Shown: piece after piece, positions 1-64,000 of the stretch
Layout: every line of letters starts with the position of its first letter
Position numbering within the stretch: the stretch's first letter is position 1
Assembly (NCBI RefSeq): GCF_032444005.1
Contig: NC_091283.1
Span: 37,014,001-37,078,000 of the forward strand
Direction of reading: 5' to 3'
DNA length: 64,000 nucleotides
Origin: Ranitomeya imitator
Lineage: Eukaryota
The notes under the pieces: model-generated
What the model was told of the DNA's origin: nothing
What the model saw: the letters and a program-made list of their open reading frames with translations, nothing else
Databases searched by the model: none
Program-made: the position numbers and the translations under genes

Positions 1-1667
1 AGACAAGCGGGTCACCTCCAGCAGAGACGGGGCTGGGAGCAGGACAGGGAGTGTGTGTAGGGGGTGACATGCAGCAGGGCTGAGGGGCTGTGACAGCAGA
101 GAGGAGGGTGACAGGGTGAGGCGCACAGCAGGGCCAGAGTACAGGGAGGGAAGGGGCACTCACCACAGGGAGGACAGGGTCCAAACACGTGACAAGTCCT
201 TGTCCCCAAACCGCAGAAAGCTGGGGGGTCACCCAGCCCAGATCGTCCCTGCTGCTCCCCCCTTCATCCCTCCCCTCTGTCTCTCTCCATCCCTCCAGCA
301 GTCCTGGCTTCCTCCTCCTCCCAGAGCAGCACTCACTGGAAATAGGAGGGAAACCAGCACAGACTCCAATGTATCTCACACACATACCCTGGGGTTGTGC
401 AAGGGTGGCAGTCACATTAGGCCCTGGTGCCCAAGAAGAACTCCAAGCACAAAGAGACAAATACTATTAAAGATCCACAATAGTTGGGGTCCATTTAGTG
501 TTTTTGCATTGGGGCCCACAAGCTTTAAGTTACGCACACAGCACCTCTAGAAGTAGACAACGCTTGCAAGGATGCCCCTCCAGACATGCACACACCTCTA
601 AACACGCATGTACATACGCACCTGTAAACACACATGCGCGCTCCTCTATGGACAAGCACTCTAGACACACAAACCTGCCCCAATGGCCCACTGTGGAAAC
701 ATGCATGCACACCCACCCCTTTGTAGACAAACATGTAAAGACACTGCACACCCCTCTAGAAATGCATACATGCACTTATGCCCCTCTAGACACACACCCA
801 CCATGCCCAAATGCACTTACAGTAGTCTTTTTGCTGTCAGTGTTAGATGCCCCTACAGTCAGTTTCATCTATAGCTCCTACTTTTTGATAGAAGCTTATG
901 ACAAATGTTACCTCTGCACTCACAAACCCCAAAATTCAGTATACCACCTGTACTAAATGCTAATCATCCACATTAGGCCTCAGTTCCACAGCGACCCTCC
1001 ACATAACCCACCTCTACCAAACCACCACCACACTCCCATGATGCCCAACTCACCTTTCACAGACCTCCACACAAGAGCAACTACGCTCATTAACTTTATA
1101 ACCTACCCGGCCTGTAATTAGGGAGGGGGGTGATTACAATTAACCCCTCAATTACTAAGCACGTCTGCACTAGTCTATGGCTAATTCTTGCTCAATAGGA
1201 GTTGTATCCTCTGAAAGCTTATAATCAGGTTACTTTATGCAAGATCCTCCAAAACTGTCCTTGCTCAGGGTTTTCTGTAAGGACACTGCATGGCCACAAA
1301 CAGCGTCCCTATGGGTCTTCGCTATGGTCATCAGGTGATGCAGACATTTTTAATTTTTGCATTTTTGTTTTTTTTTCTCTCTCCCTTTTCAAAGAGCCAT
1401 GACTTTTTTTTTTCATGACCACATCAGGGCTTTATTTTTTGTGCCTTGAGTTGTAGCGTTGAATGACACCAATCACTTTGTCATATAACATGTTGGAAAA
1501 AAATTAGAAAAAAAGTTGTGTGGAGAAATGTTAAAAATCCCTGCAATTTAATCATTGTTTTTTTATTTTTTATTTTACTTATGTCATTCTTTAAGTAGTA
1601 AAAATGACACGATTCTCCAGGTCATTGTGATTATAGCGATACCAAACTTGTACATTTTAATTTCTAA

Positions 1668-2150
1668 GGCTACTTTCACACATCAGGTTTTTTGCATCAG
1701 GCACAATCCGGCGAATGTTGGAAAAAATGGATCCGGCGCAGATTGTGAAAAACTGATGCGACGGATCCGTTTTTTTCGACGGATCTGACTAGCATATTCA
1801 GATAATTGGATAAAAAAAAATTTGGAGCATGCTCAGTTTAAAAAACTGTAATCCGGAGCCGGAATCCGTCATTTTCCGGATCCGGCACCTTCTGGCTCCC
1901 ATAGGCTTCCATTCTAGCAAACAGCCATAAGCGCCAGATTCGGCGCTTTCGGATTTTTCGCCGGAGACAACAAACGTTGCTATGGACGTTTCTTCCAGAA
2001 ACCGGAAACGGCAGAAACGCAATGTCATCCGGCACTAATACAAGTCTATGGGGAAAAAAACGGATCCGGCGGCAACATTCGCCGGATCCGTTTTTTTTAA
2101 ATTTAGCCTGATTGAGCCTGACAGCGAAAACCTCATGTGTGAAAGTAGCC
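1668..2150. mobile_element. PIF/Harbinger-type MITE
   Basis: TIRs GGCTACTTTCACAC...GTGTGAAAGTAGCC, flanked by TAA on both sides; largely palindromic interior. Confidence 0.8.
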
Positions 2151-2187
2151 TAATTTAATGGTAAACAAAATCAGACCTTTTGTCTTT

Positions 2188-2240
<53 letters not shown>

Positions 2241-2734
2241 TATATTGTGTCACTATTTTCTGAGACACATATCTTTTTAATTTATTTTTATTTTTCCATC
2301 GATTTAAACTGTACGCGGGTCTTGGTCTTTGTGTAACAAGTTAAAATGTTTTCATTGGTACCATCTTGGGACAAATATGGCGTTTTGATCGTGTTTTTTC
2401 TTTTTAAATTGCATTTTCTTTAGGCAGTTCAAGATGCAAAAAAAGGGCATTTTTTGTGTTTTTCTTTTTTTTTATCTCTCTTTTGACAGATTAAATAATT
2501 TAATATTTGACAGACTGGACTTTTATGAGCATGACGGTAGCAAATGTTTGCTTCTTTATTATGTTTTTTTTTTTTTTTTTAAATTGGGAAATAGGTTGAG
2601 ATAAACTTTTATATGCTTTAAAATTTGTTAAACATGTTTTGATGAATTTTTAAATGATCATTTACTCCCCATAAGTGGCTTGAACATGTGATTATTTGAT
2701 CGCTTATACTATTAACTGAATTAATCCATTATCC

Positions 2735-2895
2735 CGTAGAATCTAAGTCGGCAAGGACAGGGTCCTCTCCCCTCTGTACCGGTCTGTCATTGTAAATTTG
2801 TTTACTGTAAATGATATCTATAACTCTGTACGTAACCCCTCCTCATGTACAGCACCATGGAATTAATGGTGCTATATAAATTAATAATAATAATA
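2735..2895 (+). mobile_element. LINE 3-prime tail fragment (L2/CR1-like)
   Basis: Ends ...tgtacagcaccatggaattaatggtgctatataaat(taa)n, a typical L2-like terminus. Confidence 0.5.
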
Positions 2896-4087
2896 AAAAC
2901 AATAAAAAAAATGAAGGACCCCACAGAAGAGCCAAGATGGCTGCTGCCTCCGTTACGGCCATCTTGGCTCCCCTATGGGGACTATCATTTTCTCTATATA
3001 TTTCAGCAGGCCCCTGGCAGCCATAACACTCCATTGGCGCTGGTATGTATGCGAACAGGCAAAATTACGAATTAATTTCTGCTTTCAGTGATTAACTGTG
3101 ATGAATAATTACATCCAGGTCTACAAACAGTCATATAGACCAATGGGACCCTTCAAGCCCCCCCTTAACTCCAGTTCCAGGGCTGCGTCTGCAACCCCTG
3201 TACCCATATACAGATGTACTTGAATGATTTACTGTATCACTGCATTTCATGGAGCTGAATTCCATGAAATTATCAAGCTCTTCTCACCTAGAAACATTGT
3301 AGGCCTCACTGATCACAGCCATGTTGCCCATAGCAACCAATTAGAGCTCTCCTTTCATTTCTAAAATAGCTCTGTTAAAATGAAAGCTGCGATATGATTG
3401 GTTGCTATGGGCAACAGCCAGATATTCTTTTTTTTAATAAAAATTGGCCCAATAATTGCCTCTAGAGGAGAATAGCCCCATATATAAGGGGCACCTGAAC
3501 CCTTCATTACTCATAATATCCAGCAGACAGCTTGTAATGCGCTGTTCTTAGACACATCTATATACTCCCATAGTGGCGTGTACACACGATGCCTTATTAT
3601 CTGTATATACCAGATTTCCTGTGACCTTTATTAAAGGGATGTTGCACTTTCCATTTTAATGTGTTTTTTTTCCCTTTGTGGCTGTATATCAATAAACAAG
3701 GGGAATGCTTCAAAATGGGGTCAGACTATGACATATAATTAGATTTTATAGCCACTTTTTACAGCTTAGCTCCATATTTTATGACTCCATGTGTCAGAAT
3801 ATTGTCATATATACTATATATACAAACAGATAGAGGCTAAATAGGGACAGGAAAATTATAAACATTCAAGTGACCCTGTCTCAAAGTAAAGAAATTCAAT
3901 ATAGGTTATAGTGCAAGGAATGGCGATATAGAACATATAGAAGAAAACGTGCCCAAAAAAACGAGTAAAATATAAAACATAATGTTTATTGGCTATACAA
4001 TAAAACACTGCTGAATAGCAAAGTATTATTTAAAAGTAGATGACATGATGTCACAAAATGAGGTGAAAGGAATGATGCACAGTATAA

Positions 4088-4291
4088 GGGCTCCTTCTCA
4101 CTTGCGAGGAATACGTCCGAGTCTCGCAGGTTAAAACCCAGCTCAGGCGCCGCCGCGCCGGCACTCCAGAGCGGAGCGTGCGGCTCCATGTATTGCTGTG
4201 CGGCCGCACGCTCCAATCTGGAGTGCCGGCGCCAGAGCAGGGTTTTAACCTGCGAGACTCGGCCGTATTTCTCGCAAGTGAGAAGGAGCCC
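4088..4291. mobile_element. PIF/Harbinger-type MITE
   Basis: TIRs GGGCTCCTTCTCACTTGCGAG...CTCGCAAGTGAGAAGGAGCCC with TAA TSD. Confidence 0.8.
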
Positions 4292-4294
4292 TAA

Positions 4295-4481
4295 GGCCGG
4301 GGTCACACTTGTGAGAAACTCGCAAGAGTCTCGTGCATCAATACCCGGCACATCCGCCGACACTCAGACCGGAGCGTGCGACTGCATGAATTTCTCTGCA
4401 GCTGAACACGCCGGTTCGAGTGCCAGCGGCAGTGCCGGATATTGAGCCTCATGTGAGTTTCTCGCAAGTGTGACTCCGGCC
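4295..4481. mobile_element. PIF/Harbinger-type MITE abutting the previous one
   Basis: TIRs GGCCGGGGTCACACTTG...CAAGTGTGACTCCGGCC with TAA TSD; the left TAA is shared with the preceding MITE. Confidence 0.78.
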
Positions 4482-4700
4482 TAATAAGGAAAAATGTGAA
4501 GAAATAAATAATGATGTGTCAGTGGAAAAAACCCAATCAATTGCTGGTGAGTAGTAACTCAAAGTACCAAGGGGAAAAAACACATACATAAGGTAAGATA
4601 AGGGTAACTTTGTTATAGCCTGTGCACAGCATAGTTACCTGGTAACGGTGGTGCCACCACCCCAACGTGCGTTTCGGCAACCGTGCCTTCTTCTGACTCA

Positions 4701-4922
4701 CTTACATTAATTCTGCAGCGTTTTACAGACATTATCATCACCGTCCCCGTTGGGGCGCACAATCTATATTCCCTATCAGTATGTCTTTAGAGTATAGGAG
4801 AAAACCAGAGGAAACCCACGGAAACACAGGGAGAACATACAAACTCCTTCCTCCTTGGTGGGATTTGAACCAGCACCCCAGCACTGCAAGGCTGCAATGC
4901 TAGCCACTGAGCCACCGTGCTG
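4701..4922 (-). mobile_element. tRNA-derived SINE
   Basis: Minus strand has an A box (TGGCTCAGTGG), a B box (GGTTCAAATCCC), a conserved core (gtttgtatgttctccc...gtgggtttcctc) and an L2-like tail (tgtaaaacgctgc). A second copy lies at about 9881-10075. Confidence 0.75.
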
Positions 4923-5787
4923 TTAATTACTGCGTATCGTACAAATCAAACCCTATGGAATTAAAAGGGTTGTCTAGATTTATCACAAAAGTCTTCAGTC
5001 ACTCTACACATTGTGAGGAATCTCCGATGCTGGCGAGCAGTCATGTAGAGGCTCAGTATTGCTGCCGACACCAGAGAATCTTCACAGCTGACACTGCACA
5101 CAATGTGAGGATTCACACATGCCGTTGCATATCAAAATCTGGACAACCTCTTTTTATAGTAGCACCGAGATGGTGGCCATTCATCTGCCATGGCAATGCA
5201 TCAGCACCCCGCAATCACATTGCGGATGGGTGGTGATGGGCGCCCAAACGGAAGACCACTTATATGCCACTCTCAGATATTGGTAGTGCATCTAAATAGT
5301 TAAAGTGAAAGCAATGGCAGCTATCTCCCATCTGTGCTATAAGAGGCAGATTCTGGCTGTATATCACAACCAGCGTCTAACCTGTGTGGAACGGGCAGCT
5401 ACTAATTTCCCAGAAACTGGGCAATTGGACATCAAGCACATAACAACAGTATAATGTAAGTGTAGGGGCGTCAAAATGATTTTGCATCATGTAATGCTGC
5501 ATTACCCCTGCGGGGGAGCTGCAGGGGGAGGGGACACTTTGATATCAGGCTTTTCTTCAGATTGTAATTGATTGTTGAGGTTCTAAGCAGTAGGACACCC
5601 TGTACTTGGCTTATAATCAGTAAAGTGGGAGCAGAAATACTTAATAATAACTTCATCTTTAAGTACAAGAACTTCTGAAAATAAGACATGACCATCACCC
5701 TTCCTTCCTATTTCATATCAGCCACTATCTCCTGGCACAGGCATCCTATTCTTGGTGCAAATACTAAACCTCAGGCCCTGTACATTA

Positions 5788-5866
5788 TGACTCAAGTATT
5801 TGTCTGGCCAATGGCAGGAGGCCATGTTGATGCATATAGAGTGGCGGCTTCTTGTGGGATTCCCTG
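5788..5866 (+). promoter_or_regulatory. Candidate proximal promoter of the CCN-like gene
   Basis: AP-1 consensus TGACTCA (5788-5794), CCAAT (5808-5812) and a weak TATA-like CATATAG within about 100 nt of the ATG. Motif match only. Confidence 0.3.
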
Positions 5867-5891
5867 CAGACGTCTCTGCTAATGCTTGGAA

Positions 5892-5957
5892 ATGGCCTCA
5901 TATATTGAATTCGCCTTGATGTTATTATGTGGGACATGTACATTAGGGAAGAGACTG
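5892..5957 (+). CDS. CCN-like gene, exon 1 (signal peptide MASYIEFALMLLCGTCTLGKRL)
   Basis: ATG at 5892, 22 codons with a hydrophobic core, phase-0 GT donor at 5958. The 79-nt intron has a TACTAAT branch-like motif (6004-6010) and AG at 6035-6036, and joins exon 2 in frame. Not in the ORF track; read manually. Confidence 0.7.
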
Positions 5958-6036
5958 GTAGGGTTTTTCTCTGTGCCCCATTAAGTCTGCATTACTCTAT
6001 ATGTACTAATGTATATTCTTGTTTCTTGTCCTTAAG

Positions 6037-6241
6037 GGATGTCCTCTAACTTGTGAGTGCTCGGAGGTCCCTACATGTCCCCAAGGAGCAACACCGGTGC
6101 TGGACTCTTGCGGTTGCGGGTGCACAGTTTGTGTCCGAGGCCTTGGCTCTGTATGTGATGGGCTTAGACCGTGTGATGTTGCTAGAAATCTGATGTGCGA
6201 CTATCAGGAGGACCCCAGCTGGCAGCAAGGAGTTTGCAAGG
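6037..6241 (+). CDS. CCN-like gene, exon 2 (IGFBP module, 12 Cys)
   Basis: GCPLTCECSEVPTCPQGATPVLDSCGCGCTVCVRGLGSVCDGLRPCDVARNLMCDYQEDPSWQQGVCK has CCN IGFBP cysteine spacing. Acceptor cttaag; phase-1 donor GTTTGT at 6242 (weak). Confidence 0.9.
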
Positions 6242-7345
6242 GTTTGTCATCTTGTCTTCTATTACCACAGTCAATGAGTTGGTCACCTCAACAATTAGGC
6301 TGGACTATGTTGTCCTGTGCCCATATGTCAGAGAGGAGTGTGGGTCCTAAAGGTGCATTTATGACATATCCATAAATGTTTAAAGGTGAGAATATCCCTT
6401 TAAAGAGATTAAGTCAGCAAAAATGACTGTTTGATATAAAACAAGTGGATGGGAAGGTGCAATGTTGTGTTTGGCCACACCAAGGGTGCACCAAGCGCCT
6501 GTGCTTGGTTTGAACAGTCATTTTGTACTGACAATGTCTTTTAAATACATAAGTCTATTAACTCTATAATGAACACTTTTGCAACTTTTTAATATATATT
6601 GACCCTGATTCATCAATTTTATTTTTTCTAGTGCACTTTTCTAAATGCATCAAAATTCATGTAAAATATTTGATAAATTTGGCACAAATTAAAATATCCC
6701 TTTTCCCCCTTTTGCCATCATTTTGTGCCCTTAATGAAAAGTTGCTTGATCCCTTTAATAAGTTTGAAAAAGTTGCACATCAGTCTTCAAATTGGCAAAT
6801 GAAAAAAAATAGATTTTGTCTCATTGAGGCCAAATTTTCGCAAATGACGAATTAGCCGAGAACATCTGAATAATGACATTTGTAGCCAACCCAAAATATG
6901 GCCAGGACTGAAATAACCAGAGTAAAAATGTTGCAAAAAGCCATCATAAATTCAGTGCTATATTAAAAATGCCTAAAAATGGAACTTTCACAAAAAAAAG
7001 TGTATAAAAAAAAAGTAATAAATTCTTGCGTTTGTGTTCAGCTCTTCCCTGGAAACTGCTTCAGGAAACTCCCTGTTTTGGGGGAAGAATTTTTTTTGCT
7101 AAAGTGGTTTTGAAAAGTTTAGGGAAAAAATGTTTCTTTAGTGTTTTCTTATTTTTTTGCAGCCTCCATAGAATGAAGTGACTGCAAACTTGTAGCTTAA
7201 AGCTGGACATCCCCTTTAAGATTTGACATTGTCTAGTTTGGAGCAGATTCCGTCATGATCCACTTGAAAAAGCTATAAAAAAAAACCTTCTCATATGAAA
7301 AACAAAATGGACCTGACCTATAATTTGTTTTTCACCCCTTTTTAG

Positions 7346-7525
7346 TCCATCATGAGCGACGATCTTGCCTCCACAACGGCAATGAGATTCTCCATGGACG
7401 AGAGTTTGAGCTGGGCTGTGAAAGTTACTGCAAATGTGAGGATGGAAATATCAACTGTGCCCCTCTGTGCCCCCCACTGGAGAAACCCACCAACCCCAAC
7501 TGCAAAGAAATGCGATTAGTGACTG
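7346..7525 (+). CDS. CCN-like gene, exon 3 (VWC module, N-terminal part)
   Basis: After ccctttttag: (V)HHERRSCLHNGNEILHGREFELGCESYCKCEDGNINCAPLCPPLEKPTNPNCKEMRLVT; donor GTAAGA at 7526. Missed by the ORF track. Confidence 0.9.
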
Positions 7526-7860
7526 GTAAGAACATAAGTGGTATATAGACAGGGGTAAATCATTTTTGACTGGTAAGAACATATGTGGCATATAGACAGG
7601 GGTAAACCGTTTTTTTCCAAAAAGTGTGTTGCACCTTTTCAAAGGTTGTGTATGGGATTGCAGGTCAGCCCTACTCACTTTAATGGGGATGAGCTGTAAT
7701 ACGAGACACAACCCATCGGCAGGTTTGGTCCCATTCTTAGAAGAAAGCCACCATGTCTTGTCTGTACAACCTTATGACTGAGGGGTTTGTTTGTGTTCTC
7801 TACATTTCACACTTCGATCATTGTCAAGGACGGTTCATTACATACAGACTGTTCTCGTAG

Positions 7861-8016
7861 TTCCTGGTCAGTGCTGTGCCCAATGGAGATGTCTGGAGGA
7901 GTCAAGTGGGCTTGAAGACTCAAATGAAACCCGTAATGACTACCCAACTCTAGAAGATAAGTCTACAGATGAAGAGGCAAATATCAGGACCAGAAGAGAT
8001 GCCCCTGATTCAGGTG
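7861..8016 (+). CDS. CCN-like gene, exon 4 (end of VWC plus acidic hinge)
   Basis: After ttctcgtag: (V)PGQCCAQWRCLEESSGLEDSNETRNDYPTLEDKSTDEEANIRTRRDAPDSG. Donor GTGAGA at 8017; an alternative in-phase donor GTGGTG at 8014 would shorten the protein by one residue. Confidence 0.88.
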
Positions 8017-9138
8017 GTGAGATGGATCTGAGTGTGGAGCTTTGTATGGGGGGTGGGGAGCAATATATGGGTGGTGGTGGCAGAGATGGTGCATGGACGT
8101 CCGAGTGACTGCCCAAAAGATGGATGACGTAAGGAAAAGGTTCTATGAATTAGTTAGTACATCTATGCTCCCTAAATACCCGTTTTGCCCCGATCTTTTA
8201 AAAAGGAGGTCAGAAAAGTGCCCTTCAAGTATGTACCAGTCCCTCTACGTCTTATGAGTTACTTGATTTCGCCATCTTATTCTATAAATGCAAAAACTTT
8301 TCTATTGCCCAAGACTTTAAAAGTAGATAGACCTGTTTTTCTAGTCTTGGACAAGATTTGAACCCCATTAAAGGTATTTTATTTGTCTTTAATGGATGAA
8401 TTTTTGGCTAAAAATAATATTGGCAATTGGGTTTCATTCAAAATCTTGCCCAGTTTTCCTCCTACGGCCCTTGTGTTGCATTGTCTTTTGCCGGTTGCAG
8501 AATGTGTTACCCGAGAACCTGTCAGTGAGCTCGTTCTGACAGAATCATTTATACCTCTCATCTTCCTTCTCATCACAGCTCATTTCTGACCAAGGGAAAG
8601 TTATGTTGAACCATTTGGTCCTAAATCTGCCGAGAGGAGCTCAGAAGACCAAAGATAAGAGTTATATAAACTCTCCTGTTAGGAGAAGTTAACTGACAGA
8701 TTCTTGGTTAACGCATTCTTCAGCCATCAATAAGCAAAGGATATTGGAGTTAAAAGGTGTAACTTGTTTTTGTTTTTTTTAAAAGAAAATCCAGATATAA
8801 AAATTATTTTTGCATCGAAATAAAAAAAAATTAAGGTGAAACGCTGAAGGTTTCCATCGCCCTTTAGAAGTGTAATATAAAGGGGCCTATCCAAGTAACA
8901 GGTTCCCAGTATGGATTATCTTACTGGTTTCTCTCAATAAGAAATAAGTAAATGAAGTAAGGATCAGGGTATGTGGATGCCTGAGTTAAAGAGCCAAAAA
9001 TCGGTCTCTCCCATTAGCCAGAAGCTTCAAAAGGGCGTAATTACCGCCCCACCCTCCGGATGAAGTCTTTACCGGAAGGATTTCCATACTTGCTTTTGAC
9101 CGACAATGGCGACATCTCATTTCCAATATGTTCCACAG

Positions 9139-9338
9139 ATCCAGAACAGGATGAGGAGCTGCCGGAAGAACCTCAGCCCTGCAAACCCGATACTGAGTGG
9201 ACACCATGCTCCCGCACGTGTGGCTTTGGGAACTCGCTGCGAATAGTCTACGAGAAGGAAACTTGTATCCCTAAAGCTGAGAAGAGGATGTGTATGATCA
9301 GACCCTGCAAGGGCCAATACCCCAACGCCAACTACACG
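9139..9338 (+). CDS. CCN-like gene, exon 5 (TSP1 module, 6 Cys)
   Basis: After ttccacag: (D)PEQDEELPEEPQPCKPDTEWTPCSRTCGFGNSLRIVYEKETCIPKAEKRMCMIRPCKGQYPNANYT, with the WxxCSxTCG motif; phase-0 donor GTAAGA at 9339. Confidence 0.92.
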
Positions 9339-9880
9339 GTAAGAATAGAGAAGGGTCACAAGCAAATTTGGGCAAGTTCCGTGAAGCCACGTGTATACTG
9401 CGGGCTCCGGAGGTTAGCCCTCTCCATAAACTGCAGGTCCTGACAGTGTCATACAGCCGGCACCTGAGTCTCACTGCTGTCGTTATAGCTAGATTCTGTC
9501 TTCAATTGTGACAGTGGCATTTAAGAGATTGGAATTGGGATACGGGGCATCTCTTCCAACTCTTGCACCATCTCCTCCCCTCCCCCCACAACAACATTAT
9601 TGGGAATCTATGGCGTTTTAATGGCTATCAGGAGCCTACTGAATGCTCCGGTGACTGCACACCTATAAAACCTGTGACTGGACCTCATTGAGGAAAGATA
9701 ATTGTACAATGCACTGCAATTATAACAATATATTGTATGTATGGAAAGTTCCCTTTGGGGACCAACAAAAATCTATTTGTTTTTTAAGAAAAGTTCATAT
9801 CACAGCCCACGTTTACTGTAATGTAAATAAAATATATATATAAAAAATTTACCAAAAAACAAATTTTGTATAAATATATA

Positions 9881-10072
9881 GCGCTGGGGTCCTCAGTTCA
9901 AATCCTATCAAGGACAACATCTGCAAGGAGTTTGTATGTTCTCCCCATGTTTGTGTGGGTTTCCTCCCACATTCCAAAGACCTACTGATGGGGAATTTAT
10001 TTAGATTGTGAGCCCCATTGGGGACAGTGATGATAACGTCTGTAAAGCGCTGCGGGATGAGATAGAGCTATA

Positions 10073-10075
<3 letters not shown>
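9881..10075 (+). mobile_element. 5-prime-truncated SINE, same family as 4701-4922
   Basis: B-box remnant (gttcaaatcc), same core and tail (tgtaaagcgctgcgg...gctatata), running into (TA)n. Confidence 0.72.
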
Positions 10076-10149
<74 letters not shown>

Positions 10150-10212
10150 TGTATACATTTAATATTCCAGTAAAAGTGGGTTGTGATATGAATATATATA
10201 TATATATATATA
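10069..10212. repeat. Interrupted (TA)n microsatellite
   Basis: Two TA runs visible directly; the second is the Tc1 target site. Confidence 0.9.
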
Positions 10213-10791
10213 CAGTACAGACCAAAAGTTTGGACACACCTTCTCATTTAAAGATTTTTCTGTATTTTCATGACTATAAAAATTGTACATTCACACTGAA
10301 GGCATCAAAACTATGAATTAACACATGTGGAATTATATACTTAACAAAAAAATGTGAAACAACTGAAATTATGTCTTATATTCTAGGTTCTTCAAAGTAG
10401 CCACCTTTTATTTTGATGACTGCTTTGCACACTCTTGGCATTCTCTTGATGAGCTTCAAGACGTAGTCACCGGGAATAGTTTTCACTTCATAGGTGTGCC
10501 CTGTCACATTTAATAAGTGGGATTTCTTGCCTTATAAATGGGGTTGGGACCATCAGTTGTGTTGAGCAGAAGTCTGGTGGATACACAGCTGATAGTCCTA
10601 TTGAATAGACTGTTAGAATTTGTATTATGGCAAGAAAAAAGCAGCTAAGTAAAGAAAAACAAGTGTCCATCATTACTTTAAGAAATGAAGGTCAGTCAGT
10701 CCAAAAAATTGGGAAAACTTTGAAAGTGTCCCCAAGTGCAGTGGCAAAAACCATCAAGCGCTTCAAAGAAACTGACTCACATGAGGACCGC

Positions 10792-13700
10792 TGTTGTGAA
10801 TTCTGTGGCCAAGCTCCCTCCTGTGGATGAGAGTGGTACTGCGGCTTCTGAGTTTCCTTCCTCAGGTGATGAGGTTAAGTCGTTAGGTGCTGCTCTATTT
10901 AACTCCACCTGGTGCTTTGATCCTGGCCTCCAGTCAATGTTCTAGTATTGGTCTTGCTTCCTCCTGGATCGTTCCTGTGGCCTGTCTATCCTGCATAAGC
11001 TAAGTTTTGCTTGTGTTATTTTTGTTTGCTATTTTTTCTGTCCAGCTTGCTATATTGGTTTTTCTTGTTTGCTGGAAGCTCTGAGACGCAGAGGGAGCAC
11101 CTCCGTACCGTTAGTCGGTGCGGAGGGTCTTTTTGCCCCTCTGCGTGGTTGTTTGTAGGTTTTTGTGTTGACCGCAAAGCTATCTTTCCTATCCTCGGTC
11201 TATTCAGTAAGTCGGGCCTCACTTTGCTTAATCTATTTCATCTCTGTGTTTGTGTTTTCATCTTACTCACAGTCATTATATGTGGGGGGCTGCCTTTTCC
11301 TTTGGGGAATTTCTCTGAGGCAAGGTAGGCTTATTTTTCTATCTTCAGGGCTAGTTAGTTTCTCAGGCTGTGCCGAGTTGCATAGGGAGCGTTAGGCGCA
11401 ATCCACGGCTGCCTCTAGTGTGGTGTGTTAGGATTAGGGATTGCGGTCAGCAGAGTTCCCACGTCTCAGAGCTCGTCCTTTGTTTTTGGTATTTGTCAGG
11501 TCACTTTGTGTGCTCTGAACTTCAATGTCCATTGTGGTTCTGAATTACCTGTTCATAACAGTACTGAAGGCCCAAAGTACTAATGCTTCTCAATAGAGGG
11601 AAAAGAGAAGTTCTGAGACCATTTTTTTTTCTTTGCACTGTATTCTGTCTTTCTTTTCCCCTTTACATCAGGGTGGTTCAGAACACAGGTGTGGACATGG
11701 ACATTCAAGGTCTGTTCTCTTTGATGGATAATCTCGCTATAAATGTACAGAATATTCAAGATTTAGTGGTTCAGAATCCTATGTTAGAACCTAAAATTCC
11801 TATTCCTGAGTTATTTTCTGGAGATAGAGCTAAGTTTTTGAATTTTAAAAATAATTGTAAACTATTTCTGGCTTTGAAACCTCGCTCCTCTGGTGACCCA
11901 GTTCAACAAGTTAAGATCATTATTTCTTTATTACGTGGCGACCCTCAAGACTGGGCATTTTCCCTTGCGCCAGGAGATCCTGCATTATGTAATATTGATG
12001 CGTTTTTTCTGGCGTTCGGATTGCTGTACGACAAAACAAATTCAGTGGATCAGGCAGAGAAAAATTTGCTGGCTCTGTGTCAGGGTCAGGATGAGATAGA
12101 GATTTATTGTCAGAAGTTTAGAAAGTGGTCCGTGCTCACTCAATGGAATGAATGTGCGCTGGCAGCTATTTTCAGAAAGGGTCTCTCTGAAGCCCTTTAG
12201 TATGTCATGGTGGGATTTCCTATGCCTGCTGGTCTTAATGAGTCTATGTCTTTGGCCATTCAGATCGGTCGGCGCTTGCGCGAGCGTAAATCTGTGCACC
12301 ATTTGGCGGTATTATCTGAGCATGAACCTGAGCCTATGCAGTGCGATAGGACTTTGACCAGAGCTGAAAGGCAGGAACACAGACGTCAGAATGGGCTGTG
12401 TTTCTACTGTGGTGATTCCACTCATGCTATCTCCGATTGTCCCAAGCGCACTAAGCGGTTCGCTAGGTCTGCCACCATTGGTACGGTACAGTCGAAATTT
12501 CTTTTGTCCGTTACTTTGATCTGCTCTCTGTCTTCCTATTCTGTCATGGCATTTGTGGATTCAGGCGCTGCCCTGAATTTGATGGACTTAGAGTTTGCTA
12601 GGCGCTGTGGGTTTGTCTTGGAGCCCTTGCAGTGTCCTATTCCATTGAGAGGAATTGATGCTACGCCTTTGGCCAAGAATAAGCCTCAGTATTGGACCCA
12701 GCTGACCATGTGCATGGCTCCTGCGCACCAGGCGGATATTCGCTTTCTGGTGTTGTATAATCTGCATGATGTGGTCGTGTTGGGGTTGCCATGGCTACAA
12801 GTCCATAACCCAGTATTAGATTGGAATTCAATGTCTGTGTCCAGCTGGGGTTGTCAGGGGGTACATGGTGATGTTCCATTTCTGTCTATCTCATCATCCA
12901 CCCCTTCTGAGGTCCCAGAGTTCTTGTCTGATTACCGGGATGTATTCGATGAGCCCAAGTCCAATGCCCTACCTCCGCATAGGGATTGTGATTGTGCTAT
13001 CGATTTGATTCCTGGTAGTAAGTTTCCTAAGGGTCGACTGTTTAATTTATCTGTACCTGAGCACGCCGCTATGCGGAGTTACGTGAAGAAGTCTTTGGAG
13101 AAGGGTCATATTCGCCCGTCATCGTCGCCATTGGGAGCGGGGTTCTTTTTTGTGGCCAAGAAGGATGGTTTGCTGAGACCTTGTATTGATTACCGCCTTC
13201 TAAATAAAATTACGGTCAAATTTCAGTACCCCTTGCCGCTGCTGTCTGATTTGTTTGCTCGGATTAAGGGGGCCAGTTGGTTCACCAAGATAGATCTTCG
13301 TGGTGCGTATAATCTTGTGTGTATTAAACGGGGCGATGAATGGAAAACAGCATTTAATACGCCCGAAGGCCATTTTGAGTACCTGGTTATGCCATTCGGA
13401 CTTTCTAATGCTCCATCAGTGTTTCAGTCCTTTATGCATGACATCTTCCGAGAGTACCTGGATAAATTCCTGATTGTATACTTGGATGATAGTTTGGTCT
13501 TCTCGGATGATTGGGAGTCTCATGTGAAGCAGGTCAGAATGGTGTTCCAGGTCCTGCGTGCTAATTCTTTGTTTGTGAAGGGGTCAAAGTGTCTCTTTGG
13601 TGTTCAGAAGATTTCATTTTTGGGGTTCATTTTTTCTCCTTCTACTATCGAGATGGACCCTGTTAAAGTTCAGGCTATTTATGATTGGACTCAGCCAACA

Positions 13701-16507
13701 TATCTGAAGAGTCTGCAGAAGTTCCTGGGCTTTGCTAATTTTTATCGTCGCTTCATCGCTAATTTTTCTAGCATTGCTAAATCGTTGACTGATTTAACCA
13801 AGAAGGGTGCTGATGTGGTCAATTGGTCTTCTGCTGCTGTGGAAGCTTTTCAGGAGTTGAAGCGTCGTTTTTCTTCTGCCCCTGTGTTGTGCCAACCAGA
13901 TGTTTCGCTTCCGTTCCAGGTCGAGGTTGATGCTTCCGAGATTGGAGCAGGGGCTGTTTTGTCGCAGAGAAGTTCTGATTGCTCGGTGATGAAACCATGC
14001 GCCTTCTTTTCCAGGAAATTTTCGCCTGCTGAGCGAAATTATGATGTTGGCAATCGAGAGTTGCTAGCCATGAAATGGGCATTTGAGGAGTGGCGTCATT
14101 GGCTTGAAGGAGCTAAGCATCGCGTGGTGGTCTTGACTGATCACAAAAACTTGACTTATCTCGAGTCTGCCAAACGGTTGAATCCTAGACAGGCTCGTTG
14201 GTCGCTGTTTTTCTCCCGTTTTGACTTTGTGGTTTCGTACCTTCCGGGCTCTAAAAATGTGAAGGCGGATGCCCTGTCTAGGAGTTTTGTGCCCGATTCT
14301 CCGGGTTTGCCTGAGCCGGCGGGTATTCTCAAAGAGGGGGTAATTTTGTCTGCCATCTCCCCTGATTTGCGGCGGGTGCTGCAAAAATTTCAGGCTAATA
14401 AACCTGACCGTTGCCCAGCGGAGAAACTGTTTGTCCCTGATAGGTGGACGAATAAAGTTATCTCTGAGGTTCATTGTTCGGTGTTGGCTGGTCATCCTGG
14501 AATCTTTGGTACCAGAGATTTGGTGGCTAGATCCTTTTGGTGGCCGTCTCTGTCGCGGGATGCGCGTTCTTTTGTGCAGTCCTGTGGGATTTGTGCTCGG
14601 GCTAAGCCCTGCTGTTCTCGTGCCAGTGGGTTGCTTTTGCCCTTGCCGGTCCCGAAGAGGCCTTGGACACATATCTCTATGGATTTTATTTTGGATCTCC
14701 CCGTCTCTCAAAGAATGTCGGTCATTTGGGTGGTTTGTGATCGCTTCTTTAAGATGGTCCATTTGGTGCCCTTGTCTAAATTGCCTTCCTCCTCTGATTT
14801 GGTGCCGTTGTTTTTCCAGCATGTGGTTCGTTTACATGGCATTCCAGAGAACATCGTTTCTGACAGAGGTTCCCAGTTTGTTTCGAGGTTTTGGCGAGCC
14901 TTTTGTGCTAGGATGGGCATTGATTTGTCTTTTTCCTCGGCTTTCCATCCTCAGACAAATGGCCAGACTGAACGAACCAATCAGACCTTGGAAACATATC
15001 TGAGATGTTTTGTTTCTGCTGATCAGGATGATTGGGTGTCCTTTTTGCCTTTGGCTGAGTTTGCCCTTAATAATCGGGCCAGCTCGGCTACTTTGGTTTC
15101 GCCGTTTTTCTGCAATTCTGGGTTCCACCCTCGTTTCTCTTCAGGGCAGGTTGAGTCTTCAGACTGTCCTGGTGTGGATACTGTGGTGGATAGGTTGCAG
15201 CAGATTTGGACTCATGTAGTGGACAATCTGACTTTGTCCCAGGAGAAGGCTCAACGTTTTGCTAACCGCAGGCGCTGTGTGGGTCCCCGACTTCGTGTTG
15301 GGGATTTGGTTTGGTTGTCATCTCGTTATATTCCTATGAAGGTTTCCTCTCCTAAATTTAAGCCTCGTTTCATTGGTCCATATAGGATTTCTGAGGTTCT
15401 TAATCCTGTGTCTTTTCTTTTGACTCTTCCAGCTTCTTTTTCCATCCATAACGTGTTCCATAGGTCATTGTTGCGGAGATACGTGGCACCTGTGGTTCCA
15501 TCTATTGATCCTCCTGCTCCGGTTTTGGTTGAAGGGGAATTGGAGTATATAGTGGAGAAGATTTTGGATTCTCATGTTTCGAGACGGAAACTCCAGTATC
15601 TGGTTAAGTGGAAAGGTTATGGTCAGGAAGATAATTCCTGGGTCTTTGCCTCTGATGTCCATGCTGCCGATCTGGTTCGTGCCTTTCATGTGGCTCATCC
15701 TGGTCGGCCTGGGGGCTCTGGTGAGGGTTCGGTGACCCCTCCTCAAGGGGGGGGGTACTGTTGTGAATTCTGTGGCCAAGCTCCCTCTTGTGGATGAGAG
15801 TGGTACTGCGGCTTCTGAGTTTCCTTCCTCAGGTGATGAGGTTAAGTCGTTAGGTGCTGCTCTATTTAACTCCACCTGGTGCTTTGATCCTGGCCTCCAG
15901 TCAATGTTCTAGTATTGGTCTTGCTTCCTCCTGGATCGTTCCTGTGGCCTGTCTATCCTGCATAAGCTAAGTTTTGCTTGTGTTATTTTTGTTTGCTATT
16001 TTTTCTGTCCAGCTTGCTATATTGGTTTTTCTTGTTTGCTGGAAGCTCTGAGACGCAGAGGGAGCACCTCCGTACCGTTAGTCGGTGCGGAGGGTCTTTT
16101 TGCCCCTCTGCGTGGTTGTTTGTAGGTTTTTGTGTTGACCGCAAAGCTATCTTTCCTATCCTCGGTCACTTTGCTTAATCTATTTCATCTCTGTGTTTGT
16201 GTTTTCATCTTACTCACAGTCATTATATGTGGGGGGCTGCCTTTTCCTTTGGGGAATTTCTCTGAGGCAAGGTAGGCTTATTTTTCTATCTTCAGGGCTA
16301 GTTAGTTTCTCAGGCTGTGCCGAGTTGCATAGGGAGCGTTAGGCGCAATCCACGGCTGCCTCTAGTGTGGTGTGTTAGGATTAGGGATTGCGGTCAGCAG
16401 AGTTCCCACGTCTCAGAGCTCGTCCTTTGTTTTTGGTATTTGTCAGGTCACTTTGTGTGCTCTGAACTTCAATGTCCATTGTGGTTCTGAATTACCTGTT
16501 CATAACA
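10792..16507 (+). mobile_element. Full-length Ty3/Gypsy chromovirus-type (sushi-like) LTR retrotransposon
   Basis: LTRs 10792-11560 and 15759-16507, both TG...CA; G-rich PPT just before 15759; flanking duplication GACCGC (10786-10791 and 16508-16513). Confidence 0.97.
11692..15797 (+). pseudogene. gag-pol of the Gypsy element, one frame broken by a TAG at 12198-12200
   Basis: ORFs 11583-12200 and 12207-15797 are in the same frame. Contains capsid-like gag, CCHC knuckle (CFYCGDSTHAISDC), protease (FVDSGA), RT (YLDD), RNase H (VDAS...TDHKNL), integrase (SMDF, SDRG, QTER) and a C-terminal chromodomain (YIVEKILD...YLVKWKGY...NSW). Confidence 0.92.
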
Positions 16508-17549
16508 GACCGCACCAGGAAAGGAAGACCAAGAGTCACCTCTGCTTCTGAGGATAAGTTTATCCGAGTCACCAACCTCAGAAATAGAAGCTCAGATTAG
16601 AGACCAGGTCAATGCCACACAGAGTTCTAGCAGCAGACACATCTCTACAACAACTTTTAAGAGGAGACTTTGTGCAGCAGGCCTTCATGGTAAAATAGCT
16701 GCTAGGAAACCACTGCTAAGGACAGGCAACAAGCAGCAGAGACTTGTTTGGGCTAAAGAACACAAGGAATGGACATTAGACCAGTGGAAATCTGTGCTTT
16801 GGTCTGATGAGTCCAAATTTGAGATCTTTGATTCCAACCACCGTGTCTTTGTGCGACGCAGAAAAGGTGAACGGATGGACTCTACATGCCTAGTTCCCAC
16901 CGTGAAGCATGGAGGTGTGATGGTGTGGGGGTGCTTTGCTGGTGACACTGTTGGAGATTTATTCAAAACTGAAGGTATACTGGACCAGCATGGCTACCAC
17001 AGCATCTTGCAGCGGCATGTTATTCCATCTGGTTTGCGTTTAGTTGGACCATCATTTATTTTTCAACAGGACAATGACCCCAAACACACCTCCAGGCTGT
17101 GTAAGGGCTATTTGACCAAGAAGGAGAGTGATGGGGTGCTACGCCAGATGACCTGGCCTCCACAGTCACCAGACCTGAACCCAATCGAGATGGTTTGGGG
17201 TGAGCTGGACCTCAGAGTGAAGGCAAAAGGGCCAACAAGTGCTAAGCATCTCTGGGAACTCCTTCATGATTGTTGGAAGACCATTCCCGGTGACTACCTC
17301 TTGAAGCTCATCAAGAGAATGCCAAGAGTGTACAAAGCAGTCATCAAAGCAAAAGGTGGCTACCTTCAAAGAACCTAGAATATAAGACATAATTTCAGTT
17401 GTTCACACTTTTTTGTTAAGTATATAATTCCACATGTGCTAATTCATAGTTTTGATGCCTTCAGTGTGAATGTACAATTTTCATAGTCATAAAAATACAG
17501 AAAAATCTTCAAATGAGAAGGTGTGTCCAAACATACTGTACAGTATATA

Positions 17550-18910
17550 CAGGTGCTTCTCACAAATTCTCTAATGTTGATGATTATGGCTTACAGTCAG
17601 TGAAAAACCAAAAGTCGTTATCTCCGTAAATTAGAATAATTAACAAAAAACACCTGCAAAGGCTTCCTAAGCATTTATAAAGGTCCTTTAGTCTGTTTCA
17701 GTAGCTCCACAATCATGGGGAAGACTGCTGACTTGACAGATGTCCAGAAGGCGTCACTGACACACTCCTCAAGGAGGGGAAGCCACAAAAGGTCATTGCT
17801 ATAGAAGCCGGCTGTTCACACAGTGCTGTATCTAAGCATATTAATGGAAAGTGGAGTGGAAGGAAAAAGTGTGGCAGAAAAATGTGCACAAGCAACCGGG
17901 ATGACCGCAGCTTTGAAAGGATTGTTAAGAGAAGGCCATTCATAAATGTGGGGGAGATTCACAAGGAGCGGACTGCTGCTGGAGTCATTGCTTCAAGAGC
18001 CACCACACACAGACGTGTCCAGGACATGGGCTACAAGTGTCACATTCCTTGTGTCAGCCACTCATGACCAATAGACAACGCCAGAAGCGTCTTACCTGGG
18101 CCAAGGAGAAAAAGAACTGGACTGTTGTCAGTGGTCCAAGGTGTTGTTTTCAGATGAAAGTAAATTTTGCATTTTATTTGGAAATGAAGGTCCCAGAGTC
18201 TGGAGGAAGAGTGGAGAGACCACAATCCAAGCTGCTGGAGGTCTAGTGTGAAGTCTCCACAATCAGTGATGGTTTGGGAGCCATGTCATCTGCTGGTGTA
18301 GCTCCACTGTGTTTTATCAAGACCAAAGTCAGCACAGCCGTCTACAGGACATTGTAGAGCACTTCATGCTTCCCTCTGCCGACAAGCTTTTTGGAGATGG
18401 AAATTTCATTCTCCAGCAGGACTTGGCACCTGTCCGCACGGCCAAAAGTACCAATACCTGGTTTACAAACAACAGTATCTCTGTGCTTGATTGGCAGCAA
18501 ACTTGCCTGAAGATGAGAGACACAAGACCCAACAATGCTGGTGAGCTGAAGGCTACTATCAAAGCAACTTGGGCTTCCATAACCCCTCAGCAGTGCCAAA
18601 GGCTGATCGCCTCCAGTAATTGATGCAGATGGAGCCCTGACCAAGTATTGAGAGCATTTACTGAACATACATTTCAGATTTTAAAATCATTTTTCAAGCT
18701 GGTGTTATAAAGTATTCTAATTTACTGAGATAATGACTTTTGGGTTTTCATTGGCTGTAAGCCATAATCATCAACATTAACAGAAATAAACACTTGAAAT
18801 AGATCACTCTGTTTGTAATGACTTTATAATATTTGAGTTTCACTTTTTGTATTGAAGAACTGAAATAAATTAACTTTTTGATGATATTCTAATTTAGTGA
18901 GAAGAACGTG
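17550..18910 (+). mobile_element. Second, decayed Tc1-type transposon
   Basis: TA-CAGGTGCTTCTCAC on the left and degenerate inverted end GTGAGAAGAACGTG on the right. Frameshifted transposase from 17714 (MGKTADLTDVQK..., FSDESKF, QQDLAP); the catalytic Glu region is deleted. Confidence 0.85.
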
Positions 18911-19037
18911 TGTGTATACCGCTTGGTGGGCTGCTAGGAGTTGTTCAGTGATATCAGACACAACTCCAATGTGGCCGAGCTTCATGCTGTGGAACGTGCT
19001 GGTTTATATTATTTCCATCCTCTTGTCTTTCGGGCAG

Positions 19038-19358
19038 GTTCTGAAGGCAAACAACGTTTGCAGTCATGTCATGCGCTGGTCCCATCCTTCGCATCTCCGT
19101 TTCCGTGACTGCCTGTCTAGCCGCCCCTTACTCCCCAAATTCTGTGGCCTTTGCTCAGATGGACGTTTCTGTACACCGTTACTGAGTGAGACGCGCCCTG
19201 TGTTATTTCGATGTTCTCACCTCAACCGGAAGGTCACCCGCCAGGTTATGTGGGTGCAGAGGTGTCAGTGCGGGGGTAAGAGAGGAAAGAACAGGAAGAA
19301 GGACAAGGATGCGAGAAAGCCAAGCGAAGAGATGACAAACAGGGTGACAGATGATTAA
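19038..19358 (+). CDS. CCN-like gene, exon 6 (cystine-knot CT module, basic tail, stop)
   Basis: After tcttgtctttcgggcag: VLKANNVCSHVMRWSHPSHLRFRDCLSSRPLLPKFCGLCSDGRFCTPLLSETRPVLFRCSHLNRKVTRQVMWVQRCQCGGKRGKNRKKDKDARKPSEEMTNRVTDD*, with CCN CT motifs (PKFCG.C.DGR.CTP, F.C, V.W...C.C). The six exons total 1128 nt, an open 375-aa frame. Confidence 0.9.
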   Translation, partial: VLKANNVCSHVMRWSHPSHLRFRDCLSSRPLLPKFCGLCSDGRFCTPLLSETRPVLFRCSHLNRKVTRQVMWVQRCQCGGKRGKNRKKDKDARKPSEEMTNRVTDD

Positions 19359-19528
19359 ATCAATGCCAGGAAGGAGCCGCAAAGCTACAGTGGTCGTTCC
19401 TCGTTCCTACAAATGAGCCCTGAAACTGACGGTTCCATAAAAGGAGTCGGTGTCTGCGGGCGTCCGACGTAATCATACTCTGCCTCTCTGCAGAATCACT
19501 TATATGTTCTTCATCCACCAGTGAATGA

Positions 19529-19534
19529 AATAAA
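19529..19534 (+). terminator. Candidate polyadenylation signal of the CCN-like gene
   Basis: First AATAAA after the stop at 19358. Confidence 0.5.
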
Positions 19535-20089
19535 ATGCTATCACATGTTTCCGCCATCAGCCTTACCAATTATTGCCCCTAATGAAATGCAGATGATCGG
19601 TGGGGGGGTGGAATTCAGAATGGAAATGATTGTTCGAAAGTCTCACAGGATGCTGTGATCGTGCATGATTTGTATAGCACCAACACAGTCTATGGCTTTG
19701 TATTCATTCACATGGGTCCATGTGCACAGACGGTCTCAGCTCCTCTGATCTCGGGTAGCTAGATGGACATTAAAACCAAGGAGTAAAAATGAAACCAGAA
19801 GAAGCAGATGTCATCCTGGTAGGATTCTTACCCAAGGCGCAAGTTTTACATTGGTTCCATGCTGCAGGAGTGTTGCATGTTCTTAATTTTCCACAATCGC
19901 AGCCAAAACACATCACTTTGCCACAATCTTCCCAAACATTGTGGTTCTACCATGATTGCAAGAAAAAAAGTAACGCACCTTTGTGAACGCAGCCTTGAAG
20001 CTGATGTATTGTGGTGTCTGTGTGGGTGGATACAGACATGCTTCCTACTCTTAAAAATAGGATGGTGCAGGATGCCTGCTCGCCTAGGA

Positions 20090-21430
20090 CAACACTAGGA
20101 CACTGCTCGCCTAGGACGACACTAGTTGTCCTTGCACGATACCTGCTGGCCATGTATCTGCTGATGTTGCACGACACCAGCTGGCCGCCACGATACGTGC
20201 AGGCTGTTCACCACAACATCTGGCCTTGCATGATGCCTTCTGGTTGTGAACGATACCTGCTGGTCTTACACGATAGCTGCTGTCCTTGTGCAATAGCTGA
20301 TGGTTGTGCACAACATTAGCTGTCCTTCCACGATACCTACTGGCCATGTACGACACTGCCTGTCCTTGCTCGATACCTGCTGACTTTGCACAATACCTGC
20401 TGGACTTCCACGACACCAGCTGGCTGCCACAAATTCTGCAGGTTGTACACACCTGCTGGCCTTGCAGGATACCTGCTGGCCTTGCATGATACCTGCTGGC
20501 TTAGGCGATACCTGCTGGCTTAAACGATACCTGCTGGCTTAGACGATACCTGCTGGCCTTGCATGATACCTGTTGGCTTCGCAGGATACCTGCTGGCTTA
20601 GACGATACTTGCTGGCCTTGCATGATACCTGTTGGCCTTGCAGGATACCTGCTGGCTTAGACGATACCGGCTGGCTTAGACGACACTAGTTGTCCTTGCA
20701 CGATACCTGCTGGCCATGTATCTGCTGATGTTGCCCAATACCTGCTGGCCTTGCACGACACCAGCTGGCCGCCACGATACCTGCAGGCTGTTCACCACAA
20801 CATCTGGCCTTGCATGATGCCTTCTGGTTGTGAACGATACCTGCTGGCCTTACACGATAGCTGCTGTCCTTGTGCAATGGTTGTGCACAACATTAGCTGT
20901 CCTTCCACGATACCTACTGGCCATGTACGACACTGCCTGTCCTTGCTCAATACCTGCTGGTCTTCCACGACACCAGCTGGCTGCCACAAATTCTGCAGGT
21001 TGTACACACCTGCTGGCCTTGCATGACACCTGCTGGCTTAGATGACACCTGCTGGCCTTGCATGATACCTGCTGGCTTAGATGACACCTGCTGGCCTTGT
21101 AGGATACCTGCTCGCTTAGACAATATCTGCTGGCCTTGCATGATACCTGTTGGCCTTGCATGATACCTGCTGGCTTAGATGATACCTGCTGGCCTTGCAT
21201 GATACCTGCTGGCTTAGACGACACCTGCTGGCCTTGCATGATACCTGTTGGCCTTGCATGACACCTGCTGGCTTAGATGACACCTGCTGGCCTTGCACGA
21301 TACCTGCTGGCTTAGATGACACCTGCTGGCCTTGCAGGATACCTGCTCGCTTAGACGATACCTGCTGGCCTTGCATGATACCTGTTGGCCTTGCATGATA
21401 CCTGCTGGCTTAGATGACACTTGCTGGTGT
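20090..21430. repeat. 19-20 bp minisatellite (core GATACCTGCTGGC) with a block duplication of about 563 bp
   Basis: Alternating gcatgatacctgctggcctt and agacgatacctgctggctt units; the block starting near 20126 recurs near 20689. Confidence 0.9.
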
Positions 21431-23114
21431 TGCACGATGCCGGTCGGCCGTTCACAAACCCTGGTAAGTGGCAGACAGATGCCAAATCAGCAGCACCTCT
21501 CACCACTGCAGAAATAAGAGGCGTCTTCAATGCAGGACCATACACAGGATGAAATCAGAGCCTGCAGCTGTTAAGTGGCCCTCGGATTTTGCTCTTCCAC
21601 CAATTTTATTTTTTCATAGGAATGTGATCTCTAGACTTGCTGCAAAGAAAAAAAAAGTGGTGAATGCTCTAGACAGAGTGCTAGTGTCAAGCAGCTCCTG
21701 AAAGGGACTTCATTTTTATCGTTGCCAAGGAGCCATCCTCTATTCGCCTCATTGCCCAATTTTTAAAAAAAAATCCTCCCCAATTTCTTAAGAAAAAAAT
21801 GAATAGATAAGAACCAGAGTCGCCGGACAAAGAATCAGTGTGAGATGTCACCCCTGCCCCCTCCGCACATCTTATAATGGGAGGTCCCATTCCTTGTGAT
21901 AATCACGAGGATGTCCACACACGGTTATTGTGAGTCACTGAGGAGCTATGTGCGGCCTGAACACAGCGGCTCATTATCCTTCCAGAGTATCACAGGCCAT
22001 CTGTCATAAAGTCCCCCACCCTCCTAGTCCTCCATCTCCATGGGGTATCGGGAACTCAAGCCAGAAAATTCTTAAAGGGGTTCATTGGAATTTAGTAAAG
22101 AGTGTAAAATGTCTGAGCACATGCTCCGACTTATTAATATATCTGTCTAAAAGTTAGTTCCTCTGTGTTAATCTTGGGGAAGATGCGGTGAGAGGCAGGA
22201 GGAAGAGCAAGGTCCATATTCCTGTACCTGGTCCATACGTGACCATCCATGGTTGGGATGTTACAGAACGTTCTAGAGAGGTTCCTGACGTATCCCGCTC
22301 ATTAACACAACCCTCATGGTTCTCAAGGACCAGCTCCACCTTTCATGTTCCATAAAACATCCCTACTTAGCAGACATGCCATCATTTATCTTGCAGGTCA
22401 AAAATTTGGGTCTCGAGTCATCATTTACAGGTTTGGTTTTTTTAAGTTTTTTTTTGTCTCCTGCTATTCATTACCATTTTTTTCATCAAATTCTTCAAAA
22501 CGGCGCTCGCGGTTCATGACTTTTGCGCAAATTTGAAAATGCTCTTTATTTTTTTTTTTTTAAATGTTTGAAATCGGTAAAAAATATCTGGAACCCTCAA
22601 CCTCATCCCACAATGACAATTAAGAACCCAAATGCAATACTGAATCGGGCCTCTGATCTAGAATGTTCAGGGTTGAAGAATATGAAGATTGAAGAATATC
22701 TAGGATCGTTGACAGACTTATCCACCAGAGGACCTTGAGGTTGTCTCATAACTATAGTGTCCTTAACACTCAGCCCCATCTGAATTTCACTTTGAAGAAG
22801 CTTGAAGGTCAATCCCAAGTTCCTGATGATGACTTTCTTGTAGCTCCAATAGAACTTTTGGATCAGTTTCCATTCAGTAAAACTCTCGGCAACAGAGTTG
22901 TACTGTTCCGACTCTTAACAGTTTACATCAGGCCGCCCGGGCAAACTTTTTAATATTAGTGTTGGTTGGAAAATCCCTTTACGAAACATCACCAGATCCT
23001 CATCATCTCTATGTTCCATGAATCTGGCGTAGAACCAGCTCAGATGCAAAACAGAGTGAAACAAATTAAATTATAGTTAATTAGAAGAAGGAGGTTGGTA
23101 ATAAAGGAAACAGA

Positions 23115-23121
23115 TATAAAA
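23115..23121 (+). promoter_or_regulatory. TATA box of the Ly6/uPAR gene
   Basis: TATAAAA about 46 nt upstream of the ATG at 23167. Confidence 0.55.
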
Positions 23122-23166
23122 GGGATGGACATAAGATTCAAGCGGCACACAAGGAAGGGATCGACC

Positions 23167-23215
23167 ATGAAGATCTTCATTCTCGCTCTGACCTTGGTCT
23201 TCCTCATACAGAGTG
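23167..23215 (+). CDS. Ly6/uPAR (three-finger) gene, exon 1 (signal peptide)
   Basis: ACCATGAAG start, MKIFILALTLVFLIQS(G), phase-1 donor GTAAGA at 23216. Confidence 0.85.
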
Positions 23216-23237
23216 GTAAGAATACAATGGTATATGT

Positions 23238-25428
23238 CAGAGGCGTAGCTAGGGTTTTGGTTCGGGGGGCTAAGCTTCTGAGTGGGCCCCTAACCAGGTA
23301 ACCTTGATTACAACTGGGTGACGCACCCTAATAGTGGAGGAGAACCTCAGCAGATGACTGCGCTGTTACTGAAGATAATCTCTATATAAAGACCAATATT
23401 GATATTATCACCATATGGGCAGTGGTAAATAATACCGGTCCTACGGCACATATAAGAGATTACCGCATAGTTACAGATAATGAGTTACCGCTGACGTTCT
23501 TTCTGATGGAATCGTTCACTTTTCCCGTCTTTTCCATCTGGCCCAGACCGATATGACAACTTCTTCCAGCCAGGACTCGGCTGCAGAGAATACAACAAAG
23601 TCACATTTCACTTCTCACATTTTCAGCACTGTCACCAATGGGACTATTCCCAACCTGCACAAACTCCTCATCCTACTGATACCCCAATACTGAGCCGCTG
23701 CTGCCATATGTGTCCCTATTACTGCCCCTGCTGTGTGGTTCTCTGTACCCTCTAAATTCTAAAGCACCCCTCTATAATATAGTAATGTCGGGTGCAAGTG
23801 TCCCAGAAAACAGTGCCCATATTTTGTCCCCTAAAAAGTAATAGTACCCTGTGTGCCCCTTTAATAGTCACAGTAACCTGCATTCCCCTATAACAATAAG
23901 TGCCCACTTTACATTTACCAGTGTTCCGAGTCTGCACCCTGTACAGCTCCCCTATACACAGCGTGATGCTCTGTTATACACAGTATACTGACCCCTCATT
24001 GTATATATATTGACCCTTTAATATTCCCCAAACTATTTAATGGCTCCAACGCTGTATGATGGCCCCATCACTATAATCCCCACACTGTATGATGGCCTCC
24101 TAGATAGCCTCCATATAGTATAACACACCAGTCCTCAAAACAGTATAATGTTCTCCCCATAGGCCTCCACATAGTATAATGCACTCCCCATAGACCTCCT
24201 GGAAACTTGGGCTGAAAGATGGCAGATGAGGTTTAACAATGATAAATGTAAGGTTATACACATGGGAAGAAGGAATCAATATCACCATTACACACTGAAC
24301 GGGAAACCACTGGGTAAATCTGACAGGGAGAAGGACTTGGGGATCCTAGTTAATGATAAACTTACCATGTATAAGTATATAAGGGGACAATACAAATATC
24401 TCGCTGAGGATCTGTTTATACCAAGGAAGGTGACGGGCACAAGGGGGCATTCTTTGCGTCTGGAGGAGAGAAGGTTTTTCCACCAACATAGAAGAGGATT
24501 CTTTACTGTTAGGGCAGTGAGAATCTGGAATTGCTTGCCTGAGGAGGTGGTGATGGCGAACTCAGTCGAGGAGTTCAAGAGAGGCCTGGATGTCTTCCTG
24601 GAGCAGAACAATATTGTATCATACAATTATTAGGTTCTGTAGAAGGACGTAGATCTGGGGATTTATTATGATGGAATATAGGCTGAACTGGATGGACAAA
24701 TGTCTTTTTTCGGCCTTACTAATATGTTACTATGTTATATAGTATAACGCACTCTCCATAGGCAGTCTATAATATAATGCAGCCTCTGTATTATTTTGCA
24801 GCCCCCTCTCTTAAGCAGCCTCTGTAATATAATGCAGCCCCCCTCTCATAGGCAGCCTCTGTATTATAATGTAGCCCCCCCTCTCGTAGGCAGCCTATTA
24901 TAATGCAGCCCCCCATAGGCAGTTTCTCTATTATAATGCAGCCCCCCATAGGCAGTTTCTCTATTATAATGCAGCCCCCCATAGGCAGCCTCTCTATTTT
25001 TTTTAATGGGGCTGCATGATAATAAACAAATACTCACCTCTCTTCCTCCTGCTTCCACCCGCTCCTCTCCTGACAATGGGCGCCGGGTAGTGACGTCATC
25101 GCGCCCGTTGTCAGTGTCTGCATCAGAGAGAGGAATGATGGGAGAGGGAGTGTAGCGCTCCTTCTCCCATCAATGCGGTCAGCTGCATCGGCTAGATGCC
25201 CATACAGTTGACCCTGCAATGACAGGCGGGGACCCACTGCTGGCACCGGCCCCTCCGCCTGCTCAGGGACCCTATATGGGCCGGGCGACAGAGCAGGGAG
25301 ATAGATTCTCCCTGCTCTGACGCAGAATGTGACTGTATCGGCGCGCTGTGCACGCCAATAGTTACATAGCGTGGCTCCGGGTGGCCCCTCAGAGCACCGC
25401 TCTGCCCCCCACAGTAGCTACGCTAATG
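23238..25428. mobile_element. Non-autonomous hAT-type element in Ly6 intron 1
   Basis: Imperfect TIRs CAGAGGCGTAGCTA...TAGCTACGCTAATG; 8-bp flanks GTATATGT and GTATATAT (7/8); internal 33-35 bp repeats at 24740-24990. Confidence 0.65.
24198..24737 (+). mobile_element. CR1 LINE 3-prime fragment nested in the hAT element
   Basis: ORF2 C-terminus LETWAERWQMRFNNDKCKVIHMG...TRGHSLRLEERRF...VRAVRIWNCLP with an internal deletion; ends in (atgttact)n. Confidence 0.88.
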
Positions 25429-25854
25429 GTATATATTGAACCGGAGTGGGAGGATATTTTATAAGGTCTGTGATATGGACTTAAACTGTACAGTAAGGAT
25501 CATCGGTCCCTACACTTACTATATGGCCTCTTCCATCTATATAAATCTAGTTTTGCTAGCGAAGTGGGAGTGGTCCTCAACTAGGTCTTCTTGTGGACCA
25601 CGCCTAGTTGGCTAAAAATATTACATTTATAATTATGCAATAGGGGGTCAAATCTCAGGAACAGAGAGGGGCAAGAACAATATAAAAACATAGCGGGATT
25701 CAAGAGAACAGTGACAATTACACTAGGTAACAAAAAAAAAACCATTTACGGCAAGTAACAGATTTATTTTTAAAAAAGGTAGTGTCTCTAAAATTTCCAT
25801 TGGTCCAATGCTCTTAGATGTAATAGGGCTATTGTATGGCTGCGTGTATCATCT

Positions 25855-26625
25855 CTTGAGTGATCAGTCATTGTACAGGAGGAGGAGGTGAGCTGTGATA
25901 TCACCTATTGTGAATGGTGGATCCTGTGTTATCTACTGTATATAGAGGTGTTATCAGTCATTGTACAGGAGGAGGAGGTGAGCTGTGACATCACCTATTG
26001 TGGATGGTGGATCCTGTGTTATCTACTGTATATAGAGGTGTTATCAGTCATTGTACAGGAGGAGGAGGTGAGCTGTGACATCTATTGTGGATGGTGGATC
26101 CTGTGTTATCTACTGTATATAGAGGTGTTATTAGTCATTGTCTAGGAGGAGGTGAGCTGTGACATCACCTATTGTTAATGGTGGATCCTGTGTTATCTAC
26201 TGTATATAGAGGTGTTATTAGTCATTGTACAGGAGGAGGAGGTGAGCTGTGATATCACCTATTGTGAATGGTGGACCCTGTGTTATCTACTGTATATAGA
26301 GGTGTTATCAGTCATTGTCTAGGAGGAAGTGAGCTGTGACATCACCTATTGTTAATGGTGGATCCTGTGTTATCTACTGTATATAGAGGTGTTATCAGTC
26401 ATTGTACAGGAGGAGGTGAGCTGTGACATCGCCTATTGTGAATGGTGGATCCTGTGTTATCTACTGTATATAAAGGTGTTATCAGTCATTGTACAGGAGG
26501 AGGAGGTGAGCTGTGACATCACCTATTGTGAATGATGGATCCTGTGTTATCTACTGTATAGAGGTGTTATCAGTCATTGTACAGGAGGAGGAGGAGGTGA
26601 GCTGTGACATCTACTCTATATAGAG
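25855..26625. repeat. Tandem repeat, 87-90 bp unit, about 9 copies
   Basis: Unit gtgttatcagtcattgtacaggaggaggaggtgagctgtgacatcacctattgtgaatggtggatcctgtgttatctactgtatatagag. Confidence 0.92.
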
Positions 26626-27002
26626 GTCTTACCTTTCATTTTAATCCTATCTGTGATGATGAGACTGCTGCAAAGTCATCTGTACAGTATAAGGCCTGGT
26701 GGTCAGTGTAAAAATCTCAAGCTTTCAGAATATATACATTTGAAAAACAAAGGCCCAACAACAACAAAATTTAACATTATAAACCGGATTTAAACCATAG
26801 GTCATTTTCTGACAATACAATCTCTTTAATGGTTAACTCCACTTTTCTGGAAGCGACTCTGAAAATAGAAACCCGATTACCCTTCTTTATGCAATGAACG
26901 TCTCCCTTTGCCAAAGCAGAATTGTGCGCTGCGATCAGACATGACCAGAAGCGACGTAACCGGGAGAGACACCGAGGAGTAACGCTGCGCTTAACCCTAC
27001 AG

Positions 27003-27125
27003 GGGACGGACTGCGATGCTACACTTGTCTGTTTCCAACCCTTTCCCCAATGGACTGCATTAAATTCCCAGTGAAATGTCCTCCCAAAGAAAGATGCCTG
27101 TACTCCACCGCCTCCGGCAAAACAA
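27003..27125 (+). CDS. Ly6/uPAR gene, exon 2
   Basis: After ttaaccctacag: DGLRCYTCLFPTLSPMDCIKFPVKCPPKERCLYSTASGKT, with the LxCxxC start and five Cys; donor GTAAGT at 27126. Missed by the ORF track. Confidence 0.92.
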
Positions 27126-27294
27126 GTAAGTGCTGCCAACTGGTGGTCATGGGGGGCATTACAGCTCAGGGTTGTTGTTTTTTTCTGACACAGGTGTTTC
27201 TTTACTGACCCTAACTGGAGAGCGCCCCCTTGTGGTAAGTGTGGGGATTGCAGCATGGAAACTTCTGTACAGTGATGCTCCCTTTCTCCCACAG

Positions 27295-27494
27295 AAAACT
27301 TTCCATTTATCCTGCATGAGATGAGCTGCGCTGTGAACAGTCTGTGTGGGATCAGTGGTGAGAAGAGCACGCTGGGCGTCAACGTGACCTATCACAATGT
27401 TTGCTGCGACACCGACCTCTGCAACTCCGGCCCGGGGTCCAGATCATCCCTAAGCATCGCCCTTATACCGGCACTACTACTGCTCCTGTCATAA
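27295..27494 (+). CDS. Ly6/uPAR gene, exon 3 (CCxxxxCN motif and GPI-anchor signal)
   Basis: After ctttctcccacag: (K)NFPFILHEMSCAVNSLCGISGEKSTLGVNVTYHNVCCDTDLCNSGPGSRSSLSIALIPALLLLLS*. The domain has 10 Cys in total, one N-V-T sequon and a hydrophobic C-terminus. Full protein is 123 aa. Confidence 0.92.
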
Positions 27495-27626
27495 CCCTTG
27501 TGTGAGGGTCCGCGCATTCACCTGCACCCGCTATTCTATTATATACCCCTAATAATGTATTTATATATTACTGTTCCATACAGAGAATAATAAGTCAATA
27601 GAAATGGTGACAGTATGCTGATGATC

Positions 27627-27632
27627 AATAAA
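27627..27632 (+). terminator. Candidate polyadenylation signal of the Ly6/uPAR gene
   Basis: AATAAA about 130 nt after the stop. Confidence 0.55.
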
Positions 27633-28399
27633 GAGGATGTTAATCCAGAAAAAAAAGTTCTCAAATTTCGACATTATACGTTTTTATTTAGAGAAGTAAT
27701 ATCCCGTTATTTTTTTACTCCCTACATCCGCCACTAGAGGGCGCTGTCAACAAATGCATGTGTACAGGTAAGGGATATATGAAAAGGGCTCCCCCTAGTG
27801 GCAGCAGCCAGTAGGTGCTAGGACAAGGTCACAACAAGCAGTTAATGCAGTTCTGCCCCAGGGTAAGAGGTATGTAGGGGAGGAAAGTGGAATGTGAGCC
27901 CTATCAGTGCCCCAGGGGGTGCAAAGAGACGCCTAGGCAAAGAAATAGCAATCTATGCGATAGCAGCCTTACACGACAAACTCAACCGTCTCATCTGTGT
28001 AATGTTTCTATATTATGGCGTGTATGTATATATGTGTGTAAATATATATTTTACAGACTGATCTATACATTATAATATATATTTTACATATGCTCAGACC
28101 TCACTAGACTGTATCTCGCGGGTATATGGAGCGTGCAGCAGCATGTTCACAGGGTTCTGCTAGACGACCATTCCTCCACGTGTCATGTGGAACCTCAAAG
28201 GCTCCTGTTCCGGAGCAAAACTCCACCCAAAAGCCATAATCGCCCCATTATCTCACGTCCTTTGACTAGACATGCTCCCATTTCTTCAGATCCAACATGT
28301 TCACAGTCAAGAGACGTCTCCCAGAATCACGGAATATTAACATTTACTTATAGCGACTTGCAAAAATATTCTTACCTTTGGCCCACCAAAACTCTCCGC

Positions 28400-28880
28400 C
28401 CGAGCAAGGAGGGCATTAGTCAGAGAGGCAGCAGCAACCAAAAGGTAACCCTGAAGGAGCTGCAGAGTTCCCAAGCAGAGACTGGAGTATCTGTCCGTAC
28501 GACCACAATCGGCCGTACACTCCATAGAGGTGGTCTTTATGGAAGAGTGGGCAGAAAAAAGCTTTTATTTACACACAAATATTGTAAGGCTCAATTTCAG
28601 TTTGCCAAAAGACACGTGGGAGACTCCACAAATGTGTGGAGGAAGGTGCCGTGGTCAGAGGAAATCAAAATTGAACTTTTTGGCCACCAAGGTAAACGCT
28701 ATGTCTGTCACCAAACCAGCACAGCCGATCACCCCAAGAACACCATCCCCACAGTGAAACATGGTGGTGGTAGCATCATGCTTTTTTGGCAACAGGGACA
28801 GGGAAAATGGTTTGTGCCAAGGGGGAAGACCGATGGTGTGAAATACAGGGATATTCTAGATCAAAACCTGTTTGAGTCTG
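28400..28880 (+). mobile_element. Tc1 transposase fragment
   Basis: ...TLKELQ...TTIGRTLHRGGLYGRVGRKK...WSEEIKIELFG...TVKHGGGSIM within ORF 28133-29056; no TIRs recognised. Confidence 0.8.
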
Positions 28881-29908
28881 TCAGTAATTTGAGTCTTCAC
28901 CCCCTCCATTCCCACAAAGTCCTCCAGCTGAGTGCTGAAGGGGATATGTATCTGACATTAGGCCTGGAGAGACGCTGTAGTGTGCAGCCATGGCGGATCG
29001 GCGGAAGCGAGAGACGCTGCATTTACCAATTCATATGGGAAATTCACAGGCTTTAGATTTTTTTTTTTACTTGTATACATAGACATCACTCATAGATAGG
29101 GTTTTCAGGTTTGTTTTTTTAATATAAATGTGAATATTCAGGCTGTTTTATTAATAATATTAAATATACAACTTCTATGTCGGGGGTTTATAAAGTGAGA
29201 ATGAGTCCTATAGCCAAACTATTGCAATAAACAAAAAGTTAAGACTCTAGGGGGGCGCCATTGTCATCTGCTAATCACAAACTAAGGGTCAGCGTCTGCT
29301 ATTGGAGGGGTAGGTTGGGGTTGTCATGTGTGTTAATCAAAAAACCAAAAAATGCATCTTAACATTAGAAATATACAACAAAAATAAAAAGTCTATAAAT
29401 GGCAGGTATTGTGCCCGGATCCTTGAGGGCCCCTGTGCGGTCACACAGGAACATAACTAAGCGGAAGTGCGGTGAACTAGAAAAAGAGGTTCTCCGCCTA
29501 TGATCAAACCCTCCTGTGATTACTATTACGGAACTACATGGAATGCTTAATATCATAAGTGATATACTCCCCGCAGACCCGTTATCTAAAAAAGGTAGAA
29601 ACTTTTTTGTTACAAGGTTCCTCTGGCATACTAATGACAGAGCTCTCCACTGCCGACACCACAAGTGATCACCGGTGATCGCTGCTGGAACCTGCCAGTA
29701 AGTGTTCCGTTTCCCTACAGCACTACCGCAGGAGAAATAAAGTATTACACCATTCCGATTAAAATTAACGGGCAAGTCACTGCACATGTCCAGTCTTCCA
29801 CACTTTTGGTAGTTGCCTTTGCTCTGATTGATAGACGAGGGGCTTTAAGTGCACCACACCCCCCCTCTATTAAAGAGGGTCGACTCAAAGATCATTCATT
29901 ACCTATGT

Positions 29909-30094
29909 CAGTGTTCCCCAAGTCCGGTCCTCAAGAGCCACCAGCAGGTCATGCTCTCAGGATTTCCTTAGTATTGCACAGGTGATAATTGCATCACCTG
30001 GACAGGCAAGCATTCAATGACCTGTGCAATACTAAGGAAATCCTGAAAACATGACCTGTTGGTGGCTCTTGAGGACCGGAGTTGGGGAACACTG
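29909..30094. mobile_element. Palindromic hAT-type MITE
   Basis: CAGTGTTCCCCAA...TTGGGGAACACTG; 8-bp flanks ACCTATGT and ACCTATCT. A near-identical copy lies at 61833-62018. Confidence 0.85.
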
Positions 30095-31327
30095 ACCTAT
30101 CTGTAGAAAAGGTTATAAATAGGTCACTCATTGGGTTCCAAATTCCGGGATCCCCTAACGAACTCATGGATGGGGGTGGCGGGGGGGTGGGGGGTGTCAC
30201 AAAATCCATTGGGTGGGATCCTTGGCAGCCAGACCCACAAGGATCATGCATATTTGTTTGTGGGACAACCCTTTTAAAGTATTTAAAAAAAAAAAAAAGG
30301 TCTAAATTGGACAACACCTTTAATTGTTTAAGGTGGGGGAGGGGCAAAAATGCAAGAAGAGGCCAGGTAGAATTTTTATATCAGTAAAATATTAATTTGG
30401 GGTCCCCTACGTAATATTGGTCCCTCATCATATTTACAGCCGGACGGGTATAATCAGGCACTTGTGGCGGATGTGAGTGACCTCAGGATGTGATCCCATA
30501 GCCCTTATAAAGATTTGTTTTTTTCTGCCTATATGGACTACTGTGTATTATGGGAATCTCTTCCAGGAAGAGGTAGCAAGAATTGTATATTTTGATTGTC
30601 TCAGCCCATCTAGTGGAATATTGCCATTGATTAGAGAAAAAAAAATAAATCATACATTAGTTGACCACAATCTGTATAAAAAAAAAAAATAATAAAATAA
30701 GTAGCTGTAAAGAGGACCTGTCACTAGGCCAAAAGTGACCTTTTTTTGCTCTTACTTTAATCCTTCCTTTTTTTTTTTTTTTTTAAATCCGCCATATGGT
30801 TCCAGAAATATGGATGTTCTTATCTGGTGATCCTTTATATGGATCTTTACTGAGGAGGCGTGGCTCACAGGGTAATTATGCAGGCTACGCCCCCGAGGAT
30901 CCTGGGAGTCACATTTCTAAAGACCATACAAAATTTGTATTAAAAAAAAGATCCATATAAAAAACAAAAAAAAAACAAAATACTCAGGGGAGAGGAGTAA
31001 GTAATACCTGCCCACTTTTGGCTTGGTGACGGGTCTTCTTTAAGGCACAGTGGGAACATCTCCTTTCTCTATATGATATAAAAGAGGCGCAGGCAGTTTA
31101 GCCTTTACACTGCCACCTAGAGGCAGCCTATGGGAACTACACTGGTCCCGCTCCATTATAACAGTGCCCCCATTTAGAGGAGGAGCTTTTCAGATTTATT
31201 AAGTGGCGGTCGGACAGGCCAATCAATGTTCTGTCCTCCTTAAAGGAACATAAGCCATTTTTTTCTTCTTTTTATCACAAGGAGTTTAAATAGGAGGAGT
31301 TCCTCTTTCTCTTGAAGAGCGGTCTTG

Positions 31328-31489
31328 CTACTTGAGGGGTCTGGACACCGGGGCGTATGCAAGTTCAATTTCAACTTTGGCCGGGCACGTGCTAACAAAT
31401 TCTTCCCGCTTGTAGGCGTTTGTCAGGTAGCGATGGATTCCACTGAACTCTTCTGGGATCTTAAAGCCTCGATACTTCTCACAGACCAC
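31328..31489 (-). CDS. CLIC1: Chloride intracellular channel 1, last coding exon
   Basis: Minus strand after ctttttctgcag: [53 protein letters not shown], matching the CLIC C-terminus. Confidence 0.92.
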
Positions 31490-31499
31490 CTGCAGAAAA

Positions 31500-32470
31500 A
31501 GAGGGGCGAGACATGAGATTTCAGGAAGCTGAAGGCATAGAAGCAGAGAAGGGGGCGAGAGGCGCCACTTCAGGGAGCCGCAGGCAGAAAGGGGGTGAGA
31601 GGCGCCATATCAGGGTCCAGTAGCAGAAAGGGGGTGAGGCGACATTTCAGGGGTCCGGCAGGGAGGGGGGGCGAGAGGTGCCATTTCAGGAGCCCGGCAG
31701 ACAGGGAGGGGGGTGAGAGGCTCCATTTCAAGGACCCAGCAGACAGGAGGGGGGGGGGGGGGGGCGACAGGTGCCATTTCAGGGCCCAGCAGGCAGAGAA
31801 GGTGCATGAGGTGCCATTTCAGGGGCCCAGTAGGTAGGGAGGGGGCAAGAGGTGCCATTTCAAGGACCCAGCAGACAGGAGGGGGGGGGGGGGGGGCGAC
31901 AGGTGCCATTTCAGGGCCCAGCAGGCAGGGAAGGTGCATGAGGTGCCATTTCAGGGGCCCAGTAGGTAGGGAGGGGGCAAGAGGTGCCATTTCAAAGACC
32001 CAGCAGACAGGGAGGGGGCGTGAGGTGCCATTTCAGGGGCCCGGCAGGCAAGAGGTGCCATTTCAAGGACCCAGAAGGCAGAGAGGGGGCGAGAGGTGCC
32101 ATTTCAGTGGCTCAGCAGGCAAGAAGAGGGCGAGGGGTGCCATTTCAGAGGGCCAGCAGCAGGGAGGGGCGAGAGTTGCCATTTCAGGGGCCCAGCAGGC
32201 AGGGAGGGGGTGTGAGGTGCCATTTCAGGGGCCCGGCAGGGAGGGGGTGTGAGGTGCCATTTCAGGGGCCCGGCAGGGAGGGGGTGTGAGGTGCCATTTC
32301 AGGGGCCCAGCAGGCAGGGAGGGGGGTGAGGTGCCATTTCAGGGGCCCAGCAGGCAGGGAGGGGGGTGAGGTGCCATTTCAGGGGCCCAGCAGGCAGGGA
32401 GGGGGTGTGAGGTGCCATTTCAGAGGTCCAGCATGGAGGGAGGGGGTGAGAGGTGCCATTTCAGGGATTA
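31500..32470. repeat. G-rich minisatellite, about 40-44 bp unit, about 22 copies, in the last CLIC1 intron
   Basis: Unit gaggtgccatttcaggggcccagcaggcagggaggggggt; copies degrade toward the exon. Confidence 0.9.
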
Positions 32471-32786
32471 GAAAGACATATTTCCTATAAACTGGCAGAA
32501 CATGGATGAGGGGGATGGAGCTATTGCTTACAATGAGGGTTGGAGGAGCCCCTTCATATTTTGGTCCATGCTCACAGATGTTTTTTTACCTACCATTTTT
32601 ACCCGCTTTGATCTCGATTCTTCACTGACTGTACTTTAGCTGTGTAGGAGTCTAAGCTAAGAAAGGAACTCAGACACCATCTCTCTATTCTACAGCTCCC
32701 ACTGCCCTCCCCCCATGCTTTATCCTGCAGCTCTGCTCCCCAGGTCCATATCACAGATGATACTGGAAGGCTCTGGCGCCTCTCAC

Positions 32787-32968
32787 CTGGACTATGTGCA
32801 GCTTAGGGAGGAGGTTGCAGTCCGCTAGCGTCAGCTCGTCTCCATCCAGAAACTTGCGGTGAGACACGGTCTCGTCCTCGGCGCTGTTCTCATCTATTTC
32901 TTCCGGGAGGAGAGTGTTTAGGTACGAGTCCAGAATCTGCAGGGCCTTCAGGAGGCCTTTCTCCAGAG
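32787..32968 (-). CDS. CLIC1: CLIC1 coding exon (182 nt)
   Basis: (T)[60 protein letters not shown] with AG/GTGAGA boundaries. [13 protein letters not shown] and HIVQ match CLIC1. Confidence 0.93.
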
Positions 32969-33539
32969 CTGGGGAGTAGAAGGACCGGTTACACCAGGAA
33001 CGTATACAGATACGGAGAGAGCATACAGCACACCTAGCATACTATACAGTCAGTAACTAGAGTCTGGAGAAGTCTCCCTTCTCATTTAAAGCTCAGGTTG
33101 CTGCTCTGTCCACCATGCTTTACTCTGCAGCTCTGACAACTTTTCATCAAGACTGGAGCCTTGTGTCTCTTGTTGCTTCTGCAACAGAGGAAACTCCCCT
33201 GGGGCGAGATATGACCTCATGCACAACACAAACCACGGAAATCATGTGCAGTCAGCAAGTGGCGGCGGAGGGAGGAAGCTGTGGTTGTGACCGATAGTGA
33301 CGGGGCCTCCAGACTTCTGGAGAGCAAGCCAAAAAGTGAAGCTTCCCCCTTCCCAGACTGCTGAGGACTTCTATTGCATCAAGCCATAGAGGGCGAGGTG
33401 GGGCCGTAGGAAAAGAAACCCTCCTGAATATAGAAGGAGACCATCAATCATGGATCTCATATCCACCGCGGCTCCGTAAGAGATCGGGAAACAGCCGGGC
33501 ACCCAGAAGACAAGCGTCGTGAGGAGCGGTAAAGGCCTG

Positions 33540-35172
33540 TTCTGGATCCGAGGGGCCGACGGACGGTGAGTATATAACTATTTTTTATTTTTCAAATTAT
33601 TTTTAACATTAGATAGGCATCATCAATAGTAAAAAGTTGGTCACACAGGGTTAATAGCAGCGTTAACGTACTTCATTGGTCGCGGCCTCTGTTTGTCATG
33701 GAATCCAAGTCACTGATTGGTCTCGCCAGCTGCCTGTCATGGCTGCCGCGACCAATCAGCGACGGGCACAGTCTGGCCGAGAATTAGTCCTTCCCTACTC
33801 CCCACAGTCAGTGCCCGCTCCGTACTCCCCTCCAGTCAGCGCTCACACAGGGTTAATGGCAACGTTAACCGCGGTGTTACGCACTCTGTTAACGCTGCTA
33901 TTAACCCTGTGTGACCAACCAGCATGAATAGTAAAAAGATCTAATGTTAAAAATAATAATAAAAAAAAAATAGTTACATACTCACCTTCCGGAGCCCCCG
34001 GATCGAAGCGGCCGGTTACCGATGCTCCTCGCGACACCCCGGTGACCGCTTCATGCATTGCGGTCTCACGAGGAGATGATGACGTGCGGTCTCGCGAGAC
34101 CGCAATGCACTCTTCAGACCGGAGCGCGCGATGAGCATCAGTAACCGGCCGCCTCGATCCGCTCCGGAAGGTGAGTATGTAACTATTTTTTATTTAAATT
34201 TTTTTTTTTTTTTAACAGGGGTATGGTGCATACTACGTGACTGGGCAATATACTACGTGACTGTGCTGTATACTACGTGGCTGGGCAATATACTACGTGA
34301 CTGTGCTGTATACTACGTGGCTGGGCAATATACTACGTGACTGGGCAATATACTACGTGACTGTGCTGTATACTACGTGGCTGGGCAATATACTACGTGA
34401 CTGGGCAATATACTACGTGGCTGAGCAATATACTACGTGGCTGGGCAATATACTACGTGGCTGGGCAATATACTACGTGGCTGGGCAATATACTACGTGG
34501 CTGGGCAATATACTACGTGGCTGGGCAATATACTACGTGGCTGTGCTGTATACTACGTGGCTGGGCAATATACTACGTGGCTGGGCAATATACTATGTGG
34601 GCTGTGCAATATACTACGTGGCTGGGCAATATACTACGTGACTGTGCTGTATACTACGTGGCTGGGCAATATACTACGTGACTGTGCTGTATACTACGTG
34701 GCTGGGCAATATACTACGTGACTGGGCAATATACTACGTGACTGTGCTGTATACTACGTGGCTGGGCAATATACTACGTGACTGGGCAATATACTACGTG
34801 GCTGAGCAATATACTACGTGGCTGGGCAATATACTACGTGGCTGGGCAATATACTACGTGGCTGGGCAATATACTACGTGGCTGGGCAATATACTACGTG
34901 GCTGGGCAATATACTACGTGGCTGGGCAATATACTACGTGGCTGGGCAATATACTACGTGGCTGGGCAATATACTACGTGGCTGGGCAATATACTACGTG
35001 GCTGGGCAATATACTACGTGGCTGTGCTGTATACTACGTGGCTGGGCAATATACTACGTGGCTGGGCAATATACTATGTGGGCTGTGCAATATACTACGT
35101 GGCTGGGCAATATACTACGTGGACATGCATATTCTAGAATACCCGATGTATTAGAATCGGGCCACCATCTAG
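33540..35172 (+). mobile_element. Non-autonomous Helitron-like element carrying an expanded 20-bp array
   Basis: The 3-prime end has a CCCGAT...ATCGGG hairpin (35142-35161) followed by CTAG|T (35169-35173). Internal palindrome of about 220 bp at 33968-34190. Left boundary approximate. Confidence 0.65.
34231..35122. repeat. 20-bp minisatellite TACTACGTGGCTGGGCAATA, about 44 copies
   Basis: Visible directly. Variant markers (CTGAGCAATA near 34421 and 34802; TACTATGTGGGCTGTGC near 34592 and 35073) show a higher-order duplication. Confidence 0.95.
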
Positions 35173-35175
35173 TAC

Positions 35176-35992
35176 ACTATATAATTGTTTAAGGGTCACT
35201 TCCGTCTTTCTGTCGAAAACTTCCGTCCCAGAAATCCTACGTCGCTGATTGGTCTCGCCAGCTGCCTGTCCTGGCTGCCACGACCAATGAGCGACGGGCA
35301 CAGTCCGGCCGAGAATTAGTCCCTCCCTACTCCCCTGCAGTCAGCGCCCGGATACTCCCCCTCCAGTCACCGCTCACACAGGGTTAATGACAGCGTTAAC
35401 GGACCGCGTTATGCCGCGGGTAACCCACTCTGTTAACGCTGCTATTAACCCTGTGTGTCCCCAACTTTTTACTATTGATGCTGCCTATGCAGCATCAATA
35501 GTAAAAAGATCTAATGTTAAAAATAATAAAAAAACAAAACCTGCTATTCTCACCTTCCGTAGTCCGCCCAGGCGCGCGCGGCTGCCCTCAGCTTCTGTTC
35601 CCAGAGATGCATTGCAAAATTACCCAGAAGACTTAGCGGTCTCGCGAGACCGCTAAGTCATCTGGGTAATTTCACAATGCATCCTGGGAACGGAAGATGG
35701 CGGCAGCCGCGCGCGCATCGGCACAGCTTCGCTGGTTCCCGGCGGGTGAGTATATACCGTAACTATTTTTTATTTTAATTATTTATTTTTTTAATAGGGA
35801 TATGGTGCACACACTGCTATATACTACATGGGCTGTGTTATATACCGCGTGGCTGCTATATACTATCTGGCCAGTGTTAGATACTATGTAGGCTGTGCTA
35901 TATATTACGTGGCCTGTGCTATATACTATGTGGCTGCTATATACATACATATTCTAGAATATCCGATGCGTTAGAATCGGGCCACCATCTAG
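35176..35992 (+). mobile_element. Second Helitron-like element, tandem to the first
   Basis: Same 3-prime hairpin plus CTAG|T (35989-35993); shares internal blocks (ctgattggtctcgccagctgcc, cacacagggttaat); carries only a few degenerate 20-bp units. Confidence 0.65.
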
Positions 35993-36481
35993 TGTAAAAT
36001 TTATATATCTATAGATAGAAAGATAGAGATATATATATTTTAATATGGTAAGTAACAAAATAAACCTGCATAATGAAATTTCTCACCAGTCATTTTTGTT
36101 TTCGGTTTCTTTTTCTCACTTGAGTAAAGATTCAGTATATACGGTACCCATGTAAAAGTATATGGTAGTTTTACTTATTTTTCAAGCAATTAAAAAAAAT
36201 TATCCTACATTACGGTATACAAAGATAGATAATAGATAGAGAGACATATACCGTATATCTATATATACCGTATATCTATCCCTCTATAAAAAGGTTAATG
36301 AGACTACTTCCGGACTACATTAAGCCTGAATTTCACGTTAGTGTGGTTTATTCCCACGATTGGATAAGGTCTGCAGACTGGATCCCTGCACTTAAATATG
36401 CTGCTCTGGTTTGTGCTCCCGAGTTTCAGGCTTTTGGGTGCGGATTACCATTTCTCGGGTCTTCGGGCGATTTGCACTTAC

Positions 36482-36588
36482 TTTGGTTCTGAGACGGGTT
36501 GGGATTCTTGATGTAGGCGGAGAATTTGGCAAAGACATCAAGTCCAGCGGTGTTTGATTCTGGGTTTTTGGCAGCCAACTTTGGGTAT
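36482..36588 (-). CDS. CLIC1: CLIC1 coding exon (107 nt)
   Basis: [35 protein letters not shown] with AG/GTAAGT boundaries; phases fit both neighbours. Confidence 0.93.
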
Positions 36589-37204
36589 CTGATGAAGAGA
36601 CGTACAGTGGGTCAGATGAAGGAATTCCTGCCTCGCGGCTCAGTAAGCATGCCCTAGTTTTCTTCTGTGCTCCATTATGTCCTGTCCACTCAACCGGATT
36701 CAAAAATCGGTCAGTAATGGCCAAAGTTTCCTCACTAGTTCTGTACAGGACATAGGGGACCTTCCAGGCTGCACTATACCCAATTTGTTGGTGACCCCCG
36801 GACTCCTAGCACCCAGGGCGCACACCTTACCAGCCCCACCTGACTGACGCTCCTGCTGGACTTTGCTGAGCTATTTTGCAAAAACAAATTTTTTTCTTTT
36901 GTTCTCAAATTCGGCACACACAAAAAAATAAGTACATTGTGCAGTTTGTGAGTCACAAGGATGGCTGCCCTTAGCCAAAGTTAGGTAGAACGAGCCAGTC
37001 TTACACCCGCGGCCTACCATCACCACAGTACAGCAGCAAGAGCCGAAGGAGACGTTTATTACTGTCCGCAGGCTCATGATTACTTAGGAGTAGCTACTGG
37101 GCAAACATTCACACACCCTGTGTCTACACCACCGTGTATAACTGTACCCATCTTTATAAATAATCCAACCATAGCCACAGGAAGAAGAGACACCTCAATC
37201 CTGG

Positions 37205-37790
37205 ATAAAACATCCTGCATTATACTCCAGAGCTGCACTCACTATTCTGCTGGTGCAGTCACTGTGTACATACATTACATTACTGATCCTGAGTTACATC
37301 CTGTATTATACCCCAGAGCTGCACTCACTATTCTGCTGGTGCAGTCACTGTGTACATACATTACATTACTGATCCTGAGTTACATCCTGTATTATACCCC
37401 AGAGCTGCACTCACTATTCTGCTGGTGCAGTCACTGTGTACATACATTACATTACTGATCCTGAGTTACATCCTGTATTATACCCCAGAGCTGTACTCAC
37501 TATTCTGCTGGTGCAGTCACTGTGTACATTACATTACTGATCCTGAGTTACATCCTGTATTATACCCCAGAGCTGCAGTCACTATTCTGCTGGTGCAGTC
37601 ACTGTGTACATACATTACTGTTCCTGCGTTACATCCTGTATTATACCCCAGAGCTGCACTCACTATTCTGCTGGTGCAGTCACTGTGCGCATACATTACA
37701 TTACTGATCCTGAGTTACATGCTGTATTATACCCCAGAGCTGCACTCACTATTCTGCTGGTGCAGTCACTGAGTACATACATTACTTATA
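37205..37790. repeat. Tandem repeat, about 86 bp unit, about 7 copies
   Basis: Unit attataccccagagctgcactcactattctgctggtgcagtcactgtgtacatacattacattactgatcctgagttacatcctgt. Confidence 0.9.
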
Positions 37791-38193
37791 CTGTACTGAT
37801 CCTATTGCAGAATATGAAGGTGAACTTTCACTTATGTTGAAAACTTTCACAAGGTGGTATCTGGTAGAGGCGGAGTGTTGTGGTGCAGGTTAGCGCTTTC
37901 ATAGCCTTGCCACACCCCGCCCACTCTGTCCCCACCTCCACAAGGCGCCAGGGCGTAAAGGAGATGCCTACCAAGAAAATCTTGGCAAATGTCACCAATC
38001 TTTTCGGCTGGGTTGGTTGGCAAGTATGGATATTACCAAAATCTAAGAAAATAATATAAGCCATATGACAAAGTTCACCACGCGGATTCAGTCCATAATA
38101 TGGTGGCAATCGCCCAACGCTAGAGGTTAATGGGGCAGAAGTATGACCTCTGTCTACAAGAACATTTTTCCCGCTTGTGACCCATATACATAC

Positions 38194-38319
38194 TTTGGGG
38201 GGGCCAGGGTCTCCTCCAGGAACTCTTCTATCTTATTGGTGTCTGTTCGGACCTCTCCTCGGAACAATAGGAAAGGCGGCTGAGCTCCGGGTGCGATATC
38301 TTTTAGGATTTCTGGTTTC
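38194..38319 (-). CDS. CLIC1: CLIC1 coding exon (126 nt)
   Basis: [41 protein letters not shown](K) with AG/GTATGT boundaries. Confidence 0.93.
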
Positions 38320-38769
38320 CTAAGAAATAAAAAGGGCAAATTAGAATTATACTGAGCGCGTTGTACGAGTGCGATTATACCACTGCATACTTCGTACAGG
38401 CCGCCAAACCTGTAAAACTGGATCTCTGAGCATTAAAGTATAATTTATAGAACAGGTTGTGACAGTAACATTGACAAAACGAAGAAGGATCCGCATAATA
38501 TACCGTAATGGCGGAGAGATGGGGGAGGGTCCAACCTCTGGGCCCCCATTTATCTGGATAAAGGGCTCTCCAAGCTTTTCCTCTTGCTGCATACTTAATA
38601 TACCTTTTACTCACACAGTTGTGGACATTTTGCAGTCCGTTTCTTGAACTGTCCCGGCAAAATAGGGACTGTGGACAAGTGAGCGTTCTGTAACAGATCT
38701 GAAGGATGAAATCCATACAAGTCATCTCTTCATTTACTATGCAAAAATGGACAGACGCCTCCCCATTCT

Positions 38770-41700
38770 TCCACAGATTGGGGAAGGTCTCACAGGTGGC
38801 TCCTCTTACTCCAATAGATAATGGTAGCACCTGCGAGACCTATATATATAGAGGGGCCCATCTCCGAGACCTTGCCCGTTTCCCCCATACCTAGAGGTGC
38901 AGCCTGTGAGACCTTCCCCATTCTCCCATAGTTGTGCCGCCTGTGAGACCTTCCCCATTCTCCCATACATAGAGGTGCCACTTGTGAGACCTTCCCCATT
39001 TTCCCATACATAGAGGTGCCACCTGTGAGACCTTCTGAGACCTTCCCCATTCTCCCATAGAGGTGCCACCTGTGAGACCTTCCCCATTTTCCCATACATA
39101 GAGGCGCCACCTGAGGGACCTTCCCCTATTCTACCATACATAGAGGCGCCACCTGAAGGACCTTCCCCTATTCTACCATACACAGAGGAGCCGCCTGTGG
39201 GACCTTCATCATTTCCCCCATACCTAGAGGTGCCGCCTGTGAGACCTTCCCCTTTTTTCCATAGAGGAGCCGCCTGTGGAACCTTCCCCATTTCCCCCAT
39301 ACATAGAGGTGCTGCCTGTGAGACCTTCCCCATTCTCCCATACATAGAGGTGCCGCCTGTGAGACCTTCTCCATTCTCCCATACTGTTATGATGCAGTGG
39401 TCTAGGAGCAACATGGAACGAGCTCTGAGGGAAGTGGTAAGTGTACTGACCGCAGACCCTAAGCTCAACACAACACTAGAAGCAGCCGTGGAATGCTCCT
39501 AACTCTCCCTAGGCATCTCGTCACAGCCTAAGAGCCAACTACCCCTGAAGACAGAAGCAGGAAAACTATCTTGCCTTAGAGAAAATCCCCAAAGGATAGA
39601 TTAGCCCCCCACAAATAATGACTGAGTGGAGAGGAAAAAGACATACACAGAATGAAACCAGGATGAGCACAGGAGGCCAGTCTAGCTTGATAGATAGGAC
39701 AGGATGGAACACTGTGCGGTCAGTATAAAACACTACAAAAATCCACGCAGAGTAAACAAAAAATCTCCACACCTGACTAAAGGTGTGGAGGGTCACTCTG
39801 CTTCCCAGAGCTTCCAGCAAGACAGAAAATAATTCAAACTGATAATGCTGGACAAACAAAGAAAGAACAGAATGGATAAGTCCACAAACTATGGACAGAA
39901 AAAGTAAGCAAAAACTTAGCTTTGCTGAACTGGTCAGGATAACAGGGAACTCCAAAGAGATGTGAATCCAACCAGGAACTATTTACAAGTGGCACTAGCT
40001 GAAGGAACAGCCAGGCTAAAATATGCGAGAGAGGAGACGATAAGTGGAGGCAGCTGAATACAGCTAACTCCAAGGAGCAGCCATACCACTTGAAACCACA
40101 AGAGGGAGCCCAAGAGCAGAACTCACAACACATACATACTGTAGATGTTCCACCTGTGAGACCTTCCCCATTTCCCCCATACATAGAGGAGCCGCCTGTG
40201 GAACCTTCCCCATTTCCCCCATACATAGAGGTGCCGCCTGTGAGACCTTCCCCATTCTCCCATACATAGAGGTGCCGCCTGTGAGACCTTCCCCGTTTTC
40301 CCATAGAAGAGCCGCCTGTGGAACCTTCCCCATTCCCCCCATACATAGAGGTGCCGCCTGTGAGACCTTCCCCATTATCCCATACATAGAGGCGCCACCT
40401 GTGAGACCTTCTCCATTCTCCCATACATAGAGGTGCCGCCTGTGAGACCTTCCCCATTCTCCCATACATAGAGGTGCCGCCTGTGAGACCTTCCCCATTC
40501 TCCCATACATAGAGGTGCCGTCTGTGAGACCTTCCCCATTCTCCCATACATAGAGGTGCCGTCTGTGAGACCTTCCCCATTCTCCCATACATAGAGGAGC
40601 CGCCTGTGGAACCTTCCCCATTTCCCCCATACATAGAGGTGCCGTCTGTGAGACCTTCTCCATTCTCCCATACATAGAGGTGCCGTCTGTGAAACCTTCC
40701 CCATTATCCCATACATAGAGGCGCCACCTGTGAGACCTTCTCCATTCTCCCATACATAGAGGTGCCGTCTGTGAGACCTTCCCCATTATCCCATACATAG
40801 AGGCGCCACCTGTGAGACCTTCCCCATTCTCTCATACATAGAGGTGCCGTCTGTGAGACCTTCTCCATTCTCCCATACATAGAGGCGCCACCTGTGAGAC
40901 CTTCTCCATTCTCCCATACATAGAGGTGCAGTCTGTGAGACCTTCCCCATTATCCCATACATAGAGGCGCCACCTGTGAGACCTTCCCCATTATCCCATA
41001 CATAGAGGTGCCGTCTGTGAGACCTTCTCCATTCTCCCATACCTAGAGGTGCCGTCTGTGAGACCTTCCCCATTATCCCATACATAGAGGTGCCGCCTGT
41101 GAGACCTTCCCCGTTTTCCCATAGAGGAGCCGCCTGTGGAACCTTCCCCATTTCCCCCATACATAGAGGTGCCGCCTGTGAGACCTTCCCCATTATCCCA
41201 TACATAGAGGTGCAGTCTGTGAGACCTTCCCCATTCTCCCATACATAGAGGTGCCGCCTGTGAGACCTTCCCTATTCTCCCATACATAGAGGTGCCGCCT
41301 GTGAGACTTTCCCCATTCTCCCATACATAGAGGTGCCGCCTGTGAGACCTTCCCCATTATCCCATACATACAGGATCCGCCTGTGAGACCTTCCCCATTC
41401 TCTCATATATACAGGAGCCGCCTGTGAGACCTTCCCCATTATCCCATACATAGAGGTGCCGTCTGTGAGACCTTCCCCATTCTCCCATACATAGAGGTGC
41501 CGCCTGTGAGACTTTCCCCATTCTCCCATACATAGAGGTGCCGCCTGTGAGACCTTCCCCATTATCCCATACATACAGGAGCCGCCTGTGAGACCTTCCC
41601 CATTCTCTCATACATACAGGAGCCGCCTGTGAGACCTTCCCCATTCTCCCATACATACAGGAGCCGTCTGTGAGACCTTCCCCATTCTCTCATACATACA

Positions 41701-44330
41701 GGAGTCGCCTGTGAGACCTTCCCCATTCTCTCATACATAGAGGTGCCGCCTGTGAGACCTTCCCCATTCTCTCATACATACAGGAGTCGCCTGTGAGACC
41801 TTCCCTATTCTCCCATACATACAGGAGCTGCCTGTGAGACCTTCCCCATTCTCCCATACATACAGGAGCCGTCTGTGAGACCTTCCCCATTATCCCATAC
41901 ATAGAGGAGTCGCCTGTGAGACCTTCCCCTATTCTCCCATACATACAGGAGCCGCCTGTGAGACCTTCCCCATTATCCCATACATAGAGGTGCCGCTTGT
42001 GAGACCTTCCCCATTATCCCATACATACTACAGGAGCCGCCTGTGAGACCTTCCCCATTATCCCATACATAGAGGAGCCGCCTGTGAGACCTTCCCCATT
42101 ATCTCATACATAGAGGTGCCGTCTGTGAGACCTTCCCCATTCTCTCATACATAGAGGTGCCGCCTGTGAGACCTTCCCCGTTTTCCCATAGAAGAGCCGC
42201 CTGTGGAACCTTCCCCATTCCCCCCATACATAGAGGTGCCGCCTGTGAGACCTTCCCCATTATCCCATACATAGAGGCGCCACCTGTGAGACCTTCTCCA
42301 TTCTCCCATACATAGAGGTGCCGCCTGTGAGACCTTCCCCATTCTCCCATACATAGAGGTGCCGCCTGTGAGACCTTCCCCATTCTCCCATACATAGAGG
42401 TGCCGTCTGTGAGACCTTCCCCATTCTCCCATACATAGAGGTGCCGTCTGTGAGACCTTCCCCATTCTCCCATACATAGAGGTGCCGTCTGTGAGACCTT
42501 CCCCATTCTCCCATACATAGAGGAGCCGCCTGTGGAACCTTCCCCATTTCCCCCATACATAGAGGTGCCGTCTGTGAGACCTTCCCCATTATCCCATACA
42601 TACAGGAGCCGTCTGTGAGACCTTCCCCATTATCTCATACATAGAGGTGCCGTCTGTGAGACCTTCCCCATTCTCTCATACATAGAGGCGCCACCTGTGA
42701 GACCTTCTCCATTCTCCCATACATAGAGGTGCCGCCTGTGAGACCTTCCCCATTCTCCCATACATACAGGATCCGCCTGTGAGACCTTCCCCATTCTCCC
42801 ATACATAGAGGAGCCGTCTGTGAGACCTTCCCCATTCTCCCATACATAGAGGAGCCGTCTGTGAGACCTTCCCCATTCTCCCATACATAGAGGAGCCGTC
42901 TGTGAGACCTTCCCCATTCTCCCATACATACAGGATCCGCCTGTGAGACCTTCCCCATTATCCCATACATACAGGAGTCGCCTGTGAGACCTTCCCCTAT
43001 TCTCCCATACATACAGGAGCCGCCTGTGAGACCTTCCCTATTCTCCCATACATACAGGAGCAGTCTATGAGACCTTCCCCATTATCCCATACATACAGGA
43101 GTCGCCTGTGAGACCTTCCCCCATTCTCCCATACATACAGGAGTCGCCTGTGAGACCTTCCCCCATTCTCCCATACATACAGGAGCCGCCTGTGAGACCT
43201 TCCCCATTATCCCATACATACTACAGGAGCCGCCTGTGAGACCTTCCCCATTCTCCCATACATACAGGAGCCGCCTGTGAGACCTTCCCCATTATCCCAT
43301 ACATAGAGGTGCCGCCTGTGAGACCTTCCCCATTCTCCCATACATACAGGAGTCGCCTGTGAGACCTTCCCCTATTCTCCCATACATAGAGGAGCCGTCT
43401 GTGAGACCTTCCCTATTCTCCCATACATACAGGAGCAGTCTATGAGACCTTCCCCATTCTCCCATACATACAGGAGTCGCCTGTGAGACCTTCCCCTATT
43501 CTCCCATACATACAGGAGCCGCCTGTGAGACCTTCCCTATTCTCCCATACATACAGGAGCAGTCTATGAGACCTTCCCCATTATCCCATACATACAGGAG
43601 TCGCCTGTGAGACCTTCCCCCATTCTCCCATACATACAGGAGCCACCTGTGAGACCTTCCCCATTCTCCCATACATAGAGGTGCCGCCTGTGAGACCTTC
43701 CCCATTCTCCCATACATAGAGGTGCCGTCTGTGAGACCTTCTCCATTATCCCATACATAGAGGAGCCGTCTGTGAGACCTTCTCCATTCTCCCATACATA
43801 CAGGAGCCGTCTGTGAGACCTTCTCCATTCTCCCATACATAGAGGTGCCGCCTGTGAGACCTTCCCCATTCTCCCATACATACAGGAGCCGTCTGTGAGA
43901 CCTTCCCCATTATCCCATACATAGAGGTGCCGCTTGTGAGACCTTCCCTATTCTCCCATACATACAGGAGCCGTCTGTGAGACCTTCCCCATTATCCCAT
44001 ACATAGAGGTGCCGCTTGTGAGACCTTCCCTATTCTCCCATACATAGAGGTGCCGCTTGTGAGACCTTCCCCATTCTCCCATACATAGAGCAGCCGCCTG
44101 TGAGACCTTCCCCATTATCCCATACATACTACAGGAGCCGCCTGTGAGACCTTCCCCATTATCCCATACATAGAGGAGCCGTCTGTGAGACCTTCCCTAT
44201 TCTCCCATACATACATACATACAGGATCCGCCTGTGAGACCTTCCCCTATTCTCCCATACATAGAGGAGCCGCCTGTGAGACCTTCTCCATTATCCCATA
44301 CATACAGGAGCCGCCTGTGAGACTTTCCAC
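38770..44330. repeat. 41-bp minisatellite array, about 115 units, in a CLIC1 intron
   Basis: Unit tgtgagaccttccccattctcccatacatagaggtgccgcc; interrupted by a solo LTR; block duplications visible. Confidence 0.95.
39385..40130 (-). mobile_element. Solo LTR related to the Gypsy LTRs at 10792 and 15759
   Basis: TG...CA; minus strand starts TGTTGTGAGTTCTGCTCTTGGGCTCCCTCTTGTGG versus TGTTGTGAATTCTGTGGCCAAGCTCCCTC; 5-bp TSD CATAC. Confidence 0.88.
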
Positions 44331-46562
44331 GACTCCACATACACATTCATGATCCCTATGACAGTGATGTAACCTCTCTCAGGGAACACAGGACTGCTGC
44401 CTACAAGGCTCCTAGACCCCCGAAAAAACTTTGTAAGACCACCCATCTTCCATTTATAATACTAGGATCCATATTGGTGTGATGTGGATGAAAGACCTAC
44501 AGACCCCTAAGGGTGTGCGACTGCTGCCCTCTAAAGATCATCTACATTTTTATAAAGAGACTTTGGTTGCAAAACTCTACATACCCCACAATAACTATCT
44601 TTTATTGTTTTAGGTATACAGCCCCTATGCAGACCAGTGTGTCTCTAGTTTTATCCTGTAGCCACGCATTAGCTCCCTTTTCTCCATCTTGTCTCCTACC
44701 ATCTGTAGAGGGGGCAGATGCAGGAGCATAACCCGACTACAGGTTTTGTTTGTAGTCTGTAACCAGGGTGACATACAGGTCTGCATAAGAGCTGTATACG
44801 TAAAACGATAGTCTGAAGACAAATTAAAAAAAAAAAATTTTTTTTGACAAGCTTGTTTTAGGATGCATTGGACACAAGGCACACGTGGTTGCAAAAGTGT
44901 ACACGCCCTTTAACTTTTCACAACTATACTTCTGTTTCTTTACTGATTTTGCAAACTGAGCGTGGAAAGGAAAACAGCAGCAGGGCCAAAAAAGGTTTCC
45001 GATGATTGAATGAATGGCTTTCGCTGATGGCAGGCAGCCACCATCTAATGGGGACGAGGGCAGAGACAGGGGTGACTCACGGCAGCGGCTCATCACACAG
45101 CACATCTCAGGGACCTGCTCTGCGCACTGCCTTCATTTCTACTGTTATTATTGCTTTTAGGCAGGTTGACCGCTCATAAAAGTGCAGAGCTGCAATGTAT
45201 GCAAAAGGTCAGCCTCTCCCCTATCCAAAATGGCTGATAACAGGGAACAATAGTTTGTATGCAAACAAACCACATAAAGCCCGAGGAAGGCCTTAAGTCA
45301 AGATAGAAGCAAATCATTCTTGCATTCTTGCATCAAGGAAGCCAATGCATTCACCCCCTTAGTGACGTAGCTAATTTTGACCTTCCTGACCAGGCCAAAT
45401 TTTGAAATCTGACCAGTGTCACTTTATGGGGTAATAACTCTGGAACACATTCAGATCCCACTGATTCTGAGACCCCATCACTGATCGAAGGGGAGACCAG
45501 CGCTCACTGGGCACCGCCATCACGTGTCGTTCCACCGCATCACAGCCCCGAGACTAGGGGACTGGAAAATATGGCCCCGATTGTGTTTTCCAGGGCATCA
45601 GCTACCTAGCAGAGATCCCGCAGATTTTTTTTTAACTTTGGGCGGGGAAGGCGATATACCCTTATTCCTGGTTGCCGTTTGAAAACAGCGATGAGGGAAT
45701 AAGGCTCCTTAGCGGCTGCCGTTTTAATGTGTATCAGAGGTCGTTTAGGGGTTAATTAACTCTCCTCTTTACGCAATTTGCGATAATCATTTAACCTGAT
45801 TTTCATAAGTGCAGCTCTTACTAGCGCCTCTCGGTGGTTCTTTCGTAAGCCTCTACAGCTCCTTTTGGTACGGTTCCTCTTCGGGGAATGGGTATAGGAA
45901 GCGCAGCAGAACTCCTTGGTGGATACCTGCTGCTTGTTTGGTGTTATTCCTGCAGCGCAAAAAAATGTACCACCAACTCTCGTCATATCCCTGTGGTACC
46001 ACAACTGGAAACGCTGCTTGATTTAGTTTATCGGAAAAAAAAAAATTGGTGGGAGGCTCCCATATTGGTGCCATATTGCAAAGGTTAATTGGAGCAGGGC
46101 ACAACCAAGTCCGTGATTCCCTTAGTTTTCAGTAGGCTGCCTTTCTACTTATTGGTTGGATACGATTGCCAAACGGTCATCGGTGACCCCTTTATTCCCG
46201 GCTATAGAGTTGGGACCTCATCCAGCGTCCAGTCTGGTGTTCCACAATGGCCGGATCAGGGCAGTTTTTACATCTGTGGCTGGCATCTAACACTTACAAG
46301 CCCATGCAATGTCATGACGTCGCAGAGTGTAATAAGTGAGGATGCCAACTGGAGACGTGAGGACTACCCTCATCTAGATGGCAATGAGGACCGAACATGA
46401 CTTAAGACCAGAGCAGAACAAGTCTTTTTTGTTCAGCTCTACTGGCCAACCATTTCTGCTCCACATACCCGGATCACAAGGTCTGGCCAGGGCAGTAAGG
46501 GTGAAGGGTTGTGCCCACTTAGGTTCCTAAAAGTTCTTGATTAGACACCAACAGTTCCTCAC

Positions 46563-46672
46563 CTTTTCATATCGACAGTGGTGACATTGAACGTGACTCC
46601 TTTCAACCAGAGGACCATGAAGAGACGCTGGGAAAAGGGACAATTTCCAATGGTCTGTCCATCAGAGCCCGC
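46563..46672 (-). CDS. CLIC1: CLIC1 coding exon (110 nt) with the CPFS redox motif
   Basis: [36 protein letters not shown](R) with AG/GTGAGG boundaries. The five exons give 228 aa; adding the usual 13-aa first exon would give 241 aa, the length of human CLIC1. Confidence 0.93.
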
Positions 46673-47507
46673 CTGGAGGAGGAAAAAAAAATTGGGAATT
46701 TAGAAGAAGTGGAAACATGGAGATATCTGCTCTACGTTACACATTAACAATAACCCTGTTGTGCAAGAGAAGAACAGAGAAAGCAGAAAGGGAGGAGGGG
46801 GAACAGAGGTTTCGAGCCAGAGAGAGCAAATAATGAGGAGAAATAATGAAAAATGAGGAATGTGCCACTGAGAAGTGCAAAGGAGGCAGCTAAGGTGCCA
46901 GGAGGTGTCCATGAAGGAGGGTGAGGGTGACGTGGAGGAGTAGGAGAGACCCAGTCCTGTCTCCATTACTTGGCATGTCCGTCCTAGTGAATTCCTGAGT
47001 TTTAAAGGGTCACACCCAAGTCTTACCAACCTGGAACGAAGCAGCAAAAGCAGAAGCCGCAGGGCTGGAAAAAGCACAGCAAGCAGAGATGGAAGGCATT
47101 AAATCAGAGCTTTAAAGTTTTGGGCAGAAGAGGGTACAGAAACAAACAAAAAAAAAAATATGGAGAAAGCCAAAGATGAAGAAAGGTGTGATCACGATGT
47201 GTGTGGAGTTGAGCAGGACGGAAAACAAAACTGTGCAAAAAGGGTTTTAGGGGAAACTGATGGAAAGTCTGCTTCAGCGAGATGGATATTACGGTAGGTC
47301 TGCCTCTGCTACATCTATATACTGACTGGCACATCAGTAAATATAAATTAATAGCCATCACCGAGAGGTCACATACATTTCACACATCAGTACAGAATGG
47401 ACTGGATGCCTTCTCCAAACACTGGAGCAGCAATGGGGACACACAAACGCATGGCCTGATACAGCGCAACGAGGATCCACGGCACTCAGAAAGGGGTCAG
47501 ATTCAGA

Positions 47508-48048
47508 GAGGGCGGAAGAGCGCGAGGGCGGAAGAGCGCGAGGGCGGAAGAGCGCGAGGGCGGAAGAGCGCGAGGGCGGAAGAGCGCGAGGGCGGAAGAG
47601 CGCGAGGGCGGAAGAGCGCGAGGGCGGAAGAGCGCGAGGGCGGAAGAGCGCGAGGGCGGAAGAGCGCGAGGGCGGAAGAGCGCGAGGGCGGAAGAGCGCG
47701 AGGGCGGAAGAGCGCGAGGGCGGAAGAGCGCGAGGGCGGAAGAGCGCGAGGGCGGAAGAGCGCGAGGGCGGAAGAGCGCGAGGGCGGAAGAGCGCGAGGG
47801 CGGAAGAGCGCGAGGGCGGAAGAGCGCGAGGGCGGAAGAGCGCGAGGGCGGAAGAGCGCGAGGGCGGAAGAGCGCGAGGGCCGAAGAGCGCGAGGGCCGA
47901 AGAGCGCGAGGGCCGAAGAGCGCGAGGGCCGAAGAGCGCGAGGGCCGAAGAGCGCGAGGGCCGAAGAGAGCGAGGGCCGAAGAGAGCGAGGGCCGAAGAG
48001 CGCGAGGGCCGAAGAGCGCGAGGGCCGAAGAGCGCGAGGGCGAAAGAG
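47508..48048. repeat. 16-bp GC-rich minisatellite GAGGGCGGAAGAGCGC, about 34 copies
   Basis: 23 units with GGGCGG, then 10 units with GGGCCG, then one degenerate unit. Confidence 0.95.
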
Positions 48049-48456
48049 CAAGTGTATAGGGTCTGAACAGCTGTAATGGGGTGGGGGTAAAACAGAAACA
48101 TCCTCTTTTTGGCATAAAACACTAAGAAAGGTGAAAAGGTGACATCCATGGAACGAACAGACAGGGTGGGTTGCACCATCATGGTCTGTTTACTTAAAAG
48201 TTGCAGTGCCCACCAGTTTTCATATAGATTCTTAATGGCAGGACGATTTTCAAAGTTAAATTGTTTTGGGGGATTTTTTTTGCAAGCAAAACTAACAAAA
48301 AAAAACAAAAAACTTGATCTGCAGCACCTGGGAGCAGCCACTACACAGTGTACAGAGCTGCCGTATTCTACTCCGACCATCGTAAACTGATCATGGGGGT
48401 GCCGTGGGTCTGACCTGTCGATCTGATATTGAACACATCGATCAACAATATCTTAA

Positions 48457-48757
48457 AGGGACTCTGTCACCTGAATTTGGCGGGATTGGTTTTGGGTCAT
48501 GGAGGCGGGGTTTTCGGGTGTTTGATTCACCCTTTCCTTACCCGCTGGCTGCATGCTGACTGCAATATTGGATTGAAGTTCATTCTCTGTCCTCCATAGT
48601 ACACGCCTGCGCAAAGCAATCTTGACTATGGAGGACAGAGAATGAACTTCAATCCAATATTGCAGCCAGCGGGTAAGGAAAGGGTGAATCAAACACCCGA
48701 AAACCCCGCCTCCATGACCCAAAACCAATCCCGCCAAATTCAGGTGACAGGTTCCCT
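48457..48757. mobile_element. Palindromic TTAA-target MITE (T2/Kolobok-like)
   Basis: TTAA-AGGGACTCTGTCACCTGAATTTGGCGGG...CCCGCCAAATTCAGGTGACAGGTTCCCT-TTAA. A looser relative lies at about 30710-31042. Confidence 0.8.
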
Positions 48758-50009
48758 TTAAGTCTAGAAAATTCCTTTAAGAAAAAAATGCATGTAAAAT
48801 CTATTCCACTGAGCTGTAAAAATATTTGACGTGTCCGGTCAATAATCTCCAGGACAGGAATGAAGCCATTTGCAGTCGGCCACACCCATGTTAAACTACT
48901 GGATTAGGTTCAGTAACTCAATATGCAAGAGTGACCTAATGGGACCAAGCCTGTGTCGGGATTATGTCTGACCCTATACAGATCTGAGCAAGGGGGATAA
49001 AATGGGAGAGTTAATGACGTTAATCCAGTAATACAGCAGTAAAGGAGCCCATACACCTTTAATAGCCGTCAGCTCATTTGGGTGATATCTAATTGCTTCT
49101 GATCCCCTCCCACCACATGCACACTCGATTCATCAAAGCATGCATGTATTCTCAATGGAGAGAGGGGAGTAAGCCACTGCCAGACTCCCATGGCGGTGGC
49201 TGTTCTTCCCCAAGAATAAAAGGATTGGGTGATGGAATTCATTATGTCTGACCCTTTTTTCCCCACACACCACGGAATCATCTGTCAGGGGAAAGTTTGG
49301 AGACCCTCACAAAAATCAATGAAAGGAACCTCATGTATGTACCATTCATAATTACGGAGGTGTGACCACTGCGCGGGAGTGGAGTAGTCTGCAGATGTGG
49401 CATTGGACATCTGCCATGTAATATATTTTACTGACTGACACACAATGTGCTTTTAGGAGAATGCAGAGCCATCTAAAATGGTATTATGGCTCCAGGGCAT
49501 AGAAACCAAAAAAATGTCTCATTAACTGTTTAATAGGCAAAAATAAGCAATCTACGTACAGAAATAGCTGTGAGCAAGAAAGTACACACGCCACACCCAG
49601 ACCCTACAAAGAGATGAGGTCACTTGAGTAAATCTGAAATAGGGTGGTGTCCCACAAAATCGCCCGGTTCCTCCCATAGGAAAGGGCAAGTCAGTGCTGA
49701 AAGTTGTTCTTATAAGGGGCTGAATTACTCATAAGCGTGAGCTCCCCCTCCTAGAAGACAATGATTATTACACCTTTCCTGTCAAAAGCTGGAATCCCGG
49801 CCAAAGGCACCTCCCAACATGGAGAGGAAAGTAAATAAGACCTTCACTTCTGATAAGGATCTCACACCCCTGATATGCTCCTCAGTAAAGGGTATGGTCA
49901 CACAAGGCTCACGATGGTGAGTGAATCTGAAAATTTAGCAAATGAAAGCTAGATGTATCAAAGTAAACTTCTCATTGTTTGCCAAGGTCAACAACGGCGT
50001 CTTCATCTG

Positions 50010-50400
50010 AGAGAAGAGCGGCGAGCGACGAAGTAGAGTGGCCAAGAAGAGCGGCCAAGAGTGGCGAGTGATGAAGTAGAGCGGCAAGCGACCAAGAAAA
50101 GCGCCCAAGAAGAGCGCCGAAGTAAAGCGGTCAAGAAGAGCGGCGAGTGACGAAGTAGAGCGGCCAAGAGTGGCGAGTGATGAAGTAGAGCGGCAAGCGA
50201 CCAAGAAGAGCAACGAGCTACCAAGAAAAGCGCCCAAGAAGAGCGCCGAAGTAAAGCGGTCAAGAAGAGCGGCGAGTGACGAAGTAGAGCGGCCAAGAAG
50301 AGCGGCGAGTGACGAAGTAGAGCGGCCAAGAAGAGCGGCGAGTGATGAAGTAGAGCAACAAGCTACCAAGAAGAGCACCGAGCGACGAAGTAGAGCGACT
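50010..50400. repeat. Purine-rich degenerate tandem repeat, about 33 bp unit
   Basis: gaagagcggcgagtgacgaagtagagcggccaa units with internal block duplication. Confidence 0.8.
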
Positions 50401-51735
50401 AATGGGACAGATACCTGTGAGCATGTGGAGTAGGAAGCTCCACTTCTGTGACCTAGAGATATCTTAACCTACACCACATGCTGTCATCTCCAAGTATCGG
50501 CAGCGGAGCTTCGTACTGCACATGCTCACAGGCATCTGTCCCATTAGCATGCTGGAACAGGCTTCTGCCAGTGTAACAAGATGGCAGCCTTTTTTTTTTC
50601 CCTGTCTAATACTGACATTTCCTCTCAATTTTTTTTCCTATTCCTGAAGAACTCCTTTTAAGGAACAGTAAACAGTCTGATGGTTCTGGAGAACAGCATC
50701 TGTTTGCTAATGTCTGCCAAAACCACAGAGCGATAAGACATGGGAATCAGTCAGACAAACAACCAGCAATGTTTTCATGAAGCGACGCTTTACCGTAGGC
50801 CATGAAAAGTGCTCCGGTGTTCTCCAAGAGAGCCGCTCGCCGAACCCTTATCTCCTCTCAAAGTAAAAAAAGAAAAAAAGGATTGCGCGATTCAATTCCA
50901 ACCGCCCATCTTTATCTCCCAGATAAAAATCGGTTGAGGGACAGGGGAATGGAAGCAAATCTCAGCCCAGGTTCAATCGACTTCTATTGTGTAATGGGGA
51001 TAGAACTTAATCCGTCATGGCCAATTTGGAGGACCAGACTAAGAGTTTTCTAGTAATATTACTGTAATTCTACAGACTAACAAGACAGTTTTTCGAATAC
51101 ATGTGCCCAACAGTACATAACAATGGACGGCCAGTGGCGCAAAGTGGGGAGGGGGAGAAGCATAGTAAAATCCTTGTGTTACGCTCGAGCAATAGACAAT
51201 CAGGTCCGGAAATGGACTGCAGACAGGAAGACCTGCGCCACATCATAATATAATAAACCTAAACCTAATTGTGGCGGATTCTGAGAGGTCAAAGGGATGT
51301 CCTGGAAAAGTGGCCCTTGCCAAGTAGGAGCTGATTATTTTTATTAGTGCTAAAAAGATGGCAAATTAATGGGGATAAACTAATACCATGCAAAGCAAAG
51401 GCAGTGCAATTTCAGGAAAAACCCTTCATTATGCGCAGTCATACAAAAAGACCTTAGATGCCCCCATTCCAATTGCCTACTGCAAAATCAACTGTTAAAA
51501 TATGGCCACAATTTCACATGAAACTTACCAGCCACTCAATGTTCGTACAGTTCCATATTATAGACCCACTGACCCTACTGTGTGCGCCCCCAATACCCCT
51601 GAATATCATGGAGCATGCCAATTATTTCTATATTTAATCCATTGGATACTCATTTCGCCGCCACAAAAAGGCACATGACAGGCGCACAGATTTCCAGAGA
51701 CGCCATATTACAGATCCATAATATGACCATGTGCA

Positions 51736-53338
51736 TGCGAGTCGCCCGCCAGGGCAGTGGGGATACTCGGTAGTGGGTCCGGTCACGGTTAAAGGGGTGG
51801 TCACTGTGGCAGCGTCCCGGGCCGTGGCCCTGGGCGCCCAATTAAAAGGGGAAAGTCTTTTAAGGGAATTTGTAATAAAGATGGTGACACTTCCCACAGG
51901 TGAAGCGGGGTCCCTAGGGCTCCCAATGTGAATGGCAAGGATGGTGTAGTGCCAGCAAATAAATGGAGGACACAAAGTTGTAACTTCTTTACCTGGTTTA
52001 CTGGTGGTAGCAGGCCACAGTCCAGGGTACCAGGGACAGATGATGATATGGTCCGGCCGGCCTGGAGGCAAAGGTGATCCCTCTCCCAGGTGAGGTCCTT
52101 AAGCCTTCCTACTCGCGCTCGTATGCAAGGTCCTTGCTGCCTGTGGCTTCCGTACAAAGTCCTCTCTCTCCTGTCCTGGGACAGTTACCTGTATGGTGGG
52201 CAGTGTGAGCCGTTTTATAGGGTCTCTATCATGACCCGGGCTCTTCGTGTACTGCTGCACTTTCAAGTGTGGGTGCGGGCAAATTACATAAAGTTCTTTA
52301 CCCTCCGGTTCTGCCGTGCGACCTGGAGTACAACACAGCCTCGGGCTCCCGATGCCTGCGCTTCGGCTCTGAGGGTGCCCGATCACAGTTCCCCTCCAAG
52401 CCCTTTCCTGCTCCTGTGCTTCTTCCCTCTGATGCTCACTGACATACAACTGAGTCGCCCGCCAGGCCCGTGGGGTACCCGGTATCGGGTCCGGTGTTCA
52501 CAGGGGATGCAACGGTGGCGACCCGGTCCGTGGCCCTGGGCGCCCATGTAAAAGGGGGTTTTGAATAAAGTTTATGTTCATGACGCCACCTGTGGAATTC
52601 GGTCAGTGGGTACCGACGCTGCTTTAAGGGGTCCTCTGGGGTGATGTTACAACTTCCCACAGGTGAAGTATATCCCCAGGGCTCCAGGTGTGCAGATGGA
52701 AGATGGTGAATGGCGCAGTAAAGAACAAGGAAACAGGTTTGCAGTCTCTTTACCTGGTTTATTGAAGACTTCAGGCATCCACAGTCCAGGGTACCAGATC
52801 ACAGGGCAGGCAGAGTCTGGCCGGCTTGGAAGCGTATCCAGAGTCCCCTTTACCAGATGGAGTTAAAGGCCTTCCTCTAGCGCGGTGGTGTTTTAGTCCC
52901 TTACTGCCTATGGCTTCTGATAAGGTCCTGACTGTTCTTCTCTGTCCCCCATATAGGATAGGACAATACCTGTACGACAGGTAACTTGAGCCTTTTTACA
53001 GGGACTCCATCACGCCCCGGGCTCTATGTGTCACTGTGTCTTCAGGTGTGTGTGGCGGACAGGTAACTTGCAGTTCAGCTGTCCTGCCGGTCTCTGCTGT
53101 AAGTCGTAGAGTCCCTTACAAACTTGGTATTCCAGCTACCCGTTATCTGCGCTTCAGCTGGTCTCCCTTGATATCACTCTCCTGTGCTTCGCTCTCCTTC
53201 ACTCACTGAACGATGTTCTTTCCTTCTGTATCTCTGTGCAGGAGCTGCAGCACTTTCTCGTGGCTGCACAGCTCCTCATACGTTCTTCCTGCCTCAGACT
53301 GCTTCCTGGCACTAGCTGACTAACTTTCCCTCCAAACC

Positions 53339-53377
<39 letters not shown>

Positions 53378-53620
53378 GGGAGTCACCTAGAAATAGGATC
53401 AAAGGGGCCTGGAGTGTGAACATGTGTGTATGGTGATCACCTGATAAAGAGATATCCTTCATCGCTTCCAAACGTAACATCACTCTCCCCATAAGGAAAG
53501 CAATGCCACTGTGACGACCAGGACCCTGGGGCGCCACACAACCCCTCGGGTTATCTTCCGTTCCTGGAGCTACAGCTCAGTCCTGGCTGCACGGCTCCAC
53601 TCGCTGCTCTCTCTACTCAC
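51736..53620 (-). mobile_element. Older LTR-like element interrupted by a related solo LTR
   Basis: 51736-52450 and 52451-53538 begin with homologous sequence (gagtcgcccgccagg...gggtccgg). LTR-like sequence resumes after 53542. Right boundary approximate. Confidence 0.55.
52451..53538 (-). mobile_element. Solo LTR (about 1.09 kb)
   Basis: TG...CA ends (minus strand begins TGTGGCGCCCCAGGG); 4-bp duplication CAAC on both sides. Confidence 0.7.
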
Positions 53621-56116
53621 TGTATGTTGTATCCAGTGCTTCTGACTGCGCATGCCCAGCAGGAAATCTCACACTCACTCTCTTTCCACCCCGGGACTAC
53701 AGACGGAAATGTGAAAGGACAAACTTCCGTCGGTACGTCGCGCCGACGCTATGCTATTTTACTGGATGTGGATTTTCCTTTGCTCACAAGTTGCAGCCAA
53801 AATGGTGCAATCGCTGTAGCATGGCTGCAACATGCGAGCACGGCTTAAGTGTCTGATATTTAAGAAGTTACCGAGTTGGGCTGTGGGGGAGGATGGGGGG
53901 GGGGGGGGGGGGGAAAAATCAGCAAGCGAAAACATCCACCGGGCAGGTACAATGGCTAAGCACTAAAAATGTTTAAAGTCCAAAAAAAAATTAAATTTGC
54001 AGCCCTAGTCATATATCCAGGAATAAAAACTGTGACTTGTTTTACTTCAGGATATTAAGGATAATTGGCAATGACAATGTCGGAAGTTAAAAATAAGCTT
54101 GGCTTAGATTGGAGTGGATGAACGGCCCTTCCCTGATGTGATAATATTCTGAGTAACCGATGATGAAGTTCAGTAAACATACGAGCACGGCAGAAGGCGA
54201 CGGCCTGTTACTGTGTCAACACAGGGAGCGCTATGTTGCCCAGGGGCTTTACATATACCAGACACACAGCAGGTCACAAGTGGAGAGCTCCAGTTCTCAA
54301 AAGCTGACAAAAGGAATATAAAAGAAAAAAAGGATTCCCACGCCCATCTTATATACACGTGCACCATGGCCTCCTTGAAGTGTCCTCAAAAAAGAGATCA
54401 CCCGGACTGACACCCAGTCTCCATTATTTTTTTTTCCCCTTTCCCAGACAGCATGCAGGTCTCCTCCGGATAAACGGGCAAAACGCAGGACTCCCCAGAT
54501 AAACGGGCGCTGCCATAAAATGGTTTGCAAAAGGCTTTCCAAATTACACATTCCAAGTTCTGATCCATTTAAGTCCCTGTAGATATTCGGACACATCATA
54601 GGGCCCCATTGCCACCATGTGGTGCCTCTACAAGGAGCAGTTCTGCTTTTCTGGGAGACAATATCCGTAATATGGCATTCCCCAAAGAACACTATGGGCC
54701 CACAGAAGACTACGTGCGTCACATTACGGATCCCGATCTTTTCACATACAGAACCGCACCAGTGAACAGTTTACCGCAAAAATTTGCTTTTTTCAGCCAA
54801 ACAGCAGACAATCTCGTCCAACCTTTGGATGTTAAATATGACAAAATTGCCATGTGACGTACTGTAATGTCCAGGCAGCTCTACTCGAAAAACAACCAAC
54901 CCCTACGATATTTTACTGACTTATGCAGGCGTTCACACACGGTTGGATGCAAAAATGTCAGACATTGGAAACATGCCACCTGTGAACGAAGACACCGGAT
55001 GAATTTTACACACGCTTCCAGAAACCTCACATTTTGCAAACAATTTTTTCCCCCTATTTTACTAAAAGGTCCCAGCAGCGGCAAAAACCACCAAACATGA
55101 GCAGTTGAGTCAAAGGGAGTTTCCACATAACCTCTTTTTCTTTTATCGGTGGGAATTAGAGTTCATCAGATGGCAGCAGTTACTGAAAATGCTGGTATTA
55201 TGGGGGTTGTCTGGTCTAGAAAACCATTCTCCCATATCCTATAAGTGAATTTTGAAATAGAGGTGGGACCTCTAGATTATCATGTCTCGGTCAGTGAAGA
55301 GTGGCTACAAAGAGCGTCTCCCACCCTGGAGGACCCGTCCTGTGCTGTACCAACCCGATGATATGGGTATGGTGTATTGCATTATTTCTCATGTGGAGGC
55401 ACTATAAAGGAAATTGAAAAATTACTTTCAGGTTTTCCCACAGATCACTTTGTAATCAAATTATCAAGAAACCCTTTTAACAAGTTGGGATAATCCAAGG
55501 TCAAGAACCACGTAAAAAGGGAACTGGTCAGAAGTTTCCTGCTGCCAGAATCTTGGGCAGCACAAATCAGAGGAAGGGTCTGACATTACAAACATCCATG
55601 TTTCACTGTCATGCTGGTGGCGAGAAGATGCCCAGCGTGAGGCGCAACACGAAGGGAACCGCAGTGGGTATGTACTAGAAAGGCCCTGGCAATAAGGGGA
55701 GGGAAGAGGGGGTCACCTCCTAACCTACACCCTAGTCAGATCCTTGCACTCGCTGTCGACCCAAGACGAGTCCTTGCCCTGTGCGCAATCACTGGCCCTG
55801 AATTCACCCTGACTAATGTTTAGGGCAGTGAGACACTAGTCCCACTACTACAATACGACAACACAAGGAAGGCAAGACAAAACAGGTGGGAAAAGGCACA
55901 ACAAATAGCACGCTTCAATTTCTCCAGGTGGAAACTTCGCTGCTGCAACAGGAATTAAACACCTCAGCTTATCCAGAGACTGGCTCCTTTATACACACAC
56001 AGGGAGAGACCTATCAACCTACTTAGCCGGAGTCTGTGGGGAATCAACCCTCGTTCCTCGCTCCCATCTTCAAATGTTTTCTCTGAAACGCTAGAGTAAG
56101 ACATGAATATTTGTAA

Positions 56117-56443
56117 GGCTACTTTCACACTAGCGTCGTACGACGCACGTCGCAATGCGTCGTTTTGAAGAAAAACGCATCCTGCAAAGTTGTTTGCAGG
56201 ATGCGTTTTTTCTCCATAGGCTTGTATTAGCGACACTTTGCGACGCATTGCCACACGTCGCAACCGTCGTGTCGTGGCGGACCGTCGGCACCAAAAAACA
56301 TTGCATGTAACGTTTTTTGGTGCGTTGTGTCCGCCATTTCCGACCGCGCATGCGCTGCCGGAACTCCTCCCCGGAGCTCACAATGGGGCAGCGCTTTCAC
56401 AGCATGCATCGGTGCATCGTACGACGCTAGTGTGAAAGTAGCC
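56117..56443. mobile_element. PIF/Harbinger-type MITE
   Basis: Same GGCTACTTTCACAC TIR as 1668-2150, TAA TSD, different palindromic interior. Confidence 0.82.
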
Positions 56444-56664
56444 TAAGTCAGAAAGTCTCCAATTCAAGCTGCCTATGGTCCGGCCAGTATGAATCGCATG
56501 AGAGTGTCCCGTGAAAGTAAAGTGTTGGTCGCCACTGGTGTAAACTGATGTTCTTGAGGTAAAAGTTGCCCATACATTTCAGGGTCTTAAGCTATGGAAC
56601 TCTATATATCACCTTACATGGTTTGCTTAAGAACTATAACTTTTGTAATACATTGTCTTAAGAG

Positions 56665-56695
<31 letters not shown>

Positions 56696-56779
56696 CAAAA
56701 TCAGGTAAGATGAAGGGGGTTTTCTACCTGAAACTAGTAAACATTATGAGTTTTCTTTTTTAATATATACATTATCCCA

Positions 56780-59300
56780 TTTCTTTTTATCCTAAGTTTT
56801 AATTTTTTTCCTTTGGTGCTGGAGAACATCCCCTTTTGGAAAACAAATATTTGACCCAAGAGGTTACAGGAGGCCAAGGCAGAAGTGATGGAAGCCCTTC
56901 TGATTGAGCAAGTAATACTTTGAACATGGGATTAAATACAGGGAAGGAATTACCCATGAATGGAGGTACAGTCATTACTGAGGCATTTATGACAAGGGGA
57001 TGCCGCTTCTTTATCAAGAAAGGAAAGTGCACGATAGCCACAGAAAGACCATGAGTCAGTCTGAACTGCCATAATTCACTTCAGTGGAAAGATTACGGTA
57101 CCTGGGCTGCTGTTTCGCAGATGAAGAATCTTCGATAGTATGAAATAAAAATTTGTATTAACCGATGCGTTTGGGTGCCGGAATGGCACCTCTTTCCAAA
57201 GGTAAAAAAATAAATAAATCTGAATTGTAATAAATGACACATTCAGGAGTTTCATGGTGGAGCCTTTAAGGACAACCCCAGAACCATCTCAGTAAACTTG
57301 GGGTCATCTAAAGGCATTCTGAGGTAAAGGATTACAGGGGAGAAAGTGGCCCAGACATCTATCAATTAGGTGACTGTACGCATCACATAGATCATAGAGT
57401 GCAGACTGTAATTGGCAGCCTATAGTCTGTAGTTCCAACATCCTGACCGGGAGAATTAAAATATCCAAACTTTTATTCACATATTTGGCATTCTCGGACC
57501 GAGAAAGGACTATGATGTCCAGACCAGCCATGAGTCTTCCAAGCCAAAAAACTCAACATCCTCATAGGCACATAAGAGGCTGTGGAGTTCAGATTGAAGA
57601 CCCGGAGTCTGTCCGGACATCGCAGAGGTGTGGAAATCACTGAGACCGTGGAACCAAGTCTGGCAGGTTGAGCTCACAATGGACAGACTACCACCCATCT
57701 GAGATAGTCATACATCTTGTGAAATATCCCTTAAAGATTACGACTGAATCCTGGCTCTATTTTCCAATGTGTCATCTCCTTTATGATGATTCACCATAGT
57801 CTGGAAATTCTATTTCGTTCTTCAGATTCAACTACACAAGCTAGTCTCTAAATACACAAGGTCAGTAATACCTTATATCGGTACCGGTTTTTGTGGGGCA
57901 AGTCTATAGGAGTTGTCAACATGATCAGCCGATTGCCACCACCCAGTTACTAGGGCCCCTGACGATCACACGATTTTGGAATGGGAAGCCACTAGTTAGC
58001 CAGAAAACGTAGGATTACATGGCGGTCATTCAGAGGAATATCTGACCATACGTGGATGACTTGATCACAACAGTGCAAGAGCCGCGTTAAGACAGTAGCT
58101 CTTGCCTGTGGGAGGTGTTCCCAAGCAGACAACCCCTCATATGTCCTTATTTCCCAACATTGTATTCATGAGACACCCCAGATTAGATGTTTCTCCAATT
58201 TTGAGTACAACTCTTGAGAAGGTCAAATAATGCATCCACAAATAGTATCAAATATAAGCCTTTTAATCATATGATTTACACACAGAAACCTTTTTGGCAT
58301 GCAATCTGTGCCTAAAACCTCCCCAAAAACTCAATATGAACATTCTTCAATGGTACTACAGTGAAGGTGCTGCAAATCTGTCCTGATGGCGGGGTGAGGT
58401 CTCTCGGAAAGACTCTTCGAGGCTGGTATAACATCAAGATGCAATAGTAAAGTATGTTCACCTACACCTAGGACCAGGGCTATGGCTGTATGGTACTGGT
58501 GCAAGACGTTAGTCGTACCTACCCAGCCCCATGTATACGATTTTCACAGCACGATATGGCTGGTATCTAATGGCGTCATAACTGTATGATCGGTGTCTCC
58601 AGCTCCTCTGCATTGTCTGTTGGAGCACATGGCTGCCAAAGAGACGGCCTTATTGGAAATTGGGCTGGAGAACGTCTCCATTTGCAACTCTGCATTTTGG
58701 ACAGGGTGTCGGAGCTACCTTTATGTTGTATGCATTATTTTGTTTTTTTTAAAATGGACCAAAGCAGGGGAAGATGCAGTTTTTTTTTTCCAGGCAGACC
58801 ATACTTCTATGTGGAAAAATCAGCAATGTGCTGTAGTGCACTGGCTACATTTTAGCCGCATGGTCAACCAGGTGTGGCCCGTGACATACGCAGACTGGTT
58901 ATAGGCTCGTCTGAACAAGGCCTTAGGATGTCAGAGACTCAGGTTGCTATTCCTTCCCAAAAATGGAAGGCTACCAACTCCGTAATGAAGCAAACCTATA
59001 GTGCGCAAGCCTCCTGATTGGCATTTCCTATTCGATTACCCCAAGAGCACACCACTTATGTGGCCACAAAGAGGGCAAAGGTAACGAGACGTCTGCCCGC
59101 AACCTCTGAATAAAACCCACTGTGCATGTGCTAGTTTCCTCTTCCGTGAGTACGCACCAGACACCTGGGAAACTAGCGCTTGCACAGTGGCTTTCATTGG
59201 AGATAATGTTGGGAAAGCCAAGAAGTGCGGCCTCAAAGAAAGCAACAATGGAGAAGAACTTCTATAAATAATTACCTAAACAGCGCCAACCTTCCGTGCT
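56780..59300 (-). mobile_element. Heavily decayed L1/Tx1-like LINE sequence
   Basis: Only scattered LINE ORF2-like peptides on the minus strand; no intact frame; boundaries uncertain. Confidence 0.3.
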
Positions 59301-61099
59301 ATATCATATCAATACATATGTCGGAGTTCTCTTTTTCTGCTACAGATCTCTAAATCTCTTTCTTCCCTTCTCCATGGAGCTAGATGTTAAATTTCTGCCC
59401 GCTTGCAGCCACCACTAGGGGGAGCTCACAAATGAAAGTGCACTCCAATCTGTCTGCAGAAAGCTGCCCCTAGTGGAGGCTGCAGGAGCAACAACTACGA
59501 AAACAACAAGGGAATGTGGATCTATGTAGAACCAAAATCAGGCGTTTTAAGAGTTTGCGATTATTTTCGTGGAACAGAAATGGCAAATGTAACAAATAAG
59601 GGCACAGGGGGCCGAGGCCGGAGTACAACCGCGGCCTTGGTATGCGAGAACAGGATGTTTATAGATAGATCACACTTCCTGTAGGATTCGGGCAGCTGTT
59701 CTCACAGGAAGTGGCCCCATTATCTCATCCCCCTCCAGAACAGTCTTGCACCATTACTCCCCTTACTTATAAACTATGTGTCATTCAAGAACAATCTGCT
59801 TCCTCTCCAGAGAAAAGAATTATGGTTTTTTTTGTTTTACACCGTCAACCAGACAGGGCCGGGGAGAGGTTAAACTTTTTGGAATGTTTAGTACTTACTG
59901 GTTGGTAACCCAAATAAAAAAACAAACAAACAAAAAACCCAACAACCCACAAACCGGCTCCTGGAGCGGTCAGACAGGCTCCTGTAGTGTCCGTCCCGGC
60001 TGTAGGGCTTGTAAGTTAATATTTGCTGAAGGGGAGTTTTCCCAATACAATTCTGCAGGTTCTGTGTGCACGGAGCGCGGTCCGGCTGGGGGGACAAAGA
60101 GTCCAAAGCCCGCGCACGGTGAGCGATGCAGAACCGTCTCATGTCCGTAGGAGGCCATGACATGCTGGGAGTTGTAGTTTTCAAAATGGAAGTTGGAAAC
60201 CACAAAAATAAATTAGTACCGTCATTGCTGACTGTTTCCCCTAAGGATAAGTCTGAGAGTGATTCTCTGCTGCAAAATATCAACGTCAAACGTTTTAGGA
60301 GCATAATGACATTTAGGAGAATTTTTTGTCCTAATTTTGTATTTTTAGGTCAATCCGATTACAGCAACATATAAAGTACCTTTAAATTTAATTGCTTTTT
60401 AAATTGGTCAATTTTAACGACTTCTTTAGTTGATGTCTAGATCGATCTTCGAGGCCCCCGTTTATAAGACGATCTGCTCGGATTTGGCTTTCCGTTCTTT
60501 ATATATAAGAATACGAGAATCTGCTCAGAGATTTACAACTTCACCGCTGCTCAATCAATATTCAGAACTTTATTTTTTTTTCCCCCTTTATCATTGCAGG
60601 GCAAGTTAAAGAGTAATCCGTACTTTTATTTATTTTTATTCCATAAATCAATAGTACATGCGAAAATGAACTTTCTAATACCTGATTAGATAAATCTGCT
60701 TCTTTCTTCTCCTGATCATTTATTCTGAAAATTCTCAATTCCTGAGTAGAATAGGTCTTCAGTGTATACAAATTGTCCCATCACTGAGATTACAGATGAC
60801 AGTCGGTGCTCATAAAGTTCTATGGAGAACTGTAGCTTCTGTAGAATGTCATATCAGCCTCTAGCTCCTCCCATCTCCATAGAATTTTAAAAGCACCAAC
60901 TGTCATCAATGAGAAAATGTCTTCAATAAATATAGATTTTGCGTTCGACGGGCACTTCAAAACGACGCACGGGGACGCATCCTCATACAACGCATGGCCC
61001 TGCGTACAATGGTAAATAGAGGTACGCAAGACGCATGGGGATCTATGCGCAGGCCTACGCTGCGCACAGAAACGCTAGCCTAACCACAGAGTTGAGTGT

Positions 61100-62700
61100 T
61101 GGGAAACAAACTCCCAAGCATGTCCTCTTGTTTGGTCATTACTTGTCTATTTTTGGAGAATGAGATTTCATCCATAACTTCCAAAAGAAATTATTCGACA
61201 CTGCGTCTCAAGAAGCCAGTGCAACCAAGAGTGGAGAAGTTCCTGTCCGTTCCACCACCTCCGGGCTATAAAAGACCACATATGCAGACTGCTTACCATG
61301 CAAATGTTCTTCCATGGACGAGCGACTAGCAATATCCAGAAAGGATAAAGAGTAAAGCTGGCCAGACAAGAGGCTGGCCACAGACTCTGCTTTCTCCTGA
61401 CATCACAATACACATGGGTGCTTGGCATTGTGTTTTCCAACGGGGAGAGAGGAGAAAGTCTCTGCCGGACTCCTCTGCAGCTTATATCCCCCAAACCCTG
61501 AAGACAAAAGGATCAGCGAATGCGAGACCCTGTACACAGAAGATGGTCGGCTGGCCCTGTCGAAACTTGCAGGTTTCTTTGATCGTTATCCAATATGTAT
61601 GGGTGCCCTTAATGCCCCAGTAACTTATCACGAGGTAGGAGATAAAAATGCCAGATAAGCCAACAAGTTGTTTCAAAACTGTGGCCATTGAATTTTGCAA
61701 GACTATAACTCCCAGCATATTAGGAATTGTAGCTTGGATGAGTTGGAGAGAACAAATTTAGAAGAAGCTGTGGATAGCCAACATCTAGCTTCCATTTGGA
61801 GAAATCTCCATCCATTCTTGGACCTTCTAAACCAGTGTTCTTCAACTCCGGTCCTCAAGAGCCACCAACAGGTCATGTTTTCAGGATTTCCTTAGTATTG
61901 CACAGGTGATAATTGCATCACCTGGCCAGGCAAGCATTCAATAACCTGTGCAATACTAAGGAAATCCTGAAAACATGACCTGTTGGTGGCTCTTGAGGAC
62001 CGGAGTTGGGGAACACTGTTCTAGACCATAAAGATCATCTTTCTCCTAAAAAATGGAAAATCTCTAGTAGGATCATCAATGGGAAGTGGGTCATACAAGG
62101 TCAAACTCTCAGCTGAGTAATATGGGGTTGGACTCATCACATCTGGCCTTGTATGGACCACAGAGTCTCACCAGATCATTACTACTGGGTTAGTAGGAAA
62201 GTGGCAGAGGTAGCAGGTTTGGCCTTCAAGTGCTGTTGAGGAAGACCTAAGGAAAATTCTCCTATCCAGGAGCATAACCATAGGACCAAATAGCAACGCT
62301 TGGAACATAGCCTCTCTCTCATGACCATCAACCGTGATCATAGACTCCATGGACTCCTTCCATTACTGAAGCTCCTTTCACAGTTGAGATCTCATTGACC
62401 TCATAACACCTGCTACATTTGTTATCTTGGCCTATACAACCATGACCCCTTCCACATGGCTACCTTCTTTTGACAAAGAAGTCCATGCTCAGGTCAATTT
62501 TTTGGAGACTCAACAAGCGATTATTGCGAGCTCCTCTGGTCCCTTTAAGACACAGCCAGTCTACCACCTTTTTTGGAGCAACCAATAGCCAGCAGGTCTT
62601 TAACTACCACCAGAGTCCATTTGGACTGTGTCTACCAGGGTCAGCTTTTTTCCCCCCTCACCACATCAGTGGGTTCCAGATGCTACCAATTCCTGGTTAA
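61100..62700 (-). mobile_element. Decayed L1/Tx1-like RT remnant containing a hAT MITE
   Basis: RGVRQRLSPLSP resembles the RGVRQGCPLSP RT motif; many frameshifts. Confidence 0.35.
61833..62018. mobile_element. Palindromic hAT-type MITE, second copy
   Basis: Near-identical to 29909-30094; 8-bp flanks TTCTAAAC and TTCTAGAC. Confidence 0.85.
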
Positions 62701-64000
62701 CGTATCTTATAATGCAAGAGATTTTTTTTCCTTAAAAAAAAACAAAAAAAAAAACAATTCAGCCGCTTTTAGTTAAATGGGAATGATCTGCAATACCGAA
62801 CACCGCCTACGGACAAGAGTGGCGCTGTTATGCGCAAAAGTTTTGTTTTTTTCCCCCCAGCAAATTATAAGCAGACAAGTCCAATATCTATGCCCTTTCT
62901 GAATAGTTATATTGTCTTTTGCTGCAAGTTTCATGAAAGCGTTAGACAAACTATAACCGTACACCCCGAAATCAAGCCATGCCAGCAGCTTAGTGTACGA
63001 AACCATTCGACCTGACCTGCTGGCCCGTACAGGACAGAAAAGGTGCACTCAGCTTTTTCATTATTTACCACCGTCCCCCATCCCCCTCTACTAACAACCC
63101 GAACCTGTTCCTCTACAGAGAGCTCCTATAATACTGGATCCGCACAGATATAACGCGCCACATACTGATTTTTTTTTTTTAACCTGTTTTTGGATATATT
63201 TTACATAGAAAAAAACTCATTTGCATGGCAGTTTGCACAAGAATTATAGATGTTATACAAAGGGATTTTTGGTAGCCTCATCAACAATAGTCAATTGTTG
63301 TTGAAACTGTACACCCCACCCAAAAAAAACGACACCGTATTACATTAGATTACTGAAGACCTTAAGAAAAAAAAAGTTTCAACCACAACACCAACATTTA
63401 CCGCCAACTCGAGGGTGAAGGGAGCCGTCGGGGCAGGTAGATGCACAGCTAGGGTTGCAAATTTAGGCTAGGTTCACACATTGCCTCTTTGGTGCAGATT
63501 TTACCCACAGATTTCTAAACTGAAATCTGCAGGTATTTACTTTTTTTTTTTAACGGAAAATGCACAAGAAAAAAAAAAAACGCAACAAAACTTCAATGAA
63601 ACCAGTGGCGGACACAGACCGAAAAGGGCCCCTGCGCCAGAACAGTTTAGGGGCCCTTTGCAGGACAAAAGTTCTGTCTATGAGAAAAGCTGCTCGCTGA
63701 TTTGGAGGCGGTAGTGGCCCCCTCATATCTTGGGCCCCTGTATGAAACAAGGGCAGGTCAGCAGTTTAGTCAGTGGATCTAGGATGCTCACGGTTAAAAA
63801 TCTGCCCTTAAAAAAGGTGCGTTTCCACAACAGAAATGGACACCCCCGACGAAAAAAAAAGGGCGCTTGTGGATGAGTATTGGCTCAAATTTGCAGAAGT
63901 CGCAAAAATGTTTTGGATTTTACGTACGATCGCAGCCTTAATTTTTGAATGAATGCCCAGCAAAAATTTTGGTGCAAAGTTTGGGTCAAAATTTTAAAAA

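What the first reader, a model, noticed from the sequence alone, without database searches (positions are those of the whole stretch)
5892..19358. A divergent, apparently intact CCN-family gene that matches none of CCN1-6 cleanly
Seen: six exons with compatible phases give an open 375-aa protein with signal peptide and all four CCN modules, while the ORF track shows only pieces. Known: CCN5 lacks the CT module and CCN6 lacks four VWC cysteines; this protein has a CT module and all 10 VWC cysteines. Non-cysteine residues diverge strongly from the well-conserved CCN1-4 sequences. Inference: a fast-evolving extra CCN paralogue absent from mammals. Retention of an open frame and of most cysteines despite the divergence argues for purifying selection. 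It may already be automatically annotated as CCN-like; I cannot check that.
Basis: partly seen in the sequence, partly recalled or inferred. Interest (0 to 1): 0.85.

Follow-up and report, generated by a model that had tools for sequence, protein, structure and literature searches.

The report
Extra CCN gene kept by amphibians
This is a real, transcribed frog gene for a secreted four-module CCN (CYR61/CTGF/NOV-type) protein that belongs to an old, fast-evolving extra branch of the family, kept by coelacanth, lungfish and amphibians but not found in amniotes, and apparently never described as a group of its own.

Summary
It has IGFBP (12 Cys), VWC (10 Cys), TSP1_CCN and a C-terminal knot with 8 of the usual 10 Cys. 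RNA contigs from four runs carry four junctions exactly, and loose ends show the fifth.

Orthologues occur in frogs, a salamander, a caecilian, lungfish and coelacanth, with a sawshark protein at the base. This clade has 99/99 support and lies outside CCN1, ccn1l1, CCN2, CCN3, CCN4 and CCN5. AU tests reject union with CCN3 and CCN2, but not with CCN1 (p 0.08). No CCN6 sequence could be obtained for the tree.

Synteny (CCN, then Ly6, then CLIC1) is shared by three other frogs and matches no CCN1-6 locus I know of.

Modules are under purifying selection (dN/dS 0.07-0.24). Signal peptide, hinge and tail drift near neutrality.

Clade traits are CGCGC in place of CGCC, loss of two knot cysteines, a VWC split by an extra intron, and VWC number from 0 to 6 between species.

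Databases already carry relatives, named inconsistently as 'CCN1/2/3/5-like'. It is a new member of a known family and of moderate interest. Other first-reader notes on this same window had already flagged the hinge site, the knot cysteines and the Ly6-CLIC1 linkage; the scan's index showed nothing on other DNA.

The parts
5892..5957 (+). Exon 1: start codon and signal-peptide-like N-terminus (22 codons)
   Evidence: model. RNA contigs start at 5873-5882 and join 5956>6036.
6037..6241 (+). Exon 2: IGFBP module, 12 Cys, with CGCGC where canonical CCNs have CGCC
   Evidence: Pfam IGFBP E 1.4e-5. Motif comparison. Joint 6240>7345.
7346..7525 (+). Exon 3: first part of VWC (7 of its 10 Cys); phase 1-1, 180 nt
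   Evidence: Pfam VWC 4.6e-5. The same 180-nt exon is present in Mixophyes and Spea. Joint 7524>7860.
7861..8013 (+). Exon 4: end of VWC (last 3 Cys) plus the acidic hinge with R-T-R-R
   Evidence: dN/dS of the hinge is about 1.
9139..9338 (+). Exon 5: rest of the hinge and the TSP1_CCN module (6 Cys)
   Evidence: Pfam TSP1_CCN 1.4e-16. Joint 8010>9136 and loose end at 9340 reading into exon 6.
9339..19037 (+). Intron 5 (9.7 kb), swollen by nested transposons (Ty3/gypsy element 10791-16508 inside a Tc1/mariner copy)
   Evidence: ORFs. LTR pair 10791-11561 and 15758-16508. It is spliced out in RNA.
19038..19358 (+). Exon 6: CT cystine-knot module with 8 Cys, then a lysine/arginine-rich and acidic tail, then the stop codon
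   Evidence: phmmer hits to CCN CT domains. AF2 model has block-mean pLDDT 87-97 over residues 11-80. Foldseek finds VWF CTCK, sclerostin and Norrin. RNA runs hold 0.8 of the sampled words.
26981..27455 (+). Downstream neighbour: two exons of a Ly6/uPAR three-finger gene
   Evidence: tblastn with the Spea, Pyxicephalus and Mixophyes neighbours. The Spea neighbour is called UPAR_LY6, and the Pyxicephalus one weakly so.
31331..46672 (-). Next neighbour: CLIC1-type chloride intracellular channel gene (five exons found)
   Evidence: tblastn. The best PDB matches of two exons are CLIC1: 97 bits against 88.6 for CLIC6 and 87.8 for CLIC4, and 77.5 bits against 62.8 for CLIC4.

Best explanation
A functional gene for a secreted matricellular protein of the CCN family. 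It is the frog representative of a separate, old paralogue group, called here clade X. The group is present in coelacanth, lungfish, caecilians, salamanders and frogs, and has probably been lost in amniotes. It lies next to a Ly6 gene and CLIC1. In humans those two genes sit in the MHC class III region, so clade X is most simply a genome-duplication sister of the CCN1-type genes. This last step is inferred, not shown. The protein keeps the four CCN modules under purifying selection, while the signal peptide, hinge and tail drift. It therefore most likely acts as other CCNs do: outside the cell, binding matrix, integrins or heparan sulphate and growth-factor or Wnt-BMP pathway partners through separate modules. 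This is inferred from family knowledge. Three departures are shown. First, the CT knot has lost the two cysteines that align with Norrin's Cys95 and Cys131, which are interchain-disulphide cysteines in Norrin. Covalent pairing through those positions is therefore impossible, and the fold is otherwise kept. Second, an extra glycine splits the CC pair of the IGFBP motif. Third, the VWC is coded by two symmetric phase-1 exons, and this unit has been multiplied (up to 6 copies) or deleted (0 copies) in other frogs.
For: - Gene model and RNA junctions.
- Module calls.
- Orthologues and their conflicting names.
- ML tree with clade X at 99/99 and an internal order that follows the species tree.
- AU tests: X with CCN3 p 1.8e-4, X with CCN2 p 5e-17, X with CCN1 p 0.079.
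- Lungfish has both CCN1 (P0237) and an X member (P0151); Spea, Rhinophrynus and Pelobates fuscus have CCN3 as well as X.
- Synteny CCN, Ly6, CLIC in Spea and Pyxicephalus, and CCN with a nearby CLIC in Mixophyes; all three are present in the window. The CLIC is CLIC1-like.
- dN/dS is 0.15-0.27 overall. By module: IGFBP 0.15-0.22, VWC 0.17-0.18, TSP1 0.07-0.15, CT 0.14-0.24. Signal peptide and hinge are near 1 (0.67-1.12) and the tail is 0.37-1.26.
- The clade signatures are present in every sarcopterygian member checked.
- CT profile alignment to Norrin and VWF, with the interchain cysteines taken from PMC4497409.
- CT fold.
- Exon structures.
- VWC counts of 0, 1, 2 and 6.
Against: - No CCN6 sequence could be obtained, so the tree does not exclude CCN6 directly. 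The evidence here is indirect: all 10 VWC Cys are present, and CT identity to CCN6 is 27-31%, among the lowest.
- Absence from amniotes and ray-finned fishes rests on word-indexed protein searches of annotated proteins, not on genome searches.
- The sawshark member is a long branch with canonical cysteine patterns, so a pre-sarcopterygian origin is uncertain.
- dS is saturated for most pairs.
- The ohnologue-of-CCN1 idea rests on my own knowledge of human gene order and on a non-significant AU test.
- No functional or tissue data are available.
- The furin-type hinge site is not conserved across orthologues.
Confidence: 0.8

Rival explanations
1. It is simply the fast-evolving orthologue of CCN1 (CYR61), as NCBI names the coelacanth member, and not an extra gene.
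For: The coelacanth member is named 'CCN family member 1'. The AU test does not reject X joined with CCN1 (p 0.079).
Against: Lungfish has a CCN1 inside the CCN1 clade (P0237) as well as an X member (P0151). Xenopus tropicalis has a canonical CCN1 (table in PMC6610741). The neighbours here are Ly6 and CLIC1, not those of CCN1 as I know them. X lies outside the CCN1 clade in the tree.
Confidence: 0.06
2. It is a young, lineage-specific duplicate of CCN3, CCN2 or CCN5 in frogs, as the '-like' names suggest.
For: Automatic names are 'CCN3-like', 'CCN5-like', 'CCN2-like' and 'NOV homolog'. The Xenopus laevis CCN3 CT gives the highest single identity to the CT model, 41%.
Against: AU tests reject X with CCN3 and X with CCN2. 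CCN2, CCN3, CCN4 and CCN5 form a starred clade that excludes X. Members occur in coelacanth and lungfish, and the clade follows the species tree.
Confidence: 0.04
3. It is a transcribed but decaying relic with no protein function.
For: It diverges quickly. It has lost two knot cysteines. The VWC has been lost in ranoid frogs. A 9.7-kb transposon-filled intron is present. One read-through chimera with the next gene was seen.
Against: The frame is open in every species examined. All splice sites are intact. dN/dS is 0.07-0.24 in each module and higher outside them, 0.37-1.26. The 36 cysteines of the four modules are all present, against 38 in a canonical CCN. Both partners of one disulphide position were lost together across the whole clade, which argues against random loss.
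Confidence: 0.05

Closest known systems
CCN1 (CYR61) and the fish/coelacanth ccn1l1 genes
   Same: Same four-module plan: IGFBP, VWC, TSP1_CCN and CT, with 12, 10 and 6 cysteines in the first three. X groups in the CCN1-like part of the tree rather than with CCN2-5, and union with CCN1 is not rejected.
   Different: It is a separate clade, and lungfish and coelacanth each have both kinds. It has CGCGC in place of CGCC. The CT has 8 rather than 10 Cys and ends in a basic then acidic tail rather than the conserved CCN1 C-terminus. It has 6 exons rather than 5. Its neighbours are Ly6 and CLIC1. It evolves faster.
CCN3 (NOV)
   Same: This is the most frequent automatic name for relatives. The CT is 41% identical to Xenopus laevis CCN3 over the modelled knot.
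   Different: Union is rejected by the AU test, p 1.8e-4. The same frogs have a true CCN3 that is 80% identical between species, where X is 54%.
CCN5 (WISP2) and CCN6 (WISP3)
   Same: They are CCN family members that also depart from the full cysteine plan. By established family knowledge, CCN5 lacks the CT and CCN6 lacks four VWC cysteines.
   Different: This protein has a CT and all ten VWC cysteines. CCN5-type sequences fall in another starred clade. CCN6 CT identity is only 27-31%. CCN6 was not in the tree.
CTCK/DAN cystine knots (Norrin, VWF C-terminal knot, sclerostin)
   Same: The CT model matches these folds with probability about 1, and the profile aligns the knot cysteines.
   Different: The cysteines aligned with Norrin Cys95 and Cys131, which are interchain bridges in Norrin (PMC4497409), are absent from every sarcopterygian X member checked.

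Membership tests
CCN family | N-terminal secretory signal | tested here: inconclusive
   A hydrophobic N-terminus of about 22 residues lies on its own exon and is matched in orthologues. No signal-peptide predictor was available.
CCN family | IGFBP-like module with 12 cysteines | tested here: met
   Pfam IGFBP E 1.4e-5 (26.1 bits, just under the 28-bit cut-off) with 12 Cys. The GCGCC motif carries an inserted G.
CCN family | VWC module with 10 cysteines | tested here: met
   Pfam VWC 4.6e-5 on exon 3. Ten Cys lie across exons 3 and 4. dN/dS is 0.17-0.18.
CCN family | CCN-type TSP1 module | tested here: met
   PF19035 TSP1_CCN at 60.9 bits against a cut-off of 27.
CCN family | C-terminal cystine knot with 10 cysteines | tested here: not met
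   The fold is kept but only 8 Cys are present. The first C of the CC pair and the last C are missing.
CCN family | Five-exon gene with one exon per module (VWC exon 252 bp, TSP1 exon 212 bp according to PMC6610741) | tested here: not met
   There are six exons. The VWC is split 180 + 153 nt and the TSP1 exon is 200 nt. The same split is seen in Mixophyes and Spea.
CCN1 orthologue group | Falls inside the CCN1 clade and shares its neighbours | tested here: not met
   It lies outside the CCN1 clade. Lungfish has both kinds. The neighbours are Ly6 and CLIC1. Sisterhood with CCN1 is not rejected.
CCN2 / CCN3 orthologue groups | Falls with CCN2 or CCN3 | tested here: not met
   AU p 5e-17 for CCN2 and 1.8e-4 for CCN3.
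CCN5 orthologue group | No CT module | tested here: not met
   A CT module is present. The CCN5-type clade is separate.
CCN6 orthologue group | VWC lacking four cysteines; falls with CCN6 | tested here: inconclusive
   All ten VWC Cys are present, so that feature is not met. CT identity to CCN6 is 27-31%. No CCN6 sequence could be fetched for the tree.

The most novel reading that the evidence does not exclude
Clade X is a fourth genome-duplication sister of the CCN1-type genes. It sits on the MHC paralogous region (Ly6-CLIC1), as CCN1 sits beside DDAH1, and survives only in lobe-finned fishes and amphibians. Having lost the two cysteines that align with interchain-bridge positions of CTCK knots, and being free to vary its VWC number from 0 to 6, it would work as a monomeric, tunable extracellular trap or antagonist of BMP/Wnt-type ligands, rather than as a classic CCN.
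Probability: 0.2. Interest if true: 0.6.

Novelty: new member of a known kind. Interest (0 to 1): 0.45.

Why it matters
Reviews and the one comparative study I could read (PMC6610741) treat land vertebrates as having exactly six CCN genes, each with a fixed five-exon plan. This gene shows that amphibians, lungfish and coelacanth keep at least one more lineage, with a different exon plan, a reduced knot and a VWC module whose copy number swings between species. That gives a natural experiment on what each CCN module and the two extra knot cysteines are for. It also warns that the 'CCN1/2/3/5-like' labels in amphibian annotations hide a single orthology group. The tree suggests in addition that some reptiles keep other extra CCN branches.

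Tried and rejected
- Pfam scans of 20 large ORFs elsewhere in the window gave nothing useful for synteny: only a Tc3-type transposase domain and low-complexity hits.
- Single-sequence search of the CT exon against PDB sequences found nothing. A profile was needed.
- The coelacanth member could not be located on a contig. The Staurois and Rhinophrynus loci had no DNA served. Synteny outside frogs is therefore untested.
- Literature searches for 'CCN7', for ccn1l1/cyr61l names, for CCN with ohnolog, DDAH1 or paralogon, and for MHC class III with Xenopus, CLIC1 and CYR61 found no description of this group.
- The furin-site idea was checked. R-x-[KR]-R in the hinge is present here, in Rhinophrynus and in the salamanders. 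It is absent from Mixophyes, Spea, lungfish and coelacanth, so I do not treat it as a family trait.
- My first exon mapper produced false micro-exons for Pyxicephalus. I redid it with the fewest-exon solution.
- The full spliced protein was never sent to the search tools, because no reference exists for it and long sequences may not be typed. Exon references and orthologue ids were used instead.
Full report
**What is there**

Reading 5700-9500 and 18700-19700 and assembling the exons in a script gives six exons on the + strand:
- 5892-5957
- 6037-6241
- 7346-7525
- 7861-8013
- 9139-9338
- 19038-19358

All are bounded by GT..AG, with incoming phases 0,0,1,1,1,0. Of its 38 cysteines, two lie in the N-terminal hydrophobic stretch.

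Pfam scans of the separate exon translations gave:
- IGFBP: E 1.4e-5
- VWC: E 4.6e-5
- TSP1_CCN: E 1.4e-16
- C-terminal exon: only weak cystine-knot and DAN hits

Counting cysteines gives IGFBP 12, VWC 10, TSP1 6 and CT 8.

**Transcription**

RNA-type runs hold up to 0.8 of the sampled words of exon 6 plus the 3' UTR. I laid four runs on 5700-9500. Contigs join 5956>6036, 6240>7345, 7524>7860 and 8010>9136, which are the modelled junctions allowing for equivalent cut positions. The loose end at 9340 reads the first 30 bases after the exon 6 acceptor.

All five junctions are therefore seen. Depth falls to zero in most of the intronic bins; the exceptions are short repeat-like pieces.

Three minor points came out of the same call:
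- One contig in run X1 instead joins the exon 5 donor to window 27004. That is an exon of the next gene, so this is a read-through chimera.
- An A>G difference at 9203 appears in three runs. It is the third base of a Thr codon, so it is synonymous.
- The runs carry no tissue labels.

**Relatives**

An exhaustive phmmer search of the CT exon gave three strong hits and one weaker one, with about 105 further hits, mostly to CT domains of ordinary CCNs, at E 7e-11 to 8e-4. Word-indexed searches with one of those hits and with a profile of eight members recovered the same group, which I call clade X:
- Many frogs: Mixophyes, Pseudophryne, Spea, Pelobates, Pelodytes, Leptobrachium, Rhinophrynus, Hymenochirus, Pyxicephalus, Staurois, Mantella, Hyperolius, Nanorana
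- The salamander Pleurodeles
- The lungfish Protopterus
- The coelacanth Latimeria
- The caecilian Geotrypetes

Source names conflict: 'CCN family member 3-like', '5-like', '2-like', '1-like', 'CYR61-like', 'protein NOV homolog', 'kielin/chordin-like', and 'CCN family member 1' for Latimeria. No amniote or ray-finned fish protein fell in the group.

The window's protein is 59% identical to the best full-length relative, Mixophyes, and 31-34% identical to canonical CCNs. The window therefore comes from a neobatrachian frog that is not among the species recovered.

**Phylogeny**

I collected named CCN1, ccn1l1, CCN2, ccn2b, CCN3, CCN4 and CCN5 sequences, plus a spider and a tunicate CCN as outgroups. 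A careful IQ-TREE run used 70 rows, 343 columns and the LG+C20 PMSF model.

- Clade X has 99/99 support.
- Its internal order is sawshark, then coelacanth plus lungfish, then caecilian plus salamander, then frogs. This follows the species tree.
- CCN2, ccn2b, CCN3, CCN4 and CCN5 form a starred clade (96/95) that excludes X.
- X, ccn1l1 and CCN1 (with a second CCN1-like clade) arise from an unresolved base.

AU tests:

| Constraint | p-AU | Result |
|---|---|---|
| X with CCN3 | 1.8e-4 | rejected |
| X with CCN2 | 5e-17 | rejected |
| X with CCN1 | 0.079 | not rejected |

Lungfish has a CCN1 inside the CCN1 clade as well as an X member. Coelacanth has ccn1l1, CCN3 and an X member. Spea, Rhinophrynus and Pelobates fuscus have CCN3 besides X. 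X is therefore an additional gene, not a renamed one.

Two limits apply.
- I could not obtain any CCN6 sequence. CCN6 is argued against only indirectly: all ten VWC cysteines are present, and the CT model is 27-31% identical to reviewed CCN6, among the lowest values for the family.
- The sawshark row is a long branch.

**Clade signatures**

Every coelacanth, lungfish and amphibian member checked shows two traits, in the modules that were read for it.
- It has C-G-C-G-C where all other CCNs, including the outgroups and the sawshark protein, have C-G-C-C.
- It has D-G-R-x-C in place of D-G-R-C-C, and it lacks the last knot cysteine.

A profile of CT domains aligned to PDB sequences puts the lost first C of the pair opposite Norrin Cys95 and VWF Cys2773. 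It puts the lost last C opposite Norrin Cys131. In Norrin, Cys93-Cys95' (twice) and Cys131-Cys131' are the interchain bridges (PMC4497409).

An AlphaFold model of the window's CT, built with a 66-row alignment, is confident over residues 11-80 (block means 87-97) and disordered in the tail. Foldseek matches it to the VWF CTCK, sclerostin, PRDC and Norrin, and to the CT of reviewed CCN1, CCN2, CCN3, CCN4 and CCN6.

So the knot fold is kept while two non-core cysteines were lost together. Whether canonical CCNs use that pair within or between chains I did not test.

**Gene structure**

Exact mapping of orthologue proteins onto their loci gives these exon sizes in nt:

| Species | Exon sizes |
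|---|---|
| Window | 66/205/180/153/200/321 |
| Mixophyes | 66/205/180/114/200/318 |
| Spea | 87/208/180/153/194/339 |
| Mantella | 66/199/200/342 |
| Pyxicephalus | 66/199/200/342 |

The intron that splits the VWC after 180 nt is therefore old. It is shared by pelobatoid and neobatrachian frogs and is not a recent insertion. The ranoid genes lack both VWC exons.

PMC6610741 reports five exons, with a 252-bp VWC exon and a 212-bp TSP1 exon, in all vertebrate CCNs it examined.

Both VWC exons are phase 1-1, so the pair can be duplicated or dropped in frame. Pfam counts fit this:
- 6 VWC stretches in Pelobates fuscus and in Pelodytes
- 2 in Pleurodeles, Geotrypetes and one Pelobates cultripes model
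- 1 in Mixophyes, lungfish and coelacanth, and likewise in the window's own gene
- 0 in Pyxicephalus

These are automatic gene models and need RNA confirmation.

**Selection**

Nei-Gojobori estimates on codon alignments give dN/dS of 0.15-0.27 for all ten pairs. dS is saturated for most. The best pair, Pyxicephalus and Mantella, has dS 0.53 and dN/dS 0.26.

By region:

| Region | dN/dS |
|---|---|
| IGFBP | 0.15-0.22 |
| VWC | 0.17-0.18 |
| TSP1 | 0.07-0.15 |
| CT knot | 0.14-0.24 |
| Signal peptide and hinge | 0.67-1.12 |
| Tail | 0.37-1.26 |

The gene is fast. X is 53.6% identical between Spea and Rhinophrynus, where CCN3 is 80.0%. Against coelacanth the figures are 37.5% for X and 65.3% for CCN3.

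This is the pattern of a working modular protein with free linkers, not of a relic.

**Neighbourhood**

- In Spea and Pyxicephalus the gene is followed by a Ly6/uPAR gene on the same strand and then a CLIC gene on the opposite strand. In Mixophyes the CLIC is seen about 10 kb downstream.
- tblastn of those loci against the window finds the Ly6 exons at 26981-27130 and 27282-27455.
- It finds CLIC exons on the minus strand at 31331-31501, 32769-32972, 36477-36629, 38187-38330 and 46562-46672.
- Two CLIC exons match CLIC1 best among solved CLIC1-6.

From my own knowledge of human gene order, LY6G6 genes, DDAH2 and CLIC1 are neighbours in the MHC class III region, and CCN1 lies beside DDAH1 on 1p22. 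That would make X the MHC-paralogon counterpart of CCN1. This is an inference. I found no DDAH in the window, and the AU test is only permissive. A first-stage note on this window (s1-288201) proposes the same reading, so it is not independent support.

**How it probably works**

Shown here:
- It is secreted-type, with four constrained modules.
- The knot fold is kept without the two extra cysteines.
- The tail is basic, disordered and freely evolving.
- This species has a furin-type R-T-R-R in a neutrally evolving acidic hinge.

Inferred from what CCN proteins are known to do:
- It acts extracellularly as a matricellular adaptor or modulator, with modules binding different partners.
- The tail and CT probably bind heparan sulphate.
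- Hinge cleavage in this species could release N- and C-terminal halves.
- The hinge motif is not conserved across the clade, so I do not make it part of the family's mechanism.

**Novelty**

Relatives are in public databases as automatic models, so the sequence class is not new. I found no paper that recognises the group. The comparative study I read lists six CCNs for Xenopus and states that land vertebrates consistently have six. It does mention in passing an amphibian 'CCN2-like' without VWC, which may be a member.

I rate it a new member of a known family, with some unusual traits, and of moderate interest.

Noticed in passing
window 10791-16508 (LTRs 10791-11561 and 15758-16508; ORFs 11583-12200 and 12207-15797): A Ty3/gypsy-type LTR retroelement with an uninterrupted 1196-aa pol-like ORF. 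Its LTRs differ by one mismatch and one 20-nt gap over 771 nt, so it looks young. It is inserted into a Tc1/mariner copy whose transposase pieces lie at about 10627-10790 and 16472-17378, all inside intron 5 of the CCN gene.
   Followed up: partly
window 9338 joined to 27004: One RNA contig of run X1 splices the exon 5 donor of the CCN gene to an exon of the downstream Ly6/uPAR gene instead of exon 6. This is a read-through chimera seen in one run only.
   Followed up: partly
window 9203: A>G in three RNA runs but not in a fourth. It is the third base of a Thr codon (ACA to ACG), so it is synonymous and most simply a polymorphism between individuals.
   Followed up: partly
window 6468-6534 (intron 2): A stretch of about 40-60 nt reaches very high summed contig depth in the RNA-type runs (270-1072, against 11-51 on the exons). 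Unrelated sequence lies on both sides of the matching contigs. It is a short repeat shared with many other transcripts, not part of this mRNA.
   Followed up: no
window 47400-48100: A tandem array of a short unit gives long repetitive ORFs on both strands (Arg/Ala/Glu/Gly-rich on +). It lies just upstream of the CLIC1-type gene's mapped exons, and its G+C is about 0.53.
   Followed up: no
window 10000-10240: A long TA-rich microsatellite, read as YIYIYI in several frames.
   Followed up: no
proteins P0080 (Chelonoidis) and P0280 (Podarcis), tree: A turtle protein groups with teleost ccn2b and the lungfish and shark 'CCN2-like' proteins. A lizard protein groups with a second CCN1-like clade of ray-finned fishes. 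Some reptiles may therefore also keep CCN branches that mammals lack.
   Followed up: no
proteins P0129, P0003, P0150 (Pelobates fuscus, Pelodytes ibericus): Orthologues of this gene are predicted with six tandem VWC modules and are auto-named 'kielin/chordin-like'. The repeat unit equals the two VWC exons (about 111 aa).
   Followed up: partly

Follow-up and report, generated by a model that had tools for sequence, protein, structure and literature searches.

The window analysed here, a stretch of 64,000 nucleotides from Ranitomeya imitator, carries a CCN-like gene close to a Ly6 gene and to CLIC1, which raises the question of whether this gene is a recent arrival or the remnant of an old gene pair. 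Textbooks list six vertebrate CCN genes, and the additional genes of fishes are regarded as copies of CCN1. Parallel gene pairs, in turn, are the means by which paralogy regions are defined and the ancestral surroundings of the MHC are reconstructed. Our analysis indicates that the gene probably represents an old CCN1-type lineage residing in a conserved DDAH-CCN-Ly6-CLIC1 block; CCN and DDAH would descend from a pre-duplication DDAH-CCN pair, and the CCN gene would have been lost in amniotes.

Three genes were located in the window: a CCN-family gene (+, 5892-19358), a Ly6/uPAR gene (+, 23167-27494) and CLIC1 (-, 31328-46672). Their order and strands are those given in an earlier note on this DNA (Table 1). 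Position 46672, where that note ended the block, corresponds to the first codon of exon 2 in CLIC1, and the gene extends past it. The window contains no DDAH exon, and between 47000 and 64000 no further exon, of MSH5 or of another gene, was recognised.

Table 1. Features annotated in the Ranitomeya imitator window.
Feature	Position	Strand	Remarks
CCN exon 1	5892..5957	+	initiation codon and hydrophobic signal peptide (22 codons); donor GT at 5958
CCN exon 2	6037..6241	+	IGFBP-like module with clade-specific CGCGC motif
CCN exon 3a	7346..7525	+	first part of VWC module; acceptor and donor read
Extra phase-1 intron within VWC module	7526..7860	+	GT..AG
CCN exon 3b	7861..8016	+	end of VWC module and acidic hinge with basic R-T-R-R stretch
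CCN exon 4	9139..9338	+	CCN-type TSP1 module
Ty3/gypsy-type LTR retroelement	11583..15797	+	in CCN intron between TSP1 and CT exons
CCN exon 5	19038..19358	+	C-terminal cystine-knot module, lysine/arginine-rich tail, stop codon
Ly6/uPAR exon 1	23167..23215	+	signal peptide, donor GTAAGA; assigned by resemblance only
Ly6/uPAR exon 2	27003..27125	+	first five cysteines, LRCYTC start; junctions read
Ly6/uPAR exon 3	27295..27494	+	cysteines six to ten, CCxxxLCN end motif, GPI-signal-like hydrophobic tail, stop codon
CLIC1 exon 6	31328..31501	-	last coding exon, with stop codon; best PDB matches are CLIC1
CLIC1 exon 5	32769..32972	-	GST C-terminal-like part; best match human CLIC1
CLIC1 exon 4	36477..36629	-	72% identity to Spea CLIC exon
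CLIC1 exon 3	about 38187..38330	-	CLIC-like_N 61.7 bits; 81% identity to Spea
41-bp tandem array, about 101 copies	40153..44328	.	in the intron that separates CLIC1 exons 2 and 3
CLIC1 exon 2	46562..46672	-	CPFSQRLFM redox-site region; CLIC-like_N 77.9 bits; 97% identity to Spea

The CCN gene is intact: its six exons, running from an ATG at 5892 to a stop codon at 19356-19358, are all open, all splice junctions are GT..AG, the frame is maintained and the phases are consistent. For each exon the best match, with an identity of 56-85%, came from the amphibian clade. At its end, the exon 1 peptide aligns to the Mixophyes and Staurois orthologues at their N-termini. Searched by itself, exon 2 matched the IGFBP domain PF00219 (E 1.9e-5, 25.6 bits, slightly below the whole-protein cut-off of 28) and showed 56-61% identity to frog orthologues, and exon 4 matched TSP1_CCN (PF19035, E 4.8e-16, 59.2 bits against a cut-off of 27) with identities of 68-85%. 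In the VWC module, exon 3a is 61% identical to Mixophyes P0125, and exon 3b, for which an alternative donor at 8014 is likewise in frame, gave weak matches to salamander and frog orthologues. A Pfam search with a 33-residue piece returned no VWC match; the module was assigned by reading its cysteine pattern and by BLAST, exons 3a and 3b aligning at 52-61% to the VWC region in orthologues with a PF00093 match. The signal peptide and the IGFBP-like, VWC and CCN-type TSP1 modules of the CCN family were all found. Exon 5 gave weak matches to Cys_knot (15.4 bits, cut-off 24) and DAN, and its knot contains eight cysteines where ten are expected (GRxC replaces GRCC and the final cysteine is missing). 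It is 68% identical to ranid orthologues (E 4.8e-37 in a search of representative proteins), and its homology to the CT module of CCN proteins is clear at the sequence level. The product would be a secreted matricellular protein of four modules (IGFBP-like, VWC, TSP1 and cystine knot), and any function assigned to it would be a prediction from the sequence.

The retroelement in the last CCN intron is 4.2 kb long, with a gag ORF (11583-12200) and an uninterrupted pol ORF (12207-15797, 1196 aa) that together match RVT_1, RT_RNaseH, Integrase_H2C2, rve, Chromo and Retrotrans_gag in Pfam. This insertion, and the fact that protein searches returned no match from Ranitomeya imitator itself, could indicate that the Ranitomeya copy is decaying or unexpressed, but every exon is open, with regular junctions and phases that agree. 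The same could be concluded from the additional intron that divides the VWC module and from the reduction of the knot to eight of ten cysteines. However, the Spea gene has an intron at the same codon, and both this intron and the changed cysteines recur in orthologues across amphibians and lobe-finned fishes; they are therefore old features of a maintained gene. Full-length orthologues on transcript-sized Logan contigs of other species (P0011, P0126) also speak against a decaying or unexpressed copy, which we consider very improbable.

For the Ly6/uPAR gene, exon 1 ends in L-I-Q-S-G, as does exon 1 of the Spea Ly6 gene, while exons 2 and 3 are 70% identical to Spea over 44 residues and 63% over 59 residues, respectively. 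Exon 3, searched by itself, matched PF00021 at E 0.0023 (18.8 bits, cut-off 24.8), and its Atlas neighbours were Ly6/uPAR clusters. The predicted protein has the features of the family, namely ten cysteines (5+5), the end motif CCDTDLCN, a signal peptide and a GPI-signal-like tail. The genes at the equivalent position in Spea and Pyxicephalus carry PF00021.

Five coding exons of CLIC1 (2-6) are present in the window; exon 1, which was not found in a motif scan, lies beyond exon 2. Among the CLIC1-6 structures in PDB, the last exon scored 77-79 bits to CLIC1 versus at most 62.4 for CLIC2-6, and exon 5 scored 97.7 bits to human CLIC1 versus at most 89.3 for the other CLICs. By the match scores of both C-terminal exons, the gene is closer to CLIC1 than to CLIC2-6.

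The neighbourhood of the gene was compared with that in other species. In Spea bombifrons, DDAH(-), CCN(+), Ly6(+) and CLIC(-) lie within 24 kb. DDAH is the next gene upstream of the CCN orthologue and is read from the other strand (head-to-head); it stands where the earlier note had predicted a DDAH gene. The order CCN, Ly6, CLIC is repeated in Pyxicephalus, so that two further frog families are represented. The upstream gene of Spea was recognised as DDAH by its similarity to DDAH1 structures (E 1.9e-22 and 7e-15), and an exon search returned only DDAH1-named or unnamed fragments. Its position and its identity of only 54-56% to mammalian DDAH1 suggest that the frog gene is DDAH2. Pleurodeles carries a DDAH fragment (NDU88_000791) on the same chromosome as its CCN orthologue (NDU88_000797), six locus tags away. 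The window is best explained as part of a conserved amphibian block DDAH-CCN-Ly6/uPAR-CLIC1, with DDAH just outside the window; this block is documented only in amphibians, by synteny in anurans and by the nearby locus tags in one newt. The flanking genes are DDAH and CLIC1, compatible with the putative MHC class III setting on which the earlier proposal depended: CLIC1 was seen in the window and the DDAH-family gene upstream in Spea.

The CCN gene belongs to a clade with 99/99 support, in which frogs, salamander, caecilian, lungfish and coelacanth branch as in the species tree. Its sarcopterygian members, the window gene included, are alone in sharing the signatures CGCGC (for CGCC) and GRxC (for GRCC). 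A sawshark sequence branches outside these members and is probably a relative of the lineage. As judged from this tree, the gene is no younger than the base of the sarcopterygians, the clade reaching the coelacanth; it is not a recent frog-specific duplicate of an unlinked CCN, the outcome that the earlier note had set against its own proposal. No amniote member was returned when the Spea and coelacanth proteins served as queries, and the lineage was apparently lost in amniotes; no Xenopus member was among the sequences returned. The number of VWC modules among amphibian orthologues varies from none to several. The catalogue names of the lineage contradict each other and include CCN2-like, CCN3-like, CCN5-like, NOV homolog and kielin/chordin-like.

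In a first quick tree the clade fell outside the whole set of other vertebrate CCNs; its branches are long, and its placement may therefore suffer from long-branch attraction. In the more careful tree it falls inside the CCN1-type group (84/90), apart from CCN2/3/4/5 (98/90). This position is difficult to reconcile with a derivation from CCN2 or CCN3 as a rapidly evolving, lineage-specific offshoot, an origin that the database names of the orthologues (CCN3-like, CCN2-like, CCN5-like, NOV homolog) would favour. True CCN3 genes are separately present in coelacanth and caecilians, and an AU test, which concerned the CCN3 grouping only, rejected this affinity (47 log-likelihood units worse, p-AU 0.003). 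We regard such an offshoot as extremely unlikely.

Within the CCN1-type group, the clade is sister to the ray-finned ccn1l1/ccn1l2 genes in the best tree, at moderate support (81/88). A sister relationship to CCN1, as expected in the earlier note, costs only 2.8 log-likelihood units and passes the AU test without rejection (p-AU 0.355); of that expectation, the CCN1-type affinity was retained, while the sister position itself is not the one preferred by the best tree. Since species with a gene of this clade also carry a separate CCN1 (caecilian and coelacanth paralogues), the window gene is not the CCN1 orthologue itself.

Head-to-head pairs of this kind are also found for CCN1. In gar (CM082500.1), DDAH(-) and CCN1(+) lie head-to-head at a distance of 1.9 kb, and human DDAH1 and CYR61/CCN1 have divergent promoters (PMC4309439). 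The geometry of the frog CCN and DDAH genes copies that of CCN1 and DDAH1, which makes an ancestral pair the most economical account. According to this account, a DDAH-CCN pair would have been present before the vertebrate genome duplications; one duplicate would have given rise to DDAH1-CCN1 (human 1p22) and the other to DDAH2 and the CCN gene of the window, next to CLIC1 in MHC class III surroundings. Later deletion of the CCN gene in amniotes would have left DDAH2 adjoining CLIC1; the human order has been reported as LY6G6C, C6orf25, DDAH2, CLIC1, MSH5 (PMC1309616). We infer that the two DDAH-CCN pairs originated by whole-genome duplication. The ancestral DDAH-CCN linkage postulated in the earlier note is thus supported by the DDAH neighbour in Spea and by the parallel in gar, whereas the best tree withholds the CCN1 sister position.

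The pairing with ccn1l1/ccn1l2 in the careful tree allows another explanation, in which the gene is the sarcopterygian orthologue of these fish genes and its position beside DDAH and CLIC1 results from a secondary rearrangement at the amphibian stem, resembling DDAH1-CCN1 by chance. Such chance would have had to recreate both the neighbour and the strand arrangement beside the only other DDAH paralogue. The ccn1l genes of gar, catfish, plaice and Brienomyrus have no DDAH, Ly6 or CLIC within 10 kb (upstream of the gar gene lies a DUF4647 gene), and this fits a rearrangement, as does the restriction of the documented synteny to amphibians. In gar, either the linkage was broken or the pairing with ccn1l is wrong. 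Zebrafish has been reported to lack CLIC1 and DDAH2 orthologues (PMC1309616), so that loss explains the absence of the linkage in ray-finned fishes no less well than a late origin does; in addition, orthology to ccn1l can be reconciled with the ancestral-pair account. We therefore consider a secondary rearrangement unlikely and prefer descent from an ancestral DDAH-CCN pair.

The ancestral pair may have left more descendants. We tentatively propose, as a possibility rather than an expectation, that the CCN1-type genes form a small family that arose by whole-genome duplication and resides on the MHC paralogy group, with a pre-duplication divergent DDAH-CCN pair as its founder. The frog and coelacanth gene would then be the copy of the MHC chromosome proper, CCN1 the 1p22 copy, and the si:ch211-106h11.3 group and ccn1l1/2 further copies. 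If so, the split of the CCN1-type genes from CCN2/3/5 would predate the duplications, and several new anchor genes would become available for reconstruction of the proto-MHC. In cod and Xenentodon, the neighbour of the teleost si:ch211-106h11.3 group is a DDX39-type helicase.

A further CCN lineage has now been traced from coelacanth to frogs, and mammals are without it. Its place between DDAH and CLIC1 constitutes a second DDAH-CCN pair, parallel to DDAH1-CCN1, which makes the gene a usable new marker for the assembly history of the MHC class III neighbourhood and would place a deletion between DDAH2 and CLIC1 at the amniote stem. For CCN biology, the lineage would offer a naturally occurring variant in which the IGFBP motif is altered, the knot is short of one disulfide and the number of VWC copies varies.

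Compared with known systems, the frog block resembles the human class III order LY6G6C-MPIG6B-DDAH2-CLIC1-MSH5 in having DDAH near CLIC1 with Ly6/uPAR genes in the vicinity; in frogs CCN and Ly6 genes lie between DDAH and CLIC1, whereas the listed human order has neither there. The fish genes ccn1l1/ccn1l2 (cyr61l1/cyr61l2) and the gar 'CCN1-like' gene are, like the window gene, CCN1-type extras missing in mammals, but they retain the family-wide cysteine motifs and, where read, have no DDAH, Ly6 or CLIC neighbour within 10 kb. From CCN1 (CYR61) beside DDAH1 (human 1p22.3; gar) the window lineage is separate, with CGCGC instead of CGCC, GRxC instead of GRCC and a long basic tail, and the frog gene has the additional VWC intron and Ly6 and CLIC1 on its other flank. 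Both nevertheless encode four modules, belong to the CCN1-type clade and are arranged divergently beside a DDAH gene.

All three genes that the earlier note had placed in the window, a CCN-like gene (+), a Ly6 gene (+) and CLIC1 (-), could be read there as gene models (see table). The model of the CCN gene was built from stop-to-stop reading frames and from the sequence at the splice junctions, and comprises six coding exons with consistently phased, canonical junctions throughout, encoding about 375 residues. Judging from this architecture, the gene probably encodes a secreted matricellular factor, as other CCN genes do. The hinge that follows the VWC module contains a basic R-T-R-R stretch and then D (7980-8000).

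Features read in the window and, for comparison, in two teleost loci (positions in the window unless a locus is named)
Feature	Position	Strand	Evidence or content
CCN exon, start codon and signal peptide	5892-5957	+	reading frames, junctions
CCN exon, IGFBP-like module	6037-6241	+	Pfam on the single exon, E 1.9e-5
CCN exons, VWC module in two pieces, then acidic hinge	7346-7525 and 7861-8016	+	reading frames, junctions
CCN exon, TSP1 module	9139-9338	+	Pfam TSP1_CCN on the single exon, 59 bits (cut-off 27)
CCN exon, cystine knot, basic tail and stop	19038-19358	+	weak Cys_knot/DAN Pfam matches
Ly6/uPAR gene, three exons	23167-23215, 27003-27125, 27295-27494	+	ten cysteines, CCxxxLCN end, hydrophobic tail
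CLIC1 exons 2 to 6	46672 down to 31328	-	reading frames, comparison with Spea
Ty3/gypsy-type element	11583-15797	+	gag and pol ORFs
Tc1/mariner-type transposase remains	16794-17378, 18309-18623, 28133-29056		DDE_3, HTH_Tnp_Tc3_2
41-bp tandem array	40153-44328		about 101 copies, 89% matches
Shorter array related to the 41-bp array	38866-39384		
16-bp G+C-rich tandem repeat	47508-48049		34 copies, 99% identity
106h11-group CCN1-like gene and helicase, cod	L003 21200-27810	tail-to-tail	helicase exons read as DDX39 type
106h11-group CCN1-like gene and helicase, Xenentodon	L009 19276-23036	tail-to-tail	helicase exons read as DDX39 type

For the subfamily of the Ly6/uPAR gene, an Atlas search returned generic Ly6/uPAR neighbours only. 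The two C-terminal CLIC1 exons matched human CLIC1 better than CLIC2-6, and CLIC1 exon 1 did not turn up when the window and the Spea locus (L001) were scanned for motifs. No further gene was recognised at 48400-64000 among stop-to-stop ORFs, nor any exon of another gene, such as MSH5, in the 17 kb past CLIC1 exon 2 (46700-64000). The first part of the window (1-5400) was inspected only through a list of 70-aa ORFs, and tblastn with the Spea DDAH exons detected no DDAH exon in the window.

The window is gap-free vertebrate DNA with many tandem arrays and transposon remnants. The last CCN intron (9.7 kb) holds a complete chromovirus-type Ty3/gypsy element, with a gag ORF and an unbroken 1196-aa pol ORF carrying RT, RNase H, integrase and a chromodomain; it looks young. 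Tc1/mariner-type transposases have left remains in the same intron and also beyond the 3' end of the Ly6 gene. Much of the CLIC1 intron between exons 2 and 3 is filled by the 41-bp array, which gives rise to numerous long but spurious minus-strand ORFs, and the shorter related array lies within the same intron. About 0.8 kb past CLIC1 exon 2, the 16-bp repeat lies where the promoter and first exon of CLIC1 might be expected.

Relatives of the CCN gene were sought with its cystine-knot exon alone as query against a representative library of 1.84 billion proteins. Three matches stood far above the rest, from ranid frogs (68% identical), Spea bombifrons and Pelobates, followed after a large score gap by a coelacanth protein, carp ccn1l1 and others; the exon search also recovered an orthologue from the caecilian Geotrypetes. 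When the full-length proteins of Spea and coelacanth were used as queries in word-index searches, further orthologues came from at least 12 frog genera (including the pipid Hymenochirus), the newt Pleurodeles and the lungfish Protopterus, and the same searches supplied the named panel of CCN1, ccn1l1, ccn1l2, CCN2, CCN3, CCN4 and CCN5. These index-limited protein searches returned no member from amniotes or Xenopus, which is not proof of loss. Queried singly, every CCN exon of the window matched amphibian members of the lineage best (56-85% identity), with neobatrachian frogs as the nearest relatives. The orthologues are inconsistently named in their sources, as CCN3-like, kielin/chordin-like or CYR61-like. 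The gene is an uncharacterised new member of a known family, and gene catalogues already list its lineage under misleading names.

Amphibian orthologues differ in how many VWC modules they carry, and some of this variation could be annotation error. Ranoid frog proteins (264-268 aa; P0001, P0111, P0129, P0131, P0132, P0134) have no VWC module; most frogs, including Spea, Mixophyes and Rhinophrynus (P0002, P0124, P0125), have one, as does the window gene. Pelobates orthologues carry several tandem copies and reach 954 aa, and the newt and caecilian proteins are about 520 aa long (P0003, P0114, P0115, P0122, P0127 and P0019 for these three groups together).

A careful maximum-likelihood tree was computed from 67 proteins and 383 columns, in which database orthologues stood in for the window's own protein; a short Xiphophorus protein, a naked mole-rat CCN4 isoform and an Amia fragment had been dropped as long or near-duplicate rows. 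Within the lineage, a sawshark protein is sister to coelacanth plus lungfish on one side and caecilian with salamander plus frogs on the other, a topology that matches the species tree; support is 99/99 at the base of the lineage and 98/92 for its sarcopterygian members. The lineage falls in a CCN1-type group (84/90), opposite the group of CCN2/3/4/5 (98/90). Grouping it with CCN3 was rejected by the AU test (47 log-likelihood units worse, p-AU 0.003); forcing it together with canonical CCN1 was only 2.8 units worse and was not rejected (p-AU 0.355). The deep position needs caution, because in the first quick tree, which still contained the long rows, the lineage fell outside all other vertebrate CCNs; once the three rows were removed, the quick and careful trees both gave the CCN1-type placement.

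Independently of any tree, two altered cysteine motifs, CGCGC for the family-wide CGCC in the IGFBP module and GRxC for GRCC in the cystine knot, are common only to the window gene and all members from coelacanth to frogs; the sawshark protein retains the general state. Since these rare changes are shared across that range, the CCN gene is not a recent frog duplicate, one of the outcomes that would have spoken against the reading proposed in the earlier note.

That reading, an ancestral DDAH-CCN linkage kept on the MHC paralogon, predicts a second DDAH-CCN pair beside CLIC1, and such a pair was found in Spea with the geometry of DDAH1-CCN1. Within 24 kb, the Spea locus contains four called genes: a 319-residue gene (-), the CCN gene (+), a 123-residue UPAR_LY6 gene (+) and a CLIC gene (-). 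Exons of the 319-residue gene match structures of DDAH1 (E 1.9e-22 and 7e-15), the only DDAH member with structures in the PDB, and this is a DDAH gene, head-to-head with the CCN gene. Between the window and Spea, the Ly6 and CLIC exons share 63-97% identity; the order CCN, Ly6, CLIC recurs in Pyxicephalus, and in Pleurodeles the CCN orthologue shares a chromosome with a DDAH fragment whose locus tag is six away from its own. Upstream of gar CCN1, at 1.9 kb and on the opposite strand, is a DDAH_eukar gene, called from the Pfam tag of the annotated gene, as its exons were not discernible by eye in the gar CCN1 locus (L004). In human, DDAH1 and CYR61 are described as having divergent promoters (PMC4309439). 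The arrangements in Spea, gar and human therefore argue for two paralogous DDAH-CCN pairs of the same geometry, the second beside CLIC1.

In the human class III region the order is LY6G6C, C6orf25, DDAH2, CLIC1 and MSH5, and zebrafish was reported to have no recognisable CLIC1 and DDAH2 orthologues (PMC1309616). From its position, and with 54-56% identity to mammalian DDAH1, the frog DDAH may be DDAH2; the matches to the first Spea DDAH exon in a word-index search were unnamed fragments, a single primate fragment named DDAH1 and the Pleurodeles fragment, with no named DDAH2 among them. Open-licence papers and preprints yielded nothing relevant on either an MHC-located CCN gene or a CCN paralogon, and two amphibian MHC papers made no mention of CLIC1, DDAH, CCN or Ly6.

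We propose that a divergent DDAH-CCN pair would have been present before the vertebrate genome duplications, that one of its descendants would be DDAH1-CCN1 while the other, beside CLIC1 and accompanied by a Ly6 gene, would comprise DDAH2 and the present CCN lineage, and that the CCN gene would then have been lost in amniotes. Taken as a whole, we hold this account to be fairly probable. Its main rival regards the CCN gene as the lobe-finned counterpart of fish ccn1l, with a secondary place beside DDAH: the closest clade in the tree is indeed that of the ray-finned ccn1l1/ccn1l2 genes plus a gar 'CCN1-like' gene (81/88), and no DDAH or CLIC was found within 10 kb of ray-finned ccn1l genes (ten ORF pieces of the DUF4647 neighbour of gar ccn1l had no match in Pfam). 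The two accounts overlap in part, as an ancestral pair would be compatible with orthology to ccn1l. The ancestral-linkage interpretation is partly supported: its predicted second pair was found, in amphibians, and nothing was found that overturned it.

Other CCN1-type genes can be compared with this lineage. DDX39 paralogues lie in human in the MHC and in its 19p13 paralogous region. A teleost CCN1-like group, annotated as si:ch211-106h11.3 or 'CCN1', is tail-to-tail with a 427-residue DEAD-box helicase in cod and Xenentodon, and this DDX39-type neighbour hints that further CCN1-type genes are also on MHC-paralogous segments. The VWC part maps to a single block in gar CCN1, gar ccn1l and the cod gene; in the CCN gene of Ranitomeya (7526-7860, GT..AG) and Spea (L001 ~11275-11413) it is split at the same codon by an extra phase-1 intron.

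What the first reader, a model, noticed from the sequence alone, without database searches (positions are those of the whole stretch)
7891..9180. Acidic hinge with an optimal furin-type site (R-T-R-R|D): a CCN that may be processed as a pro-protein
Seen: the roughly 55-aa hinge between VWC and TSP1 is rich in Asp/Glu, has an N-E-T sequon and contains RTRR at 7986-7997. Known: R-X-K/R-R is the proprotein convertase consensus; mammalian CCN hinges are cut by extracellular proteases, and C-terminal CCN2 fragments are reported to be the more active form. Inference: this paralogue could be split in the secretory pathway into IGFBP-VWC and TSP1-CT halves, with the acidic hinge masking the basic C-terminal tail until cleavage. 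That would be a built-in activation switch which I do not know from CCN1-6.
Basis: partly seen in the sequence, partly recalled or inferred. Interest (0 to 1): 0.75.

Follow-up and report, generated by a model that had tools for sequence, protein, structure and literature searches.

The report
Conserved furin-type site in frog CCN hinge
A poison-frog gene for a secreted CCN signalling protein carries, in the floppy acidic linker between its two halves, an R-T-R-R cutting signal that amphibians have kept for hundreds of millions of years, so the protein is probably cut in two inside the cell before secretion, which is not described for any of the six CCN proteins.

Summary
AGG ACC AGA AGA (R-T-R-R) lies at 7986-7997, followed by Asp. 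It sits in a 54-residue linker (20 Asp/Glu, net charge -15) between the VWC and TSP1 modules of an intact CCN gene of 374-375 residues. Spliced RNA contigs from four studies confirm every exon junction.

The window protein is nearly identical to a Ranitomeya imitator protein. The gene belongs to an amphibian clade whose nearest relatives are lungfish, coelacanth and shark "CCN1-like" genes. It is not an orthologue of CCN1-4.

- All nine hyloid frogs keep R-x-R-R followed by Asp or Glu. The three Arg are invariant, P3 varies, and the Arg codons differ synonymously.
- Pelodytes, Rhinophrynus, Hymenochirus and Leptobrachium keep R-x-[KR]-R.
- Salamanders have RRKR.
- Pelobates, Spea and a caecilian have weaker basic motifs.
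- None of 69 other CCN hinges examined has R-x-[KR]-R.

AlphaFold2 predicts the linker to be disordered.

The site has also been lost. Mixophyes deleted the motif. Pyxicephalus has no VWC or hinge exon in its genome, and protein models of five other ranoids and of Xenopus lack these modules.

The "acidic hinge masks the basic tail" idea is not supported. Cleavage itself is inferred, not shown.

The parts
5892..5957 (+). Exon 1: start codon and signal peptide (MASYIEFALMLLCGTCTLGKRL)
   Evidence: Sequence. The joint 5957|6037 (GT..AG, skips 79) is seen in runs X1, X6 and X10. AlphaFold2 predicts helix 2-17. The start agrees with note s1-288111.
6037..6241 (+). Exon 2: IGFBP module with 12 Cys and CGCGC in place of the usual CGCC
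   Evidence: Pfam IGFBP E=1.4e-05. The joint 6241|7346 is seen in all four runs.
7346..7525 (+). Exon 3: first part of the VWC module
   Evidence: Pfam VWC E=4.6e-05. The joint 7525|7861 is seen in all four runs.
7861..8013 (+). Exon 4: end of VWC (VPGQCCAQWRC) and the first 40 residues of the acidic hinge. An alternative donor at 8016 adds one Gly.
   Evidence: Translation. The joint 8013|9139 is seen in four runs, and 8016|9139 in X1 at depth 136 against 232. P0163 uses the 8016 form.
7923..7931 (+). N-E-T sequon, not conserved in other hyloids
7986..7997 (+). R-T-R-R, residues 193-196: candidate proprotein-convertase site, with the predicted cut after 7997, before Asp 7998-8000
   Evidence: Conservation. 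Synonymous Arg codons. Lies in the predicted disordered stretch 166-213. The four runs' contigs show no sequence difference here.
9139..9338 (+). Exon 5: the last 14 acidic hinge residues (DPEQDEELPEEPQP) and the TSP1 module
   Evidence: Pfam TSP1_CCN E=1.4e-16, 60.9 bits. The loose end at 9340 continues into the letters of 19040 onwards.
19038..19358 (+). Exon 6: CT cystine-knot module with 8 instead of 10 Cys, a basic stretch (GGKRGKNRKKDKDARKP, net +7) followed by an acidic end, and stop TAA at 19356-19358
   Evidence: Pfam Cys_knot is weak at 17 bits. Junction from the loose end.

Best explanation
The window holds an intact, transcribed gene for a four-module CCN protein (IGFBP-VWC-hinge-TSP1-CT) of a dendrobatid frog (Ranitomeya). 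It belongs to a CCN lineage found here in amphibians, with lungfish, coelacanth and shark relatives. The RTRR followed by Asp in its disordered acidic hinge is a selectively maintained proprotein-convertase (furin/PACE4/PC5-type) site. After signal-peptide removal, the roughly 40-kDa precursor would be cut in the trans-Golgi or at the cell surface after Arg196. The products would be an acidic N-terminal IGFBP-VWC fragment (about 177 aa, pI about 5) and a basic C-terminal TSP1-CT fragment (178 aa, pI about 9). By analogy with CCN2, the C-terminal fragment would be the signalling part. Shown here: the gene model and its expression, the motif, its conservation at protein level, its rarity in other CCNs, and the predicted disorder. 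Inferred: that a convertase cuts it, where this happens, and which fragment is active.
For: Spliced contigs from four studies confirm the gene model, and the domains are confirmed by Pfam. The window protein matches Ranitomeya imitator P0163, with 100% identity over the hinge exon. Conservation in hyloids: nine species carry [IT]-R-[TSA]-R-R-[ED]. The P4, P2 and P1 Arg are invariant and P3 varies. Only 8 of 54 hinge columns are invariant, and hinge identity to the window outside the motif is 38-60% in the four hyloids compared. Conservation beyond hyloids: Pelodytes IRSRR|D, Rhinophrynus RMRR|E, Hymenochirus RKRKRR|E, Leptobrachium RKRR|S, Pleurodeles and Lissotriton RRKR|V, and additionally RSRR in Lissotriton. 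In the non-hyloid taxa compared (Leptobrachium and Pleurodeles were not), the rest of the hinge is only 6-20% identical. Among six genomes the Arg codons change synonymously (AGG/CGG/AGA; AGA/AGG; AGA/CGA). In Rhinophrynus the motif sits five codons before the exon end, as in the window. This argues for selection on the protein rather than on a splicing enhancer. None of 69 other CCN hinges has R-x-[KR]-R, and the shuffle chance is 1.2%. AlphaFold2 gives residues 166-213 pLDDT below 50 with no secondary structure, so the site is predicted to be accessible. The flanks P14-P7 (DKSTDEEA) and P3'-P6' (PDSD) are hydrophilic, as the 20-residue furin motif requires. Asp at P1' is compatible with cutting: a Val-to-Asp change at P1' makes fibrinogen alpha a furin substrate (PMC3281273). 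CCN2 is reported to be a pre-pro-protein whose TSP1-CT fragment is the active part (PMC10326224).
Against: No cleavage data exist; the RNA contigs say nothing about protein processing. The site is dispensable in some lineages. The Mixophyes genome lacks the last 15 or so codons of the exon, including the motif. The Pyxicephalus locus has no VWC or hinge exon. Five other ranoid or microhylid protein models, and the Xenopus/pipid models, join IGFBP directly to TSP1. Spea (KRSRK), Pelobates (RRTR|E) and the caecilian (RKAR|E, TKRR|V) have only minimal or degraded motifs. The salamander sites have a hydrophobic P1' (Val or Leu), which is less favourable. In the deep taxa the hinge is barely alignable, so positional homology there is an inference and the aligner may have pulled basic clusters together. 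Acidic residues near the site could lower the efficiency of furin. No ProP or PiTou score could be computed here.
Confidence: 0.6

Rival explanations
1. The conserved basic cluster is a cutting site for extracellular trypsin-like or other matrix proteases (plasmin, kallikreins, matriptase, MMP-linked cascades). The protein would then be secreted whole and cut later in the matrix, as described for mammalian CCNs.
For: Mammalian CCN hinges are cut by several extracellular endopeptidases, and no convertase is reported for them (PMC10326224; literature searches). Lineages with degraded motifs (Spea KRSRK, Pelobates RRTR, caecilian TKRR) still keep Arg/Lys clusters, which any trypsin-like enzyme could use.
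Against: Conservation follows the convertase pattern exactly: P4, P2 and P1 are Arg while P3 is free. A trypsin-like enzyme needs only P1. A full R-x-[KR]-R recurs in frogs and salamanders.
Confidence: 0.17
2. The motif is conserved for a non-proteolytic reason, such as a short glycosaminoglycan-, receptor- or partner-binding patch, or a charge break in the acidic linker.
For: Three or four basic residues in a strongly acidic linker could serve as a binding or intramolecular contact point. The CT tail is also basic and is a likely heparin-binding part.
Against: Basic patches usually tolerate Lys/Arg exchange and shifts in position. Here Arg is fixed at P4, P2 and P1 and the acidic P1' is also kept. 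The motif is lost together with the N-terminal VWC part in several lineages, which fits a role in separating the two halves.
Confidence: 0.12
3. The conservation reflects constraint on the RNA: a purine-rich exonic splicing enhancer 16-27 nt before the tandem donors at 8013/8016.
For: The motif lies close to a weak tandem donor, and both donors are used. AGGACCAGAAGAGA is purine-rich.
Against: The Arg codons differ between species at synonymous positions, including A-to-C changes (CGG in Dendropsophus, CGA in Bufo), while the amino acid is kept. Salamander and pipid motifs use different residues at P3.
Confidence: 0.04
4. The motif arose by chance in a fast-evolving, low-complexity linker and has no function.
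For: The hinge evolves fast, and the motif was lost in Mixophyes, the ranoids and Xenopus without loss of the gene.
Against: The shuffle expectation is 1.2% for one species, and 0 of 69 other CCN hinges have it. It persists in at least 14 species from the three amphibian orders.
Confidence: 0.07

Closest known systems
CCN2/CTGF as a 'matricellular pre-pro-protein' (Kaasboll et al. 2018, as reviewed in PMC10326224)
   Same: Same four-module architecture with an unstructured hinge between VWC and TSP1. In CCN2, cutting in the hinge releases an IGFBP-VWC fragment and a TSP1-CT fragment, and the latter is the active one.
   Different: CCN2 is cut at non-basic sites (before A181, L184 or L200) by MMPs and other extracellular enzymes. 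No convertase motif is reported, and none was found in 69 other CCN hinges. The frog protein has a consensus R-X-R-R in an acidic hinge, which would make processing constitutive and intracellular.
Teleost ccn1l1 (cyr61l1), and the 'CCN1-like' genes of coelacanth, lungfish and sawshark
   Same: The coelacanth, lungfish and sawshark genes are the nearest relatives in the tree (93/79 and 96/88 support), apart from CCN1, CCN2, CCN3 and CCN4. Teleost ccn1l1 lies close by, but its place is unresolved. The CT with 8 Cys, one disulfide fewer, is shared by ccn1l1, the coelacanth and the lungfish. CGCGC in IGFBP is shared by the coelacanth and the lungfish.
   Different: None of these has R-x-[KR]-R in the hinge; the coelacanth has only FGKRR directly before the first TSP1 Cys. 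The zebrafish ccn1l1 literature deals with Yap-dependent expression and does not mention processing. One-to-one orthology with ccn1l1 is not resolved.
Classical furin-processed secreted precursors with cystine-knot ligands (pro-VWF, pro-TGF-beta/BMP, pro-PDGF, pro-NGF)
   Same: An N-terminal pro-part, an R-X-K/R-R site in an exposed linker, and a C-terminal cystine-knot-containing ligand. VWF is cut by furin after CK-mediated dimerisation (PMC10326224).
   Different: These are unrelated families apart from the shared VWC and CK modules. In them cleavage is demonstrated; here it is inferred from sequence.

Membership tests
CCN family (cellular communication network factors) | N-terminal signal peptide followed by an IGFBP-like module with 12 Cys | tested here: met
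   Exon 1 encodes a hydrophobic leader (helix 2-17). Exon 2 matches Pfam IGFBP at E=1.4e-05 and 26.1 bits, just under the 28-bit cut-off when the exon is scanned alone. It has 12 Cys, with CGCGC in place of CGCC.
CCN family (cellular communication network factors) | VWC module with 10 Cys | tested here: met
   Pfam VWC at E=4.6e-05 on the first of the two VWC exons. Ten Cys across exons 3 and 4. An extra intron splits the module, and RNA confirms this.
CCN family (cellular communication network factors) | CCN-type TSP1 module | tested here: met
   PF19035 TSP1_CCN at E=1.4e-16 and 60.9 bits, against a cut-off of 27.
CCN family (cellular communication network factors) | C-terminal cystine-knot (CT) module with 10 Cys | tested here: inconclusive
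   Pfam Cys_knot scores only 17 bits against a cut-off of 24. There are 8 Cys instead of 10. The same reduced pattern occurs in ccn1l1, the coelacanth and the lungfish. The module is homologous but a variant.
Orthologue of one of CCN1-CCN6 | Groups inside a CCN1-6 clade in a tree | tested here: not met
   The amphibian clade (100/99) is sister to lungfish, coelacanth and then sawshark 'CCN1-like' genes, and is separate from the CCN1, CCN2, CCN3 and CCN4 clades. CCN5 was represented only by three fish models that their sources name 'CCN5-like' or 'CCN2-like'. CCN6 was absent from the tree. Public records name the amphibian proteins inconsistently as 1-, 2-, 3- or 5-like.
Proprotein-convertase (furin-type) substrate | R-X-K/R-R motif with a non-hydrophobic P1' | tested here: met
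   R193-T-R-R196 followed by Asp.
Proprotein-convertase (furin-type) substrate | The site is exposed to the secretory pathway and lies in an accessible, flexible, hydrophilic segment | tested here: met
   A signal peptide is present. AlphaFold2 gives pLDDT below 50 and no secondary structure for residues 166-213. The flanks are hydrophilic (criteria from PMC3281273). This is a prediction only.
Proprotein-convertase (furin-type) substrate | The motif is conserved in orthologues | tested here: met
   Losses in Mixophyes, the ranoids and Xenopus are noted.
Proprotein-convertase (furin-type) substrate | Demonstrated convertase-dependent cleavage at the site | not testable with these tools
   This needs expression, inhibitor or mutant work, or N-terminal sequencing.

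The most novel reading that the evidence does not exclude
Amphibians keep a seventh CCN lineage, not found in amniotes in these searches, that is a true pro-protein. A convertase site fixed early in amphibian evolution splits it constitutively into an IGFBP-VWC pro-part and a TSP1-CT ligand. The pro-part and its site then behave as one evolutionary module. They are amplified in spadefoot-type frogs (up to seven VWC units), and the VWC, hinge and site are absent together in ranoids and Xenopus. This would be the first CCN with built-in intracellular activation and a natural test of the CCN pre-pro-protein model.
Probability: 0.4. Interest if true: 0.65.

Novelty: new variant of a known kind. 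Interest (0 to 1): 0.55.

Why it matters
The CCN field is debating whether CCN proteins act as whole matricellular adaptors or as pro-proteins whose TSP1-CT fragment is the real ligand (PMC10326224). The activating proteases of the mammalian CCNs are heterogeneous and extracellular.

A CCN in which evolution has installed and kept a consensus convertase site at exactly the VWC/TSP1 boundary would be independent evolutionary support for the pro-protein model. Natural variants have deleted the N-terminal VWC part and the site together, which adds to that support.

It would also give a clean experimental handle: one defined site, one class of enzyme, and natural uncleavable and VWC-less forms for comparison.

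The finding also records a CCN lineage, with an 8-Cys cystine knot, outside the CCN1-4 clades (CCN5 poorly and CCN6 not sampled in the tree). Public records name it inconsistently as CCN1-, 2-, 3- or 5-like, CYR61-like or kielin/chordin-like.

Tried and rejected
1. ProP and PiTou scoring are not available here. I applied only the published qualitative criteria.

2. The look-up of encoding contigs returned nothing for Hyla sarda P0164, Engystomops P0167 or Xenopus laevis P0171. The codon comparison therefore rests on the window plus five other genomes that carry the motif. Whether the Xenopus genome still holds a hinge exon is unknown.

3. Four literature searches for furin with CCN, or for the CCN2 pro-protein work, found no report of a convertase-cut CCN hinge; the only "furin" hit in a WISP review was an author's name. 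The ccn1l1 search and the amphibian CCN paralogue search found nothing on processing either. The library lacks most subscription journals, so this is weak evidence of absence.

4. The hinge-masks-tail model could not be tested structurally. AlphaFold2 gives both segments pLDDT below 50, and charge bookkeeping argues against a simple release.

5. The N-E-T sequon is not a conserved feature and was rejected as one.

6. The splicing-enhancer explanation was rejected because of the synonymous Arg codon changes.

7. The spliced protein was never typed into a tool. It was built only inside scripts, and the near-identical public protein P0163 was used for folding and alignment.

8. The search of earlier findings by words gave nothing.

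9. The window contains no N runs.

Full report
**1. What is in the sequence**

The window is vertebrate DNA with frog-type repeats and no N runs. On the + strand lies a six-exon CCN gene:

| Exon | Coordinates | Content |
|---|---|---|
| 1 | 5892-5957 | signal peptide |
| 2 | 6037-6241 | IGFBP module |
| 3 | 7346-7525 | first part of VWC |
| 4 | 7861-8013 | end of VWC and most of the hinge |
| 5 | 9139-9338 | end of the hinge and TSP1 |
| 6 | 19038-19358 | CT module, basic tail, stop at 19356-19358 |

Pfam finds IGFBP, VWC, TSP1_CCN (E=1.4e-16) and a weak Cys_knot on the separate exons.

Logan contigs of four runs from four studies carry the spliced form. They show GT..AG joints at 5957|6037, 6241|7346, 7525|7861 and 8013|9139. 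A loose end at 9340 continues into the letters of exon 6. One run also uses a tandem donor at 8016, which adds one Gly.

The product has 374 residues, or 375 with the second donor.

**2. The observation**

R-T-R-R is encoded at 7986-7997 and is followed by Asp. The hinge between the last VWC Cys and the first TSP1 Cys has 54 residues, of which 20 are Asp or Glu, and its net charge is -15. The N-E-T sequon is at 7923-7931.

Shuffling the hinge gives R-x-[KR]-R in 1.2% of trials. That set includes proteins named by their sources as CCN1, CCN2, CCN3, CCN4 and ccn1l1, the coelacanth, lungfish and shark relatives, and many unnamed representatives.

**3. Which gene this is**

An exhaustive search with the CT exon found three close cluster representatives and then a steep drop in score. 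Word and profile searches then recovered about 35 amphibian proteins.

One of them, P0163 from Ranitomeya imitator, is nearly identical to the window product. Over the hinge exon the identity is 100%. The window therefore comes from Ranitomeya or a very close relative.

Public names for the amphibian proteins are inconsistent: CCN1-, 2-, 3- or 5-like, CYR61-like and kielin/chordin-like.

In a maximum-likelihood tree the amphibian proteins form a clade with 100/99 support. That clade is sister to lungfish and coelacanth "CCN1-like" genes, then to a sawshark "CCN1-like" gene. It stands apart from the CCN1, CCN2, CCN3 and CCN4 clades. Teleost ccn1l1 lies close by, but its position is unresolved. 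CCN5 was represented only by three fish models that their sources name CCN5-like or CCN2-like, and CCN6 was not in the tree.

The lineage shares two marks:
- A CT module with 8 instead of 10 Cys. Note s1-288325 says the same.
- CGCGC in the IGFBP module, except in teleost ccn1l1.

No amniote member turned up in these searches. That is an absence within the limits of the tools used.

**4. Conservation of the site**

| Group | Species | Motif |
|---|---|---|
| Hyloids | Ranitomeya, Anomaloglossus | IRTRR\|D |
| Hyloids | Rhinoderma, Hyla, Bufo | IRTRR\|E |
| Hyloids | Engystomops, a Logan hyloid | IRSRR\|E |
| Hyloids | Dendropsophus | TRSRR\|E |
| Hyloids | Eleutherodactylus | IRARR\|E |
| Other frogs | Pelodytes | IRSRR\|D |
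| Other frogs | Rhinophrynus | RMRR\|E |
| Other frogs | Hymenochirus | RKRKRR\|E |
| Other frogs | Leptobrachium | RKRR\|S |
| Other frogs | Pelobates | KRRTR\|E |
| Other frogs | Spea | KRSRK |
| Salamanders | Pleurodeles, Lissotriton | TRRKR\|V (Lissotriton also RSRR\|L) |
| Caecilian | Geotrypetes | RRKAR\|E and TKRR\|V |

Among the nine hyloids only 8 of 54 hinge columns are invariant. Three of the eight are the P4, P2 and P1 arginines, while P3 varies. Outside the motif, hinge identity to the window is 38-60% in the four hyloids compared. It is 6-20% in the non-hyloid taxa compared.

Five other genomes that keep the motif were compared with the window. Among the six, the Arg codons differ synonymously: AGG/CGG/AGA at P4, AGA/AGG at P2 and AGA/CGA at P1. 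In Rhinophrynus the motif sits five codons before the exon end, as it does in the window. This points to selection on the protein and not on a splicing enhancer. It also supports positional homology across anurans.

For the salamanders and the caecilian the homology is an inference from a poor alignment.

**5. Losses**

- The Mixophyes genome lacks the last 15 or so codons of the exon, including the motif.
- In Pyxicephalus, the 1.86-kb intron between the IGFBP and TSP1 exons holds no VWC or hinge exon.
- Protein models of Staurois, Hyperolius, Mantella, Nanorana and Gastrophryne join IGFBP directly to the TSP1 exon. So do Pseudophryne isoform X2 and the Xenopus/pipid models.
- Hymenochirus keeps the hinge exon with RKRKRR although the first VWC exon is missing from its partial model.

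The site is therefore ancient and widely kept, but it is not indispensable. The VWC part tends to disappear with it, although Mixophyes keeps its VWC.

**6. Accessibility and quality of the site**

AlphaFold2 was run on P0163 with a 20-sequence alignment. Residues 166-213, which contain the site at 193-196, have pLDDT below 50 and no secondary structure. The tail 353-375 is the same.

The site has Arg at P1, P2 and P4 and Asp at P1'. Its flanks are hydrophilic (P14-P7 DKSTDEEA; P3'-P6' PDSD). This fits the 20-residue furin motif. In fibrinogen alpha, a change of P1' from Val to Asp creates a furin substrate (PMC3281273).

I could not run ProP or PiTou.

**7. Mechanism**

The best reading (about 0.6) is that a furin-type convertase cuts after Arg196 in the secretory pathway. 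The products would be an acidic IGFBP-VWC fragment of about 177 residues and a basic TSP1-CT fragment of 178 residues.

This parallels the CCN2 pre-pro-protein model, in which the TSP1-CT fragment is the active part (PMC10326224). In CCN2 the known cuts are at non-basic sites and are made by extracellular enzymes.

- The cut leaves 19 strongly acidic residues (net -9) on the C-terminal fragment.
- The ranoid and Xenopus/pipid models keep the basic tail although they lack the hinge exon.
- The structure model shows no ordered contact between hinge and tail.

The rival readings are cutting by an extracellular trypsin-like enzyme (0.17), a non-proteolytic binding patch (0.12), chance (0.07) and RNA-level constraint (0.04).

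**8. Novelty**

Four searches of the paper library on furin and CCN proteins or on the CCN2 pro-protein work found no report of a convertase site in a CCN hinge. The ccn1l1 and amphibian-paralogue searches found nothing on the processing of ccn1l1-type proteins. The library is incomplete.

I class the finding as a new variant of a known kind: a CCN with a conserved built-in convertase site. Cleavage remains to be shown.
Noticed in passing
window 10791-16490 approx. (LTRs start at 10791 and 15758; long ORF 12201-15794): A Ty3/gypsy-type LTR retrotransposon lies in intron 5 of the CCN gene. It has an uninterrupted pol-type reading frame of about 1,198 codons. Its LTRs are 100% identical over the 300-nt blocks compared, so the insertion is very recent. 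It sits inside a Tc1/mariner transposase remnant, whose pieces are at 10627-10830 and 16506-17375. This is observation only.
   Followed up: partly
window 8013/8016 donors: Tandem GT donors 3 nt apart are both used in run X1 (depth 232 against 136). This gives isoforms with and without one Gly, seven residues after the RTRR. The public Ranitomeya protein P0163 is the +Gly form.
   Followed up: yes
window 9203: The window has A, while the contigs of all four runs have G (ACA to ACG, a synonymous Thr change in the TSP1 module). The window also differs from P0163 by Pro against Leu in EELPEE. Both are probably polymorphisms.
   Followed up: partly
window 6468-6534 (intron 2): A short repeat of about 65 nt attracts very many unrelated contigs in all four runs, with summed depth up to about 3,000. 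It is a high-copy element that is widely present in transcripts.
   Followed up: no
P0159 (Pelodytes ibericus, 910 aa), P0003 (Pelobates fuscus, 847 aa), P0110; P0115, P0129, P0019: The VWC module, with its linker, is tandemly multiplied in this CCN lineage. There are about seven copies in Pelodytes, five in Pelobates fuscus, and two in the salamanders and the caecilian. For this reason some records are named 'kielin/chordin-like'.
   Followed up: partly
L001 (Pyxicephalus adspersus) 1600-3457; P0117, P0001, P0119, P0120, P0122, P0169, P0170, P0171: Ranoid frogs and Xenopus-type pipids have a three-module form (IGFBP-TSP1-CT) of this CCN. The Pyxicephalus locus shows no VWC or hinge exon. A 7-residue match, SCLANGN against SCLHNGN (E=8.4), may or may not be a relic.
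   Followed up: partly
window 7942-7950 (N-D-Y-P) and hyloid orthologues: A Tyr in a strongly acidic context (D-x-Y-P-x-x-D-D) is kept in most hyloid hinges. It is a possible tyrosine-sulfation site.
   Followed up: no
window 19038-19358: The CT module has 8 Cys: the second Cys of the usual CC pair and the last Cys are both missing. The same pattern is seen in carp ccn1l1, the coelacanth and the lungfish, so it is an old trait of this lineage and not a defect of this gene.
   Followed up: partly
window 10060-10150: A long (AT)n/(TA)n microsatellite in intron 5, next to a frog SINE-like repeat.
   Followed up: no
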